From Flavobacteriales bacterium (GTDB lineage Bacteria; Bacteroidota; Bacteroidia; Palsa-965), in assembly GCA_040377305.1 (NCBI GenBank), contig JBEIPA010000013.1, positions 1-64,000 on the forward strand: DNA of 64,000 bases. The letters run 5' to 3'. The notes under the pieces are model-generated. The model worked only from the letters and a program-made list of their open reading frames with translations. It ran no database searches and was not told the origin of the DNA. Positions 1 to 64,000 of this stretch are shown here, piece by piece. How positions within the stretch are numbered: the stretch's first letter is position 1; each line of letters opens with the position of its first letter. A program made the position numbers and the translations under genes.

Positions 1-1
1 T

Positions 2-724
2 ACTATTAGTATAACACCCATATTCGTATTGGAGGATGCTGCCGCAATTGATTCTCTTATCGAAAGCAACGATGCATCCTATGTTGCACATGTTTATTGC
101 AGAGGAACGATGTTCCGCGAGATTTACAGGTCTAAAAAAAATCTAGCAGGAGCAATTGAGATCCCCGCCTCCAAACTTTTTGGTGAGGTGGAGGTGGATT
201 TTTTTGTTTGCACAGAAAAAGAGATTTCGCAGTTTGCTTCTAAGTCGTTTAACGAAGATTACGGGGGAACAAAATTTAATCTTGAAAAGACGGACATTTT
301 AGCTTATGCCGGCAAGGGGAAATTTTTTGCGAATAAATCAGCATTGGAGTTACGATCAATTTCCGCGCTAATGGTTGTTGATTGTAATAACACCAGTAGG
401 GAACCTATGCGTATCGATTATGACGGTGAAAAAATTACGATTCTGCTGTGTAAGGAAGACTACTTTAACTATAAACTACTCAAGCAACGTAAGGAATACT
501 TCGGTGTAATACTTTCTTCATTAGTACTCCCAGCCTTAATGGAAGTTATTCATACGATGAAAGACGATTCCGGCGATTATCAAAAGAAGGCATGGCACGT
601 AGCATTAAGTAAGATTATTAAGGAATCAAAGGTCTCCGGACCGATGGCAATTGCACAAAATATTCTTGAAAATCCTCTTTATAAATGTTTTACTTTATTA
701 ACCGCCGATGAAAACGCAGAATAA
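2..724 (+). CDS. Hypothetical protein, 5'-truncated by the window edge; probable defence-island component
   Basis: Frame is open from position 2 (the TTG at 29 is probably internal); overlaps the next gene; resembles the uncharacterised genes I recall upstream of DUF6339 genes. Confidence 0.7.
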   Translation, partial: TISITPIFVLEDAAAIDSLIESNDASYVAHVYCRGTMFREIYRSKKNLAGAIEIPASKLFGEVEVDFFVCTEKEISQFASKSFNEDYGGTKFNLEKTDILAYAGKGKFFANKSALELRSISALMVVDCNNTSREPMRIDYDGEKITILLCKEDYFNYKLLKQRKEYFGVILSSLVLPALMEVIHTMKDDSGDYQKKAWHVALSKIIKESKVSGPMAIAQNILENPLYKCFTLLTADENAE

Positions 725-1421
725 GTCCGAGGTGAAGTACTTCTCAAGCTTTTATGTTGATAAATTGTTTCGTAATTGCGCAAGTACGTTGAATCATGAC
801 ATTTATTTAGAAGATGAATTTCCGTTCGACGAGTCTTATGCAAAGGGTCCGACGCAAGTCCATTTGAATGATGATGCAGAATTAATTCTCAGCAAGGACC
901 ATGATTATGAGAACTGCATAATCCTTTACGAAGGATTAAGTAATCTCACCGAAGCGCAAGCGGCTGACGAAAGATTATGGGCCTATCTAATTCACACGCG
1001 CTACTGGAAATATATGCGTAAACGTTGGCCCGTGGAGGAAAGCAAAAAGCCAATCAGCAGAATACGCAGTCGTTATTTCCTGCGAAGTGTGAATTTAGAA
1101 ACTCTAACCAGAAATGGGCTGGCAAGATTGTGGTGGTACGCTCATCTAACTGTAGATCCCTCCAAGTCTAATAAATACGAATTACTCAAGGTTATGATGC
1201 AGCGCCAAGATCTAGTTGTGGGTGTTACTGAAAGAGCAATTGGATCAAATCAAGCAATTAGAACAGGAATACTTGAATTCTTTCATGAGAACCCTAAGAT
1301 TGCCTTGAGTCAGGAGATGACCCGCGCTCTATTTAAAGGACTGAATTTGTATGGCGGAGTTAAAATGTTGCCAATGCTCTCCCGCGTCGAAATAAAATCA
1401 GTACTAAAGACAATACTGTGA
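708..1421 (+). CDS. DUF6339-like family protein
   Basis: Motifs LTEAQAADERLWAYLIH, YMRKRWP and RNGLARLWWYAHLT; adjacent to a C5-MTase RM locus. Confidence 0.7.
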   Translation: MKTQNKSEVKYFSSFYVDKLFRNCASTLNHDIYLEDEFPFDESYAKGPTQVHLNDDAELILSKDHDYENCIILYEGLSNLTEAQAADERLWAYLIHTRYWKYMRKRWPVEESKKPISRIRSRYFLRSVNLETLTRNGLARLWWYAHLTVDPSKSNKYELLKVMMQRQDLVVGVTERAIGSNQAIRTGILEFFHENPKIALSQEMTRALFKGLNLYGGVKMLPMLSRVEIKSVLKTIL

Positions 1422-1438
1422 GAGAAAAAGACAATGAA

Positions 1439-2611
1439 TCAAGCTTGCGTGTTTCGAACGTGTTTAACAAACTTATCCAACGTTAATATCCGATCTCTAA
1501 ACGGCTCAGGAAACGTTTTGAGGTAGGGCTGAGGCACGACCAGGCACACATCATATTTATACATTTCCTTAAGTTGATTCATCGAAATTGCTTGTTGAAG
1601 CGTAAATAAGTGTTTCGTTTTTATTCTATCTGCTTCATTCAATATTTGCCTCCACCGGTCTTTACACGTTGTTTTTGATGCCAGCATCACAAGTTTTTTG
1701 TCGCTGTAATTCTTATTCTTATACTGTTCGATAGTAGGAAAAATGAAATCGGGTTTTCTTTTATCTTCTGTTGTTACCTGAGTGCTGAATTTCAAATCTG
1801 ATATCTTAAATATTTCAGCTAGGTGATGTTCCAGTGATTTGCCAGCTCGACTCTTTCGTCGATTTAGAATTGTATTTGCCGTATTCACGAGTTCTTCAAC
1901 GGTAGCAAATGGTTTTTTAATTCGGCTGTTGTAGCGATCATTTTCAATTACTTTAAACAGCTGAAACTCGGCGTCAAGCCAACTTAAGATTCCGTTATCA
2001 GGATTAACGGCTATCATATCATTAGTAATGCCATGTGCACCATTGTAGCAATTCCGCGCATTCAGTGCGAGATTCACCGTTGGCGGAAAATCAACCTTAA
2101 GTGATTTTAGAAAACCTGTAAAACATTTGAGGAGCTTGTTTTCTGCAGTATACTCAAATTGCATTGGAACAATTCCATTTGTATCATTAGATGAGATATT
2201 GAAGGCAGCAAAAAACTCATCGATGTCTTCATCTACTTGTAATACGAATCCGGTATAATAGTCCTTACTCATTTTGCACAGCACAAGTAGATCACCTTCG
2301 TTGTCTTCACTCAGGAAGGGAAAACCTTTTCCAAACCGTGTGAGTCGATACTCATTGCGGGTACCGACGCCATAATAAATAAAACGACTTGTGGTCTCAA
2401 AGTCATCTTGCCATTTTATGGTTACAATTTTGTCTCTGTTCTCGCCCCTGACTCCGGGCTTGCTGAATATGAGAGGCCAGGAGTTTTTGTGAATATGAAA
2501 TCCCGACTGATGGGCACCGGTGGAACCAGTATCATTGGCTGTAATAAATTTGGTGAAAGCGATTTGAGATTTTTGTACCGCTTCAATTGCCTTAGTGAGA
2601 ACAGCTTCCAT
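1439..2611 (-). CDS. EcoRII-family type II restriction endonuclease (N-terminal effector domain plus catalytic domain)
   Basis: KFITANDTGSTGAHQSG, RNEYRLTRFG, NRRKSRAGKSLEHHL, KPDFIFP, KTTCKDRWRQILNEADRI. Confidence 0.92.
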   Translation of the reverse strand: MEAVLTKAIEAVQKSQIAFTKFITANDTGSTGAHQSGFHIHKNSWPLIFSKPGVRGENRDKIVTIKWQDDFETTSRFIYYGVGTRNEYRLTRFGKGFPFLSEDNEGDLLVLCKMSKDYYTGFVLQVDEDIDEFFAAFNISSNDTNGIVPMQFEYTAENKLLKCFTGFLKSLKVDFPPTVNLALNARNCYNGAHGITNDMIAVNPDNGILSWLDAEFQLFKVIENDRYNSRIKKPFATVEELVNTANTILNRRKSRAGKSLEHHLAEIFKISDLKFSTQVTTEDKRKPDFIFPTIEQYKNKNYSDKKLVMLASKTTCKDRWRQILNEADRIKTKHLFTLQQAISMNQLKEMYKYDVCLVVPQPYLKTFPEPFRDRILTLDKFVKHVRNTQA

Positions 2612-3813
2612 TATTTGACAATATTATTAACGATGTTCTTTCCTACTGCCTGTATCAGTGGAACTACAACGGAGTTTCCGAATTGTTTGTAAGCTGGTGT
2701 GTCAGCAACGGGAATTACAAAGTTTTCTGGAAAGCCCTGTAAACTGGCGCATTCTTTCGGAGTAAGCCTTCTTGGATTTTCACCTTCCTGTGCAATTAAT
2801 ATTTCAGACCCATCCTTATAATACCGAGCTGAAAGCGTACGCGTTACTCCATCAGGATTAGCTAATCCAAATCCAAATCCATTTCCTTTCGCTTTGTGTT
2901 TTGCGGCATAATCCTGTAAATACTTCCACAATTTATCAGAAAGCGTATACTTGGACGGCGCATTTTTATCCAGAATTGAAGAAAGAACTTTCGGTGGAGA
3001 CTTCATTTCCGGGAATGTGAAATTCTCATTCCCCTTGAAAATGGACTTCCGAAATCCCACAATTATTATCCGTTCACGGTGTTGAGGAACAAAATATTTT
3101 CCATCAAGAACTTTAGCGTGAATGGTATACCCTAATTCTTCAAGGGTTGCTTTAATTACTTTGAAAGTGTTCCCTTTGTCATGCGAAACAAGATTCTTCA
3201 CATTCTCCAGGAGGAACGCCTTTGGTTTTTTTGCTTTGATAATTCTTGCAACATCAAAGAACAGCGTTCCTTGAGTTTTATCAAGAAAACCATGAGCTCT
3301 ACCTAGTGCATTTTTCTTAGACACTCCTGCAATTGAAAAAGGTTGGCAAGGAAATCCACCTAAGAGAATATCGTGATCAGGAATTTCCTCCTCCTTGATT
3401 TTTGTAATGTCACCAAATGGGACTTCACCAAAGTTGGCTTCGTAAGTTCTCTTCGCCGCGTTATCCCATTCCGAAGTAAACACACATTTCCCACCTAAAT
3501 TTTGAAATGCGAGGCGAATTCCTCCAATGCCCGCGAATAAATCGATGAACTTAAACTTTGGATTTTTCGGTGGTGGAAAAGGAACATCCCATTGAATGGG
3601 TAGGTAGTGCTGAAAGTCATTTTCACAAACGAGATTGCTTTCTGCACTTAATTCAGAAAGAACCTTTTCGGCTCGTTTCCGATAATATTTAGAAACACCA
3701 TTTTCATTGTTTTGTAAATAATGAGTCAATACTGCAAGACGTTCATCAATCTTCCGGGTCGTTTCAATTCCCAAATTCTTCTTTACGGCACTGTACTTTT
3801 TCTTCTTCTTCAT
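2611..3813 (-). CDS. dcm: DNA cytosine-C5 methyltransferase (Dcm/M.EcoRII-like, likely CCWGG)
   Basis: [59 protein letters not shown]. Confidence 0.95.
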
Positions 3814-3825
3814 GTTGTCCTCCCT

Positions 3826-4038
3826 CTATTTTACTTCCGAGAAAAATTCTGAAATGCTCACTCCTAATGCCTTCACTATTTTTTCAATGTTCTGGATGGA
3901 AATATTTCTTCTTCCATTTTCAACACTGGTCATGTAGGTTCTGTCAATTCCCGCTTTGAATGCAAGCGCTTCCTGGGAGACTCCTTTTTTGGTTCTGAGG
4001 TCGCGCACACGTTTCCCGAATTTTTCTTGGATGTTCAT
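3826..4038 (-). CDS. XRE-family HTH controller (C) protein of the RM system, 70 aa
   Basis: MNIQEKFGKRVRDLR..SQEALAFKAGIDRTYMTSVENGRRNISIQNIEKI; ATG at 4038 preferred because the operator lies upstream of it. Confidence 0.88.
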   Translation of the reverse strand: MNIQEKFGKRVRDLRTKKGVSQEALAFKAGIDRTYMTSVENGRRNISIQNIEKIVKALGVSISEFFSEVK

Positions 4039-4057
4039 TGGTGTAAAGGTGTTTGGG

Positions 4058-4091
4058 TGTGACTTAATTGTCCACGGACTATACGTCACAT
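4058..4091 (-). promoter_or_regulatory. Double C-box operator for the controller protein
   Basis: Minus strand ATGTGACGTATAGTCCGTGGACAATTAAGTCACA: two GAC..GTC dyads joined by CGTG, about 20 nt upstream of the C gene; resembles the C.Esp1396I-type operator. Confidence 0.8.
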
Positions 4092-4119
4092 ACAATAAGT
4101 AGTGATAAGTCCGAAAACG

Positions 4120-4144
4120 AAAAACCCCGGTCAGCGCCGGGGTG
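4120..4144 (-). terminator. Intrinsic terminator downstream of vsr
   Basis: Minus strand ACCCCGG-cgctga-CCGGGGT followed by a T-run. Confidence 0.7.
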
Positions 4145-4162
4145 TACTTTGAGGTGAATCTG

Positions 4163-4573
4163 TCAATGAAAATGACGTAGCAAAGATGAGAGAATTTTGT
4201 TCGGTTTTTTCTTCAGATCACACTCCCATAATCTGATAACTTTCCAGCCCGCTTTTTTCAGAAAACTAAAATATTTAGTCTCGTTTTCCTTGTTTCGGTT
4301 GATTTTGGCTACCCACCAAGCAGTTCTTGTCTTGGGAATGATATAGCAGAGCCCTTCTTTATGACCATGCCAGAAGCAGCCGTGAATGAAGATTACGGTC
4401 TTGTATTTCGGTAAAACAATATCAGGTTTGCCAGGTAAGCGTCTGTCGTTTACGCGGTAACGGAATCCTTTTGAGAAAAGAAATTTGCGGACGAGAAGTT
4501 CAGGCTTGGTGTCCTTGCCCCGGATACGCGACATGTTGTAGGAACGTACGGCTTTGGAGTGGACGTCGGCCAT
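4163..4573 (-). CDS. vsr: Very-short-patch repair endonuclease
   Basis: MADVHSKAVRSYNMSRIRGKDTKPE, LPGKPDIV, FIHGCFWHGH, WECDL. Confidence 0.95.
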   Translation of the reverse strand: MADVHSKAVRSYNMSRIRGKDTKPELLVRKFLFSKGFRYRVNDRRLPGKPDIVLPKYKTVIFIHGCFWHGHKEGLCYIIPKTRTAWWVAKINRNKENETKYFSFLKKAGWKVIRLWECDLKKKPNKILSSLLRHFH

Positions 4574-4604
4574 ACGTAAAGGTAGGCAGCTACAATTTAC
4601 AGAG

Positions 4605-5051
4605 CTAAATCAATCTCGGATTCAATATGAAAGTCCGATCAAGACTGTCTGGGAACGGTAGGTCAAACCAAGATTCTTTTCTGACTTCCCACAACTTTTC
4701 TATGCTTTCCTGATTAACCCATAGTTCGTACCAACCTTGACTTACCATTTTTACATCAGGCAATTTTGGATCAGAGCCAGTTGACAACCTAAAACGATCA
4801 CTATCCTTTCTATCCACCTGCCAAGTTATTCCTTGATAACTTGCAAAGGTTTCAACACTGAAAGCATTTGTTATTTCGTTTCGATCTACGTCTTTGATAA
4901 AAATGCCTTCACCATCTTGATATTCTTGAAATCGACTGTCCGGACGGATCCCATTTCTAGAAATCAAATGATAAGACTTGTCATCGTTTTCAGATAATTC
5001 AACTTCTGCACTATTGTACAAGGTGTAAACTTTATTTCGGAGCTCTTTCAT
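4605..5051 (-). CDS. Putative immunity protein for the upstream toxin
   Basis: 148 aa, no signal peptide, ATGA overlap with the stop of the 866-aa gene. Confidence 0.55.
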   Translation of the reverse strand: MKELRNKVYTLYNSAEVELSENDDKSYHLISRNGIRPDSRFQEYQDGEGIFIKDVDRNEITNAFSVETFASYQGITWQVDRKDSDRFRLSTGSDPKLPDVKMVSQGWYELWVNQESIEKLWEVRKESWFDLPFPDSLDRTFILNPRLI

Positions 5052-7648
5052 GGCGTCGGAACAAATTTACCCAGATTCTTATTATAAGTAGCACGTAAGA
5101 TTTCCTGACCGTCCGAAAATACTTCCCAAAGTTCCGCACTTTCCATAACGGCGAAACCAGACATCTGCCATTCGGGAACTCCTAGCCGACCATTGTTTGC
5201 AGAAGTAAAACCATGTCCTGTGAATGGCATTGAAGCAATTTCAACTCCACCATTTGCAGGACAACGAGGGATTACGGCAGTTACTGAGTTTTGAGCCTTA
5301 AACCTTATTACTCCACAACTTCCATCTGACAGATGAAAAGCAGTTTGAGAATAATCCAATCTCATGCCATAATAGATATCCTCAAACGTCGTAAGATGTT
5401 TTGAGTCTTGTGCGGTTGCCATAAATCCTTTACAACTTGTGTAGCTTCCATCCAAATATTTTCCAATATCGGATTTCGGAATTGCCTTCTGCATTACTGT
5501 CGTCGCCGTCGGTTTCGCAATCGCATCGCGAATCGTGTTCATAATGTCTTGCTCGGCCAAAGTAAGCTGTTGGAAGGCTTTCTCCTCTAACACCAAAAAC
5601 TCCTGTAGCGTCAATCCATGCGACTGCGCCAACGATGCAATTTGATCTTCAAATCCTACTAACGCATCAACGACATTTCTGCTGTATTTGGTAGTACTGA
5701 TTAATGTGCCTGCTTCAACCTGCTGCTCCAGCAAATCATCTAGTTTGGTTAGTTGTTGTTTTGCTGTATTATCAACTCCCGTCCAATTTGAAACACCAGC
5801 ATATTGTGTTCTATATTCCTGCGCTAATGATAAGGGAACAGGTTTAAGTTCCAGCGCGCGCGCTTTCGCAATGAACTCCACGGTGTACTGGGCTCCGTAT
5901 ACTGCAACTTTTGATAATCCCCAAATTCCGATTATAATATTGAACGTGTTAACAGCTTCAGTTAGGTGCGGATCATTAATTGCGTTCGCTCCAATGTTCG
6001 CTACAGAACCTACAAACTGTAATGCTTCAAAGCAGGCCATTGCAACATTTCCCGCTTCTAGTGCTGCATTTATCAATGGCCCAGCGGTTGCAATGGTGAT
6101 GGCATCAATAATTAGTGCCGTGGTTGTTATTGCATTTGTATTGAATGCTTTGTCATCTGCATATTGAAGAAATATTGCTGGGGCGAAATAGGGTTTGTTC
6201 GGCTGTGCTCCGGCAATTTGCAGCATTCCTAACGAGCTGCGATTCGTGAACACCACAATTGCAAATGGATCCAACGTGAATGGAGCATAGGTGTTATCCC
6301 AATGTGCGTGATTGGTGTATGCATCAGGAGCGAGAGGAACTGGTCTTCTCTCCAGCCACGCAACACTTTTGTGGACCGAGACACTTCCGTTGTCAGCTAA
6401 ATCAATTTCATAGTCGTGGTCGCCGTCTTTTGGATTTGCAAGCGCAGACCAGTCATCCCAATATATTCTTCTGTTGTACCAATCAGCATCCGTCGTTGGC
6501 AATTTTGCTTCTACTACCTGCGGACAAGTCATTTCAATCTGAATGATCGCGCGCATAAACCATGCGTAACAATCTCCGGTAAATACATGATCATCAATTC
6601 GCTCGACTAGCATTTTAATCAAAGCCTTATTCGGCTTATCTCCCATATAACTCGGATCAGTATTCAAACTACTCACCTGTGAAAGATGATCGAGAAAATC
6701 AGGGACCTGTTGGGACGGAGTTGATTCCACAATTCTGCACGCATATCGCTCTTCTTGTTCCAATCCATTATCTCCCATCGAGTACCCAGCGAAGACCGAC
6801 AACGCATGCCTTCTCTCCGGCTCAGTTAGTCCCTCGTAATCTACCGTTCGAAACTGGATGAAGATCGCACTCATGCTTGGTGAAGTATAGGTGCTCATAA
6901 TTGCACCCTTCACCGCCATATACTTTGCCGACTCATAAAAACGCGCAGCAACAGCTTTAACGGAATATTGTAATCCACCTTGCATTACTGCTGGATCGTT
7001 GTTGAAACGCGAGTAGAAACACTGCGTGAGCTCGTCGAGCTTGGGATACGTTTCAGTAGTTCCGTAAATGGGTATTGTCCTAGTCAGATCCCACGCACCA
7101 ATTTTCCCGGGCGCATAAACACTTTTATATTCGGCTCGTGAATAGACGATATAATCTTTGGTACGCGCCATGGAGCCATAGGCAATTTCATATGATATTT
7201 GCTGGTGTGTGGCACGTAGCATAGTGATATTTGATGTCTCATCATATAAGCGGTTCGTGAAAATATCGCGCGCTTGCGGGTATGCGGGCAATTCGGTTTT
7301 GAAGACGAGATCAAAAGACCTTATCACGATGATGTAAAGCTCAACATTGAATGCTTCGTATGCCGCAGCCATTGTGTCGTTGATTGCGTCAACGGTTGCC
7401 TGATCGAGAATGTCTTCATTTGAATCAATGTTCTTTTCGAACGTATAGTTCACGCCGTTCGGATCACCGTCAATGACGACAAGAAATTTCCGATCAAGCG
7501 GAGATTCAACATGAGCATTGTACTCGAGAAGGTTACAAAGCTCTGCACGTCCTTCTGCAATCATCTCAGCACGTTTCGTGGAGTCGATCGCAATTGCACT
7601 GAGGTGATTAGTCAATGCAAGAAGAAAAATTAAGAAGATAGTTCTCAT
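5048..7648 (-). CDS. Secreted putative polymorphic toxin (signal peptide, hydrophobic helical mid-region, C-terminal toxin-like domain)
   Basis: Signal peptide MRTIFLIFLLALTNHLSA; hydrophobic ALIIDAITIATAG..FEALQFVGSVANI stretch; C-terminal MQKAIP..KYLDG..GF..MRLDY..VIRF..PFTGHGFT..VPEW..AELW domain; small overlapping downstream gene. Confidence 0.6.
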   Translation of the reverse strand: MRTIFLIFLLALTNHLSAIAIDSTKRAEMIAEGRAELCNLLEYNAHVESPLDRKFLVVIDGDPNGVNYTFEKNIDSNEDILDQATVDAINDTMAAAYEAFNVELYIIVIRSFDLVFKTELPAYPQARDIFTNRLYDETSNITMLRATHQQISYEIAYGSMARTKDYIVYSRAEYKSVYAPGKIGAWDLTRTIPIYGTTETYPKLDELTQCFYSRFNNDPAVMQGGLQYSVKAVAARFYESAKYMAVKGAIMSTYTSPSMSAIFIQFRTVDYEGLTEPERRHALSVFAGYSMGDNGLEQEERYACRIVESTPSQQVPDFLDHLSQVSSLNTDPSYMGDKPNKALIKMLVERIDDHVFTGDCYAWFMRAIIQIEMTCPQVVEAKLPTTDADWYNRRIYWDDWSALANPKDGDHDYEIDLADNGSVSVHKSVAWLERRPVPLAPDAYTNHAHWDNTYAPFTLDPFAIVVFTNRSSLGMLQIAGAQPNKPYFAPAIFLQYADDKAFNTNAITTTALIIDAITIATAGPLINAALEAGNVAMACFEALQFVGSVANIGANAINDPHLTEAVNTFNIIIGIWGLSKVAVYGAQYTVEFIAKARALELKPVPLSLAQEYRTQYAGVSNWTGVDNTAKQQLTKLDDLLEQQVEAGTLISTTKYSRNVVDALVGFEDQIASLAQSHGLTLQEFLVLEEKAFQQLTLAEQDIMNTIRDAIAKPTATTVMQKAIPKSDIGKYLDGSYTSCKGFMATAQDSKHLTTFEDIYYGMRLDYSQTAFHLSDGSCGVIRFKAQNSVTAVIPRCPANGGVEIASMPFTGHGFTSANNGRLGVPEWQMSGFAVMESAELWEVFSDGQEILRATYNKNLGKFVPTP

Positions 7649-7649
7649 G

Positions 7650-9848
7650 CTATTCGGGCGACATTTGTTTGATGAGAGTCATTCTCACTAATGGTTTGAT
7701 ACCGTTTTCTGCAACGAGTGCTGCAATTTCAGCTTCCGTTTTTCCGGCCGCGAGTTGTTGCGTGCAATATTGCTTGAAGAGCACTCCGTTGATGGCAAGA
7801 TATTGTCCCACAAAATCAAGTTCTTCATCAGGACAATCTGCGCGAGACATGACCTGAAGGACGATTGAAGAGTAGTAGTCGATCTCCGCAGTTTTGAATT
7901 GTGTTCCCAATGCTTCACCCTGATCATTTGGATCTGCATCACTTTTCGTAAACACGATCGTTTCGTATTTGTCATCAACTTGCTGTGGCGGAGCAGGAAT
8001 ATTATTGTTTCCAGCCGCATCCTGCTTCTGCTGATTCGTTCTGTTCTGTAGCTGTTGTTCACTTGCCTGCATGGCCGCTTGCTGATTCTGGACGACCTGC
8101 GGCGAAATCTCATTTCGGATAATCGTCATCGCCTCCTTCATAATCCGCATTTCCTGATCATTCAACGTATCATTCGTAAGCGGCAACAAATAACCTCCGT
8201 TCACTGGTGTAACTGTTCCATCGGGATTCACCACCCACTGATTCCCATTCGAATCAGTAATGAGCACACCGCCATTCGGATCAATCGGAACTATTGTTTG
8301 ATTTCCATTAGCGTCGATGATTATAATTTGTCCGTTGTTCACGTAAATGGAATCAATCGAACCGTTGAAAAAATAACTCGTGTCGTAAGTGAATCCGAAG
8401 TTGAATTGGGTCAGCCAGTTGCTCACTCCGTCTGTAATAGCCCTCACCACCCCCGCATACATCACCTGATCAGCGCCCACCTGAATATTCGTGTACTGCA
8501 CATTCAGCGTTACTCCCAACGGCATGATTACTTTTCCTAAACCGGAATACAAACCATTCGGATTTGTTGGTGCGTTGAGTTGCGTGACCAGCATTTCAAA
8601 CTGACCGACTTGCCAGATCATTCCGATGTTCGCGATGGTGAGTGGTTGGAAATTTTGCTGAGCGGGTGGAGGAGAAGCTTCTCCGCAGTTGAGTACGGCT
8701 TGTGCGGGTGTAGTGAATGTTACAATGTTGCTCCACGGTCCGTCGTTGCCATTGGGGAAAACGCCGTGTACCTGCGCTTCGTATTGGGTGAGTGGTTCGA
8801 GTGCGGTAATGCGCGCGTTGGAATTCGCAGTGGTAATCGGAAACCAGTTGGGCGAATTTACTTTCCGGAATTCGAGGTGATAACTCGTGTATGCACTCAC
8901 ACTGTCCCACATGCATTTTGCCTGACGGTGCGTGAGTACCTGTGCACTCAGTGTCAGATTCGCGAGATTGCCGAGTAATTCACTTTCATCTCCGTAAGTA
9001 AATGTGCAGATCTGCGAGTAACCATTGTTGCGGAACAACGCGCGACCATCGAGATCATACGCACGCACACGCCACACGTACGTCCAACCCACCTGCAGCG
9101 GCGGCTCGGTAATGCCGTACGTAATCATCGTGAGATTCGTAGTCGTCGTGTACATCGGCGCAGTAGCAAGCACCACGTTATTCGGATTGTTGTTCGGCGG
9201 CATCACTTCCCACAGCTCGAATAAATATTCTGTGCCGAGAGCAGAAACAGGAGAAGCCATATTCAGCGGACTCCACGAGAATGCAACGAACTGGGCTTGC
9301 GATGTAGGAACTTCACTCGAACATGCAGGTAGATTCGTGAGCGGAGGATCGCACAACATCATCCAGGCTTGTGTAGTTCCAACGTTACTTACGGGAATGG
9401 GCAGTGGATTCGCAAAATCGTACGCGGTGACTTCGATCGTGTAGAAGCCTTCGGGTAACACTTTGCTTTGGTTGTATTGCGGCAGCGTAATTCCGCTGTA
9501 GTCGAGGTTCGCGCTGTTGAGCAATCCGGAAAGATCCGTTCCGCTCAGCATCAGCGGCACTCCGGGTTCGAGCGTAAATGGTCCGGCGTAGTAAAACGGT
9601 TTGCTCTGAATAGACACGTTATTTCCGGTCAGAGAAAATTTCAGTTTCACGTTGTACGACGGTTGTGAAAAATCCATGAACGTGATGTAGATGCGGAGGT
9701 TGTCGTTACCCGGTGAAGCGTAATCCGGCAAGTACCCCGAGAAAGGCGGCACGAGCTGTGTGCTAATCTGGACAGGGAAAGTTTGTGCCTGCGAGAGTGT
9801 GCACGAGATAATCGTGAGGAGAAGAGTGATGAGGGTGCGGCGGAGCAT
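7650..9848 (-). CDS. Secreted fibronectin type III domain protein with TANFOR-like N-terminus
   Basis: Signal peptide from ATG 9848; QTFPVQISTQLVPPFSGYLPDY, LPEGFYTI, YVWRVRA, FN3 motif LEPLTQYEAQV..WS..TFTT, YSGLGKVIMP. Confidence 0.75.
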   Translation of the reverse strand: MLRRTLITLLLTIISCTLSQAQTFPVQISTQLVPPFSGYLPDYASPGNDNLRIYITFMDFSQPSYNVKLKFSLTGNNVSIQSKPFYYAGPFTLEPGVPLMLSGTDLSGLLNSANLDYSGITLPQYNQSKVLPEGFYTIEVTAYDFANPLPIPVSNVGTTQAWMMLCDPPLTNLPACSSEVPTSQAQFVAFSWSPLNMASPVSALGTEYLFELWEVMPPNNNPNNVVLATAPMYTTTTNLTMITYGITEPPLQVGWTYVWRVRAYDLDGRALFRNNGYSQICTFTYGDESELLGNLANLTLSAQVLTHRQAKCMWDSVSAYTSYHLEFRKVNSPNWFPITTANSNARITALEPLTQYEAQVHGVFPNGNDGPWSNIVTFTTPAQAVLNCGEASPPPAQQNFQPLTIANIGMIWQVGQFEMLVTQLNAPTNPNGLYSGLGKVIMPLGVTLNVQYTNIQVGADQVMYAGVVRAITDGVSNWLTQFNFGFTYDTSYFFNGSIDSIYVNNGQIIIIDANGNQTIVPIDPNGGVLITDSNGNQWVVNPDGTVTPVNGGYLLPLTNDTLNDQEMRIMKEAMTIIRNEISPQVVQNQQAAMQASEQQLQNRTNQQKQDAAGNNNIPAPPQQVDDKYETIVFTKSDADPNDQGEALGTQFKTAEIDYYSSIVLQVMSRADCPDEELDFVGQYLAINGVLFKQYCTQQLAAGKTEAEIAALVAENGIKPLVRMTLIKQMSPE

Positions 9849-9876
9849 GGGTTGTGGCTCTTCGAGAAACAAAGAG

Positions 9877-9911
9877 CCTCACCCCCGGCCCCTCTCCGAA
9901 AGAGAGGGGTG
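9877..9911. repeat. REP-like hairpin in the 5' region of the FN3 gene
   Basis: cctcacccccggCCCCTCTCcgaaaGAGAGGGG. Confidence 0.55.
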
Positions 9912-9944
9912 TGGGTTCGACGCTTCGCTGCCGAACAGCTAGGG

Positions 9945-9996
9945 CGAATATGAAAAAAAGTGTTGGCGCTAGTCGGGAGCAAACGTTTGTAAACGG
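9945..9996 (-). promoter_or_regulatory. Shared 28-bp upstream motif plus -7-like element (copy A)
   Basis: CCGTTTACAAACGTTTGCTCCCGACTAG, 16-nt spacer, CATATTCG, upstream of the FN3/toxin operon. Confidence 0.6.
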
Positions 9997-10158
9997 CTAG
10001 CAACGAAAAAAAATCGGTTGGAGGCGATTGAAAGGGGGTTCAGGGCGAATTTTGGGAAGAACAGTGTGCTCGATCTGACAGATGGGTGACTTATGTGCGC
10101 GTGTGCCCGGAAGATGGAAATGGCGACACCCTCCAAGGGTTTAACCCTTGCAGCGTTG
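9969..10158 (+). repeat. Diverged direct repeat, copy 1 (partner 11425-11590)
   Basis: First about 44 bp identical, then shared blocks ggaggcgatt, gaagaaca.tgtgctcga, gtgtgcccggaaga and the REP palindrome. Confidence 0.85.
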
Positions 10159-10282
10159 GATGAAAGCTCAGGACCACGACACCCTTCAAGGGTTTAACCC
10201 TTGCAGCGTTGAATGACAGCCCAGCACAACGACACCCTCCTCCGAAGGAGTTACTTTGGAGCAAGGGTTAAACCCTTGCAGC
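10124..10282. repeat. Three tandem REP-like units, 53-bp period; the third carries a 20-bp hairpin insert
   Basis: Units start at 10124, 10177 and 10230 with cgacaccct..caagggtt(t/a)aacccttgcagc. Confidence 0.85.
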
Positions 10283-10293
10283 TTTATCTAGCC

Positions 10294-11382
10294 TCACTCC
10301 AACCGCGATTTATGCACTTCGTAACCCGCTTTAAACCGCGGATACATCGTCTTCAGTATAAAATCGATATTCTTTTTCGTTCCGTTGCTCAACTCCGGAT
10401 CGTTGTAGCATTTGTTATAGAGCTCAGCCGATTTTGCATAGTTGTCAAGCATCATGTATCCGAGTGCGAGATTCAATCGGATGTAACCCGCAAGTTCAGG
10501 ATGTATTCTCGCTTTCTTATCCGTGCTTTCTTCGGTGAGCGCTTTCTCCCAAATGACAACCGCTTTTTGTACCAGGTTGCGGCTCGAAGCAAAACTCCAG
10601 TTGTGATTCTTGTCTTTTTTCGTGTGCTCAGTCACAGAATCCATTGCGGCTTTCATGTAGTCCATCGCACTGTCGAGATCGTTGTACTGAAAAGATTTGC
10701 TTTTCGCTGTCGCAAGTTCAAAGTACATTCTGCTTCCCGGATACCCGAAGAGAGCATTCAGTGTATCGGTAAGAAACGCGACGTATTCCTCGTTGCATTT
10801 TTTCCGCGTTACAACAAGCAGATCGCGATTGTTTTTGTTGAAGTCCGCTTCCAGTGCAGCAGCGGATATAAAGGCCGTCGGACTTGCTTTAGGTTTCACC
10901 GTATTCGGAAAATTCATTTGTGTGAATTCACCTTGATTGCGAAGAATATCTGCAACCGTATCACCATTCTTAACAACAATAGCGCGAAGCAAATATTTTG
11001 CTTTTAGCTCATACGAATAGGAAATAACAGCAGCACCATTCGCGCCTTGTGTCTGACCCATCGAGACAGTTTTACTAGCAATGGCATACGGTTCTGTCCT
11101 GATCGTTACCGCAATCGTCGGATTTTGACCGGCTCCTACATGCTTAAATCCCGTAATCACTTTGCTTGTTGCAGTACTCCAATTTGTCTCTTGTTCGTTA
11201 GCTGAAAACTGTTGTTTGTTAGCCTCGCATTCAACAGTAACGCAGGAATAGGTTTGTTGCTCTGCAGGAACAACGTACTTCGGTAGATACGTGCACATCA
11301 TCAGCGACATATCTGTTTTTACTTTTTGTGCGGAAGCTGCAATGGTGAACACTGTGCTCAGCGCGAATAGAACATTTTTCAT
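10294..11382 (-). CDS. Secreted hypothetical protein with a helical, TPR-like C-terminus
   Basis: Signal peptide MKNVLFALSTVFTIAASAQ; 362 aa; RLNLALGYMMLDNYAKS TPR-like segment. Confidence 0.8.
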   Translation of the reverse strand: MKNVLFALSTVFTIAASAQKVKTDMSLMMCTYLPKYVVPAEQQTYSCVTVECEANKQQFSANEQETNWSTATSKVITGFKHVGAGQNPTIAVTIRTEPYAIASKTVSMGQTQGANGAAVISYSYELKAKYLLRAIVVKNGDTVADILRNQGEFTQMNFPNTVKPKASPTAFISAAALEADFNKNNRDLLVVTRKKCNEEYVAFLTDTLNALFGYPGSRMYFELATAKSKSFQYNDLDSAMDYMKAAMDSVTEHTKKDKNHNWSFASSRNLVQKAVVIWEKALTEESTDKKARIHPELAGYIRLNLALGYMMLDNYAKSAELYNKCYNDPELSNGTKKNIDFILKTMYPRFKAGYEVHKSRLE

Positions 11383-11400
11383 GGGTCAACTATTTTTTGC

Positions 11401-11452
11401 CTAATGTAAAAAATAGTTTGCACACTAGTCGGGAGCAAACGTTTGTAAACGG
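11401..11452 (-). promoter_or_regulatory. Shared 28-bp upstream motif plus -7 element (copy B)
   Basis: CCGTTTACAAACGTTTGCTCCCGACTAG, 16-nt spacer, TACATTAG, 18 nt before ATG 11382. Confidence 0.7.
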
Positions 11453-11590
11453 CTAGCAACGAAAAAAATGCATTAGGAGGCGATTTTTTGCGAAGAACAA
11501 TGTGCTCGACTTAGCAGTTGAGTGACTCATGTACGTGTGTGCCCGGAAGACGGAGATAACCCTGCAAGGGTTAAACCCTTGCAGGGTTAT
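11425..11590 (+). repeat. Diverged direct repeat, copy 2, ending in a REP palindrome with 17-bp perfect arms (11556-11590)
   Basis: ATAACCCTGCAAGGGTT-a-AACCCTTGCAGGGTTAT. Confidence 0.85.
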
Positions 11591-13225
11591 GCGCGCATTT
11601 TCATTGATAACTCTGACGTTCAATATAATCAATGGATATGGAATGGTGCTGCTACTAATCTGACAATTGTACCTAATGGCAATGTGGGCAGTGGATCCAT
11701 AATTTCGAGTTACACCGGAGCGGATCTTTGCGAAGATGGTTTTCCGTTTGTAGTTCCATTCTCAGGGAATTCAGACTTCACATTTGACGATCCGGATTTA
11801 CAGTGGATCGCAGATTACAATTATGAAGTTCGCAGAAGGAATAGCGGTTCTGGAAGTTCAGCAGTCGCTTCAGGGAATATCAAAGATTTGTTAGACATAG
11901 AAGCTTTGATGCAAATTGGCGACTATGAAGATGCGCTAATTGATCTTGCTTCCTTTACACCTGCAAATGATATTGAAGAAAATTACAAGTCCGTCTTGCT
12001 TGTATTTGCAACACTTGGAGACGAAGGCGGTCGTACTACTAGTGATACCGAGAAAGGAACCTTGATGTCCGTTGCTGAACAAACAACGCGCACTGGGGGA
12101 CCTGCTGTTACATTGGCGCGTGGTTATCTTGAAGCAAAATATTATTTGCACTATTCCGACCCACGTCCGTTAGAAGATGCAGAAATCAATGGCACGACAA
12201 ACTTGACATCACCATGCTCAACTGAACCAGTTGCAAATACTGAATTAAGTTTTATGGATGATGACGGTAATGATCTCGCAATTGCGGGATGTTACATAAA
12301 TGCAGATGGTAGCTTTATTTTTGATCCACAGGAAATAGCTTATCTCGCCGCAGCAAATCCAAATACCGAGTATCGTATTTTTTCAAAACCAGGTTCACGC
12401 TACACGATTGTCAATTTTGAATATCAGAAGTTGAGTACTTGGCTTTCTGCTTCACCACTTGTAATCGATCTTGCAGGTGTAAGTGTAGTAACTGATACAA
12501 CAGATGAAACTGAACTCGTAGAAATTGAATCCGATACTATGCTGACTCGCGGAGAAGGTATTGTATACGAAGTTGGGTCGGTAGAAACTGTATTCGGAAC
12601 CGATATGCTCATTACAAAATCGGATGGAAGTGGAATAATATGGACACGTACTTGGCATGGACCCGTACGAGAAAGTGAAGATGAAGCGACTTGTCTTTAC
12701 CTTGACGAAAGTCAAAATGTTTATGTTGCTGGACGAGTTTATAATGGGGAAGATTATGATGTTCAGATTCTCAAATATGATACCGATGGAAATCTGATAT
12801 GGACAGCAATGTTTGCAGAAGGAGAGCGACTGGACGATCTCCCTACTGGAATTCGGATGAGTTATGAAGATGGTGTTGAAATTACTGGAACATGCGGCAG
12901 TAACTATCGCTACATCCAGGTATCGGAGTGTTTGCCAATTTCGGAACGACGTGGAAACTTTGATACCACAGCCACCACAGGCACTGTTCAACCTGCGTTC
13001 TATCCAAATCCGAATAATGGGAGTCTGCAAGTTGATCTTCAAGGTCAGTCAGCAGGAACGCTTGAATTGATAAATGTTGCCGGACAAGTGGTGCTCACTC
13101 AATTTGTAAGCGAAAACAGAGAAATTCAGCTTCCGGCAAATGTGGAAAACGGCGTTTATTTGCTTAAATTTACTGGAGAAGGCGAACCTTATTATCAAAA
13201 ATTGATGATCTATCGCAATCAATAA
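11522..13225 (+). pseudogene. Probably 5'-truncated T9SS cargo gene (SBBP-like repeats, type A CTD)
   Basis: First about 23 codons read through the repeat/REP; no signal peptide despite C-terminal FYPNPNNG..GVYLLK..KLMI sorting domain; DESQNVYVAG and KYDTDGNLIW repeats. Confidence 0.6.
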
Positions 13226-13232
13226 AACAAAG

Positions 13233-13264
13233 ATGCCGGATGGAAAATATTTTCCATCCGGCAT
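13233..13264. other. 32-bp perfect palindrome between two co-oriented genes
   Basis: ATGCCGGATGGAAAAT|ATTTTCCATCCGGCAT. Confidence 0.9.
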
Positions 13265-13271
13265 TACTTCA

Positions 13272-14699
13272 ATGAAACAAGTTGTATACATACTATTCCT
13301 CGTTCTGAGTTCCACCTTCTGTCGCGCTCAGAATCAAACCATGTTGTTTGAAAAAATATGGGGAACAGACTCGGCTATGTACACAAGTGTCATCATTTAT
13401 GTAGACCAACAATCGAACGGTGATTACTTCATGATCGGCGGAAAGTCTGTGGGGCATTGGAGTGCCTACGTATATTATGCATGCCGCACCGACTCAACAG
13501 GTGTGCTGCTTTGGGAGAAAACATGGGGTGTTCCCGATTCTCGATGCGCATTTTCGAAGGTGATCAAATCTGCTACCGGAACATACATTGCGGTAGGTAC
13601 TTCGGGTCCAATACTTGGGGGTATATCTGATATAATTGTCACTAACATAGATGCAAACGGTGACATCATTTTTAATCGTTATTATAACTTTTCGTATGAG
13701 GATTGTGGATACGATATTATCAGTACTTATGATGGTGGATATATAATTGCGGGAGTGAAAGGCACGTCACCTGGCAATCGGCATCCTGGGTTCATTAAAA
13801 TAGATGCCGATGGAAATGAGATATGGCGTCGGACTCAAAGTTCCCTGATCGATTATGCGCCATTTTACCTAAGCCAAACCACTGATAGTGGATTTATTGT
13901 CTTAGGAACAACAGGAGGATATAACAATTGCTTTTACGCCCAATATGATTCGCTTGGAATGATGCAATGGATACGATATCCTTTTGGATTTGGAGATACT
14001 ATTGAAAACACACCTGGTACTATTCGCGCCAATCATGATGGAACGTTTGATATAATTTACAGTGCATATTATCCGTTGCAACCTGAGCCGATAACAGCAA
14101 TACTGTTTCGGTACAATGAGGATGGAGACACACTGTGGCGTAAAAATTATTACGAATCAGTGAACTCATTTTTTGTGCGGGCAGAAGATACTGTAATGTG
14201 TTGCATGATGTGGGGGCAATCATATGGAGAAATGCATGAGAATTATGAGTTTGTACAAAAGACGAATGCATCAGGCTCATCAAGTCACTATCTCTATAGC
14301 TATTTTCTAACAAATGACGGCGGATATATTGGATGCGGAAGAACCAGTCCTTCCAATGGAACTTATAAATTTTATGTGATCAAATTTTCACCTGACGGAA
14401 GACATCAAGCAGTTCCGTTTTTATCGCAAATAGCTATCGGACCTAATCCGTCATTTGATGGTAACATCAACGTGAGTTTCGACGTGCAGACCGACGAGAA
14501 TATACAGGTGCGCGTCATAGGGATAGATGGACGCTTGGTGTATTACGATGAAATATTTTGCCCGGCGAATTCACATACGGATCTTCCAATTGATATTTTA
14601 GGAACTACTACTACAGCTGGAGTTTATATTCTTGAAGTAAAAACATCTACAGAGTTCCGAAGGGAAAAGTTGGTTGTCGGTCGGACCAACTCAAATTAA
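13272..14699 (+). CDS. T9SS type A sorting-domain protein with beta-propeller-like repeats
   Basis: Signal peptide MKQVVYILFLVLSSTFCRAQ; TYDGGYIIAG / KIDADGNEIW repeats; IGPNPS..GVYILEV..KLVV CTD. Confidence 0.85.
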   Translation: MKQVVYILFLVLSSTFCRAQNQTMLFEKIWGTDSAMYTSVIIYVDQQSNGDYFMIGGKSVGHWSAYVYYACRTDSTGVLLWEKTWGVPDSRCAFSKVIKSATGTYIAVGTSGPILGGISDIIVTNIDANGDIIFNRYYNFSYEDCGYDIISTYDGGYIIAGVKGTSPGNRHPGFIKIDADGNEIWRRTQSSLIDYAPFYLSQTTDSGFIVLGTTGGYNNCFYAQYDSLGMMQWIRYPFGFGDTIENTPGTIRANHDGTFDIIYSAYYPLQPEPITAILFRYNEDGDTLWRKNYYESVNSFFVRAEDTVMCCMMWGQSYGEMHENYEFVQKTNASGSSSHYLYSYFLTNDGGYIGCGRTSPSNGTYKFYVIKFSPDGRHQAVPFLSQIAIGPNPSFDGNINVSFDVQTDENIQVRVIGIDGRLVYYDEIFCPANSHTDLPIDILGTTTTAGVYILEVKTSTEFRREKLVVGRTNSN

Positions 14700-14707
14700 A
14701 TTTGGCC

Positions 14708-14738
14708 CACCCTCCTAGGGTTAAACCCTTGCAGCGTT
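14708..14738. repeat. REP-like unit (same family as 10124-10282 and 11556)
   Basis: caccctcctagggttaaacccttgcagcgtt. Confidence 0.8.
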
Positions 14739-14745
14739 AAACAAC

Positions 14746-14777
14746 AAAAAAAGGAGCCCGCCTCAGCAAACTCCTTG
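14746..14777 (-). terminator. Intrinsic terminator of the LRR gene
   Basis: Minus strand AAGGAGTTTGC-tgag-GCGGGCTCCTT followed by a T-run. Confidence 0.7.
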
Positions 14778-14813
14778 AAACATATTATTGACATCCTCAG
14801 CGGAGCCGAAGGT

Positions 14814-15746
14814 CTATCCAAACTCCACAATCTTCACCGTCGGCAAACTCAACTGCAGAGCAGCATTGTGTTCCTTCAGCCAGCTCGATGATTCCAGCTC
14901 TTCGAGGTTTGTTAATCCGTGCAGAGGACCCAGATCGGTAACGCCCGTGTAAGCAATGTCGAGGTTTTCCATCTTCGTGAAATTTGCAATCACAGAAAGG
15001 TCTTTCACGTTCGGACAATGAAACAGCGCGAGGTATTTCAGATTCGTTAATCCTGCAAGCGGAGTAAGATCGGCAACCTGTGTGCGGTGTACGCTTATTC
15101 TTTCGAGTTGCGTACAGTTTTCCAAACCTTCAAAGCTGTTTAGTGGTGTATCGGCTGCATCAAACTCTTTCAATGCTTTGCAGTTCGCCAATGCTTTTAC
15201 GGACGTAACGTTCGACTCAACCATTCTGACTTCTTCGAGATTCGTGAGGTTCGACAACGCATCAATATTGTCGATGAGTTTGAAATCTCTTCCACCTAAA
15301 CGCAATACTTTCAAAGAAGTCATTCCCGAAAGCGGACTCAGATCTTTAATCGGATTGTTGGTAATGTCGAGCACTTCCAGCTTCATGTTTTTTATCGGAG
15401 ACAAATCCTGCACGCGGCATTCCCCAATTTCAAGTCGCTTGAGAAAAGTAAGAGCCGCAACCGGAGTAAGATCTTTGATTTTTGCATTGTCACTTACATC
15501 CAGAGACTTCAGCTCGCGAAAATTGTTTTCCAGTTCTTCGTCGTCCTGATCAACGCTTATCGAATCGGAATTGTTTTCCAATGCTTCTTTCCATTCCTGA
15601 GAGAGCGTGCCAAGCCAGGCGCGAACAGTGAGTTGCTGATCGGTTACGCGTAACGCGCTTTGTTTCGGTGCTGCTGCTGCCGAAGACGATGAATCAGAAT
15701 CATCATCACCGGCAACCATTGATTTGAGTTTGTCGAAAAAGCCCAT
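14814..15746 (-). CDS. Leucine-rich repeat protein (internalin-like repeats), no signal peptide
   Basis: About 22-aa repeats such as LEVLDITNNPIKDLSPL; MGFFDKLK N-terminus; TACATTAG -7 element upstream. Confidence 0.9.
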   Translation of the reverse strand: MGFFDKLKSMVAGDDDSDSSSSAAAAPKQSALRVTDQQLTVRAWLGTLSQEWKEALENNSDSISVDQDDEELENNFRELKSLDVSDNAKIKDLTPVAALTFLKRLEIGECRVQDLSPIKNMKLEVLDITNNPIKDLSPLSGMTSLKVLRLGGRDFKLIDNIDALSNLTNLEEVRMVESNVTSVKALANCKALKEFDAADTPLNSFEGLENCTQLERISVHRTQVADLTPLAGLTNLKYLALFHCPNVKDLSVIANFTKMENLDIAYTGVTDLGPLHGLTNLEELESSSWLKEHNAALQLSLPTVKIVEFG

Positions 15747-15844
15747 GGGTTTGTGTGTTTTGGTGAATGGCTAATGTATTGAAATACACACAGCATTGCC
15801 GTAAATTCTATCGGAAAGAATCTACCGATTATCGGATTAATTGT

Positions 15845-16762
15845 TTATGAAAACAGGGGCTGCACCACTCTCAGCTGCGTTCCGCACGACTCACACTTGA
15901 TCATATTCTTCCAGTCTTTGGGCAACTCGTTTTCGTAACCGCAATCGTGACAATTCACCACTTTTTTTAATCTGTTTTCGCAACGGCAATGCTCGCAAAA
16001 ACAAACCAGTGCACCTTTCGGAACCGACAATTCTTTTTTGCAGTCTTCGCACACTACATCCTGTCTCAAGGGTTCTGCCATCTCTACATATTCCTGTTTC
16101 AGCTTGTGTTGTTCGAGAAAAGCATCCGCATCTTTTTCTTCGAGATAAGGAATCCACACCTGTGCAATCTGCGACAATTTCATCTTGAGCTGAAAATGTT
16201 CCGGCATCACTTCATGCATGATCATGTACTTCGGATTATCGTACACAATTCTGAATCCCTGCGCCTGATAATCTAAAAATGCCGCAATCATTTTGCTGAA
16301 GGTGGCGTAGTTCACATACGTCTTGTCGCCGCGCTGGTAATACTCCAGTGCTTTGGTTGCGTCTGTATATGCATCCATCTTATCGGTGTTCGTCACCTCC
16401 ATGGTATCTGCTGCCATGTCGGCCGCACTCTGTATAAACAGTTTGTATTTTTCTCCTTTCGGAACACTTGGCGGTAAGTACTGCGGATAATGCGTGTAGT
16501 AGTAATCCCAGAAGTCATACGTCTCCTGCCAGTACGCCTCTTTGTTTTTCTCCGCCAAATATTTTTTCGTTTTGGTTTCGAACTGCACTTTGCGCTGTAT
16601 GTATTGTGCGGTGTGATTGAGGGAATCCTTCCACACATCCAATCCGGCAGCATAATCTACATCGATCATGTGTCCGCAGTAATCACATACCACATACGGA
16701 TTTTTATACGGACTTACTTTCGGAGCACCACATTGGTGACAATCAAATTTCTTGATGCGCAT
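15845..16762 (-). CDS. Multi zinc-ribbon protein
   Basis: CHQCG, CDYCG at the N-terminus; CEDC, CEHC, CHDCG, CESCG at the C-terminus. Confidence 0.8.
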   Translation of the reverse strand: MRIKKFDCHQCGAPKVSPYKNPYVVCDYCGHMIDVDYAAGLDVWKDSLNHTAQYIQRKVQFETKTKKYLAEKNKEAYWQETYDFWDYYYTHYPQYLPPSVPKGEKYKLFIQSAADMAADTMEVTNTDKMDAYTDATKALEYYQRGDKTYVNYATFSKMIAAFLDYQAQGFRIVYDNPKYMIMHEVMPEHFQLKMKLSQIAQVWIPYLEEKDADAFLEQHKLKQEYVEMAEPLRQDVVCEDCKKELSVPKGALVCFCEHCRCENRLKKVVNCHDCGYENELPKDWKNMIKCESCGTQLRVVQPLFS

Positions 16763-16804
16763 GGTGCAAGATAAAGAATCACGCGAATACAAACCCTAAT
16801 CCTT

Positions 16805-18145
16805 TCAGGGCTGTGCCGCTACAACAAAGCGCGCTGTGCTCACCATAGGTCCGTTGATCGTGATCTGGTAGATACCCGGCGGATAAGCGGAAACATTCAC
16901 TTCAGTTGTAGCATCAGCTACCTGAATTTGTTCGACGATTTGACCAAGTGCATTGGAAATAGTCACCTCTACTCGCGTTAATGGCCACGGATTCGCAATG
17001 ACTATTTGTTGCGACGCCGGGTTAGGATAGACGAGTGCTGCATGTTCAACTTCACTTTCAGTTATAGCTGTAACCGGGGAAATCGCAAATCCAAGTTCCC
17101 AGTAATAATTGAGAGAACCGGGTGGTGGCGGATCAATATCTTTTCCGGTATACCACATCATCCAGTTTCCATTGTCGTAGAGGACGGAAGGGAATGAAGC
17201 AGTGTTTGCATCCCAACTGCCCGTGGCGCCTACATTAAGAACTTGTGCGGGCAAACGGGTCCAGTTAATTCCATCTGTTGATGTGGCATAACCAATTTCC
17301 TGTCCGTAACTGCCTACACTATTTCCACCGTACCACATGCGATACACGTTGCCTGATTTAATCACATGCGGATCCTGAACGTAAACAGAGTCCCACCCTG
17401 TTCCGGTTGTAAAAATCGGATTGGAGGCGTCCTTGATCCAATTGATTCCGTCTGTTGATGTGGCGTAACCGATGTTTGCTTTGCCATCAGTACCGCTATT
17501 GTCACCAATTGCATCATAGCCACAATACCACATCTTGTAAACGTTTCCATCTTTAATCACAGAAGGACCTTCCAGAAATCCGTTGTCCCACTCCGTAGAA
17601 TTACCAACAGAAAGAACCGGTGATGTATGTTTGATCCACGTAATTCCATCTGCAGAATACGCATATCCTATATCATACCGATAACTGTTGAAGTAATGAC
17701 CGGCGTACCACATCTTATAGCGTTCTGATGGTGGAGCTGCACTATCAATGATTACCGACGCGGTTTCAATTCCTAAAGAATCCCAGCTTCCGGTGTACGA
17801 TACATCCATCACCGGATTGCCGGCATACTTGGACCACATAACACCATCTGCCGAAGTTGCATAACAGATTCGCGCGCGTAAAGCGGTATCGGCAGGGTAA
17901 TTGATCCCACCGCACGTGTACCACATTTTGTACACTGCATTTTCTTTCAGTACCCAACAGTCGCTAATGGCAATAAGGTCATTCGGAAGATTGGCCACAA
18001 CGGTGTCTCTCCGCAATACAGGATTTGCAGCATCTTTTGTCCAGGTCGTTTGGGCATTCACAGCATGGAATACGGTCAACGAAAAAGCAAAAATGAGAAT
18101 AGACAAATTGCGTGTGAGTGTTCTTAAAAGAAAGCGCGTATGCAT
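16805..18145 (-). CDS. Five-bladed beta-propeller glycosidase-like protein with T9SS CTD
   Basis: Repeats of WD..PSV..YKMWY..IGYATSTDGINW.K..NP; VYPNPA..GIY CTD. Confidence 0.85.
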   Translation of the reverse strand: MHTRFLLRTLTRNLSILIFAFSLTVFHAVNAQTTWTKDAANPVLRRDTVVANLPNDLIAISDCWVLKENAVYKMWYTCGGINYPADTALRARICYATSADGVMWSKYAGNPVMDVSYTGSWDSLGIETASVIIDSAAPPSERYKMWYAGHYFNSYRYDIGYAYSADGITWIKHTSPVLSVGNSTEWDNGFLEGPSVIKDGNVYKMWYCGYDAIGDNSGTDGKANIGYATSTDGINWIKDASNPIFTTGTGWDSVYVQDPHVIKSGNVYRMWYGGNSVGSYGQEIGYATSTDGINWTRLPAQVLNVGATGSWDANTASFPSVLYDNGNWMMWYTGKDIDPPPPGSLNYYWELGFAISPVTAITESEVEHAALVYPNPASQQIVIANPWPLTRVEVTISNALGQIVEQIQVADATTEVNVSAYPPGIYQITINGPMVSTARFVVAAQP

Positions 18146-18195
18146 GAAATAAATGTAGGGATTTTGATGACAGATGCGAATGTGAATCCGAAATC

Positions 18196-18663
18196 TTAAC
18201 GTGCGTGTTCACGCAACCATTCTTCTAATCCCCGCGAGAAATACATTATTCCTTTCAGATCATCTACCGGTTCATATTGCGGATTGCCTTCGAAGTCATC
18301 TTCCTTCATCTTCTGCAAAAAGAATACGTAATTCTGTCCGATGCGGTAATTGCCTTCGTCGTTTGCTTTCAACTTTCCGCCCAGTGGACGAATGTCGTAC
18401 TCCACAACATCAACCGTAATGGTTTTGTGTTTTTTCAATTTCCCTTTATACGATTCGGTGACTTCGCAGGTGATGGATCCATAAAAAACACCTTCTTCCA
18501 TGCGTACAAAGCGTCCGCGCTCAATGACTTTTGCGTTTACAACGTGTGTCGATATTTTGAACATCTTCGACCGGTAGTCTTCGGAAACCATGTAGTAGTC
18601 GACTTGCGCGAATGACGGAAACGCGAGTGAAGGCAAAATGATGATGAGCAGGGAGTGTTGCAT
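18196..18663 (-). CDS. Secreted hypothetical protein (possible TIMP/OB-like fold)
   Basis: Signal peptide; VVNAKVIE..EVTESYKG..GQNYVFFL pattern. Confidence 0.65.
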   Translation of the reverse strand: MQHSLLIIILPSLAFPSFAQVDYYMVSEDYRSKMFKISTHVVNAKVIERGRFVRMEEGVFYGSITCEVTESYKGKLKKHKTITVDVVEYDIRPLGGKLKANDEGNYRIGQNYVFFLQKMKEDDFEGNPQYEPVDDLKGIMYFSRGLEEWLREHAR

Positions 18664-18700
18664 GTAGTATGTAACGCAGTCTACTCGCAAAAGGTACAAG

Positions 18701-19261
18701 CTAGACTCTCTTCATGCGCACTTTCTCCTTGTTGAACTTTCGCTTGGGACGGAGATATACCGTTCGGCGGAATTTTTTCCCTCTCTTCAACACAATGGTT
18801 TCAACCCAGCTGGCTTCTAAGGCTCCTGAATCGTCGTAAACCGTTTCGGAATAGTACTCATAAAAAGTCTTCTGCTTTTTTGCGATTCGCGTGAGACTAT
18901 CGTTGTCCACAGATTTAATCACGATAGAAGCCCTACATTTTCCGGGATCGTAACACAGATATACATCGGTATCGTTTGGTGTGTTGTAATGGTAATCACG
19001 AAGTTCGTTGTTGTTGTAGGTCCTGATGCTCCACAGCCCGGAAACAGTATCACGGTATTCGTGACGGAAGTACGATGAATCGTAGTTGAAGTCCATGCAC
19101 GATTGAAAGCACGCATCCGGGCACTCCCAAACACCAAATGCTGCAAAGCAAACTGTATCCGGATTCATACCGCGAAGCCATGCTCGTGTCGATGCAGAGT
19201 CACACTGTGCGCAGAGCTGCAGAGGTTCGTACAAAAGAAGAAGGCAGACGAGGCGGCGCAT
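18701..19261 (-). CDS. Secreted hypothetical protein
   Basis: Signal-like MRRLVCLLLL from ATG 19261. Confidence 0.6.
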   Translation of the reverse strand: MRRLVCLLLLYEPLQLCAQCDSASTRAWLRGMNPDTVCFAAFGVWECPDACFQSCMDFNYDSSYFRHEYRDTVSGLWSIRTYNNNELRDYHYNTPNDTDVYLCYDPGKCRASIVIKSVDNDSLTRIAKKQKTFYEYYSETVYDDSGALEASWVETIVLKRGKKFRRTVYLRPKRKFNKEKVRMKRV

Positions 19262-19418
19262 CGGATGTATAACGGCTCTAAGGTAAAAAGGCACGTGAAT
19301 TTCTTTATTACAAGATACGTTTGAGTTTATCTCATACAATCCGAAATCCTCTTGAGGTTATTAAACAAACTCATCCGGAATTACACCTAACACGTAGCGC
19401 GCATTAATATCCGCGTTC

Positions 19419-19913
19419 CTATTTCCGTTGCACCAACGAATCCATCGGATAGTGCGCCTCCAACGTGTCCATCAAACCACCCGCCCAATCGACCAGCACT
19501 TTTTGTTCATGTTCCGAAAGTGAGGCGTCGCCATGAATGAGCGTGTAGGAGGAAAGCGGCATTTCACCTTCGTTCACCATTTCCACAATTTCTTCAAGCT
19601 TGTGATATTGTCTGCGAAGTGAATACGCACCAAACTCATCGAAGTTCAGTTCTTCTTTACCTTCTTCCACATGATGCATCACCCACATTCCAATCGGCTG
19701 AATGTTCATGTAAAACTGCGGACGTGTGTTGTTGCTGTGACAATCATTACACGAAACGTCGAGCACATCTTCTACTTCAACCGTAAGCTTGTAGGCATCC
19801 GTAATGCGATGCCCGCTGTAGGCTTCGTTTTCGTTTTTCTCTGGCGGGAAAAATTGAATGACGATTAAGGCAATCAAAAGTGCCCAACCGAAGAGTTTGA
19901 AGAATCTTTTCAT
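19419..19913 (-). CDS. Haem-binding domain (cytochrome c-like) protein
   Basis: SCNDCHSNNT, HHVEEGKEELNF, GEMPLSSYTLIH. Confidence 0.9.
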   Translation of the reverse strand: MKRFFKLFGWALLIALIVIQFFPPEKNENEAYSGHRITDAYKLTVEVEDVLDVSCNDCHSNNTRPQFYMNIQPIGMWVMHHVEEGKEELNFDEFGAYSLRRQYHKLEEIVEMVNEGEMPLSSYTLIHGDASLSEHEQKVLVDWAGGLMDTLEAHYPMDSLVQRK

Positions 19914-19960
19914 AAGAATTGCAATTTTAGCAATGAAACTGTCGTCGTGTTAGGTTCGAC

Positions 19961-20833
19961 TCACTTCTGGTAATTATAAACGTGCGTTGTCATCGCACCA
20001 CCCGAAGCGTCGTAAGTTTTGGTTCGGCTTAATCGTCCAGACTTATCGTAAGAGTATTCCAGCGTACACTGCAACACGCCGCTTTCACCCGAGAGTGTTT
20101 CTGAAACAATTTTCCCGTTTTTATTCAGCTTCACCACGTGAACAATCATCGACTGGTAATTTTGTCCCTGCTCGTTCTCGTGCAATAATTCTCCTTCTTG
20201 TCCATAACGAATCACCCAGTAGCGATAACCACCATCATAATACGTGTAATCCGTTTTGCGCAACAATTTTCCGTGACCGTAAACCTGATGACTGGTCACG
20301 CGATTTTGATCGTCGTATTCCCACTTCTCCATGTTTTCATTCGAATCCCATAAGCGACTTGCATCCCAGGTTGTCTTTCTTCCTTTGGTGTCGTAAGAAA
20401 TAGTAGCGAGTCCAACCTGATTCCATTTTCCGTTCACGACATTCGATTGCGTTGTTGCAGTGCGCGGCCCAGGTGTTGCACCCGGATCTGCAACCCAAAC
20501 AAACTTCGACTCTGTTTTTACCCGGCCTTTTTCGTCGTACGCATAAACATAACGTCGCACGCTTTCCTGTTTGGCTGCAACGATCTTTTCAGCAATCAGC
20601 GTATCGTTATACGTGTAGCGAACAGAATAACCGATCAGATAACTGAGACAGCTTTCTTCGAAGCGTCCATAGGTTTCCGAGATTTTCTGTCCACGCGCAT
20701 TGTAAACAATCGTGAGTTCTTCTTTCGCGTTCACACTGTCTGTGCCGACGAATTGCGTAACACGACAAAAGGTTGAATCCTGGGAATAAAGTGTTCCTGT
20801 GATGCAAAAAAGAATCAGCAGTAAAATTCGCAT
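19961..20833 (-). CDS. Secreted YD-like repeat protein
   Basis: Signal peptide; YAYDEKGR, YDTKGR, YDDQNR, YSYDKSGR repeats. Confidence 0.75.
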   Translation of the reverse strand: MRILLLILFCITGTLYSQDSTFCRVTQFVGTDSVNAKEELTIVYNARGQKISETYGRFEESCLSYLIGYSVRYTYNDTLIAEKIVAAKQESVRRYVYAYDEKGRVKTESKFVWVADPGATPGPRTATTQSNVVNGKWNQVGLATISYDTKGRKTTWDASRLWDSNENMEKWEYDDQNRVTSHQVYGHGKLLRKTDYTYYDGGYRYWVIRYGQEGELLHENEQGQNYQSMIVHVVKLNKNGKIVSETLSGESGVLQCTLEYSYDKSGRLSRTKTYDASGGAMTTHVYNYQK

Positions 20834-21041
20834 GCTTAAAGATACGATGTTCCAGTTCCAGTCATCGGACTCCCTTCTAATTTGCAGGATTCGGGCATAG
20901 GACAAATTTGTTGCACCAAAAACGTAGTATTTAATTTCCTAAAATCTCCTAATTCCGATAACTGGTAGAACTGTGCGGCGCCGTTCGCGTAACAATTCAG
21001 CAGACAGGCATCCATCACACCAAACCAGATCCTGTTGCCCT

Positions 21042-21863
21042 ATGCGAGTCAGAACCTTCTTCAGAAACTACATGATTATTCCTGTAGTGTTGATTCCGAT
21101 TTTCACTTTCGCATTTTTTATTCTTACGTGGCAAGGCGGTCTTGCAATGAGCATAGACAAGAAGCTGCTTCCTCTTTTGTTTGCGTTGCCGGTGGCGCTT
21201 TCCTTTCTCGTTATCGGTATCGTGGTAATTGTTCGTTTGTGCAGAAAGCTTCCGGTGCTGATGCTTGTACAGGTTCTGGTGATTGAGATTATTGCTGTAG
21301 CGGCATTTTTTATGCTCGACTACAAACAGAACACGTGGCTGCTGAATCAATATTTGTATCAGGACAAACGAATGGCTTTTGTCGAACGTATTCAAACTAA
21401 TCCCAATCCGGGTCAGGAAGCGGCGATGATGGATTCAATTCAGCAACACAGAAACTATCCGTTTTCAATCGTGTTGACGGATGATGAATACAATCTGCAG
21501 AATCGTCACAACGTGCTGAGTGATAGAAAAGGCGTACAATCGTACGTGACTGTTCAACGCGATTGTGATGGCAACTTAATGGTGGAGTTTCCTTACGACA
21601 GTGAATTCATGGGTAGGACGTACAGTGTGCTGTATTCTGATCGCTTCCCGATCGCGAACACTAGTATTATCTGGGATGAGAACGGTCTGCCGAGAACATC
21701 CGTGGGTCATCATATTGACAAGTTCCGGATTATAGACACCATTTCTCCACACTGGTATTATGTAGCGAATGGATCTTCAGGATTCAATCTCAGCTTTAAT
21801 CTGTTCGGAGGTGGGGGCGGTAGCGGATCGTCTTCTGGCGGATCATCCGGCGGTTGTCAGTAG
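21042..21863 (+). CDS. Hypothetical membrane protein with Gly/Ser-rich tail
   Basis: Three hydrophobic segments; ends GGGGGSGSSSGGSSGGCQ. Confidence 0.7.
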   Translation: MRVRTFFRNYMIIPVVLIPIFTFAFFILTWQGGLAMSIDKKLLPLLFALPVALSFLVIGIVVIVRLCRKLPVLMLVQVLVIEIIAVAAFFMLDYKQNTWLLNQYLYQDKRMAFVERIQTNPNPGQEAAMMDSIQQHRNYPFSIVLTDDEYNLQNRHNVLSDRKGVQSYVTVQRDCDGNLMVEFPYDSEFMGRTYSVLYSDRFPIANTSIIWDENGLPRTSVGHHIDKFRIIDTISPHWYYVANGSSGFNLSFNLFGGGGGSGSSSGGSSGGCQ

Positions 21864-21924
21864 CCCATGCGAAGTGATGCGGCGTATTGGATTTTCCCAT
21901 TTCATGAAAATTGATGTCGGTATA

Positions 21925-22053
21925 TCACCCGCCACGTGAATAGCGATCTGCTTCATCCAGCATCCAAAGCACAAGAACGAAAATGCCGAACAGCGCGAGG
22001 ACCGTTCCGATCACAACTGAAATTCCAACGACTATAGCCTTCTTCTTGTTCAT
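21925..22053 (-). CDS. Small single-TM protein, 42 aa (not in ORF track)
   Basis: MNKKKAIVVGISVVIGTVLALFGIFVLVLWMLDEADRYSRGG; TGATG coupling to the upstream small ORF. Confidence 0.55.
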   Translation of the reverse strand: MNKKKAIVVGISVVIGTVLALFGIFVLVLWMLDEADRYSRGG

Positions 22054-22196
22054 CACAGTCCGCATAACACAACCGCAACAAGTCCAACTCCGATTGCATA
22101 GGAGGTGAGTACGCCCGCGGCAACTAACATGATTGTTTTACTCATTTGAATATACTTTTCCATTTTGAATTCGTGAACCGTGATAAGCGGTTTCAT
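22053..22196 (-). CDS. Small single-TM protein, 47 aa
   Basis: MKPLITVHEFKMEKYIQMSKTIMLVAAGVLTSYAIGVGLVAVVLCGL; coupled to the next ORF. Confidence 0.5.
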   Translation of the reverse strand: MKPLITVHEFKMEKYIQMSKTIMLVAAGVLTSYAIGVGLVAVVLCGL

Positions 22197-22382
22197 GATG
22201 CGAAGATGAGTGGAATCAGAATGAATGCAGGAGTTGAATGAAAGAGTGTCGTGCTTTCCTGTGCAAGTGCAGGATTGAGACAGCAACACGGCTTCGGTTG
22301 AACGCTTGAGTTTCAGGACACCACGTTCCCGTTTCATGGGATCGCTTCGTCGTGCCTCCTCGCGATGACGGTCACGTGTTGC

Positions 22383-23012
22383 TTATTTCGCGCCTTTCAA
22401 ACGCTTCATCCGTCCTAACTGATAGCCGTTGAACTTCCAGACTTTCACTTCGGGAATTTCTTCGGTGCCTTTGCCTGAAATTTTATCTTCCTTCGCGGGA
22501 TAAGCGAAAAGTTCCATCACCAGCTCATCTCCTTCGATCCAATACGAAATCTGAATCATGCTACCCATAACGGAAAACAAACTCGTGACTTTATTTCCGG
22601 TGGCGTACATGTCGATGACGATACCGTTATTTTCATCAATGGTCCAATGACCTTTCGCAGTGTCTATCGGAACGAGTGTGTAATGACGCCGATCAATTGC
22701 CGCAGTGTCCGATTTCGGATAATACGTAATCACCCAATCGTAACGACCTGAATCGGCCGGGAAAACGTCGAGACCGAATTGAATGGTGCTGACTACAGAA
22801 TCTCCTTTATAAATATTCAGATCACCTTTCCAGTATCCGATGTAGGAATCAGGAAAGTTGTTCTGCGCAGACACCGAAGTATACAAAACAACTGTGAAAA
22901 ATAATAGGATGATGCGATGATACAATGAGTCGAAGTAATTGTCAAACCGAATAGACTTGAGACACTGCGAAGTAACTTGATTCATAAAAAGCGTCGTACC
23001 TAGGAATGGCAA
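22383..23012 (-). CDS. Secreted hypothetical protein (lipocalin-like barrel); start uncertain
   Basis: Hydrophobic signal region RIILLFFTVVLYTSVSAQ is internal to the ORF; FPDSYIGYWKGDL, IDENNGIVID. Confidence 0.7.
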   Translation of the reverse strand: MPFLGTTLFMNQVTSQCLKSIRFDNYFDSLYHRIILLFFTVVLYTSVSAQNNFPDSYIGYWKGDLNIYKGDSVVSTIQFGLDVFPADSGRYDWVITYYPKSDTAAIDRRHYTLVPIDTAKGHWTIDENNGIVIDMYATGNKVTSLFSVMGSMIQISYWIEGDELVMELFAYPAKEDKISGKGTEEIPEVKVWKFNGYQLGRMKRLKGAK

Positions 23013-24125
23013 TTATTTCGCAATAACAACTCGCTTCGTTTCTACTTCACGCTCTGTTCTAATCACAAATGAATAGGTTCCATTCGTAAATCCGGAAAGA
23101 TCGACTTGCATGGTGGTAGAACCAGTCTCAAAATATTCGGGAGCAAGCACCATTCTTCCCTGCAGGTCGTACACTTCAACACTGGTCTTTGTGTTGTAAT
23201 CAACCCGATTCACCTGGAAAATACCATTGGTAGATGGAGATGGAAACACAGAATATTTCACCGCCTCCTCTCTATCGATCGGATCAATTCCATTCGGCAC
23301 TAAGAAGTACGGCATGTACGTGTTGATCATTTGCGTTACGCGAACAACTTGTCCCTGAGTGAAGAAACACATACCGGCATCTTCTGTATAGTCCATGTAA
23401 TTCTGCCACATAATTCCCGGTGCAGGGGAACACGCATCGGTAATAACAGTCCCGGGTGCGTACGCAGTAAAATTCTCGTCTGCCTGATTGGGAGTATCTG
23501 CAATATAATCTGAGCCACTACATGAGCTTCCATCATCACCCCAAATGTGATACAATCCGAAGTAATGACCAAGCTCATGCGTCGCAGTGCGACCCTTATC
23601 GTAACCATTCAACATAATGGTTTCATTACGGCCGACTACGGACCATAGAATGTCGAGTCCGCGGTCAGGGCTCGGTGTTGCAGATGGAAATTCGCTATAC
23701 GCAAGAACACCACTCGGAATATCCCACACCCAAATGTTCAGATAAACGGAATCCGACCAGGGATCAAGTCCACCCAATGCGAACGAATGCGGATTGAAAG
23801 CAGGAGGACTTGCATTTGTTACAGCTCTTCGTTCAATTCCGATTGTTGGATTTCCCTGAGGATCTACAGATGCAAATTCAAATCCAATGTCCATATTACC
23901 AATGAGCGGTTGCCACACGGCCGGTACATTCACCAAATCAGGATTCGCTGCCTGATAATCTTCATTGAGCACATCGAGTTGATGCTGCAACACTGAATCC
24001 GGAAGATTTTGTTGTGCGTTTTCATAAAGCACGTGAAATATCACGGGAATCTGAACCGACTGAGCATTGAGCGCACACGCTGAAATGAACAGCGTAGTTC
24101 CGAGAATTACATTTTTCATGTTCAT
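23013..24125 (-). CDS. M43 (pappalysin-like) zinc metalloprotease with T9SS CTD
   Basis: IPVIFHV, GRTATHELGHYFGLYHIWG, QNYMDY, FTQGQ, VFPSPS CTD. Confidence 0.92.
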   Translation of the reverse strand: MNMKNVILGTTLFISACALNAQSVQIPVIFHVLYENAQQNLPDSVLQHQLDVLNEDYQAANPDLVNVPAVWQPLIGNMDIGFEFASVDPQGNPTIGIERRAVTNASPPAFNPHSFALGGLDPWSDSVYLNIWVWDIPSGVLAYSEFPSATPSPDRGLDILWSVVGRNETIMLNGYDKGRTATHELGHYFGLYHIWGDDGSSCSGSDYIADTPNQADENFTAYAPGTVITDACSPAPGIMWQNYMDYTEDAGMCFFTQGQVVRVTQMINTYMPYFLVPNGIDPIDREEAVKYSVFPSPSTNGIFQVNRVDYNTKTSVEVYDLQGRMVLAPEYFETGSTTMQVDLSGFTNGTYSFVIRTEREVETKRVVIAK

Positions 24126-24128
24126 GGG

Positions 24129-25235
24129 TTACTGAGCAATTACAATCCGTTTCGTTTCCGTAGCGTATGTGCTTCTTGTTACAAGTGAGTACACGCCGTT
24201 TACACACGATGATAAATCAATTTGAAGGGAAGTAACACCAGCTGCAAAATTTACCGGCGATGTGACGAGACGACCTTGCGGATCATAAACTTCGACTGAA
24301 GCGTTTGTTGTTGCATCAGCACGTGAGATCGTAAAAAGTCCATTCGAAGACGGAGAAGGAAAAACGGTGTAGCCCGATTTAATCTGATCTTCACGAATTC
24401 CGTTCGGAGTGAAAAAGCCCTGACGCATATTGTTCATATACCAGGTCATTCTTCCAACCTGATCTGCAGTGAAAAATACCATCGCGGTATCATCAACGTA
24501 ACTCATGAAATTCATCCACATTATTCCGGGAGCAGCAGGCTGACAACCATCCGTTAAAATTGTTCCAACAGGATATGTTCCGTAAACGGTATTCGAAGAA
24601 TAACCTGGAGTGTCTGCACAGCTGTCGATGTCAAGACACATTGAATTTGGTCCTATGTGAGTTAATCCCAGCCAGTGTCCGAATTCATGTGTACCTACAC
24701 GACCGGCATTGAATGGAGCTTGTGCCGGAGCGCCACGACCGACATAACGATAGTTGAGAACGATTCCGTCTGTTGCATCGGGCCCGCCGGGGAATTGCGA
24801 GTAAGCAGTAAGTGCAGGTCCTAAATCACACACCCAAATGTTGAGGTATGAAGTGTCCGGCCATGCATCAAGTCCACCGGAGAGAGCGAACTTAACATTG
24901 TCGTTGGTACTCCACGTTATTGTCGGGCTGAACTGACGCTCAATTCCCGTTGTTGGATTTCCATTCGGATCAACCGTTGCAAGCATGAACGTAATGGGCA
25001 TGCTTCCAATGATCGGTGTCCACGCTGCCGGAACTTTCCACAAGTCGGCATTTAGCGCGTTCAGATCTTCATTGAGCACATCGAGTTGCTCCTGCAAAAT
25101 AGAATCGTGAATATTCTCAGTTGCGTTTTGATAAACCACATGAAAAATAACCGGAATGGTTACTGCCTGAGCGGAAGCAGATTTTCCTGCCGAGAATAAT
25201 AGTGCAAATCCAATGGTGCGTAGTGCGTGTTTCAT
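24129..25235 (-). CDS. M43 zinc metalloprotease with T9SS CTD (tandem paralogue)
   Basis: IPVIFHVV, THEFGHWLGLTH, MNFMSY, VFPSPS CTD. Confidence 0.92.
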   Translation of the reverse strand: MKHALRTIGFALLFSAGKSASAQAVTIPVIFHVVYQNATENIHDSILQEQLDVLNEDLNALNADLWKVPAAWTPIIGSMPITFMLATVDPNGNPTTGIERQFSPTITWSTNDNVKFALSGGLDAWPDTSYLNIWVCDLGPALTAYSQFPGGPDATDGIVLNYRYVGRGAPAQAPFNAGRVGTHEFGHWLGLTHIGPNSMCLDIDSCADTPGYSSNTVYGTYPVGTILTDGCQPAAPGIMWMNFMSYVDDTAMVFFTADQVGRMTWYMNNMRQGFFTPNGIREDQIKSGYTVFPSPSSNGLFTISRADATTNASVEVYDPQGRLVTSPVNFAAGVTSLQIDLSSCVNGVYSLVTRSTYATETKRIVIAQ

Positions 25236-25351
25236 AACTTATTTATAGATTACTAAAGTTATGGAAATTCAACGTACCCACCCGCGACTTTGCGTAACTG
25301 TGTACACCTGTGTAATAAGCGTGCAAAACTGCGTAAGCAACGGCATACACA

Positions 25352-25389
25352 ATTCGAAGATTTGAAAATTTGAAGATTCGAAGACTGAA
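25352..25389 (+). repeat. 8-bp tandem array ATT(T/C)GAAG, left arm of an inverted pair
   Basis: attcgaagatttgaaaatttgaagattcgaagactgaa. Confidence 0.85.
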
Positions 25390-25400
25390 TCAGTCCAGCC

Positions 25401-25796
25401 TCATCTATTGGCAAACTTCTGACCACGCCAACCACTTTTCTGAACGTAGTCACTCAGGTTTTGAAGTTCGCCCGATATGGTTTCAGACAAACCACTCAGG
25501 TGCTTGAGATCAGCTTCCGTTAGATATTTGAAATCAAATGCCCGGTACAGTTGAGATCTGCTTTCACCACAAGATCCTTTGGAAATAGATAGATGTTGAA
25601 CAAATTCATTAGTACCATTGCGTTCAAATCCCTCAGCAATATTATCCATCACTGAACCGGACGAAGCCAGAATTTGATCCTTGAATTTGAAATCTCGCTG
25701 TAGTGGAGTTCGATAGACTGCTGCGAAAACTTCCGCCGCATAAACGCGCGATTTTTGCCAAACCGGCAATTGCTCAAAACGTGTGTAAGTAGCTAT
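25401..25796 (-). CDS. Four-helix-bundle (23S rRNA intervening-sequence-type) protein
   Basis: RFEQLPVWQKSR, DFKFKDQI, SVMDNIAEGFER, LSISKGSCGESRSQLYRA; family-like N-terminus begins at an ATA codon (25796). Confidence 0.88.
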   Translation of the reverse strand: MATYTRFEQLPVWQKSRVYAAEVFAAVYRTPLQRDFKFKDQILASSGSVMDNIAEGFERNGTNEFVQHLSISKGSCGESRSQLYRAFDFKYLTEADLKHLSGLSETISGELQNLSDYVQKSGWRGQKFANR

Positions 25797-25855
25797 ACAT
25801 ATATGTTTATAGTTAAATATATGGCGAATATATACATAATTACTTTACACCATGA

Positions 25856-25885
25856 TCAAATCTTCGAATCTTCAAATCTTCAAAT
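25856..25885 (-). repeat. 8-bp tandem array, right (inverted) arm
   Basis: tcaaatcttcgaatcttcaaatcttcaaat, the reverse complement of the left-arm unit. Confidence 0.85.
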
Positions 25886-25889
25886 ATTT

Positions 25890-28800
25890 TTATTGTTTCG
25901 ATCTACCGCAAATCGCCTTTTTCACTTGCCGGTATTCTCCGCTCCGCAATTCGAAGAAATACATTCCACCCGCCAATCCCAGTGCTGCTGGATCAATGGT
26001 AACAGAATAATTTCCCGGCATAACATAACTCGATGTTGGCACAGGAGTCGCAACCAGATTTCCGGTGATGTCAAAAATCCGAATCTCCACCGGTCCACGT
26101 TCTGCAATGGAATATTCAATCGTCACCTGATCGGCAAACGGATTCGGATACACGTTGAAATTATTCACAGGCGGCGGAAGCTCTTTGAACACGGCTCGGA
26201 AATATTCTGCAGAGTCAATATCGATTCGCAAAACAGGATCGTAGTATTTCGTTGTGTCTCCCGGCAATGCATATTCCCAATACAAAAATTCGTAACCGGG
26301 ATTAGCAATTGCAGTCATCGTGATCGGATTTCCTGTGAAGTAAACCCCAATCCACGGCACCGAATCGAGTGTGATTGTATTCAGCTTCACAGTGCCCGCT
26401 GCAGCAGGAAACATATCGAAGGCGCAATACTTCTGTTGGGGCAAATTGAACTGCGACTGAATGTGCTGACGGCAATATGTTGGACGTGCAAACATGATAT
26501 TCGCCATGTCAATTACATTTTGCGTCCACTGTGCAGTATCCATTTGCCATTGCAACCAGGACGGAGTAAACAAGGGCGGACCGCCAACTCCCCACATATC
26601 GAAATGACGATCCATCTCCGGCAACATTTCGAGATACGTTGCAACGATGTAATCGTAGGTATTGTACGGATAGAATGTCGTGTTCAGTAAATCGGCATAA
26701 CGATTCACGAAGTAAATACGAAACGAATCATTCTGCAGCAAGGAGCGAATCATGTACGAATGCGGATTCATTACCGGCGGATTGATCGCGATGTTCAGCA
26801 TGTTGATCGTATCCGAATTCAAAGCGAGATCGAGATCCCACAACACATATCTCCACGGTGCATCGTAATTGCGCGGCTGCCAGAACTTGATGTTGTTGGT
26901 ATACGTTCCGATCCAGTCTGTATTCGCGTAGAATGTTTCGGTGATGAAGTAATCGCACATATTTTCGAAATCCCACATCGTTGCGGCTGAGTCGATATTC
27001 GCCTGAACAGTCATGTCGTTTCCGCCTATGAAGGTGTAGGTGCGAATGAAATCTGCATTATCACCTTCGATAATGTCGCCGTTGAACTGAAGGAAATTCG
27101 TACTGTCGTCATCGCATTCCGAATTATTGGCGATGTAATGTTTATCCTGTTTCTCGCGCATTTCATACACGCCCCAGTATGCTCCGTTGATGAATACAAC
27201 ACACGCGAAACCGTCCATCATATCAACATCACAAACCGGTTGAATGGTTTTGTGAATCATCCGATCGCGCATGTGACAATTGTTGTAGTCCGTTCCGGTG
27301 TTGCGTAAATTGAAGCCGCGATATTCCGTCGCCGGTTTATCAGGAAAGAGCTGATAGTTGATCGGCTTTGCTCCGTAATCGTCATCGCAATCAATGAAGA
27401 AACCTTTCTGGGCAAATACTTTCGAAAAATTTCCCTGAATGCGAATGGACGCTGGCGTTTCAAATTTCAGCGCGTGTGTTGTGTCGAAGTAGGAAACATT
27501 GCACGGACGAATCCAGCCTTGCCAGAAGTTCGCATCGAAGAACGGAATGTCACTGATGGCGGTGTCGGGAGTATTGCCCAACATGTAAATTCCGTAATCC
27601 TGATCGAACAGATTGTACGGATCAGTTACAATTGAAACTACTGGTAACGCTACGTTTTCATTGAGGAAATAGGATGACGCCGCAACTGGTCCCGGCAGAT
27701 AATTTGTGTCCGACGGAATCAATTTTGCGCGCAATACCAATGTAGAATTGATTGCAACACTTCCGGCATAAGTTGGCGACCACGATTGCGGATCTTGTCC
27801 GTTCAGTGTGTAGTGAATCGTTCCGGGTGTTGTTGCACTGATCGTTGTTGTCTGACTTCCGCTGTAGAATCCTGACGTCAACGCAATAGTCGGTGCACTT
27901 CCGTATCCTGAATAGCACGAAGCAGAAAAATTCGTCGTATCAGGAGTTGCTTGTGTAAACAAACACCAGTTCGCCGATCCATCCGGTTGACGCCCGCGTG
28001 AGTGATTCGGTTGCATGCCTCCAATAGTAATTGAATCTACAACTCCACCTGCCGCATTGTGAAGAACGAGCTGTTGACCTGTACTATTCAGTGAATAACT
28101 GGTATGCAGATTAATATCGGCCGGAAACGGGATGTAGGTAACGGATGTGTCCCCTACACCAAGGAGAAGCGCGGGATACATCGTCATATCATCCATTCCG
28201 GATTGTGCATTGTGCGTTTCCACCGAGAATGTATTCATTCCCTGAATCTTGATCGTGTCAAGCACAGAGGATGGAACCATAAACAACGCCGACATTCCAC
28301 CGGTTTGGTATTGCAGCGCTTCGTGATCTGCATAAGCGTATTCGTTGTATGCGGGAGTTACATGTGCAGCACCAACGCCGTAGCGACAAATTTCTTTTCC
28401 GTTCAGGTATGCAACAAATGCATCATCGAAGTCAACAAGAAATGCCGCGGAAACAATGTTGCTGGTATCAGCAATATTGAACGACATACGTTGGTAAAGA
28501 GAAATGGTCGGAGCAATTACGGTTGTATCGTCACCATCTCCGTATCCAATCGGACCCACGGCAGGAATCCATCCCGCATCGTTGAATGACGGAGCAGCCC
28601 AGTTTGCCGGTGGCTGAAAGAATCCCGGAAAGTATCTCCAGTTAAAACCCCAGTAAACCGGAATTTCCCAATGATCGAAATAGTCACTTCGGTTTTTTCC
28701 GGAGAAGAAAACGGTGAGATGATCGCCAGGCTGAATGTAAATCGTTGGGAATGTCCAGGTGCGCGAATCAGTTCCTTCATTACAGGTAATGGTGTACCCT

Positions 28801-28970
28801 TCCATGTTCACCGCAGTAGAACCGGCGTTGTAAAATTCCACCCAGTCTTTCGCGTCTCCATCTTCGTCAACAAACGCATCATTTCCTGCAGAGGAAATTT
28901 CGTTGATGAAGATTTGTGCCGGTAGCCATTGAAAGAGTAGGAGAGAAGAGGCGAGTAAAAGTCTTTTCAT
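25890..28970 (-). CDS. CotH kinase-family protein with lamin-tail domain, Fn3-associated domain and T9SS CTD
   Basis: INEI..DWVEFYN, IHYTLNG, IRIQGNFS, INGAYWGVYEMREK, NTDW..NNIKFW, WRYVLWDLD, VYPNPF. Confidence 0.92.
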   Translation of the reverse strand: MKRLLLASSLLLFQWLPAQIFINEISSAGNDAFVDEDGDAKDWVEFYNAGSTAVNMEGYTITCNEGTDSRTWTFPTIYIQPGDHLTVFFSGKNRSDYFDHWEIPVYWGFNWRYFPGFFQPPANWAAPSFNDAGWIPAVGPIGYGDGDDTTVIAPTISLYQRMSFNIADTSNIVSAAFLVDFDDAFVAYLNGKEICRYGVGAAHVTPAYNEYAYADHEALQYQTGGMSALFMVPSSVLDTIKIQGMNTFSVETHNAQSGMDDMTMYPALLLGVGDTSVTYIPFPADINLHTSYSLNSTGQQLVLHNAAGGVVDSITIGGMQPNHSRGRQPDGSANWCLFTQATPDTTNFSASCYSGYGSAPTIALTSGFYSGSQTTTISATTPGTIHYTLNGQDPQSWSPTYAGSVAINSTLVLRAKLIPSDTNYLPGPVAASSYFLNENVALPVVSIVTDPYNLFDQDYGIYMLGNTPDTAISDIPFFDANFWQGWIRPCNVSYFDTTHALKFETPASIRIQGNFSKVFAQKGFFIDCDDDYGAKPINYQLFPDKPATEYRGFNLRNTGTDYNNCHMRDRMIHKTIQPVCDVDMMDGFACVVFINGAYWGVYEMREKQDKHYIANNSECDDDSTNFLQFNGDIIEGDNADFIRTYTFIGGNDMTVQANIDSAATMWDFENMCDYFITETFYANTDWIGTYTNNIKFWQPRNYDAPWRYVLWDLDLALNSDTINMLNIAINPPVMNPHSYMIRSLLQNDSFRIYFVNRYADLLNTTFYPYNTYDYIVATYLEMLPEMDRHFDMWGVGGPPLFTPSWLQWQMDTAQWTQNVIDMANIMFARPTYCRQHIQSQFNLPQQKYCAFDMFPAAAGTVKLNTITLDSVPWIGVYFTGNPITMTAIANPGYEFLYWEYALPGDTTKYYDPVLRIDIDSAEYFRAVFKELPPPVNNFNVYPNPFADQVTIEYSIAERGPVEIRIFDITGNLVATPVPTSSYVMPGNYSVTIDPAALGLAGGMYFFELRSGEYRQVKKAICGRSKQ

Positions 28971-29015
28971 TCGGGGAAATAGGAGTTTGCAATACTAAAA
29001 TACGCGTTTCGGCTT

Positions 29016-29113
29016 ATGATTGGATGATGGGATTATAGAATGATAGGATTCAGCGGGTTGTGAATTTAACAACGAGGGCATCAACTAATCGGAAATCGAT
29101 AATCAACTAATCG
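29016..29113. repeat. Degenerate short tandem arrays in a divergent intergenic region
   Basis: ATGATTGG ATGATGGG ATTATAGA ATGATAGG (8-mers), then an approximately 7-mer taatc array at 29080-29113. Confidence 0.55.
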
Positions 29114-29138
29114 ATTTGCTATCTTAGACTTAGCAAAC

Positions 29139-29558
29139 ATGAAAAGGTTTATTGGTGTTTTAGCATTTTGGCTGCTGTTTTTCGCTGGAAAGGCGGATAC
29201 GATCGGCGCGTACACGGTTATGCACAAGGGCAAAGTGATTACATCCGCAACTGAATTTGACACCATCCAGATCAAACTCAGAAAGAAGGAATTTACTGCA
29301 GCAGATACTTTGTTGGTCGATTACTGGAGTTGCGGATCGCGGAGTGCGCTTCGTCACCAGGTACGTGTTAAAGACAGCACGACTGATTCAATTGTACTTA
29401 GTGCCGGTGTATTCCATACACAATACTATTTGCTTCCCCTGAACGAATTACTTTTGTATGAGCAAGCTCACCCGGGTACAGTATTTGATGGATCGTTCAT
29501 CACCAAAGAAAGAGAATACAAGCATAGAATTTACTTTCGCTTAGAATTCACAGAATAA
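29139..29558 (+). CDS. Small secreted hypothetical protein
   Basis: Signal peptide ending AGKA-DT; TATCTTAG -7 element just upstream. Confidence 0.75.
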   Translation: MKRFIGVLAFWLLFFAGKADTIGAYTVMHKGKVITSATEFDTIQIKLRKKEFTAADTLLVDYWSCGSRSALRHQVRVKDSTTDSIVLSAGVFHTQYYLLPLNELLLYEQAHPGTVFDGSFITKEREYKHRIYFRLEFTE

Positions 29559-29560
29559 TT

Positions 29561-29980
29561 ATGTCACTGAAAAAATTACTCTTCGCATTTTCCGTTGTCT
29601 TCTGCACGTTTCTGCACGCCGACTCCATTGACGTCTACAAAGTCTCTTTTCGCGGACAGGAAATAGCAACGTACACCGGTCCGCAAACTATTCACATCAT
29701 TCTCCAGGCCGATAGTTTAACTGCGTTCGACACGCTTAAAGTAAATGTGCAGCGTGATACGCCTTGTGCAAACTGCAAGGATTATTCACTGATCGTGTTC
29801 GGTAACAAAGGTCCAATGCTTGTCGACTCCACACAAAACGGAGCGAGCTTTTTTATTCCGCTTAAACCATTGGTTGATTACCGCAAACAAAACAACGTGA
29901 AGCAATACCACGGTTACTACACCGAGTATCGAGATGGTGGCAGAGCACGGGTGGTGACGTTTAAGATTACGATGGAATAG
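29561..29980 (+). CDS. Small secreted hypothetical protein, likely paralogue of the previous gene
   Basis: Same length (139 aa); ADSIDVYKV vs ADTIGAYTV, TAFDTLKV vs TAADTLLV. Confidence 0.75.
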   Translation: MSLKKLLFAFSVVFCTFLHADSIDVYKVSFRGQEIATYTGPQTIHIILQADSLTAFDTLKVNVQRDTPCANCKDYSLIVFGNKGPMLVDSTQNGASFFIPLKPLVDYRKQNNVKQYHGYYTEYRDGGRARVVTFKITME

Positions 29981-30010
29981 CGCGCGCGTAAACCTTCGAA
30001 GGTTCGGACA

Positions 30011-30043
30011 CAAAAAAAGGAGTGCCGGTTTTGCCAGCATTCC
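30011..30043 (-). terminator. Intrinsic terminator
   Basis: Minus strand GGAATGCTGG-caaaa-CCGGCACTCC followed by a T-run. Confidence 0.65.
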
Positions 30044-30065
30044 CAAGTCAATTGGAGTGGAAATA

Positions 30066-30368
30066 TTATCCTCGCGAATTATAACCTTCTCCGTCTGTAA
30101 CAATATAGAGAACAAGAGCAGCTGCTGCAATAGCGCCACCCACAATCCATTTCACAACCGGGTTTTTCTTTTTCTTCTTTTTACGACGTTTCTTCTTTGC
30201 TTCTTCCGATGCATCGTTGGTGAAGTTGTCTGTTTCTTCAACGGCGTTTGGGGTTGCTGCGGTTTGGGTCTGTTTAGTTTGAATTGTGTTTACCGGTACG
30301 GCCTCAGTGGCATACGATAGCACATTAAAACTAAACACTACAGCGAGTGCAAGAATGAGTTTTCTCAT
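30066..30368 (-). CDS. Small protein: signal peptide, polybasic patch, C-terminal hydrophobic helix
   Basis: MRKLILALAVVFSFNVLSYA..AKKKRRKKKKKKNPVVKWIVGGAIAAAALVLYIV. Confidence 0.75.
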   Translation of the reverse strand: MRKLILALAVVFSFNVLSYATEAVPVNTIQTKQTQTAATPNAVEETDNFTNDASEEAKKKRRKKKKKKNPVVKWIVGGAIAAAALVLYIVTDGEGYNSRG

Positions 30369-30555
30369 GTTGTTAGGTATCGGTTTTTTTTCGAAAATAA
30401 TGCGTTTATACCCAGATAGATACAAAAGGGGTGCTGACAAGTGTCGAATTTAACAGTTGATGACACCTAAACTGGCTTGTTTTAACAAAATGGGTAAGAA
30501 TCGACCAGTTTTCGACACGATTGAAGGTAGGTCGCGATCATACGCGCGCATGTGT

Positions 30556-30608
30556 AACCTTGAAGCGCTAAACCCTTGCTCCGAAGGAGCTCCTTCGGAG
30601 CAGGGTTA
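30556..30608. repeat. REP-like unit with nested perfect palindrome
   Basis: aaacccttGC-TCCGAAGGAGCTCCTTCGGA-GCagggtt. Confidence 0.8.
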
Positions 30609-30616
30609 AAATTTAT

Positions 30617-30668
30617 CCGTTTACAAACGTTTGCTCCCGACTAGTGTGAAACCCGCGCATTACATTAG
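30617..30668 (+). promoter_or_regulatory. Shared 28-bp upstream motif plus -7 element (copy C)
   Basis: CCGTTTACAAACGTTTGCTCCCGACTAG, 16-nt spacer, TACATTAG, 8 nt before ATG 30677. Confidence 0.7.
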
Positions 30669-30676
30669 CCGGAGTC

Positions 30677-33600
30677 ATGAAGCAACTTTTTTTCATAGCC
30701 GCTTTTTTGTTGATGACGCTGGGCGTGAAGGCGCAGACGCCGAGCTCAACGAATTATCCGATAGCGGAATGTATAGGAGGAACATGCCCGTTATACACTG
30801 CGGTCAAATCTCATATCACTGCAACATTTATTGATTCACTTACCGAAACATTTTATGTGGCTGGACAATTCCGTACGCTAGGCGGGCAAACGCGCATCGG
30901 TCTCGGTTCAATGGACGCCGCAACGGGGATACTCTCTTCATTTGCTCCTGTCATCGACACATTCGGTTGTATATACGCAATGGGAATTAAAGGCGATACG
31001 CTATTCGTTGGTGGCCGCTTTACTCGGGTGAATGGCGTTACAAGAAATAACTTCGCCGCAATCAGAATCAGCACGGGCACATTGTTGCCATCGTTCAATA
31101 CGGGAATTGGTGGATCAGGTGATACAGTTTTCTCAATTACGGTTTATAAGGGTAGAATTTACGTAGGTGGAAAATTCACAACTGTTTTTGGACAACCGAG
31201 AATCAACATCGCACGATTGAGTTATGACGGAGTTGTGAATGCATGGAATCCTTCTGGCATCGGGGTTGTGCGTAAAACAATGCAGCACACGAACCGAATA
31301 TTAATGGTTGCAGACTTGGGGCTCGAAGACCGATTGATAAGGATTGATACACTAAATCCTTTGGTCATCTTTCAAATTATGGCGACTACTAATTCCAGCC
31401 CGGGAGCGTATGAATACGCCATTACAGATTTTGTACTTCGGGCGGATTCAGTTTACGCAGTAGGCCCGTTCGGTGAAATTGATAGTGCACCCCGAGATGG
31501 GTTTGTGGCAAGCAATATTACCAATGGAAACGAACGTACAGGTGGGATTATAGTACCAATGTTTGGGTATGACAAACATTCTAAAGTGAATGTTGAAATA
31601 TTTCGTGACACGTTGTACATAGGAACCTTTGAGGCATTCAGTGCGCTCCCTGCGTACCATAAACTTTATAAAGTGCGATACAATCGAACCAACTTGATAA
31701 CCCTAAAAACGTACAATTCGAATTTGCCCGGTCTCAATGGATATTACTGTGAGGATTTGGTGATAGGAAACGCGCGAATGTGGGAAGTGGAAAGGTTTGC
31801 TCAACACACTGCCTTTTTTTCTGGTTCGACCAATTGTGATGTATTCGGATGGTGGTTGCACATCCCGACTGTATGCGGGTTGTGGCAGCAGGCACCTGTG
31901 CCGATGTGTCCGATGGATACAGCATGGGCGGTAGTTCAGCATAATTACATGTACCAGTCCTATCACTGGACATCCTCAAATGTGAATGTGATTCTTTATC
32001 CGAATTTTGATTCATGTATGATTATTACAAACAGCGCCTTTATTGGTGGCACGGTATACGTTCGGGGAATTACATCGTGCCCTGATACTAATAACAATAC
32101 CCGCAACGGAACAATTTTATTCTTGAGTCCTCCTGCAGTATCCGCAGGCGTCGCCGACACACTATCCTGCATCGTCACGCAAACCACGCTATATGGAACG
32201 TGTACGCCTGCACCATTCAGCTGGGCGTGGACTGGTCCAAATACGTTTAGTAGCGCAGACTCATGCATCGCAAATACAGCTGGAATGCATTATCTCACTT
32301 GTGTAGGAACAAATGGTTGCAGAAGAAGTGATAGCACTTTCGTATTCGCCGACACAATCCCGCCAACGCTTGTCCCATTCACCGCTCCAACAATTACCTG
32401 CGCAAACGATAGCGTATATCTCGATGCGTCTTCTCAGTATCCGAACGATTCGTTACGATGGAGCATCGGTGCTGGTTCATATCCAAATCCGGCTTTGGTA
32501 ACTGCATCAGGAAATGTGTTACTCGTCGTTACAGATCGTGGTAACGGATGTTCGTCGACAGATACAATTTTTGTGAGTGCGAATACATCCACACCAAATG
32601 CATCCATTAGTTACACCGACACATTGCTTACATGTGCGGTTGATTCGATTTTACTTAGTGGAAATTCCACAGCTACTGGCGGCGCATCATTTTACTGGCG
32701 CGATACAGCATTGACTGTATTTCCAGATCCCTTGTGGGTAACGATACCCGGAGCCTATTTGATGACCGCTACTGGTAATATCAATGGATGTACCACCACA
32801 GTTGGTCCGGTTTACATCAACGGCTGGTATACGCCACCAAACATCACACTCGCTACCGACTCCTTCAACATCAACTGCTCGTCCGATTCTGTTCTGCTCA
32901 GCGGTTCTTCGCTTACAGTGAGCGCAACATTGCAATGGACCGATTCGGTATTGTTCAATAATGCGAACCCTGCAATGACGGGTGCACAGGGAATGTATTA
33001 CCTCATCGCAACAGACACACTGAATGGATGTGTTGCCGTTGATTCTGCTTACGTTGGTTTTGAAGCAACGCTGGATGTGACTGGAGTGAATGACACTGCA
33101 ATTTGTCCGGGAAGCGGAGCAGTGCTCTATGTTTCTCCGATCGGTGGAACGTCTCCGTATTCGTATCAGTGGAATAACTCGGGGGGAAATGTTGCACTCG
33201 TTACAGTTTATCCGGGCGATACTTTGCAATACATCGTGAGCGTAACTGACGGTGCTGGTTGTGTTGGTGAAGACACCGTCGTTGTGAATGTGCCGGATCC
33301 GATTCTCGATTCGGTGCTTTCGTTTCAGCCTTGCGATCCATTGCAACCAACCGGACAAATTCAGGTTTATCCCTGGGGCGGCGTGCCACCGTATCAGTTT
33401 TCTATTGACAACGGATTAAGCTGGCAGTCGAGTGGAGTATTCGGCGGATTAACGTTTGGCAGCTACAATGTTTTGATTGAAGATGCAATCGGCTGCTCGC
33501 AAACTGCAATCGGAATAATTGATACCAACTCATTGAGTCCCGCTCCGGAATTTCTCGTGAGCACTTCACCTGAATTGGGCGATACAATTGTGATCGTCGA

Positions 33601-34072
33601 CATTTCAAATCCACGTCCCGATTCTGTGGTGTGGATTTTTCCGGCGAACACCATAATCGTTGATACATCAATGTTCTCTCCGGCCATTGTTCCGGGAGAT
33701 ACCGGTGCATTCACGATTTCCATGCACGCGTTTTACGGTTCGTGCGAAGTGGTGCTTAATCGTCTCGTGAATATTCAACCATTCGATTCTACGAATGCAA
33801 GTCCGTGGATGTCGAATGCAATTGATTCACTCATTCTCTACCCGAATCCAAACAGCGGAACTTTTACTGTACACACCGAGTTGCAGGGAAAACAGGATTT
33901 CATCATTCTGATCATCGATGAATTTGGAAACGAGCGGGGCAGACAACACGTGTCGGACGCCGATGAATGGACCGGACAGATGTCGGTGAATAATCCTGTG
34001 CCGGGTAATTACATTCTTCGTGTTATCGCTGAATTCGATTCTGCAGAAATGATTTTCGTGATTGCCCAATGA
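30677..34072 (+). CDS. Large T9SS cargo protein: propeller-like N-terminus, Ig/SprB-like repeats, type A CTD
   Basis: Signal peptide; LFVGGRFT repeats; GGTSPYSYQW and GGVPPYQFSID SprB-like repeats; EFLVST..DTIVIVDISNP.PDSVVW block; LYPNPNSG CTD. Confidence 0.88.
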   Translation: MKQLFFIAAFLLMTLGVKAQTPSSTNYPIAECIGGTCPLYTAVKSHITATFIDSLTETFYVAGQFRTLGGQTRIGLGSMDAATGILSSFAPVIDTFGCIYAMGIKGDTLFVGGRFTRVNGVTRNNFAAIRISTGTLLPSFNTGIGGSGDTVFSITVYKGRIYVGGKFTTVFGQPRINIARLSYDGVVNAWNPSGIGVVRKTMQHTNRILMVADLGLEDRLIRIDTLNPLVIFQIMATTNSSPGAYEYAITDFVLRADSVYAVGPFGEIDSAPRDGFVASNITNGNERTGGIIVPMFGYDKHSKVNVEIFRDTLYIGTFEAFSALPAYHKLYKVRYNRTNLITLKTYNSNLPGLNGYYCEDLVIGNARMWEVERFAQHTAFFSGSTNCDVFGWWLHIPTVCGLWQQAPVPMCPMDTAWAVVQHNYMYQSYHWTSSNVNVILYPNFDSCMIITNSAFIGGTVYVRGITSCPDTNNNTRNGTILFLSPPAVSAGVADTLSCIVTQTTLYGTCTPAPFSWAWTGPNTFSSADSCIANTAGMHYLTCVGTNGCRRSDSTFVFADTIPPTLVPFTAPTITCANDSVYLDASSQYPNDSLRWSIGAGSYPNPALVTASGNVLLVVTDRGNGCSSTDTIFVSANTSTPNASISYTDTLLTCAVDSILLSGNSTATGGASFYWRDTALTVFPDPLWVTIPGAYLMTATGNINGCTTTVGPVYINGWYTPPNITLATDSFNINCSSDSVLLSGSSLTVSATLQWTDSVLFNNANPAMTGAQGMYYLIATDTLNGCVAVDSAYVGFEATLDVTGVNDTAICPGSGAVLYVSPIGGTSPYSYQWNNSGGNVALVTVYPGDTLQYIVSVTDGAGCVGEDTVVVNVPDPILDSVLSFQPCDPLQPTGQIQVYPWGGVPPYQFSIDNGLSWQSSGVFGGLTFGSYNVLIEDAIGCSQTAIGIIDTNSLSPAPEFLVSTSPELGDTIVIVDISNPRPDSVVWIFPANTIIVDTSMFSPAIVPGDTGAFTISMHAFYGSCEVVLNRLVNIQPFDSTNASPWMSNAIDSLILYPNPNSGTFTVHTELQGKQDFIILIIDEFGNERGRQHVSDADEWTGQMSVNNPVPGNYILRVIAEFDSAEMIFVIAQ

Positions 34073-35769
34073 GAAAGTTCGCGTTCATATTTCTTCTGCT
34101 TTGCTCACTGAGCGGATTTCTTAACGGTCAAAATCTCGAGAAGATCGGCAAGAAGGATATGATCACCATCGGCGGATCGATGAATCTCAATTCGATTTTC
34201 TACGACGCACACGGATTCATTCCTCGTCGCGATCCGTACACGTGGTATTTCAACGGTTCGCTGAACGTAACCATTCTGGATGTATCGTTGCCGTTCACGT
34301 ACAGCTACTCGAATCAGCACGGAACGTACACGCAACCGTTCAACATGCAAAGTTGTTCTCCGAAATACAAGTGGGCACAGGCGCATATAGGAACAACAGC
34401 ACTCACCTATTCGCCATACACATTGGGCGGACATCTGTTCACCGGTGGCGCACTCGAGCTTACACCCAACGGATTTTTCATTGGAGGAATGTACGGTCGA
34501 TTCCGAAAAGCGGTGGCTGACGATCCCATTTCGCAAACTGCAGAACAGGTCAGCTACAAGCGAATGGGTTATGCATTTAAAGCAGGTTACGAGAACAACG
34601 GACAAGCATTAACTGTTTCGTATTTCCATGCAGCCGATGATCCGAACTCTTTGATGTTTGTTCCGCCCGACGCGAATCTTTCTCCGATGGAAAATTCAGC
34701 AATCGGAATCAGCGGAAAAACTACACTGTGGGAAGTGCTGAATGTTACCGGGGAATTTGCCGCATCCGGATTAACACGAAACATTTTCTCCGAAGATGAA
34801 ACCGCCGATTATAACGGCTGGGAGAAATGGCTTGTGCGTACGAAGACGACGACTGAATTTTATCGCGCATGGAAAGCATCCGTTGGTTATAGCACGAAAT
34901 TGTTTTCCATTTCCGTACTGCACGAGCATGTAGATCCCGGCTATCAGACATTAGGCGCGTATTTCTTCAACAATGATCTTGAGAATTACACCGTTGCGCC
35001 GGCTTTTCGTTTTCTCAAGGGAAAATTGTCGGTGAGTCTGAACACCGGATTCCAGAGGAACAATCTGGCGGGTGATCGTCTAAGCACCACACAGCGTTGG
35101 GTTGGAAGTGCGAATGTTTCATTCAATCCTTCGAAGCACTGGATGATCAGTACGGCGTATTCGAATTTCTCGTCGTACACACGCAATCGTCCGAATGCAG
35201 ATCCATTCTGGACTCCTTCGCCGGCAGATACACTGAGCTTTTACCAAATTGCACAACAAGGAAACGCAACGGTGAGTTACAACTTCGGTGAGAAAATCAC
35301 GAAGCAAACGTTTGCGATCATCGGGTCGTATCAAGTCACCGGACAACAACAGTCTGGCGACCTCCTGCCTTCCACAAAAATTCTGAATGGTAATTTCACA
35401 TGGAATGTTTCCTGGATCAAATCGAAGTGGTCTGTAACTACACTCGCGAATTATAATCAGGCAGATGCCGGAATTATTTTCACGCAGCAGTTTGGTCCCG
35501 GACTTCAGCTTGGAAAAGCGTTCATGCAAAATCGATTGCGTTTTTCCGGAGGTGGAGTGTATAATCGCTCCATGGCCAATTCCGTTTTGCTCAATCACGT
35601 GATAAGCTATCGCGCTCTATTTTCGTTCACACCCAAAGTGAAAAACGAAAAGTTGGGTCGACCATCTCTGAGTGCGAACGCAGTTTACGTGAATAAACTT
35701 CCGGTGGTGGAAGGGTTGGAGGCGACGGGGGAGTTGACTGTTACGGTGAATGTTGGGTATTCTTTCTGA
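34069..35769 (+). CDS. Putative outer-membrane beta-barrel protein
   Basis: Signal peptide, alternating beta-strand pattern, C-terminal VNVGYSF; ATGA overlap with the upstream gene. Confidence 0.8.
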   Translation: MRKFAFIFLLLCSLSGFLNGQNLEKIGKKDMITIGGSMNLNSIFYDAHGFIPRRDPYTWYFNGSLNVTILDVSLPFTYSYSNQHGTYTQPFNMQSCSPKYKWAQAHIGTTALTYSPYTLGGHLFTGGALELTPNGFFIGGMYGRFRKAVADDPISQTAEQVSYKRMGYAFKAGYENNGQALTVSYFHAADDPNSLMFVPPDANLSPMENSAIGISGKTTLWEVLNVTGEFAASGLTRNIFSEDETADYNGWEKWLVRTKTTTEFYRAWKASVGYSTKLFSISVLHEHVDPGYQTLGAYFFNNDLENYTVAPAFRFLKGKLSVSLNTGFQRNNLAGDRLSTTQRWVGSANVSFNPSKHWMISTAYSNFSSYTRNRPNADPFWTPSPADTLSFYQIAQQGNATVSYNFGEKITKQTFAIIGSYQVTGQQQSGDLLPSTKILNGNFTWNVSWIKSKWSVTTLANYNQADAGIIFTQQFGPGLQLGKAFMQNRLRFSGGGVYNRSMANSVLLNHVISYRALFSFTPKVKNEKLGRPSLSANAVYVNKLPVVEGLEATGELTVTVNVGYSF

Positions 35770-35787
35770 TTTTACGTGCGGCAATAG

Positions 35788-37038
35788 TTACTTCATGTAT
35801 TCTTTGCCTTTTGAATCGATAAAGAAGTAGGTGCCGTTTTTCTTAACCTTCATTAGACCGGAATCGAAATACGTTTCTTCAATGTATTCGTAGACGAAAG
35901 GAATAACCGTATTATTATTCTGATCGATAACTCCCCAGAATCCGCCCTTGAGAGCGGCAAAAAAACCTTTTTCGCTTACAAATTTTGTTTGATCGTAGGT
36001 CGCAGAAATTACCAGTTTTCCTGCCTTATTCATAATTCCCCACAGTTTTGTTTGAGGATCAACGATGGGAATTGATGTGCTGTAAAAAGATGGAGCACCC
36101 ATGTAACCAACGGTGTAGATGTAATCAAAGAGTTTTTCTCCTTTCTTGTTGATGTATTGCCACTTCCCATTTTCCTGAACTGCTGCAACACCTGAATAAA
36201 ATGCATTGACCCTGTCGTACTTCGCCTCAACTACAACTTTCAGATTTTCATCAACAAAACCTTCTTTACCGTTGCATTTGAATTTTGCGAGACCTTCGTG
36301 CCAATCAAATGAACCACCACTCATATCCAATTTCCCTTCACAAGAAAGTTCATGTGTTTTTTTACCCGATAGATCTGTCGTGTAAATCTGCTTGCCGTTA
36401 ATACCAGGATCTTCTATCGAATGAAGAATGTTGTTTGCGCCAACAAGCTCAATGTTGTGGTCTTCAGTAAGTAGTTTTTTGCCGGTTTTGTCAATGATAC
36501 TTTGTCTTGTGACTCTTTTGCCGTCGAGGTCCAGCAATTCGGTCACTTTGGCTTTCCCAAATCGAAATTGTTCGATGTAATTATAAGTAGCCGGAACTAG
36601 CTCTTTTCCTTTAGCATCCATGTATCCCCATAATTTCCCCTGTTGAAATCCGAAGAGTCCGTCTCCAACGAAATGGAACGCCGTATACTTAAAATCAGTA
36701 ACAACTTTATAGGAACTATTCATTAGTGCCTGTATTGAATTATGGTCAACTAAAGCCCAGCATCCATCACCTTTATTATCGATTGATTTGTAAGCTGGTT
36801 TTACTACTTCCTTTCCGTTAGAATCAACGAGTCCGCAGTTATTATCGATATAGACAAGGAATGCGTTGTTTCCTGCAAAGGAAACATAGGTATAAACCGG
36901 TTCAATTAACGTCGCTCCTTTCCAATCTACAAAACCGAACTTGTCACCGGTTTTCATTGGAATTGCATTAAAAGTTCCGGCTGCTGCAAACAGAGGGAAA
37001 AGCAGGATGATCAGAAGTTGTGGAATTGAGTTTCTCAT
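35788..37038 (-). CDS. WG-repeat (KWG) protein
   Basis: KFGFVDWKG, LWGYMDAKG, KWQYINKKG, FWGVIDQ repeats; signal peptide. Confidence 0.9.
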   Translation of the reverse strand: MRNSIPQLLIILLFPLFAAAGTFNAIPMKTGDKFGFVDWKGATLIEPVYTYVSFAGNNAFLVYIDNNCGLVDSNGKEVVKPAYKSIDNKGDGCWALVDHNSIQALMNSSYKVVTDFKYTAFHFVGDGLFGFQQGKLWGYMDAKGKELVPATYNYIEQFRFGKAKVTELLDLDGKRVTRQSIIDKTGKKLLTEDHNIELVGANNILHSIEDPGINGKQIYTTDLSGKKTHELSCEGKLDMSGGSFDWHEGLAKFKCNGKEGFVDENLKVVVEAKYDRVNAFYSGVAAVQENGKWQYINKKGEKLFDYIYTVGYMGAPSFYSTSIPIVDPQTKLWGIMNKAGKLVISATYDQTKFVSEKGFFAALKGGFWGVIDQNNNTVIPFVYEYIEETYFDSGLMKVKKNGTYFFIDSKGKEYMK

Positions 37039-37237
37039 AGCGAGTTGGGGTTATTGAATACTCTAAAATAGCAGTTTTTATTACAACAATCAGGCTGTAC
37101 TAATTTGACATTGAGAAACTCACCGCCAAACTATCTTTTGTTCAATTGATTCTTGGGTCGTCCGCGAAAAAGAAAGCGATATGGATAATTCAGGGTGCAG
37201 CGGAATCAATAGTAAAAGCGACTGTTTTCGATAGCCA

Positions 37238-38029
37238 TCAGTCGATCTTCTCAACGTTAATATCATCCACATACAACACCGTCTCACTTTCCTTCGTATT
37301 CGCAGTTATACCGAACTCAATGCTCTGATACATTCCTTTGGTACCTTGTTGCGAGTATAGAAAATCTTTCGGCAACGTTTTGCGGTTGTCACTCGAGAGA
37401 ATTTGTAAGCCATCCTGCCAAACGCGGATGTATCCTTTTTTCTTCTGCGATAGTTTTACTTCCAGCGTAAGATTGAACCACTGATCGCGAGGCAATGCAA
37501 TAGCCTGTCCTTCGCTTTGGTATACATCATCGTTGAAGAATTTGTGTTCGAGTGTAATTCCCGCTGCAGTGGTGTTAGCAAGCCGCATCCCCGGACCGGC
37601 TCCAATAGCTGCTTGTTCTTCAAAGTCGAAAAGAAAAATCCAGTCTTTGCTTTCTGTTCCTTCGATGTAATACCATGCAGAGATTCGCACAACGTCACCT
37701 TCGTAGAAAGCCATTTGTTGTTTGACGACACTGCATTTTGAAACTCTGTCAGTAGGAGAAGCGTGCGCGAAGAACTTCAGCGACTTGTTTCCTCCGTGTA
37801 CAATATTAGTGTCGAATGCAATGTAGTTGCCATCAACGGTGTTCTGATGAAACGACCAGCGAGTATCATTGTTGTTGAACATGGAATCGACATGCGCATA
37901 GGATTCGAAATCTTCGCTCATGGAATTTGGACCATCGAACCATTTTTCTTTTTTGCAGCCTTCCGTTATTCCCAGGAGAAGAAACAGCGTAACCACGGCA
38001 CACGGAAACCAGAATAGTTTACTCTTCAT
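37238..38029 (-). CDS. Lipoprotein with polysaccharide-lyase/ConA-like domain
   Basis: ATG 38029; lipobox-like TEGC; EDFE, HGGNKSLKF, PRDQWF, GYIRVWQDG, LYVDDI. Confidence 0.7.
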   Translation of the reverse strand: MKSKLFWFPCAVVTLFLLLGITEGCKKEKWFDGPNSMSEDFESYAHVDSMFNNNDTRWSFHQNTVDGNYIAFDTNIVHGGNKSLKFFAHASPTDRVSKCSVVKQQMAFYEGDVVRISAWYYIEGTESKDWIFLFDFEEQAAIGAGPGMRLANTTAAGITLEHKFFNDDVYQSEGQAIALPRDQWFNLTLEVKLSQKKKGYIRVWQDGLQILSSDNRKTLPKDFLYSQQGTKGMYQSIEFGITANTKESETVLYVDDINVEKID

Positions 38030-38561
38030 GTTTGCCTCCCAGTTTATATCCGAGTGAAATTCCGGCCCAGTGTTGCCACTGATAATCGACAAGCCAGCCA
38101 ACGATTGGTGTATATGACACACGCGCGAACCATTTTTTGTCTTTCGGTTCGAAACGATAGCCAAGCACCAGTGGCGACTTGATATAGAACGCAGCTTTAG
38201 TTGTAACGGCGGGTGCCAATCCGGCTCCTAGTTCCAGTTTATGTTTGCCGCAACCATAAATCCAATTTACCATAACCGGAAAAATCAATGCGACGCCGTT
38301 GTTCTTGTCAATGGGAGTCATTGAAAATCCAAAGCGCCATCCGAAATAATAACCCGAGTGAGGTGGCGATCCGCACATGTCGCGAAATTTCGGACCGTAG
38401 TCGGAAGGAACCCACAATGGTTTTTCGAAATTGATGGAAGCTAATCCACCGCTGCCTCCAAGTTCGAAATACAAATTACGTGTGGTCTGTGCACGCGAAG
38501 CCAGACTCGCAAGTAGCAGTGTTACAATTAAAAATGTTCGATATGTGAAATGGATTTTCAT
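38019..38561 (-). CDS. Small outer-membrane barrel-like hypothetical protein
   Basis: LYFELGGSGGLASINFE, LELGAG, LGYRF, WAGISLGY. Confidence 0.75.
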   Translation of the reverse strand: MKIHFTYRTFLIVTLLLASLASRAQTTRNLYFELGGSGGLASINFEKPLWVPSDYGPKFRDMCGSPPHSGYYFGWRFGFSMTPIDKNNGVALIFPVMVNWIYGCGKHKLELGAGLAPAVTTKAAFYIKSPLVLGYRFEPKDKKWFARVSYTPIVGWLVDYQWQHWAGISLGYKLGGKHEE

Positions 38562-38562
38562 T

Positions 38563-39651
38563 CTAACATTTTACTTTGGATGCAATGCAGAGGATATAGC
38601 TACCGGGAATAATGCTGGCACGTTGGACCATCGTTGTTCCCCTCGCATTCACTAGTTTATGATAGGTCTCACAATTCGTTTGGTAGCGTTGACTGACGGA
38701 TGTGAATGTCTTGCTTTTCACAGGCGTTCGGGATTCTTCATAACTATAATAGTAGAACTGCCGGACTTTATCTCCAGTGAGAATGTCTTCAAAGGTGTAG
38801 AAAAGTGCTCCTCTTTGTACTTCATTCAATTGTGGTCGCATAGTGGTGTCGGTACACATGGACAGTGCGGCATTCAGATAGCATCTGAAGCCGGCGAGAA
38901 TATATTCGCAATCATAGACTGCTACTCCGACACCGGCGTACTTTACATCCCAATAATCTGACACGGTATCTTTGTATCCAAGAGTGAAACGAAACATTGC
39001 GGTATCCAATTGATAGAACATGCTTGCAATGGTTTGTTGATTGTATCCGATTTCCGCTAAGTTCTTTTTGAATAAGGCTACCGTGTCAAACAAACGGTAC
39101 AGCAGATCATGTGTTTCAGAACGAAAGTCCGACGTGTTGCAGAATGAAATCAATGTATCGCGTGAGTTCAACATGACGGTGCGTGAATCGTTGATCAGCA
39201 CGTCGAGTGAGTCCAGTGATTTCTGGTTGGCATCTCTGCCATAAATCATGTTGTCTTCCAGGAACACCATCATGAGATTGTCCAGATAAACCACCGGGAC
39301 AATTCCGCTAATATTCGGATTTCCAAATGCAAGTGCAGCGGTGTCGCCTGAAGTATTTACTTTCAGAGCAGCGGCGCATTTTTTCGCATGTGAATTATAA
39401 GTTGCCTCAGGTAGTTTACTTTGCTGATCACTGAAGCACTTGCGTACTGCTATTTCTGCGAGCTCGGTTGATTTTAAACGTTGCAGAATCAGAGTCTGAC
39501 TTCTCGCATACTTAGCAGGTGCTCCGAATAGTGTATTGTAACCGGCAGACCCAAGCATCATCCTGGAATACACCGAATCAGTCTGCGCAAGTCCTTGACC
39601 GGCCAAAAGTGACAGAAATAGTGCAATAAAAAGGGTGCAGCGGAAAGACAT
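38563..39651 (-). CDS. Secreted hypothetical protein
   Basis: 362-aa ORF with signal peptide, tightly linked to the downstream genes. Confidence 0.7.
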   Translation of the reverse strand: MSFRCTLFIALFLSLLAGQGLAQTDSVYSRMMLGSAGYNTLFGAPAKYARSQTLILQRLKSTELAEIAVRKCFSDQQSKLPEATYNSHAKKCAAALKVNTSGDTAALAFGNPNISGIVPVVYLDNLMMVFLEDNMIYGRDANQKSLDSLDVLINDSRTVMLNSRDTLISFCNTSDFRSETHDLLYRLFDTVALFKKNLAEIGYNQQTIASMFYQLDTAMFRFTLGYKDTVSDYWDVKYAGVGVAVYDCEYILAGFRCYLNAALSMCTDTTMRPQLNEVQRGALFYTFEDILTGDKVRQFYYYSYEESRTPVKSKTFTSVSQRYQTNCETYHKLVNARGTTMVQRASIIPGSYILCIASKVKC

Positions 39652-39962
39652 TACCGAAAGTTAAGCAAATGTGGCATTCAGTTATTGACTCAATTCGGCC
39701 ACTTGTGTTGTTCGCCAATACCACGAACTGGTGATTCACGTTGTTTGTTATGGAATCGGCACTGCCCTTGCATCCTAATCGTGAAAGCGACAGAAAACGC
39801 CCGTCCGAACGGATGTTCATCCGGGCGGGCAGCTCAGTACCGTTTAGTATGATTGACAAAAATTAGATAAACCGGAATCAGAGTAACTAAGCTAAGTGTA
39901 CCGCGTCCCATAAGTAACAAAACGTAAATGATGACATTTTTTACACCACTAACTCCACACCC

Positions 39963-40604
39963 ATGTCAGCATTTGCCCCTATACTATCCGTTCGGAAACC
40001 CGATATCAAAGTCGGACTCTTCCTCTTCGCAGGATTACTTCCGGTAAGTTGTATCGCACTTCACTGCGCTGAAGTCATCACGCTGAAAAATGCACTCTGG
40101 TTTCTGATCATTCCGACAATTCTAATAGCGTTCGCAACGAGCAGCATTGATCGTAAATTATTGCAGCTGGTTTTACGCGGATGGATTTCGGGAATCATCG
40201 CAGTTGCACTTTATGATCTTTCACGGGTTCCGTTTATTCTCGCAGGCTGGGCAGATTTCATTCCACATATTTCAGCATGGTTAACCGACACGAATGAAAA
40301 TTCTTACCTCATTGGTTATACCTGGAGATATGCCGGCAATGGTGGTGGACTTGGAATTGTATTTTTCCTGCTCGCAAATCATTTTGGCTGGAAGAAATAC
40401 ATAGTCAGCAATGCAGTTTCGTACGGACTACTTGTATTCGCAAGTCTCGTTGCACTGCTCCTGATATTTCCGGGCGCACAGAAGATGATGTTCGAAATCA
40501 CACCGCTTTCCTTCTTCGGTGGAATGATCGGGCACATCGTTTACGGATATGTTCTCGGCAGATTGGCAAAGCGCGGCCTGACCGGAGTTACCGATGAAAA
40601 ATAA
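39963..40604 (+). CDS. Hypothetical multi-pass membrane protein
   Basis: About 6 hydrophobic segments; ALYDLSR, GHIVYG motifs. Confidence 0.8.
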   Translation: MSAFAPILSVRKPDIKVGLFLFAGLLPVSCIALHCAEVITLKNALWFLIIPTILIAFATSSIDRKLLQLVLRGWISGIIAVALYDLSRVPFILAGWADFIPHISAWLTDTNENSYLIGYTWRYAGNGGGLGIVFFLLANHFGWKKYIVSNAVSYGLLVFASLVALLLIFPGAQKMMFEITPLSFFGGMIGHIVYGYVLGRLAKRGLTGVTDEK

Positions 40605-40630
40605 ATTTTCGTAAAGTCATATGACACGCA

Positions 40631-40672
40631 GGAAAGTGTTCCCGCCGACTGGGTCGACGGGAAACATTTTCT
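40631..40672. terminator. Hairpin between convergent transcription units
   Basis: gaaagtgttcccgccgac-tgg-gtcgacgggaaacattttc imperfect stem. Confidence 0.6.
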
Positions 40673-40675
40673 ACA

Positions 40676-40807
40676 CTATCCAGAGCGATAAAAGAGCTTC
40701 GCAACTGCTCCGCAGATTCGGTTCATGAAGTCTGCAAGTGCATTTTGACGCGTATTCGCTATAGTAGGACGCATGCTGTTCAATACAAATCGGTTGTAGT
40801 TTTTCAT
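40676..40807 (-). CDS. Micro-ORF, 43 aa (not in ORF track)
   Basis: MKNYNRFVLNSMRPTIANTRQNALADFMNRICGAVAKLFYRSG; A-rich leader; stop just before the hairpin. Confidence 0.45.
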   Translation of the reverse strand: MKNYNRFVLNSMRPTIANTRQNALADFMNRICGAVAKLFYRSG

Positions 40808-40818
40808 TTCATTTGGTT

Positions 40819-40938
40819 TTAATAGTTAGATAACAATTTCAGTACCAAGAAAAGTAGAAGCGCAATTTCAAATGCGGTCATCTGCTTTACGATACGCCAT
40901 CCTGCATGAAGCAGTCGTGTAAGTAATACTGTTTTCAT
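40819..40938 (-). CDS. Micro-ORF, 39 aa, hydrophobic C-terminus (not in ORF track)
   Basis: MKTVLLTRLLHAGWRIVKQMTAFEIALLLFLVLKLLSNY; stop 11 nt before the next ATG. Confidence 0.5.
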   Translation of the reverse strand: MKTVLLTRLLHAGWRIVKQMTAFEIALLLFLVLKLLSNY

Positions 40939-41053
40939 AGTTTACGGTATTAGTGACCGATTGGTTTTCTCTGTGGCTCGCCTTCCCATTGGAAAAGGCG
41001 CACGATACATAGTAATCCACTCTGACCAGTGCAGTTTTACAGATACAGCACAT

Positions 41054-41260
41054 TACTGCCCACTGCATTTCTGCCCAACTGCCTACTGCCCAACTGCATT
41101 ACTGCCTACTGTTCAGGAGGTGGATCTTCCGGAGGCTTTTCAGTAGTGATACCGAAAGTCGCTCCATCATTGGTGATTGTTGCCGTAGCACGAGTTGCAT
41201 TCATTGTTTTTAACCTCCTTTCTCATTCAGTTGGCAGTAAGCAGTTGGGCAGTAGGCAGT
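41054..41260. repeat. Inverted ACTGC-based 7/8-bp arrays flanking a micro-ORF
   Basis: actgcctactgcccaactgc (41078-41097) is the exact reverse complement of 41241-41260. Confidence 0.85.
41106..41204 (-). CDS. Micro-ORF, 32 aa, with strong Shine-Dalgarno (not in ORF track)
   Basis: AGAAAGGAGGT 8 nt upstream of ATG; MNATRATATITNDGATFGITTEKPPEDPPPEQ. Confidence 0.55.
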   Translation of the reverse strand: MNATRATATITNDGATFGITTEKPPEDPPPEQ

Positions 41261-41400
41261 CGATACGACTACTGAAACAACCACCGCGTGCGGTTAATTG
41301 TTATTGATGATTCTGTTGTTGGTGATTTTTTGTCATGCCGAGTAGACGCGAACATCTGCGGAGCAGCTTGTGGGTGAATACCGTCGTACCGAGACAGGAC

Positions 41401-41431
41401 AAAAAACGCCCCGTACGTTTCCGTCGGGGCG
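41401..41431 (-). terminator. Intrinsic terminator/attenuator after a putative leader peptide
   Basis: Minus strand CGCCCCGacggaaacgtaCGGGGCG-TTTTTT. Confidence 0.75.
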
Positions 41432-41454
41432 CTTCGTGTGATATATTAAAATAC

Positions 41455-41544
41455 CTACACCTCGCTTCCCGGGCGGGACGCATCACCGACACATGGAATA
41501 TCCATGCTGCAGAGTGACTGTTTAAATTGGTGTAGTGTGTTCAT
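41455..41544 (-). CDS. Putative leader peptide, 29 aa
   Basis: MNTLHQFKQSLCSMDIPCVGDASRPGSEV between a consensus promoter and a terminator. Confidence 0.45.
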   Translation of the reverse strand: MNTLHQFKQSLCSMDIPCVGDASRPGSEV

Positions 41545-41583
41545 TTTTCGTTTTTCCGAAACCGATTTTACGGAGACGGGGCG

Positions 41584-41616
41584 CAAATGTAAATGATTAG
41601 AAGAATATGAGTCAAG
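41584..41616 (-). promoter_or_regulatory. Bacteroidota sigma70-type promoter
   Basis: CTTG, 21-nt spacer, TACATTTG (consensus TTTG-N19-21-TAnnTTTG). Confidence 0.65.
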
Positions 41617-41648
41617 GAAAATGAAAAATATATTTTGTTGCGCAGATT

Positions 41649-43424
41649 TTATTGAACGAATCGCACGGGCCACGTCATCTTTATCGCAACAGGTCGACCA
41701 TTCATTTTGCCGGGAATCCAATTCGGCATTGTACTGAACACACGAATTGCTTCTGTGGCAAATCCAGGCGCACCGGGTACTCCTTTAGCAATTGTTACAT
41801 CCGAAACGGAGCCGTCTGCATTAACCACGAAGGAAACGTAAACGGTTCCCGCCTTGCCTTGTTCCTTTTCCAGTGCCGGAAAAACAATGTTATGTTGCAG
41901 ATACGACTGCAAACTATCGCCTGGAAACTTGGGCATCTCTTCAGCAAAGGAGAAAACATCACGTGTATTCTCTACGCTGGCTTCAGATGCAGCGACGATA
42001 ACATCACCATAGTCGCCTTCCTGAGTGATCTCTCCGATTACTTCTGTTGTTTTTTGCCGAAGATCAAATTCTGTCTTAAAGTGATTCTCTAAAATGGTAT
42101 CATAGGCTACACTACCGGACTTAACTTCAACACCGCTTTTGTTCCAGACGCGGATCGAATCCTGCAAGTAGCCATACCCGGCTTTACCAGTGATTTTCTT
42201 TTTTCCATTCGAATAAAAAGCAATGTACTTTCCGCTTGCACGACCATCTTCATATTCTAAACTCGTGAGCACAGCACCTTTCGAATTATAGCGTGTCCAT
42301 ACTCCTGTTTTTTCACCCCGTAAATAGTTGCCCGTGTAACAAAGAAAACCGGTGCTGTCGTATTCCTGGTAAACTCCTTCTGGTTTGTCGGATCGGCGTT
42401 TTACAACCGACAGAAGTTTTCCGTTGGTATGGTATCTGTATTGCGTACTGAATGGACGATACATATAGGTATATGGATAATCTGCCTTAGACGGAAAAGA
42501 GTCCAGATATATTTCGCGCGTTACCAGATGGCCCTTTAAACTATAATACAAGGAGGAGTCGACCATTTTTTCTGAAGCGTAATAAGTCTGACGGGTGAGT
42601 TTTCCGTTTGTCCATCTTTTCTCCGTGTAGTGTGTTCCGCCGGTGTTTATTCTCACCTGTTGCAGTTTTCCTGACTCAGTCCATGTAGAATCGTAACGGG
42701 TGATTTCCCCACCGAGGTAGTATGCACTCCTGATTCGGACACCTTTACGTTCCGAGTATTCCGTATAAACACTATCGCGTGCACCAAGTTTGTAATGGCC
42801 CGTTGACTTCAGGCTTCCGTTGGCATACCAGATTACTTCTTCTCCGCTTTGTAAACCATCCTGAAAATACTGACGAGCACTGAGCTTGTTGTTTAGATAG
42901 ACAACGCGTGGGCCATCTTGCTTTCCATTTTTGAACGTCGTGGAATCAATAACGGAACCTAAGTACTCGCCGATCTGCGTGGTCTTCACCCACACACCGT
43001 GCATTCTTCCGTTCACGTAGTATCCGCGGATGGTCGGACCGTATGATTCTTCGAAATATTCACCGTGCAGTGTATCATTGCGATACGTTTCCACTTTAAT
43101 CGAATCACCATTATTATTCAGGCGAACCCATGTACCCACCTTCTTACCGTTTGAATAAGTACCAATGGAGGACGGATTTCCGTAATCATTGAACTTTTTC
43201 TCTACGCCGTCCTTTACTCCTGCTTTGTAAGTTGTTTCTTCAAGCAGTTTGCCGCTTTTATGATGGTAAGTCCAGACACCTGTTTTCTGTCCTTTCTTCA
43301 TTTTGCCTTCGCGATAGTATCCGTTCGACTCGGTGATTCGCTCCACACCTTTCTTCTTCTTCTCTTGCGCAAATGAAGAAACGCTACTGAGTAGAGCAAA
43401 AAGGATAAGGACATACAGTTTCAT
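41649..43424 (-). CDS. MORN-variant repeat protein with TonB C-terminal domain
   Basis: Signal peptide; G.K.G.W repeats; MPKFPG..GTVYVSFVVNADG..WIPGKMNG. Confidence 0.88.
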   Translation of the reverse strand: MKLYVLILFALLSSVSSFAQEKKKKGVERITESNGYYREGKMKKGQKTGVWTYHHKSGKLLEETTYKAGVKDGVEKKFNDYGNPSSIGTYSNGKKVGTWVRLNNNGDSIKVETYRNDTLHGEYFEESYGPTIRGYYVNGRMHGVWVKTTQIGEYLGSVIDSTTFKNGKQDGPRVVYLNNKLSARQYFQDGLQSGEEVIWYANGSLKSTGHYKLGARDSVYTEYSERKGVRIRSAYYLGGEITRYDSTWTESGKLQQVRINTGGTHYTEKRWTNGKLTRQTYYASEKMVDSSLYYSLKGHLVTREIYLDSFPSKADYPYTYMYRPFSTQYRYHTNGKLLSVVKRRSDKPEGVYQEYDSTGFLCYTGNYLRGEKTGVWTRYNSKGAVLTSLEYEDGRASGKYIAFYSNGKKKITGKAGYGYLQDSIRVWNKSGVEVKSGSVAYDTILENHFKTEFDLRQKTTEVIGEITQEGDYGDVIVAASEASVENTRDVFSFAEEMPKFPGDSLQSYLQHNIVFPALEKEQGKAGTVYVSFVVNADGSVSDVTIAKGVPGAPGFATEAIRVFSTMPNWIPGKMNGRPVAIKMTWPVRFVQ

Positions 43425-43483
43425 AGAGTTCAATTTTGCTGCAAGTTATAGAATCAATACGAGCAGAATTCTTCGGAGTCTAT

Positions 43484-45055
43484 TCATTCCAAACTAAACC
43501 GTATGGGCAAACTCCAGAGTACACGAACTGGTCCTGAAGCATCTTCTCCCGGAATCCATTTCGGCATTGATTTTACTAAGCGAATAGCTTCGTTTTTGAA
43601 TGCGCGGTTATTCTCAGGTGTGACCTTGGTAATCTGAATGCCCGTTAATGAACCATCTGCTTCCACGATATACTGCACATCAACCCGACCTTCGATTTCC
43701 GTTTCCAATTCGTGCCGTGGATATTTCAGGTTCCGGAACATAAATGCACGTAAGGAATCGTTGCCGCCGGGAAACGTTGGTATCACTGGTGGAATTAATA
43801 CCAGATCATGTGCATCAGATAACCTGTAAGGCGACTCAGGTCCATCGGGAACATTGTAAAGCGGAATAACCGCGAGTGAGTTTTCAATGGAATCAATTTG
43901 AGCAAACACCTTGTTGTAAGCTGGCGTGGCCATTCGTAGTTTCTTGCCCTCAATTGAATACACTTGAATGCTGTCTTCTGCATAACGAACACGCATATTT
44001 CCGTTGTCGTAGTAGTACGTTGTCGCGATAATGCTTCCGTGTTTGAAGTTGACTATACGAGTTACATTTCCATTCGCGCCATAATCATAGCGCAGACTGT
44101 CTTTCCCATCCGGACTGCTCAGTGTCTTGATCAACAACTTTCCGTTTTGATCATACACGTAGTTTGCTGAATGCACCACAGATTTACCATCGTAACACTT
44201 CTTGTAAATCGAACGCGATTGAATTTTTCCGTTCGTATGATATAGATGAATACTATCGACAATGAAACTGCTGTACCATTCTATCTTTCCCGGAACACCA
44301 GGTTTCTGATTGATGATAAATACTGCGGCATCATTGGGCGAGCGATATCTCGTTTCGCAGTAGATCGAGTCGCTGTTTGCAAAAAATAACTTTTCGGTTT
44401 TGTCTTTCTTCCCGTTTGCATACCACAACTCAATCATGACATGGCCATTCATCGATATTCGCCAGACACTATCGCGCACATCGTTCTTGTAATAACCGTG
44501 TACCACGCGATTGTCAAATAGTTCAGCGTGAAAAGATCCATTACGTTTATCGGCTGAATAGTTGCAAACGATGAGTGAATCTCCGTTGCTGATAGTCCAC
44601 GTGCCCGTTTTTTGATCCTGATACATTTCGCCCCGTGACCAATATTGTGTAACAGTATCCCGTTCATACGTGTATCCGAAACGTTGTCCGTACAAATATG
44701 TACAGTACTGAGTTGTGTCGCCTTTCTGGTCGAATGTTGCGCTGATTCCATTTCGCTTGCCATCGAAGTAGGTAATCACCCACTGCCGATTTCCATTTGG
44801 CCAATAGCCGGAATGCTCACCCCAGGCTTTACCATGCCTGTATCGGCCGACACTTTTTCGTTTATGAGTCGGGTAGGAAGTATACCACTTACCGTGTTTC
44901 AGGTAATTCTTCGTTCGCCCAACAGAAATGCTTCCGTCTTCGTGGTGAATGACATTGCGCCCATGTTTCTTGTCTGTTGTTGCCTGAGAATGCAACAGGA
45001 TTGAAGTACACAAAAAAATGAAGCAGAGTAATGGTCGGAGTTGTGGGATTGACAT
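43484..45055 (-). CDS. MORN-variant repeat protein with TonB C-terminal domain
   Basis: KHGKW, KTGTW repeats; PTFPGG..EGRVDVQYIVEADG..MPKWIPG..LPIRF. Confidence 0.88.
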   Translation of the reverse strand: MSIPQLRPLLCFIFLCTSILLHSQATTDKKHGRNVIHHEDGSISVGRTKNYLKHGKWYTSYPTHKRKSVGRYRHGKAWGEHSGYWPNGNRQWVITYFDGKRNGISATFDQKGDTTQYCTYLYGQRFGYTYERDTVTQYWSRGEMYQDQKTGTWTISNGDSLIVCNYSADKRNGSFHAELFDNRVVHGYYKNDVRDSVWRISMNGHVMIELWYANGKKDKTEKLFFANSDSIYCETRYRSPNDAAVFIINQKPGVPGKIEWYSSFIVDSIHLYHTNGKIQSRSIYKKCYDGKSVVHSANYVYDQNGKLLIKTLSSPDGKDSLRYDYGANGNVTRIVNFKHGSIIATTYYYDNGNMRVRYAEDSIQVYSIEGKKLRMATPAYNKVFAQIDSIENSLAVIPLYNVPDGPESPYRLSDAHDLVLIPPVIPTFPGGNDSLRAFMFRNLKYPRHELETEIEGRVDVQYIVEADGSLTGIQITKVTPENNRAFKNEAIRLVKSMPKWIPGEDASGPVRVLWSLPIRFSLE

Positions 45056-45152
45056 TGGAATACAATTTACAACTCCAGCGTGATCAAACCACGATCACAT
45101 AGTGGAATGTTCGTTTCGTTTTACAACTGGTAGTAAAACCGAGAACCTGAAA

Positions 45153-46808
45153 CTACTGCAGCTTAAACTTCACCGGCAGCGTATAGTACACCCTTACAAT
45201 TTTCCCTTTCGTTTTCGCGGGAGTCCATTTCGGCATAGCGCGCATAAGCTGCATCGTTTCTTTCGTGAAGCCCGGTGCACCCGCAACCACTTTCACAATT
45301 TGGATATCGGAAAGTGTTCCATCTTTTTCTACAAGGAATTTAATGTGTACTTCTCCTTCTTTACTCAAGCGGCGCTCCGGTTCCGGATACTGAACATGCT
45401 TTTTAATAAATGCATTCAGCGAGTCTTTTCCACCCGGGAACATAGCAGGAATGTCTGACCATTTTCCTTCACCGGTAATTGAATCACCCATCATCACAAC
45501 TCCTTTGCGTTTGTGATCGGCAGGAAAATTATTCGGGTCACGGAAATTCACTTCCGGAAACTGGTTCTGAACCTCAGCAATTGTTTTCGAGTAATTCGGA
45601 TTCGACGGCGGCACGCGCGAACCGTTTTTATCGTAGACGAGAATGGTATCCGTAATCGATTCGTAGCAATACGCTTTCACTTTCATCTTACCGTTCGGAT
45701 GATACGCCATGAACCAACCAAACGGTAAATTCTCCTGGTAGTTGATGGTGGTTTGCAAACGCCCGAGTGAATCGTACAGCAACCACGTTCCTGTTTTCTG
45801 CAAACGATGCTTGTAGCCTTTCGCCTGCAATTTTCCATTCGCATGATAAGCGCGATAGAAATAGAACTGCGTCATTCCATCATCATTGGTATAGGAAGTG
45901 TACAGTTCATCTTTCGCGCGACCTGACGGATGATATGAAATTGCTGAATCGAGATTGCCTTGGCCGTTGTAATACCAGCGCGACGCAAGTTTTCCGTTCG
46001 GATCATTTGTAACAACCAGTCTCACTTCTCCGTTCGGGTGGTAAGATGTTATGGCATGAATCTTCGTAGTGTCATCACCGTATTCAGTCGTATTCGCTGC
46101 GTGTATGCCACGTTCGAAATCGTGTACGAAGTGAAGTTTACCTCTGCGGTACTCCCGCCAAATACCGTCTTTTTCATCGTCAACGTAATTTCCCGATTTA
46201 GAAAGTTGTCCGGTTTTCACATCGTATTCGCGATAGGAACCATTGCGCTTGCCTTGCTGCCAGAATGTTTCAGAATAACGAACACCATTGTGATAAATCA
46301 CAGAACGGCCTTCGCGTAAACCATTCACGAACATCGTACTGTCTTTTACGCGATTGTTGTAATGATCAATACTGTCTGCTACTCGCAATCCGGTTTTCTT
46401 GCCACGATCGTATGTGCCCACAATTTTCTTATCATCCCATTCATAATAGTACTTACCGTGTAATGTGTCAAACAACCAGCCGATTTCACTTACAACTTTT
46501 CCGTTCACTTTCGTAATGAAAATTCCGTTACGCTGATTCACAGTATAATTGCCACGTACTTCAGTCGAATCTTCGATTCGCCAAAAAGCACCGCTGCGTT
46601 TTCCGTTCAGAAAATTTTCCTCACGAATTATTTTACCTTTTGAGTCGTAAGTTGTCCAGGTTCCTTCGCGCTGACCATCTTTAATTCTGCCTTTTTCAAC
46701 ACGACCTTTTTCAATGGGAATGGAAATCTTCCCGTTTTTCTTTTGTGCAGAGACAGGAATAGAAAAGAGGAAAAGGCAGAGCAGCGCTGCTAGTAAACTG
46801 TACTTCAT
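45153..46808 (-). CDS. MORN-variant repeat protein with TonB C-terminal domain
   Basis: REGTW, KDGIW, KTGTW repeats; MFPGG..EGEVHIKFLVEKDG..MPKWTPA..LPVKF. Confidence 0.88.
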   Translation of the reverse strand: MKYSLLAALLCLFLFSIPVSAQKKNGKISIPIEKGRVEKGRIKDGQREGTWTTYDSKGKIIREENFLNGKRSGAFWRIEDSTEVRGNYTVNQRNGIFITKVNGKVVSEIGWLFDTLHGKYYYEWDDKKIVGTYDRGKKTGLRVADSIDHYNNRVKDSTMFVNGLREGRSVIYHNGVRYSETFWQQGKRNGSYREYDVKTGQLSKSGNYVDDEKDGIWREYRRGKLHFVHDFERGIHAANTTEYGDDTTKIHAITSYHPNGEVRLVVTNDPNGKLASRWYYNGQGNLDSAISYHPSGRAKDELYTSYTNDDGMTQFYFYRAYHANGKLQAKGYKHRLQKTGTWLLYDSLGRLQTTINYQENLPFGWFMAYHPNGKMKVKAYCYESITDTILVYDKNGSRVPPSNPNYSKTIAEVQNQFPEVNFRDPNNFPADHKRKGVVMMGDSITGEGKWSDIPAMFPGGKDSLNAFIKKHVQYPEPERRLSKEGEVHIKFLVEKDGTLSDIQIVKVVAGAPGFTKETMQLMRAMPKWTPAKTKGKIVRVYYTLPVKFKLQ

Positions 46809-46903
46809 GAAATGGGTATTTGCCGGTTCGAAGGTACGTACGAAGAGCAGGGGAGGCAAGATTTATTCGAAAGGAAGTCGCGTTTAACAGTGAGTTTGCC
46901 TCT

Positions 46904-46941
46904 AAAAAACAAACCCCGGCTATCTGTGCAGATGCCGGGGT
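46904..46941 (-). terminator. Intrinsic terminator
   Basis: Minus strand ACCCCGGCATCTG..CAGATAGCCGGGGT followed by TTGTTTTTT. Confidence 0.7.
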
Positions 46942-46992
46942 GAATCGTGTCGTGTCCAGACGAGCATTCGCTGTCTGGACAAGTAGCTGTTG

Positions 46993-47583
46993 TTATTTTA
47001 CAGTCACCTGTTTGCTGTAGTATTCCTGAACAGATGAGCTTACAATCGTATAAGTTCCTGCAGCGAGACGCGCTTCGAGATCCGTTGCAAGCAGAGGATC
47101 AGAATCGCTGGTAACTTCAACTTTAGTGTAGTATTCGTCGCCTGCATTGTTGCGAACAACAATTAGAATTGGGCCGTGTGATGTACCAGCTGTTGATTTT
47201 CCAACGGAAGGAGAAGTCGGAGCGCCAGCCTTGTATTTAACCGGAGTTGCATTCGAAAAAGTAATGTTACCATCAGCATCTATTACTTTGATGCGGTAGT
47301 AAGACATTCCGTCGAGCGGCTGAAAATCTGTTTCCATGAATTCCGTATTCACCGAACCTGGTTCAATGCGTGCGATTGAAGCGAAATCGATGCCGTTCTT
47401 AGAGCGCTCGAGTTCATATACATCAATCGATGATCCGGTGGTTGACCACGAAAGAAGCACATGTGAGTCGAGTGGGGTAGCGGTCAGGCTGGTCACAAAA
47501 CCGTCCTTAGTTGCGGAGACTTCAGTCGCATTCACGCTAAGCGTGAAGAGGAGAACCGCGGCAGACAAAATAACCTTGCGCAT
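46993..47583 (-). CDS. Secreted protein with an Ig/FN3-like domain of the type seen in T9SS substrates
   Basis: VLLSWST..YELERSKNGIDF..SYYRIKVIDADG..FS. Confidence 0.8.
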   Translation of the reverse strand: MRKVILSAAVLLFTLSVNATEVSATKDGFVTSLTATPLDSHVLLSWSTTGSSIDVYELERSKNGIDFASIARIEPGSVNTEFMETDFQPLDGMSYYRIKVIDADGNITFSNATPVKYKAGAPTSPSVGKSTAGTSHGPILIVVRNNAGDEYYTKVEVTSDSDPLLATDLEARLAAGTYTIVSSSVQEYYSKQVTVK

Positions 47584-47769
47584 GAAATTGGAGTTATGTT
47601 TTTTTCGTGTGTCTTATAAATGTACAAAAGCGTTTCTTTGCATGCAAGAGTGAACGGCTCATTTTCAGGGAATTAGTGGTTAGTAAATGAGTCTGGTCAG
47701 TACGATCACAAAATATAAATTAATCTGAATTTAACACAACTTTGTCGAATGATTTGCCACCTTAATGCC

Positions 47770-48804
47770 ATGAAAAGCCTCTTCACCCTAATTCTGTTTA
47801 CCGTCCTCACGACCTCGATTTTCGCTCAGAAAGACGCAATGGTCGCTTTCTGGAATGTGGAAAACTTGTACGACACGGTAGATGATCCGGCTGTGCAAGA
47901 CGAGGAATTTCTGCCTTCCGCTAAGAAGGAATGGAACTCCGTAAAGTATAATACGAAGCTGAAAAACACGGCTGAAGTCGTTCTGAAGATGAACAACGGC
48001 ATCGGTCCTGATATTCTCGGCATGGCTGAAGTGGAAAACAAAGATGTGCTAGTTGATCTCACCACGAAAACCGATCTCAAAAAACAGAAGTACGGAATTG
48101 TACATTATAATTCTCCTGACCAACGCGGAATTGATGTGGCGCTGATTTATAAAACGAAATCGTTTACAGTGCTGTCGTCATCAAGTGTTCCTGTTGTGTT
48201 ACCGATTGGACCGAAGGATTCAGCCGCACCCCGACCAACTCGCGATATTCTTGTTGTGCGCGGAATCCTAAACAAGAAAGACACGATTTGTATTCTCGTT
48301 AATCACTGGCCATCGCGTTTAGGTGGAGTGGAGCAGAGTGATCCGAAGAGATTGGCGGCAGCGAAGACTGCGGGGCTGATCGTAGATAGTCTCCGTCAAT
48401 TGTACACTAATGTCGAAATACTTTTGATGGGTGATTTCAATGATGAGCCCACTGATGCAAGTGTTAAGTCCTTGACGTATGATTACAAATTAGCTCACAT
48501 GCCATACGGCGGCATGGTTAAGATAATTGACAACCTGATGGACTCCATCAAAGCATCAGGAGACGGAACTCACTACTACAAAAAGGAAAAAAGCTGCCTC
48601 GATCAGATTCTGGTGACGACGAACTTAAAAGAGAAGAAGTCATACTACGTCACACAAGCATTCATCTTCAAACCCGATTGGCTTTTCGCAGAGGTGTATA
48701 AGAATGATGGATTATCTCCGAAGAGAACGTGGGCGGGATCGAGATATATTGGTGGATATAGCGATCACTTGCCGGTTTACACGATTCTGAAGTACCAGAA
48801 ATAG
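47770..48804 (+). CDS. Secreted endonuclease/exonuclease/phosphatase family protein
   Basis: FWNVENLYD, DILGMAEVEN, DQRGIDVALIY, NHWPSR, MGDFND, GGYSDHLPV. Confidence 0.92.
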   Translation: MKSLFTLILFTVLTTSIFAQKDAMVAFWNVENLYDTVDDPAVQDEEFLPSAKKEWNSVKYNTKLKNTAEVVLKMNNGIGPDILGMAEVENKDVLVDLTTKTDLKKQKYGIVHYNSPDQRGIDVALIYKTKSFTVLSSSSVPVVLPIGPKDSAAPRPTRDILVVRGILNKKDTICILVNHWPSRLGGVEQSDPKRLAAAKTAGLIVDSLRQLYTNVEILLMGDFNDEPTDASVKSLTYDYKLAHMPYGGMVKIIDNLMDSIKASGDGTHYYKKEKSCLDQILVTTNLKEKKSYYVTQAFIFKPDWLFAEVYKNDGLSPKRTWAGSRYIGGYSDHLPVYTILKYQK

Positions 48805-48940
48805 CTCTCGTTTCTCTGCGAGGCCTTACACGGCGACACAGAGAAACGGAGCCCGTTGTTTTCTAGTTCCCACGAGAAACGGCGCATCACTGGCGCGATG
48901 TCAATCCTGGTTAGCAGCAGTTCAATTGAAAACGAAATTC

Positions 48941-49381
48941 TTAATCGCGGAGTTTCTTTTCCCATTCAGTTGCGTCGTCTAGTCTTTTGCGTGTAATTCC
49001 TTCTTTCATAAGTGGAACATGAAAATTCGCAACATAGCCGAGTCGCTTACCGGCAAGTTTCATATAGCTGAGTAGTTGCGCTTCATGTACAGGTAAAATA
49101 TCTGCAACGGATTTCAATTCGATGATAATTTCATCTTCCACGAGTATGTCCAATCGAAAATGCTTCTTTAATACTTTACCTCGATATGTAACTGGTATCC
49201 GTAGCTGGGGTTGGAACTTTATCCCACGATGAGTTAATTCTTCCTCAAGGCAAGCTTGGTAAATCGATTCGTGAAATCCTGGCCCAGTTCTTCGGTGAAC
49301 TGAAAACATTGCATCTACGGCTTTGTCAGCGATCTTATTTAATTCCTCGATGCTCTTCGGTGTTTTTCCTTCGTCATTCAT
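48941..49381 (-). CDS. GxxExxY protein (PD-(D/E)XK nuclease-like)
   Basis: VHRRTGPGFHESIYQ, FRLDILVED.IIIELKSV, HEAQLLSY. Confidence 0.92.
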   Translation of the reverse strand: MNDEGKTPKSIEELNKIADKAVDAMFSVHRRTGPGFHESIYQACLEEELTHRGIKFQPQLRIPVTYRGKVLKKHFRLDILVEDEIIIELKSVADILPVHEAQLLSYMKLAGKRLGYVANFHVPLMKEGITRKRLDDATEWEKKLRD

Positions 49382-49435
49382 ATAATTAGGTTTAAGGTTT
49401 ATATATGAGGCAAAGTTAAATCAGCATTTTTAAAA

Positions 49436-49454
49436 TAGCCGTTTACAAACGTTT
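49436..49454 (+). repeat. Partial fourth copy (19 bp) of the shared upstream motif
   Basis: TAGCCGTTTACAAACGTTT, identical to the reverse complement of copies A and B. Confidence 0.7.
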
Positions 49455-49679
49455 ATGTTTAAGACGGTAACAACAATAGAGATCGCCTTGCGATCCGCCG
49501 TTTCTCGTGGGTTTAGAATGAGGAATGTTTTTAGGTCTCGGAAATTTCTCCGTTGCGCTGTGCCGCCATGTAAAGCGCCGCAGGCATGCCGTCACTCGTG
49601 GGTTTAGGATGAGGAAAGGATTTAGGTCTCAGAAATTTCTCCGTTTCGCTGTGTCGCCGTGTAAAGCGCCGCAGGCATA

Positions 49680-51770
49680 CTAAAGTTTGACAGCAACAAC
49701 ACACACATCATCCACCTGATCGAAATTCTTCTTCCACTCTTCAAACGACTTCCGTATAAACTCCGATTGCTCCTGCATGGATTTATCCGAAACAGAAACC
49801 AGCAATTCCTTAAACGGTTTATACTTCATCTTCTTCCCGAAAGGTCCGCCAAACTGATCAGCATATCCATCCGAGAACAATACAACTTCATCTCCTTTTT
49901 CAATTTTCACCGTGTGCAGTTGATAAGGACGATAACGTGACTCTCCGGCACCAATCATCAGCTTATCCGCTTTGTACTCTGTGATCACACCATTGCGTAA
50001 AACGTACATCGGATTAAACGCACCCGAATAATAAATCGTTTGAGATTTCTCGTGATAGCAGCATAACGCAACATCCATTCCGTCTTGCACAGAGTTTCCT
50101 TCCTCTTCATTCCGGTGACGAAGTACACGGTGAATTTCCTCATCGAGAAACGCAAGAATCTTATCCGGCATTACCAACTTGTGATCACTTAAGGCTTTTC
50201 CCAGAATGCTGTGACCAACTACACTCAATAATGCGCCCGGAACTCCGTGACCCGTACAATCGATTACACCAAACAACTTGTAATCACCTTCCTGTTCGAA
50301 CCAGAAGAAATCTCCACTCACAATATCTTTCGGAAGAAAACAACACCATGAATCCGAAAACAACTCGCGCATTTTTTCATCCGAAGGAAGAATCGCGTTC
50401 TGAATTCTCTTCGAATAAACAATAGAATCTGTAATGTCTTTGTTTTTCTCCTCGATAATTTCCTTCTGCTCCTGAATTTCTTCTTTCTGCTTCTCGAGTA
50501 ATTGTGCACTTCGCTTCTTCACGAGGTAACGATTAAATGCAACCATTCCAAGAATGAGTACAAGCACACCCAGAACGATAGCCGCAAGCAACATGAGGTC
50601 TTTCTTTTCACCCTTCGCCTTCTCCAAATCCAACTCTCGCTGATTTCTTTCATTTTCAATGGCAACACGCATCTCATTCACGATACTGCTCTTGTTCATG
50701 TTGAACATGGTATCGCGGGTGGCCTGCATTTTCTTGTAATAGAACAATGCAGAATCGAGCTTGCCGGTGTGTTCATACGTGCGGGAAATTTCCTCGTAGT
50801 AATTGTCCATCGTATAGATGTCCTGAATTTCTTCCGCAATCTTGACACCGCGTGAGAGGTAAAACAATGCGCTGTCATACATGCCCAGTTCATTGAAAAG
50901 ATTTCCTAAATGATAACTCGATTCCGAAATCACCGATCCCGATTCAATGAGATAGCCTAGCGCAATTGATTTGCGGAAATACGCAAGCGCCGTATCTGTT
51001 TGTCCTTTCCAGTGCTCAATAATGGCAAGGTGATCGAAAGATGATGCGAGTGCGCGCGTGTTGTCGTACTTCACCGAGAAGTAGTGTGCGCGGCGAAATG
51101 CTTTCTCGGCTTTTGATGTATCGCCAAGCTGCATATATGTAGCTCCAAGGTTTCCATACACGATGTACAATTTCTCATCGGTGGAATCAAGCTCAAGCAT
51201 GGTCTTCAACGCTTCCTCGTAAAATACCAGCGCTGAATCGTGCTGCTCCATCACAGAGTAAATGGTACCGATGTTCACTTTCATGTACACCGTCTTGAAC
51301 GGTTGATTGGAAAGCTTCGTCCAGTAATCGCTCTTCAGATAGCAGTCGAGGCATTTTTTATTCTGTCCGATGTCGCCATAGGAATTGCCCAGGTTGGAAT
51401 ACAAAGCCGCCAGCTCACTTGGTTTTTCACGAGGCAGTGCCCGCTCCAATCCCATCTCGAAATATTTAATGGCACTGTCATGCTTGCTGATGTTGTAATA
51501 CACCAGGCCTTTCTGCAGGTAACCACCGATAATTCCACCTTCCCACTCGAGTTCCATTGCGAGCTCCAGCGATTGCTCTGCATACTCTAAAGCGATGGCA
51601 GGATTGTCGTGACGGTTGTAATAAGAAATTTCCCGGAGAACATTCACCCGATGCGTGTCTTCCGCGGTCGGTAACACCTTCATGAGACTGTCGGATTTTT
51701 CCTTGTCTTGAGCGCACAGGAAAGCCGGCAAAAATGCGAGTAAGAAAAGTAGGGCTGAATTCCGATTCAT
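49680..51770 (-). CDS. TPR sensor with TM helix and PP2C/SpoIIE (RsbU-like) phosphatase
   Basis: TPRs; DSIVYSKRIQNAILP, PKDIVSGDFFW, DCTGHGVPGA, DGMD, SDGYADQFGG, QVDD. Confidence 0.93.
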   Translation of the reverse strand: MNRNSALLFLLAFLPAFLCAQDKEKSDSLMKVLPTAEDTHRVNVLREISYYNRHDNPAIALEYAEQSLELAMELEWEGGIIGGYLQKGLVYYNISKHDSAIKYFEMGLERALPREKPSELAALYSNLGNSYGDIGQNKKCLDCYLKSDYWTKLSNQPFKTVYMKVNIGTIYSVMEQHDSALVFYEEALKTMLELDSTDEKLYIVYGNLGATYMQLGDTSKAEKAFRRAHYFSVKYDNTRALASSFDHLAIIEHWKGQTDTALAYFRKSIALGYLIESGSVISESSYHLGNLFNELGMYDSALFYLSRGVKIAEEIQDIYTMDNYYEEISRTYEHTGKLDSALFYYKKMQATRDTMFNMNKSSIVNEMRVAIENERNQRELDLEKAKGEKKDLMLLAAIVLGVLVLILGMVAFNRYLVKKRSAQLLEKQKEEIQEQKEIIEEKNKDITDSIVYSKRIQNAILPSDEKMRELFSDSWCCFLPKDIVSGDFFWFEQEGDYKLFGVIDCTGHGVPGALLSVVGHSILGKALSDHKLVMPDKILAFLDEEIHRVLRHRNEEEGNSVQDGMDVALCCYHEKSQTIYYSGAFNPMYVLRNGVITEYKADKLMIGAGESRYRPYQLHTVKIEKGDEVVLFSDGYADQFGGPFGKKMKYKPFKELLVSVSDKSMQEQSEFIRKSFEEWKKNFDQVDDVCVVAVKL

Positions 51771-51804
51771 GGGTCCGGTGAAAGTACGAAATAACACCCG
51801 AAAA

Positions 51805-51902
51805 GATGATGGGATTACCTGATGATAAAATGATAGCATGGAGCCCTCGTGGATCTACCGGTTTCGCATCCAATAATCCAATAATTCTATCATCCTATCA
51901 TC
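51805..51902. repeat. Inverted degenerate 8-bp arrays (ATGATAGG family) with no enclosed gene
   Basis: gatgatgggattacctgatgataaaatgatag versus catccaataatccaataattctatcatcctatcatc. Confidence 0.65.
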
Positions 51903-51920
51903 GGCGAAAAGTCACGTTCT

Positions 51921-53858
51921 TTGCAGCGAGTGAAACCAAAAGATGAACTCCGAAAACTAGTCGACCTCCTCGTAATTGAGAAGGAGGAAGATCTGCGTCA
52001 GTATCTCGAGCAGTTCGAGCGTGGTAGCGTGACCGAACGGCGGAAGAACGGCGTTACGTGGTATCCTTTGCGAATCAACGCGGAAGAAATGGGACCCGGC
52101 GATTATGTGACGGTTGAATTCGAGCGCACTCAAGGAATAGATGAAGCGCATCAGTTCTCGAATGGAAAGCTGGTAGAACTCTTTTCAAATTCCGCGGAAG
52201 GTGAACAAGGAAAAATTCAGGGAACAGTCCGGAATATCTGGGGTAATCGTATGCGTATTGCCTTCACAACCGATGAACTTCCGGGATGGGTCGATCGTGG
52301 GAAACTGGGAGTGAATGTGTTGTTCGATGAAGCGAGTTACCGCGAAATGGTAATCGCATTGCAGAAAACGATTGATGCAGAAAACAATCGGCTTGCAAAG
52401 TTGCGCGATATCCTATACGGGATTGAGAAAGCGACTTTTGAAAAGAAAGAAGATATCACGGTAGCGCATGCATTAAACCAGTCGCAACAGGAAGCGGTGC
52501 AACTTATCGTTTCTGCGAATGATGTTGCTGTGGTACACGGGCCTCCCGGCACCGGAAAAACAACAACGCTGATTCGTGCGATCATGCAGACTTTACAGCA
52601 CGAGAAGCAGGTTTTGGTTTGCAGTCCGAGTAATGTTGCAGTGGATCTCATGACAGAGAAACTTGCGTTACAAGGTGTGAATGTTTTGCGTTTAGGAAAT
52701 CCTGCCCGCGTATCGGAAGAGGTGATGAACAACACGCTCGACGTGAAGATGATGAATCATCCGAACTGGAAAGAGCTGAAAGAATACCGCAAGCGTTCTG
52801 AAGAGTTTTTCTCGATTGCGAAAAAGTACAAACGCAACTTTGGTGCGAGCGAACGTCAGCAGCGCGATCTTATGTTCAAAGAAGCACGTGCCTTGCAGAA
52901 GGAAGCGGGCATGCTCGAAGATTATATTCTCTGGGATCAATTTGAGAATGCACAGGTGATTGCATGCACTCCGGTTGTTGCGGCAGGACGACTCATGCGC
53001 GATCTGAAATTCCGGACTGTTTTCATTGACGAAGCGGCACAGGCACTCGAGCCCATGGCGTGGATTCCTATTTCGAGAGCAGAGCGGGTGATTTTCGCCG
53101 GCGATCATTTGCAGTTACCGCCAACCGTAAAATCGAAACGTGCAGAAGACGGAGGACTGAAATACACCTTATTCGAACGTGTTGTTAAATCACAACCGCA
53201 AACAACGGCTCTGCTTCGTACGCAATACCGCATGCACGATTCCATCATGGGATTCTCTAACAGGATGTTCTACGAATCCAAACTGGAATCGGATGTCACC
53301 GTGAAAGATAATCTCCTGAGTTTCGATGAGAACGATGCGCTGTTGAATCGGCCGTTTGAATTTATTGATACTGCCGGAAGTGGTTACAATGAAATTCAGA
53401 ATCCCGAGTCGTTAAGTTATTCAAATCCGGAAGAAGCCGAGCTGTTGATTTCTCACTTGCAGAAGGTGTTAGCACAGTATGATGCTCGCCCTGATGAGCC
53501 GTTGCGCATTGGCATCATCGCTCCGTACAAGAATCAAACGGAATACATCCGCAATTACATTCAGGAGCACGAGAGCTTCAAAGATTCGCGGCACCATTTT
53601 TCTGTACGCACCGTCGATGGTTTCCAGGGACAGGAGCGCGATATCATGTGCATCAGTATGACGCGCAGCAACGATAGCGGTGAAATCGGATTTCTTTCCG
53701 ACACGCGTCGCATGAACGTTGCGCTCACACGCGCGAAAAGAAAACTACTGGTGTTCGGCGACAGCGCCACTCTTGCTAACCATCCTTTTTACAAGAAGTT
53801 TTTGGATTATGTAGAAGAGATTGGTGGGTATAGAAGTATGTGGGAGTTTATGGAGTAG
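51921..53858 (+). CDS. Superfamily 1 helicase (IGHMBP2/DNA2-NAM7-like)
   Basis: HGPPGTGKTTT, PSNVAVD, IDEAAQ, GDHLQLPP, QYRMH, TVDGFQGQE, RRMNVALTRA. Confidence 0.95.
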   Translation: MQRVKPKDELRKLVDLLVIEKEEDLRQYLEQFERGSVTERRKNGVTWYPLRINAEEMGPGDYVTVEFERTQGIDEAHQFSNGKLVELFSNSAEGEQGKIQGTVRNIWGNRMRIAFTTDELPGWVDRGKLGVNVLFDEASYREMVIALQKTIDAENNRLAKLRDILYGIEKATFEKKEDITVAHALNQSQQEAVQLIVSANDVAVVHGPPGTGKTTTLIRAIMQTLQHEKQVLVCSPSNVAVDLMTEKLALQGVNVLRLGNPARVSEEVMNNTLDVKMMNHPNWKELKEYRKRSEEFFSIAKKYKRNFGASERQQRDLMFKEARALQKEAGMLEDYILWDQFENAQVIACTPVVAAGRLMRDLKFRTVFIDEAAQALEPMAWIPISRAERVIFAGDHLQLPPTVKSKRAEDGGLKYTLFERVVKSQPQTTALLRTQYRMHDSIMGFSNRMFYESKLESDVTVKDNLLSFDENDALLNRPFEFIDTAGSGYNEIQNPESLSYSNPEEAELLISHLQKVLAQYDARPDEPLRIGIIAPYKNQTEYIRNYIQEHESFKDSRHHFSVRTVDGFQGQERDIMCISMTRSNDSGEIGFLSDTRRMNVALTRAKRKLLVFGDSATLANHPFYKKFLDYVEEIGGYRSMWEFME

Positions 53859-53868
53859 TACAATTTCG

Positions 53869-54288
53869 CTACTGAGCTTTCGCACTAATCTTCTTTCCAA
53901 TACGCATCAGCAAACGGGAAACAACACTATTGATCCATCCAGTTGCGCCCAGTAATGGCGTCACTAGTACGAGTAGGAACAGCATACGCCACGGAGCATA
54001 TGCCGGGTTATCGCCGAAGATTGCCAGCATGATACCAATTGAGATGCCGGTCGTCAACCATGTAGCAAATGATTTATTAAAAATTGCTACCGATAGATTG
54101 ATAATTACAATGAGTCCTACAGCGAACACGAAGAGATAATAAATCAAGATACCAAAGGCAACACCTTGATGATGGTGAATGGAGGTATCATATTTCTGCA
54201 ACAGGTAAAGCGAAAAATAAAGCGCGGCCCAAAGAGTGCAGCACTGAATCGAAGCTGTGATTAAGGCAGTGATAGTCCGTGTAAGCAC
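53869..54288 (-). CDS. Hypothetical membrane protein
   Basis: Four hydrophobic segments; start uncertain. Confidence 0.6.
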   Translation of the reverse strand: MLTRTITALITASIQCCTLWAALYFSLYLLQKYDTSIHHHQGVAFGILIYYLFVFAVGLIVIINLSVAIFNKSFATWLTTGISIGIMLAIFGDNPAYAPWRMLFLLVLVTPLLGATGWINSVVSRLLMRIGKKISAKAQ

Positions 54289-54330
54289 GTTAGCGGGATT
54301 GAAAACTGCAAATCGGCTGCAGTTTTAAGA

Positions 54331-55308
54331 TTAGTTTTCGCGTACCATTAACGAATCGGTAAATCCCCGCAGCAGTTTTTTCTTCGCGTCATCCACTTGC
54401 ATACTCTCCAACGCAGCAATTCCCATTTCGTAGTGTTTCTGCATTTCTGATTCTGCAAGTGCACGAATTCCGATCTGATCGTAAATCGCAGTTACTGCTT
54501 TGACTTTCTCAGTTGAACTATCGCCACTTACTTGCATCCAGTTGAGCAACGCTTCTTTCGAGTACGCATCAGCTTTCTCCAAAGCAGAAATCAACAGAAA
54601 TGTTTTCTTGTTCGAAACGATATCTCCACCCACTTGTTTTCCGAATTTCTCCGGATCGCCATACACATCGAGAATGTCATCCTGCAACTGAAATGCAATT
54701 CCAATGTGCTTTCCGAATTCGTACAACTTGTGCGCTTCTGTTGCGTAAGCTCCTCCGCACAATGCTCCGATTTCCAGCGAAGCTGCTAACAGAACCGCAG
54801 TCTTCAATTCAATCATGCGGATATACTCCGGAATCGTAACCTTCTCGCGCGATTCGAAATCCATATCCATTTGCTGTCCTTCACAAACTTCTAATGCCGT
54901 TCGGGTAAACACATCGAGAACGTGCGGAAGAATATGCGGGGGTGATAAAGCTATTCTGCGGAATGCTTCGGTGTACATCGCGTCTCCGCTTAGAATAGCA
55001 ATGTTCGAATTCCATTTCGAGTAAACGGTTTCTCTTCCGCGACGCAACGGCGCATTGTCCATAATGTCGTCGTGGAGCAATGTGAAGTTGTGAAAGAGCT
55101 CAATGCCAATTGCAGCCGGAAGCGCTGACCGGACATCTTGCGTAAACATTCCCGCACCAATCAGTGAAAGCAAAGGGCGCATTCGCTTGCCGCCATGCGC
55201 GAGCGTATATTTCAACGGCTCATACAAACGCGCTGGTTCTTTCGGCAAACCGGAAACGAAACGTTCTATATCTGCGGCAATAATTTCCTGGTAATGCTGA
55301 ATATCCAC
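54331..55308 (-). CDS. Polyprenyl (geranylgeranyl/farnesyl) diphosphate synthase
   Basis: GGKRMRP, LLHDDIMD..RRG, CEGQQMD, KTAVL, FQLQDDILD. Confidence 0.95.
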   Translation of the reverse strand: MDIQHYQEIIAADIERFVSGLPKEPARLYEPLKYTLAHGGKRMRPLLSLIGAGMFTQDVRSALPAAIGIELFHNFTLLHDDIMDNAPLRRGRETVYSKWNSNIAILSGDAMYTEAFRRIALSPPHILPHVLDVFTRTALEVCEGQQMDMDFESREKVTIPEYIRMIELKTAVLLAASLEIGALCGGAYATEAHKLYEFGKHIGIAFQLQDDILDVYGDPEKFGKQVGGDIVSNKKTFLLISALEKADAYSKEALLNWMQVSGDSSTEKVKAVTAIYDQIGIRALAESEMQKHYEMGIAALESMQVDDAKKKLLRGFTDSLMVREN

Positions 55309-55310
55309 GA

Positions 55311-56255
55311 TTAGAGTATGAAGCGGGTGTCGTTGAGCAATTTTTTCAATCCTTCTTCGAGACTGAGCGGTTGACGGTTGAGCAGCTTTGTCATTTTCTG
55401 CGTGTCGGGCATGCGGCGTGTCATGTCGCCTTCTGAAAGTGAAGGGCCCATAATGACTTTCGATTTAGATCCGGTAATCGCGATAATCTTATCTGCCAGT
55501 TCACGTATTGTAATTTCCTTATCGCTGCCGATGTTCACTACGTCGTTTACAATTTCATTATTGTAAAACGCATGCAGACAAGCTTCCGTGTTATCGTCGA
55601 TGTAACAGAAGGTGCGGGTTTGTCTTCCGTCTCCATTCACCACAATGTCTTCACCTTTCAGTGCTGCAGAAACGAAACGGGAAATCACAAAGTCTTTGCT
55701 CTGCTTCGGTCCGAATGTATTGAAGAATCGGAAGATGGTATATTCCAGACCGAATTCTTTCTGATACGATTTCAGATATGCTTCTCCGGCATTCTTCACA
55801 ATTGCATAAGGCAAACGTGAATTGAGCGGAGTAGTTTCTTCATTCTGCGGAAGCTCAACAGGTTCACCGTACACTTCAGAAGACGAAGAGAAGAACACGC
55901 GCTTCACACCGGAATTCTTCGACAACTCCAGAATGTTTTTGAATCCTTGCAGATCACGCAACACCATCACCGGGTTATCGAGCGTACGCTGTACACCAAC
56001 CACGGCAGCATAATGAAACACATACTCAAACCGATGAGACATCATCACCGTCGACAAATCGATGTAATGATTAACATCACAACGAATGAAGCGTATGTTG
56101 TCGTGCGAAGAAACCGGAATTTTATCCTGCGAGCCTGTAAGCAGATTATCCACAATCACAATGAAGTAATCCGGATTCTCCGCAAGTTTCTCGACAATTG
56201 CGCTGGCAATAAAACCGGCACCGCCCGTTACAAGTATGTATGTTTTCTTAGCCAC
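55311..56255 (-). CDS. NAD-dependent nucleotide-sugar epimerase/dehydratase
   Basis: VTGGAGFI, SSSEVYG, YAIVK, QTRTFCYIDD; GTG start. Confidence 0.92.
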   Translation of the reverse strand: MAKKTYILVTGGAGFIASAIVEKLAENPDYFIVIVDNLLTGSQDKIPVSSHDNIRFIRCDVNHYIDLSTVMMSHRFEYVFHYAAVVGVQRTLDNPVMVLRDLQGFKNILELSKNSGVKRVFFSSSSEVYGEPVELPQNEETTPLNSRLPYAIVKNAGEAYLKSYQKEFGLEYTIFRFFNTFGPKQSKDFVISRFVSAALKGEDIVVNGDGRQTRTFCYIDDNTEACLHAFYNNEIVNDVVNIGSDKEITIRELADKIIAITGSKSKVIMGPSLSEGDMTRRMPDTQKMTKLLNRQPLSLEEGLKKLLNDTRFIL

Positions 56256-57127
56256 TAGCCGATCAGACTTACAAGATATTGACCATAACCGCTTTTCATT
56301 AGCGGATCGGCAAGTGCTTGCAGCTGCGCTTTGTCAATGAAGCCGGAACGAAAAGCAACTTCTTCAATGCAACCAACTTTCAATCCCTGACGTTCTTCAA
56401 TGATTGAAACATAATTGCTTGCCTGCAACAACGAAGCATGTGTGCCGGTGTCAAGCCACGCGGTGCCACGATTGAGAATACTAACTTCAAGCTTGCCGCG
56501 TTCGAGATAAATTCTGTTTACATCGGTAATTTCCAGTTCGCCACGAACACCCGGTTTCAGGTTACGCGCAATTTCAATTACGGAATTATCGTAGAAGTAA
56601 ATTCCGGGAACTGCGAAATTCGACTTCGGTTGTTTTGGTTTCTCCTCAATGGAAATTGCTTTACCACTTGAGTCGAATTCAACAACACCATAACGTTCCG
56701 GATCGTGAACGTGGTAAGCGAATACCATTCCGCCACCTGTGGTTTGCACTTTCTTGCTTGCGTCACGCAATGTGCCGGAAAGATTTGATCCGTGAAAAAT
56801 ATTGTCACCTAGAATCAAAGCGGCATGATCATCGCCAATGAAATCTGCACCAATCGTGAATGCCTGCGCAAGTCCTTTAGGTTCCGGCTGCACCGCATAC
56901 TCGAAACGCATCCCAAGTGATTTTCCATCACCAAGGAGCTTTTCGAAATTCGGAAGATCAACCGGAGTTGAAATGATCAGTACTTCGCGTACACCGGCAA
57001 GCATGAGCGTGCTCAGCGGATAATAGATCATCGGCTTGTCGAACACCGGCATGAGCTGTTTACTTACTGCCAGCGTTAGCGGATGAAGTCGCGTGCCGGA
57101 ACCTCCGGCGAGAATAATTCCTTTCAT
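56255..57127 (-). CDS. rfbA: Glucose-1-phosphate thymidylyltransferase
   Basis: [47 protein letters not shown]. Confidence 0.97.
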
Positions 57128-57132
57128 AAGTC

Positions 57133-59685
57133 TTATTCCTGTTCGGTGTTTTGTTGAATGGTCAGCTTTTGCGAATCAATATCTTCTTCTTCGTCGTAAA
57201 TCTCAATAAGAGGCTCTTTCATCAACGCGCGTGTTGCGTTCCACTTCTCCAGGGAGAGTAAGATGCATGGCAACAAAACGAGATTGGTAATGAGTGACAC
57301 CAGAAGTGTTATCGACAAAAGTATTCCCAATGCAACTGTCCCTCCGAATCCGGAGAAAATGAAAATTGCAAAACCGAAGAAGAGAATGACATTGGTGTAA
57401 ATCATGCTCAGGCCGGTTTCTTTGATAGCCAGACTAACAGCTTGTGATGCGCGAGCGGCAGAAAGTTTTCTGAGCTGCGATCGGTATTCGGTTAGAATGT
57501 AGATCGTACCATCAGATGCAATTCCGAAAGCAATCGAGAAAATCAGAATGGTCGACGACTTGAATGGAATCCCGCAATAGCCCATAATACCAGCTGTCAT
57601 GACCAACGGAATCAGACAAGGCAACTTCGACAGAACAATAATAGCTACGGAACGGAAAAGAATCATTCCGATAAGAAGGATCAAACCGATTGCGATCGAC
57701 AACGACACGAATAAGTGGTGCACGAGATAATCGAAGCTGCGCAGGAACATTAATGAATGTCCGGTAAGATCGATCTTGTAATAGCTTGACGGGAAAAGTG
57801 AATCGATAATCGGCACAATTCGTGCGGCAATTTTCTTCGCACTATCAGAACCAACATCGGCCATCTGAATGCTAACGCGTGTCGACATGCGCGAACTGTC
57901 GATGAACGAATTCAGTCGTCCTTGCTGACCTTTCACTGTGCCACTGTAATCGGCAAGCGCTTTCAGATCAACAACGTTGTTTGGTAAGCGATATGCTTTT
58001 GGCTTCCCGTCTTTGTAAGCCTGATATGAGAACTTCAGTACTTCAACAACAGAAACTGGTTTCGAGAAAGCTGGAATTGAAGTGATGAATCGTTGCAGGG
58101 AATCAATGTTCTTCAACACTTGTCCCTCCTGATCAAACAGATTACGTGGACCCAGCGTGTCTTTCGCAAAGTCATTCGGATCGAGCGTCCATCCGTTTTT
58201 CGCGTACACAGCCTTGATGCTGTCGTTCAAACGAGGCTTCACCTCAATGGCAACTTCGAAAGGAAGAATTCCATTGAAGTGATGTTCAAAGAATTTCAAA
58301 TCGACATACATCGGTTCGTCTTGCGGAAGATCATCTACCACATAACCAACAACGGAAATAAACTTGAATCCGAATGCCGAAATAAGTGTAACAATGGCCA
58401 CACCGAGGTAAATTTTCTTGCGGTGATTGTGAACGAGATGATTTACCAGATCGAGAATGCGATTGATGCGTTTTCCTTCCAGGTGACGACCCTGCTTCGC
58501 TTTCGGCGCAGGCAGGTAGCTGAAGATAATTGGTGTGAGAAAGAGTGCAACGAAATAGGTGATCATGACGTTCACAGCAGCAATTACACCGAACTGAACA
58601 AGCATATCACTCTTGGTAAAGTAGAAAACGCCAAAACCAATTGCTGTAGTTAAGTTCGCGAGCAAATTCGAAAGACCAACTTTTTGCACCATGCGGGCAA
58701 GTGCTTTCGTTTTTTGTCCGTGATGCGCGTATTCTTCCTGATACTTATTAATTAAGAAAATACAGTTCGGTATTCCTATGATTACAATCAACGAAGGAAT
58801 CATCCCGGTCAGAACTGTGATCTTGTAACCAAACAACGCCATTGTGCCCAGTGAGAAAATCAGTCCAACGATTACAACAACCAACGAGAAGAATGTTGCG
58901 TTGAAGTAGCGGAAGAAGACGAAAAGTATAAGTGCAGTTACGCCAATTGATAAGAAGAGAAACAACTGCATCTCACCGCCAATTTTCTGCATGTATTGCG
59001 TTCGTATGTGCGGCATCCCCGAAACGTGCATCGCACTTAATTCCGAATCTTCAATAGTACCGTCATTATCCGCGTCAACTCCTGTTTCCGGAATTTTGTA
59101 ATTCGTTGCATACGCTTCACCGAGCGCATTAATCTGATTTACTATTGCAACACGATCTTTAGCGTGAAGGACTTCCTGTGTAAACGTGATGACCATTACA
59201 GTCGCCATCGTTTCTTTATTAATGATCAACCCTTCGTAAAACGGTAAACGCCAGATTTGTCTCTTCAGGCTATCAACTTCCTCTTGTGTAGTTGGCCGAT
59301 TTTGAACAACCTGCACGATATCGAATTTTGTGCTGTCATCATCGCGTACAACATTGTATAAACGCGCAGTCGACATTACTTCCTGCACACCTTCGATCTT
59401 GCGAACGTTTTCTGTCAAGTCATACCATCCCTGATACTTGCTGAGTGTAAACATGGTACTGTCCTGAAAAGTCAGGAGCATCACGTTTCCGTCTTCACCA
59501 TATTTCGCTTTAAACTTTTCGTAGGCGATGGCCATTTCATCGTCTTCCGGCAGAACACGCGCGTACTTGTACGAAAGCTCAAGGTGTCCGCTCGCCCACC
59601 AACCCATAAACCCTGTGAGCAAGAGGATAATGATGAGAAGAGGAACGCGTTGACGAAGAATGAAATGCGAAAGTTTTGCCCACAT
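57133..59685 (-). CDS. MMPL/RND family transporter
   Basis: Two repeats of a periplasmic domain plus TM bundle; [19 protein letters not shown]. Confidence 0.92.
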
Positions 59686-59838
59686 AATAATCTGCCCGCC
59701 GTACGGGAATGCTAGAGCCGGTAAATTTAGGAAATTTAAGGGGGTAAGGGTCGGAAAATTACCCCAAATAACGACCTGTTTTAGAGGTCTTTATGAATTC
59801 ACTTACAACTAATTACGCTTGCAATTGATTAAGTAGCT

Positions 59839-61035
59839 TTGATGACTGTGAATCGAGAGCAATCCACCAAGCCAAATTTGTTCCAGATCTTTCTCCTCTT
59901 CCTGAAAATGGGAGCAACAGCGTTTGGCGGAAATGTGGCGTTGGTTGCTGCAATCAGAACTGAAATCGCCGACAAAAAAAAGTGGGTGAGCGACACAGAG
60001 ATTCTGGATCTCATGATTGTCGGGAATATTTTGCCGGGACCTCTCGCAACCAATGTTGTTTTTGCAATTGGAAAAATTCTTCACGGAGTTGCTGGCGCAT
60101 TCGTGGCTTTGTTCGCGGTGCTACTTCCATCTTTTATCCTTATGTGCGTTTTGTCGTGGGCGTATTTTCAAATCGGCACCAATGATCACGTAACATCCAT
60201 CATGAACGGAATTATTCCTTGCGTTTCGGGAATCATCGCTGCTACTGCATGGAATCTCGTGAAGAAAAATGTAAAAGGCGTGTTGCAATACATCATCGTT
60301 GTTGCAGCTGCAGGCGCAATGTTGTACTGGCACGGATTTTATCTCACACTAATTATCGTTGGTGCTTCAGCCATTATCGGTCGTGCATTTTTCTATTCGA
60401 AGCGGGAAGTAAAACCAGTCGTGCAAAGTGAAAGTCTTCGTATGGTTTTTGTTTTGCCCACGATTGTTATTCTCCTTTTTTCGGGAATTTACTTTCTCCC
60501 CGACATCAACATTGTCGTGACTAACACGAAGTCGGTTGCGCTCACATTTGGTACGATGAGTGTTACGCTTTTCGGTGGTGGATATGTTTTCGTACCAGCG
60601 ATGGAAGCCGTAGTTGTCGACAAAATGCTTTGGATGACTTCACGACAATTTTCAGAAGGAATTGCACTCGGTCACGCAACCCCGGGGCCAATCATGATCA
60701 GCTCTGTATTTGTTGGCTGGAAAGTTTCCGGATTCTGGGGAGCTCTCGCAGCAGCACTTGCGTTGTTCATTCCACCTGCAGTGGTCATGTACGTCGCACA
60801 ACATTTCATGCAGAAGATCAAAACGAACGACGGTGCAGAAGCTGCATTCAAAGGTGTGCGTCCTGCCGTTATCGGAATGATTGCGGCTTCCGTTTGGATC
60901 ATTTTCTCGAGCGGAACATTGAGCATTCCTGCTTTTGTCATCTTCGCGGTATCCTGTGCCTTGTGTATCTGGAAAAACCCTGAGTCGATTTTACTCGTGC
61001 TTGGAGCTGCGGTGGCAGGTTGGGTGATCTGGTAA
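59839..61035 (+). CDS. chrA: Chromate ion transporter (long-chain CHR family)
   Basis: GATAFGG, LPGPLA, LFGGGY, TPGPI motifs in two halves. Confidence 0.92.
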   Translation: MMTVNREQSTKPNLFQIFLLFLKMGATAFGGNVALVAAIRTEIADKKKWVSDTEILDLMIVGNILPGPLATNVVFAIGKILHGVAGAFVALFAVLLPSFILMCVLSWAYFQIGTNDHVTSIMNGIIPCVSGIIAATAWNLVKKNVKGVLQYIIVVAAAGAMLYWHGFYLTLIIVGASAIIGRAFFYSKREVKPVVQSESLRMVFVLPTIVILLFSGIYFLPDINIVVTNTKSVALTFGTMSVTLFGGGYVFVPAMEAVVVDKMLWMTSRQFSEGIALGHATPGPIMISSVFVGWKVSGFWGALAAALALFIPPAVVMYVAQHFMQKIKTNDGAEAAFKGVRPAVIGMIAASVWIIFSSGTLSIPAFVIFAVSCALCIWKNPESILLVLGAAVAGWVIW

Positions 61036-61037
61036 AT

Positions 61038-61233
61038 GGAACACGGATTTAAATGCCCTTTGTTTTCTAAGTGCTCGCTCGGATGCCTTCAGTAAATACA
61101 TCGCTCAGGTATTGGATTTTATGAGATAAACCCAAAACGTATCTCATAAGATCTGATTCCCCGATTCGCTATCCACCGTGCTAATCCGGGCGATGAACTA
61201 ACACGCCGCGTTCCAATTCAAAATCCGCGTTCC
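61038..61233. repeat. About 196-bp non-coding element with terminal inverted repeats and an internal hairpin
   Basis: GGAACACGGATTT..AAATCCGCGTTCC (12/13 complementary); inner ttatgagata..tatctcataa stem at 61114-61154. Confidence 0.6.
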
Positions 61234-61260
61234 TTTTTTCGCTGTATCTTAGCGCTTCCA

Positions 61261-62286
61261 ATGAAACAAGCCATCCAATTCATAGGAACTCAACGTTCAG
61301 GATCGAATCTTTTGCGCGTCATGCTCAATCAGCATCCGCAAATATCGGCGCCTCATCCTCCGCATATATTGCAGGTGATCATGCCCTTGCTTCCAATGTA
61401 TGGCGATCTTCAAATCGAAACATCATTTGAAAAATTGGTGAATGATGTGTGCACGCTGGTCGAGAAAAATCCTGTGAACTGGTCGGTGAAATTTGACCGG
61501 GGTGCAATCCGGGAAATGTGCGCGAACAATTCGTTACCACAAATCATGCGCGCAATTTATTTCACAAAAGCAAAATTGAAAAACGCTTCGTGGTGGTGCT
61601 GCAAGAGCATGGCGAGTGTTCACTACGCAAAGGAAATCGAGGCAAGCGGAATTCATCCGGTGTATTTGTTTCAGTATCGCGATGGAAGAGATGTTGCCTG
61701 TTCGTTTCGTAAAGCTGTAGTGGGAGAGAAGCACATGTATTTTCTCGCGAAGCAATGGAAGCACGAACAGGAATTATCAATGGCACTGCGAGAACAATAC
61801 GAAGACCGTACAATCACGGTGCAGTACGAAACATTCATGACCGATACGGAAGGAACTCTGCAAGATATTTGTGCTAAGTTGCAGCTCGACTATACTTCTG
61901 AAATGTTGAATTACGCTGACGCAGATGAATCGAAAATTACTGCTTCTTCCGGAAAAATGTGGAGCAACCTCACTAAGCCTTTGATGCGGAATAATTCAAA
62001 AAAATATCTCACAGAAATGACCCACGACGACCTGGTGATTTTTGAATCGGTTGCAGGCGACACGTTGGAGAAGTTGGGTTACGTACGCGAAATACCTGTG
62101 AGTCTCCTTAGGAAATACACGGATGATGACGTGAAACAATTCGCCGTACATAACGCACTGTGGCAGTCGGAAGCAAAAGCTTTGGCGGTTGAAGACATGT
62201 CGAAGCGTAAAGAACAGGACACTTTTGTCGCTGAATTGAAAAAACAATTTGTTGCTTATGAAAAGTCTGGTGTTGCGCGCGCTTAG
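61261..62286 (+). CDS. PAPS-dependent sulfotransferase
   Basis: IGTQRSGSNLL (5'-PSB), YRDGRDVACS (3'-PB), VQYE. Confidence 0.9.
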   Translation: MKQAIQFIGTQRSGSNLLRVMLNQHPQISAPHPPHILQVIMPLLPMYGDLQIETSFEKLVNDVCTLVEKNPVNWSVKFDRGAIREMCANNSLPQIMRAIYFTKAKLKNASWWCCKSMASVHYAKEIEASGIHPVYLFQYRDGRDVACSFRKAVVGEKHMYFLAKQWKHEQELSMALREQYEDRTITVQYETFMTDTEGTLQDICAKLQLDYTSEMLNYADADESKITASSGKMWSNLTKPLMRNNSKKYLTEMTHDDLVIFESVAGDTLEKLGYVREIPVSLLRKYTDDDVKQFAVHNALWQSEAKALAVEDMSKRKEQDTFVAELKKQFVAYEKSGVARA

Positions 62287-63970
62287 TTTGATTCTACTTG
62301 CTTCGATGATTGTACCGAAGTTGAATGCACAGATCACGACACTGGCTTCGGTGTTCGCACCTGTTCCTTTTCTTCCGAATTCAACAATAATTCCGATTCC
62401 GGGAAGCACGATCAATTACACGCATGTGATGTTCGATCATCCGCCAGTGGACAAGGCAGTGCTCTATGGATTTTATTTAACTGAACAATCCGATAAGGGT
62501 ATTTCTACGGAGTGGAAACTCACAGACAGCACCACCTCCACGTTGATGAACGTGCTGAAATTCGGCAAGTCATACCAATGGCATTACACGGCACTGAATG
62601 CAAGGAATAAAGTGATTTTTACCTCTCCCGATTATAAATTCAGCATTGTTGCATTGCCGGCGAATAGCCGAGTTCGCGTAGTGACAAATGAGAAGGATAA
62701 GAATCAAGGCGGCTATATTTCCTTTGATTATCATTGCATGATTGCGGATCGCAATGGAAATCCTATTTGGATCTTGCCGGAGGAACCTAAGAAGGAATAC
62801 ACGCGTGATGATCGCGTTCGCGACATTCGGGTTACATCTGCAGGCACGATTACGTTTATCACAAACCGGAACGCATTTGAAGTAATGCCCGACGGAAGAA
62901 TCTCCTGGCGTGGACCAAAGAGCGGTCCAGCAACTGTTGAAGCATTGCATCATGGAGTTGAACGTTTACCCAATGGAAATCTGATGACGTTGGGAAATCA
63001 CACCGTTCGTATGCCCGTCCCTTTCGATACAGCAATTGTCCCGGTTGAGTTTGGAGTTGTTGTGGAATATGATCGCAAAGGAAGTATCGTGTGGAAATGG
63101 GATTCGTACTCGTATTTACGTCCCGCAGAAATTGAATTCAGGAAGTTATCCAGTGGGCAGTGGAATTCTTCATCACACATGAATGCATTCCGTCAGACAA
63201 CGGAAAATGGTATCGTGTATGTGTACGCTGGCTTTCGTGATCTCGACCGTCTGGTTAAAATTGAAAAGTCGAGTAGCAAGGTGGTGGGCACATACGGAAC
63301 ACAAATGAATTCCGGTTATGGCTGGAAGTACAATAATTTGTTTCATGCGCAACATGATGTTTGTCCGCTGCGCGATGGGAATATCGCAGTGTTTAATAAC
63401 GATTCATTGACTCGTGACGGAGTCATTTCTTCATTGGTCATTTTCAATCCGGTCAATTCAGCGCTTGTGTTCAGAATGACTTGCGAAGCAAAGGGAGAAA
63501 CCGACGGCAAGAGCGAAAAGTGTGGGGGAGTGGATGAGTTGCCGAATGGAAATCTACTCGTGAATTGTGGCAATGTAAATCGGACATTCGAACTTGATGC
63601 GAATCATAAAGTGGTGTGGGACGCCTACACGGAATATGCTCCTTCAGATACTTCGGGTTGGAAGCCGGCGGGACAGTATCGTTCGCACTATTGTGCTTCG
63701 TTGTATCCGGTGTGGTTTACGACCAATATCGTGAACACGACGAAGAAAATGGTCACGATGAAAATCTGGAATGAAGGTGACAATGCAGACAAGTACACCA
63801 TTCAATATATGGTTGGAAAGAGTTGGATAACACTTTCTTCCGTGGAGGTACAACCTTACAAAAGTACAACCGCGATGATTCCAAGAGTGAAAGGTGTAGT
63901 ATTCTCGAAGATCAAGGTGATTTCTGAAGCTAATCCGGATTTCTTCCGCACACTTGATGTTGTTGAATAG
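62258..63970 (+). CDS. Secreted arylsulfotransferase (ASST)-like beta-propeller protein
   Basis: Signal peptide; HHGVERLPNGN, IVWKWDS, SHMNA, AQHD, LPNGNLLV. Confidence 0.8.
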   Translation: MKSLVLRALSLILLASMIVPKLNAQITTLASVFAPVPFLPNSTIIPIPGSTINYTHVMFDHPPVDKAVLYGFYLTEQSDKGISTEWKLTDSTTSTLMNVLKFGKSYQWHYTALNARNKVIFTSPDYKFSIVALPANSRVRVVTNEKDKNQGGYISFDYHCMIADRNGNPIWILPEEPKKEYTRDDRVRDIRVTSAGTITFITNRNAFEVMPDGRISWRGPKSGPATVEALHHGVERLPNGNLMTLGNHTVRMPVPFDTAIVPVEFGVVVEYDRKGSIVWKWDSYSYLRPAEIEFRKLSSGQWNSSSHMNAFRQTTENGIVYVYAGFRDLDRLVKIEKSSSKVVGTYGTQMNSGYGWKYNNLFHAQHDVCPLRDGNIAVFNNDSLTRDGVISSLVIFNPVNSALVFRMTCEAKGETDGKSEKCGGVDELPNGNLLVNCGNVNRTFELDANHKVVWDAYTEYAPSDTSGWKPAGQYRSHYCASLYPVWFTTNIVNTTKKMVTMKIWNEGDNADKYTIQYMVGKSWITLSSVEVQPYKSTTAMIPRVKGVVFSKIKVISEANPDFFRTLDVVE

Positions 63971-64000
63971 TTTGAAGGCGGTCCGCGTTTGTGGCAATGC

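Follow-up and report, generated by a model that had tools for sequence, protein, structure and literature searches.

Tandem runs of a CG-centered 10-bp unit, set at a fixed distance from promoter boxes, are probably the activator sites of a competence-like regulon in these Bacteroidota, distinct from published SOS boxes, as judged from their sequence, position, and conservation. Because the array lies at a fixed distance from promoter-like boxes, and upstream of DNA-uptake genes in relatives, it is likely to be the docking site of an undescribed activator. Binding by a protein is very likely, and the predicted mode of action is quite likely activation, in which the last unit would take up the -33 region and place the protein beside RNA polymerase; induction in this genus would most plausibly mark a competence or DNA-uptake state.

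The sequence-only reading of the window (the whole stretch of 64,000 nt analyzed here) had described an exact 28-mer at 9969-9996 (-), 11425-11452 (-), and 30617-30644 (+), each followed after 16 nt by a box. All three copies are present, with CATATTCG following the 28-mer at 9969 and TACATTAG following those at 11425 and 30617, and 100 shuffles gave 0 matches to the 28-mer with 3 mismatches allowed. The limits of 28 bp had to be redrawn: three units of 10 bp each make up an element of 30 bp, which begins three bases earlier. A 19-bp match at 49436-49454 is real, but describing it as a part of the motif understated it, as it is a phased two-unit copy with its own -7 box. The arrays and boxes of the window are as follows.

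9970..9999, minus strand: three-unit array, copy 1 (TAGCCGTTTA CAAACGTTTG CTCCCGACTA)
9945..9952, minus strand: -7-like box CATATTCG, 17 nt past the last unit of copy 1
11426..11455, minus strand: three-unit array, copy 2
11401..11408, minus strand: -7-like box TACATTAG, 17 nt past the last unit of copy 2
30614..30643, plus strand: three-unit array, copy 3 (TATCCGTTTA CAAACGTTTG CTCCCGACTA)
30661..30668, plus strand: -7-like box TACATTAG, 17 nt past the last unit of copy 3
49436..49455, minus strand: two-unit array, copy 4 (TAAACGTTTG TAAACGGCTA)
49411..49418, minus strand: perfect -7 box TAACTTTG (TAnnTTTG), 17 nt past the last unit of copy 4

The unit consensus is a contiguous CG-centered 10-mer, and the units are small palindromes. 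Elsewhere the length of the array ranges from two to about eight 10-bp units, with unit number changing in 10-bp steps. The promoter-proximal unit has a sequence of its own, and the array therefore has a direction.

The -7 box consensus of Bacteroidota is that given in PMC7366714; a sigma-70 promoter scan is ill-suited to this phylum. Measured from the array tail, the -7 box lay at an offset of 16-17 nt in 39 of 97 tails, and every other offset between 10 and 23 accounted for 0-2 tails. Orthologous promoters showed related spacings: 13 of 17 box-like matches fell at offsets 7, 17, or 27 in the comEC promoters (n = 14), as did 13 of 17 in the yraN promoters (n = 14), and a box-like match stood at offset 26 in 10/10 comEA promoters and at offset 48 in 48/64 ssb promoters. 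Overall, the distance from array to box is 16-17 nt, or whole helical turns more, and the array shows two features of a class II activator site, a fixed register to a -10-type box and overlap with the upstream promoter element. Because this phasing is both rigid and one-sided, we favor an activator over a repressor, a choice that the sequence-only reading had left open. Its observation that the motif covers the position of a consensus -33 element is weak evidence, since of the 673 ordinary -7 boxes of this genome no more than 60 have TTG ending 19-21 nt upstream. Some palindromic three-unit arrays, found between divergent genes, have no box at 16-17 nt.

The genes lying downstream of the four window copies are as follows.

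7650..9848, minus strand: copy 1 target, fn3-domain protein of exported type that heads a probable operon
5048..7648, minus strand: 866-aa protein, 2 nt downstream of the fn3 gene
4605..5051, minus strand: 148-aa ORF, overlapping the stop of the 866-aa gene
10294..11382, minus strand: copy 2 target, 362-aa exported-type protein
30677..34072, plus strand: copy 3 target, 1131-aa protein with DUF5122, a weak SprB repeat, and a T9SS sorting domain
34069..35769, plus strand: 566-aa ORF, overlapping the stop of the 1131-aa gene
48941..49381, minus strand: copy 4 target, GxxExxY (PD-(D/E)XK-like) protein

Orthologues of the fn3 protein at L039 (84% identity) and L042 (77%) carry the array, as does an orthologue of the 1131-aa protein at L025 (63%), these loci having been picked by the motif. 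Pfam gave no match to the 866-aa protein, which toward its C terminus is similar to small clusters of unnamed proteins and, weakly and as a lead only, to a TNT-domain cluster; on this sequence evidence it is a possible polymorphic toxin, and the 148-aa ORF is immunity-like by position only. The 362-aa protein had no family match above the cut-off, and a family search with the 566-aa ORF, which is probably cotranscribed with the 1131-aa gene, was without match. The array also precedes two paralogues of the GxxExxY gene on contig C10 and homologues in relatives.

The proposal that the motif is a regulator's site defining a regulon was supported by a genome-wide scan, in which the copies were mostly intergenic, upstream of gene starts, and phase-locked to the -7 box. 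This genome has 50 strong array loci at a threshold of at least 19 bits, versus 1 for a control 20-mer, and a 13-mer pattern matched it 51 times, whereas the reversed pattern gave 0 matches. Among 120 class members, the majority contain 0-5 matches to the 13-mer, which is near background. Genes were called with a simple ORF finder, such that some starts and "inside CDS" labels are rough. The targets include comEC, yraN, radC, two tail-less ssb loci, UvrD-like and PIF1-like helicases, xseA, and a 3'-5' exonuclease, with recJ and polA as divergent neighbors. Most of the 50 loci precede mobile, defense, or unknown genes, or REP hairpins, and the array is found at transposases, integrases, and nucleases as well as at the secreted-protein genes of the window. 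No array site was found at comM, comF, recA, or the comEA-like gene of this genome. No response-regulator gene was seen adjoining array sites. The single WYL gene of the genome has no array upstream, and neither do S24 genes; both were rejected as self-regulated binders on this ground.

Comparison of orthologous upstream regions, using a scoring matrix trained on loci from outside the genus, showed that the array is kept at orthologous promoters. Within the genus it was found upstream of comEC in 14/22 regions, comEA in 10/22, yraN in 14/24, and dprA in 10/26 (genomes of one genus not being independent) and upstream of recA in 0/24, against a background of 29/1488 random genes of this genome and 0-1 per 110-130 shuffles. 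At least one of comEC, comEA, and yraN carries it in 20 of 27 genus genomes. An unseeded Gibbs search returned the array word in 29/44 regions, with a score of 423 versus 130-144 for shuffles. The dprA site lies within the coding sequence of the divergent neighboring gene, where it is synonymously constrained, and it shows no phasing to a visible -7 box. A common site thus stands upstream of unlinked uptake and processing genes, as would be expected of a competence regulon (comEC, comEA, and yraN in the genus; radC and tail-less ssb here); roles of ComEC, ComEA, DprA, YraN, and SsbB in transformation are described in PMC13663708, PMC8459023, and PMC3128108. Outside the genus the array was found at comEC in 2/30 regions and at dprA in 1/30, this genome being included in both counts. 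Because the link to comEC and dprA fades there, the phylum-wide core is ssb and not the uptake genes.

Across Bacteroidia the array is a mark of a tail-less form of ssb, which in most cases is transcribed divergently from a small gene for a zinc-finger protein. It was present at 33/38 tail-less ssb genes versus 0/6 tailed ones, the array-bearing gene being an extra copy and not the housekeeping one, and at 74/76 tail-less ssb loci from metagenomes, 59 of which had the zinc-finger gene in divergent orientation. In five genomes without a match to the zinc-finger gene, the only ssb is a tailed one, and it lacks the array. Within the genus the zinc-finger gene is present in 26/27 genomes, among them those whose sites are weak or absent, and a comparison of its presence or absence with that of the motif is uninformative. 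It has an upstream array of its own in 9/23 genus genomes, and its start codon is immediately preceded by the site in two genomes; in this genome and its nearest relative no array was found upstream of it, and here it lies 17 kb from the nearest ssb. The structure of the protein was predicted with a pLDDT of 85 (45 for the C-terminal part folded alone). In the model with a pLDDT of 85, the best alignments of the C-terminal part (Z 3.5-5.1 over 51-95 residues) were mostly to domains that are winged-helix by title, at scores below the noise level of the tool. Foldseek gave nothing at E 0.001 with the model, searches against the sequences of solved structures and PHROGs gave nothing useful, and there was no ComK match in Pfam or NCBIfam. 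We put forward the zinc-finger protein encoded beside ssb as a tentative candidate, close to an even call, for the binder of the array.

Several known systems resemble this one in part. Tandem sites of the OmpR/PhoB family occur at promoters lacking a -35 element, and OmpR and CpxR sites have a 10-bp period, as does the array; unlike them, the units here are small palindromes and not simple direct repeats. The CRP-S/Sxy (TfoX) regulon of Pasteurellaceae and Vibrio and the ComX cin-box regulon of streptococci are alike in placing a dedicated upstream site before a set of comEC, comEA, dprA, radC, and ssb such as that found here. Their sites differ from the array, which shows no evidence for CRP or an alternative sigma factor, and the downstream box is of the ordinary Bacteroidota -7 type (PMC7366714). 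The ComK regulon of Bacillus subtilis likewise combines competence genes with an extra ssb, and its A/T-rich dyads are spaced by whole helical turns (PMC3536758 and PMC3128108). However, a K-box consists of AAAA-N5-TTTT pairs with 8-, 18-, or 31-bp gaps (PMC3536758), in place of contiguous runs of CG-centered 10-mers. PafBC, a WYL activator with a RecA-NDp motif, also binds in fixed register with a -10-type box, according to PMC6789036, but the one WYL gene here is without the array. The SOS response of Bacteroidetes, governed by an S24-family LexA-like protein, is known from the same phylum, and ssb and radC are among its reported targets; its boxes, GGA-N5-TCC and CTAA-N5-TTAG, center on dinB/umuDC and recA (PMC8565304). 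The array matches neither box and is found at recA in none of the genus regions, and its identification as an SOS box was rejected. In this genome dinB (C56:73912) is not among the 87 array loci and lies next to an S24-family gene and downstream of two CTAA-N5-TTAG boxes that stand apart from the array (C56:72966 and 73082); therefore, a separate SOS system is in place.

Another argument of the sequence-only reading, that conserved spacing with divergent spacers between motif and box speaks for function and not passive duplication, finds no support in that form, as the window copies are partly recent duplicates whose spacers and flanks are not independent. The relevant features are as follows.

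9947..10121: duplicated flank, matching 11403-11557 in blocks of 84% and 82%
11557..11589: REP-like perfect hairpin beside copy 2 (z -7.2)
10128-10158, 10181-10211, 10256-10286, 14709-14739, and 30556-30611: related REP copies

Around the copies at 9969 and 11425, one block of 83 nt is 84% identical and another, of 72 nt, 82%. Pairwise comparison of the window spacers gives 5, 8, and 10 matching positions of 16, and the spacer of the 9969 copy matches that of a copy on contig C10 at 14/16. Given such duplicates, and a subset of copies that travels with a REP hairpin, the divergence of the window spacers does not by itself exclude copying. The motif could also be viewed as a recombination site or as the terminus of a mobile repeat (REP/RAYT or integron-like), passively copied and with no regulatory role at most positions. 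Such an origin would fit the duplicated flanks, the REP hairpins within 130 nt of 18/87 array loci (versus 7/600 random intergenic positions), the arrays preceding 9/14 REP left ends, 6/10 Y1 transposase genes (one weakly), and the integron-like integrase gene, and the excess of matches in this genome over most class members. We consider it highly improbable, since the array is kept upstream of unlinked comEC, comEA, yraN, and ssb with differing flanks and fixed phasing, arrays differ in length by multiples of 10 bp, the small genes that follow the integrase have no copies between them, and the motif, unlike REP, shows no single-strand fold (z -0.8 to -1.4 in three copies from the window). These z values also speak against a REP/RAYT substrate or an attC-like hairpin site, and an invertible promoter or cassette recombination site was rejected from the position of the copies, upstream of genes and not between those small genes. 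Rfam families gave 0 matches in the window at the gathering score. For the core sites the mobile-repeat explanation is already unlikely; copying probably explains the spread of some copies, not the nature of the motif.

The same activator sites could instead serve a response to damaged or single-stranded DNA that is independent of SOS, in the manner of PafBC or DriD, with the competence genes as secondary recruits. The breadth of ssb as the most widely kept target, the helicases, xseA, exonuclease, and radC found among the targets here, with recJ and polA as divergent neighbors, the frequency of transposases and integrases, and the near confinement of the comEC link to the genus all agree with such a response. 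We regard it as unlikely, given that recA lacks the site in 24/24 regions, that dinB belongs to a separate SOS system of the published kind (PMC8565304), that the ssb concerned is the tail-less extra copy, and that the single WYL gene has no array, although action at a distance is possible. A role for the arrays as repressor operators over the -33 region, released by a signal, would account for the overlap of the last unit with the polymerase-binding region, for the palindromic forms between divergent genes, some of them without a box in register, and for the site just before the zinc-finger start codon in two genomes. The sites of repressors, however, usually slide relative to the promoter. 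Here the array keeps its distance from the box to the nucleotide, with longer distances differing by whole turns, and the distinct promoter-proximal unit gives the array a direction, making repression improbable.

Under the favored explanation, activation of a competence-like regulon, an activator, possibly a zinc-finger protein, would line the 10-bp sites, one per helical turn, and once bound would switch on DNA-uptake and single-strand-DNA genes from -7 boxes 16-17 nt (or whole turns further) downstream. The regulon would have grown to about 50 promoters in this genome, in part by copying of an array-plus-REP unit adjoining a REP-associated transposase gene, and transposases, integrases, small nucleases, defense-island genes, and the secreted-protein genes of the window may thereby have been hooked to the same signal. 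A bolder version, in which a previously uncharacterized zinc-finger/winged-helix protein is the master competence switch of Bacteroidota, acting on arrays to activate uptake, a store of single-stranded DNA, secreted interbacterial toxins, and resident mobile elements together while REP-associated transposases spread the promoter, is speculative and rather unlikely.

To our knowledge, natural transformation has been shown for only a few Bacteroidota, and a literature search whose coverage left out most subscription journals found no competence regulator or box for the phylum. The present analysis defines a specific site and the geometry of its promoters, lists the genes, and names a candidate protein, and control of DNA uptake in Bacteroidota is therefore directly testable. 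Should the secreted proteins of the window prove to be toxins controlled in this way, the connection of competence with the killing of neighbors would extend to a new phylum. The regulon also offers a case, within a single genus, of expansion from few promoters to about 50, in part next to REP repeats. Finally, a 20-mer is matched by 17 stretches on viral contigs, most of which have no clear gene downstream as judged with the simple ORF finder.

The 28-nt word described in the sequence-only reading is present three times in the window, each copy followed by 16 nt and then the 8-mer noted as its -7 element, and none of 100 shuffles contained it. A partial match also reported there was confirmed as a shorter member of the same family:

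9969-9996, minus strand, copy 1, leading an fn3 gene
11425-11452, minus strand, copy 2
30617-30644, plus strand, copy 3, leading a gene for a T9SS-type protein and a partner gene
49436, minus strand, copy 4, a two-unit array upstream of a GxxExxY gene, with a perfect TAnnTTTG after 17 nt

The proposed genome-wide scan of G000, the 5.18-Mb Bacteroidia genome to which the window belongs, gave 34 matches at no more than 6 mismatches, and an iterated matrix showed the motif to be composed of 10-bp units, each CG-centred and roughly self-complementary. The first unit is mostly TATCCGTTTA or TAGCCGTTTA, inner units are similar to CAAACGTTTA, and the last frequently ends CGACTA, CGGCTA or CGGATA; arrays have two units at radC, three in the window and up to about eight elsewhere. 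By a matrix of two units, built from 57 unit pairs at 40 loci that seem from their titles to come from beyond the genus, G000 has 50 loci scoring at least 19 bits, and its reversed sequence, the control, has a single 20-mer. This matrix is not fully independent, because its training loci were found via a G000-derived pattern. The three window copies showed no folding as single strands, and the motif had no Rfam match.

In the window, copy 1 and its fn3 gene are followed by an 866-aa gene and a small overlapping ORF. The 866-aa product had no Pfam hit, its end weakly resembles a TNT-domain cluster (0.91, 159 shared features), and the genes may form a toxin-immunity locus. Genes for a cytosine methylase, an HTH protein, Vsr and a probable restriction nuclease (1439-4573) lie directly downstream of putative toxin-immunity genes. 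Among loci found by the motif, the array recurs in relatives at orthologues of three genes: the fn3 gene, the T9SS gene and one of 953 aa on contig C10; no orthologue of 10294-11382 was among these loci.

Primary promoters of the phylum are described as carrying TAnnTTTG at -7 and TTTG near -33 (PMC7366714). A last unit is recognisable in 97 tails, and in 39 of them a -7-like box, with up to one mismatch, follows at an offset of 16 or 17 nt; every other offset between 10 and 23 accounts for 0 to 2. In G000, 26 loci combine a last unit with a -7-like box 16-17 nt further on. For comEC and yraN orthologues alike, 13 of 17 box-like matches in 14 promoters have an offset of 7, 17 or 27, and box-like matches lie at offset 26 in 10/10 comEA promoters and at offset 48 in 48/64 ssb promoters. 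The -7 and -33 elements of the phylum are separated by 19-21 nt. The array-to-box offsets therefore place the last unit over the -33 region. The missing -33 element is weak evidence by itself, because just 60 of 673 ordinary -7 boxes in G000 have TTG at that distance. G000 has two RpoD-type sigma factors, 75% identical (C15:38133-38996, L523; C58:16955-17827, L524).

Targets in G000, identified by Pfam and NCBIfam, include the uptake and DNA-processing genes comEC, yraN, radC and two tail-less ssb loci (encoding SSB without the acidic tail), as well as 6 of 10 Y1 transposases (one weak), two RAYT-like genes (REP-associated transposases, both below cut-off), two integrases, three GxxExxY genes, three four-helix-bundle genes, DUF559, NYN, HigB and AAA ATPase genes, several unknown island genes and the window's exported-protein genes. 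No array was found at G000 recA, comM, comF, the comEA-like gene or the tailed ssb. At C19:48662-56685 an array promoter precedes an integron-like integrase, behind which come about ten small genes, unrelated and codirectional, in an arrangement reminiscent of a cassette or immunity array.

The comparison of orthologous upstream regions that had been suggested found the array kept across the genus. At 11 bits, and with G000 and the unpublished genome G012 included, it precedes comEC in 14/22 regions (3 of 25 being too short), yraN in 14/24, comEA in 10/22 and dprA in 10/26, and recA in 0/24; without G012 the counts are 13/21, 13/23, 9/21, 9/25 and 0/23. For comEA, three of the 26 loci were dropped because they matched only mid-gene, and one of the remaining 23 was too short. 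Random G000 genes gave 29/1488 positives and shuffles 0-1 per set. At least one of comEC, comEA and yraN has the array in 20/27 genus genomes (19/26 without G012). An unseeded Gibbs search, run without G012 on 44 regions of 16 genomes, recovered the same word in 29 regions with a score of 423, where three shuffles gave 130-144. The dprA site lies within the divergent gene's coding sequence, and no phased -7 box was seen there. Alignment of 21 of the 26 regions shows the codons of the site to be unusually fixed (TTT 12/12, AAC 12/12) between variable flanking codons, which suggests constraint at the DNA level, with kinship inflating the fixity. One relative carries two-unit sites upstream of a Cas9-like gene start and a ThsB TIR-like gene (L285, L278), the Cas9-like assignment coming from reading the sequence of a fragment without a Pfam hit.

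Beyond the genus, the array is found chiefly with ssb. An exact 30-base pattern matched 71 GTDB stretches, 69 titled Bacteroidota, and judged from translations precedes ssb in about 26; others precede integrases, YhcG and restriction-type genes. Of 80 metagenome loci picked by similarity to one tail-less ssb, 76 were long enough; 74 have the array and 59 a divergent zinc-finger gene. In a tree of 44 SSB proteins the array accompanies 33/38 tail-less vs 0/6 tailed copies. A long multi-unit array also occurs on the viral contig L429, where a simple ORF search found no downstream gene.

To judge from these comparisons, the array is a real, conserved element of operator type, and most likely represents putative activator sites of a competence-like regulon in the genus, built on an older ssb module; we found no description of it in print. 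Roles in transformation are reported for ComEC, ComEA, DprA and YraN (PMC13663708, PMC8459023), and an extra SSB is described as competence-specific in Bacillus and Streptococcus (PMC3128108). The main rival makes the array regulon a DNA-damage response. UvrD-like and PIF1-like helicases, xseA and a 3'-5' exonuclease are targets in G000, and two sites have recJ and polA as divergent neighbours; dinB is not among the G000 targets, and has two CTAA-N5-TTAG boxes and an S24-family gene nearby, a setting that fits the Bacteroidetes SOS system as outlined in PMC8565304. With G000 included, the array accompanies comEC in 2/30 class-level and dprA in 1/30 phylum-level regions, and 13-mer matches number 51 in G000, 0-5 in most of 120 class members and 10-11 in two, all of which counts against extending the competence reading to the whole phylum.

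The zinc-finger protein encoded divergently from ssb, with about 120 residues, four conserved cysteines and a long basic helix, is a reasonable candidate for the array's regulator. Its gene is found in 72/121 class and 26/27 genus genomes. Of 30 class loci picked by it, 15 have a nearby tail-less ssb, 13 of these with the array, and loci without ssb mostly also lack the array. Five genomes picked from 49 without a hit, absence being judged by one protein query, each have a single tailed ssb and no array. Away from ssb, the zinc-finger gene's own upstream region has the array in 9/23 genus cases; in G000 the gene is single-copy, 17 kb from an ssb, with no array upstream. In structural alignments its protein model (pLDDT 85) mainly matches winged-helix domains, with Z 3.5-5.1, below the tool's noise level, and a Foldseek search with it found nothing. 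The regulator, its binding, activation and the inducing signal are proposals from sequence. G000 has a single WYL gene (C7:90767-94574, L011); it diverges from a 504-aa gene, and a short dyad of its own lies between the two.

The divergent spacers had been taken to argue against passive duplication. As argued this is not supported, since the window copies are partly duplicates. Copies with diverged spacers keep an identical motif, a sign of selection on the motif. At 15 bits, 18 of 87 loci have a REP hairpin (a repetitive element) no more than 130 nt away, vs 7 of 600 random intergenic positions, and 9 of 14 REP left ends are preceded by an array. At C8:24096 a long array faces a RAYT-like gene, another array points outward and runs into a REP, and tandem REPs lie downstream; we infer that this unit seeded some promoters. 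Tandem 110-bp units of array, spacer and REP hairpin occur at contig ends (C26:1-110, C32:30-200, C55:61520-61657). In the window, a four-helix-bundle gene (25401-25769) between inverted 44-nt repeats (25349-25392, 25853-25896) resembles a small mobile unit, and the GxxExxY gene with its array is bracketed by two tandem repeats of 91 nt and an inverted copy (48805-48851, 49497-49685). Three tandem paralogues at 41649-46859 have MORN-like repeats and a TonB C-terminal domain.
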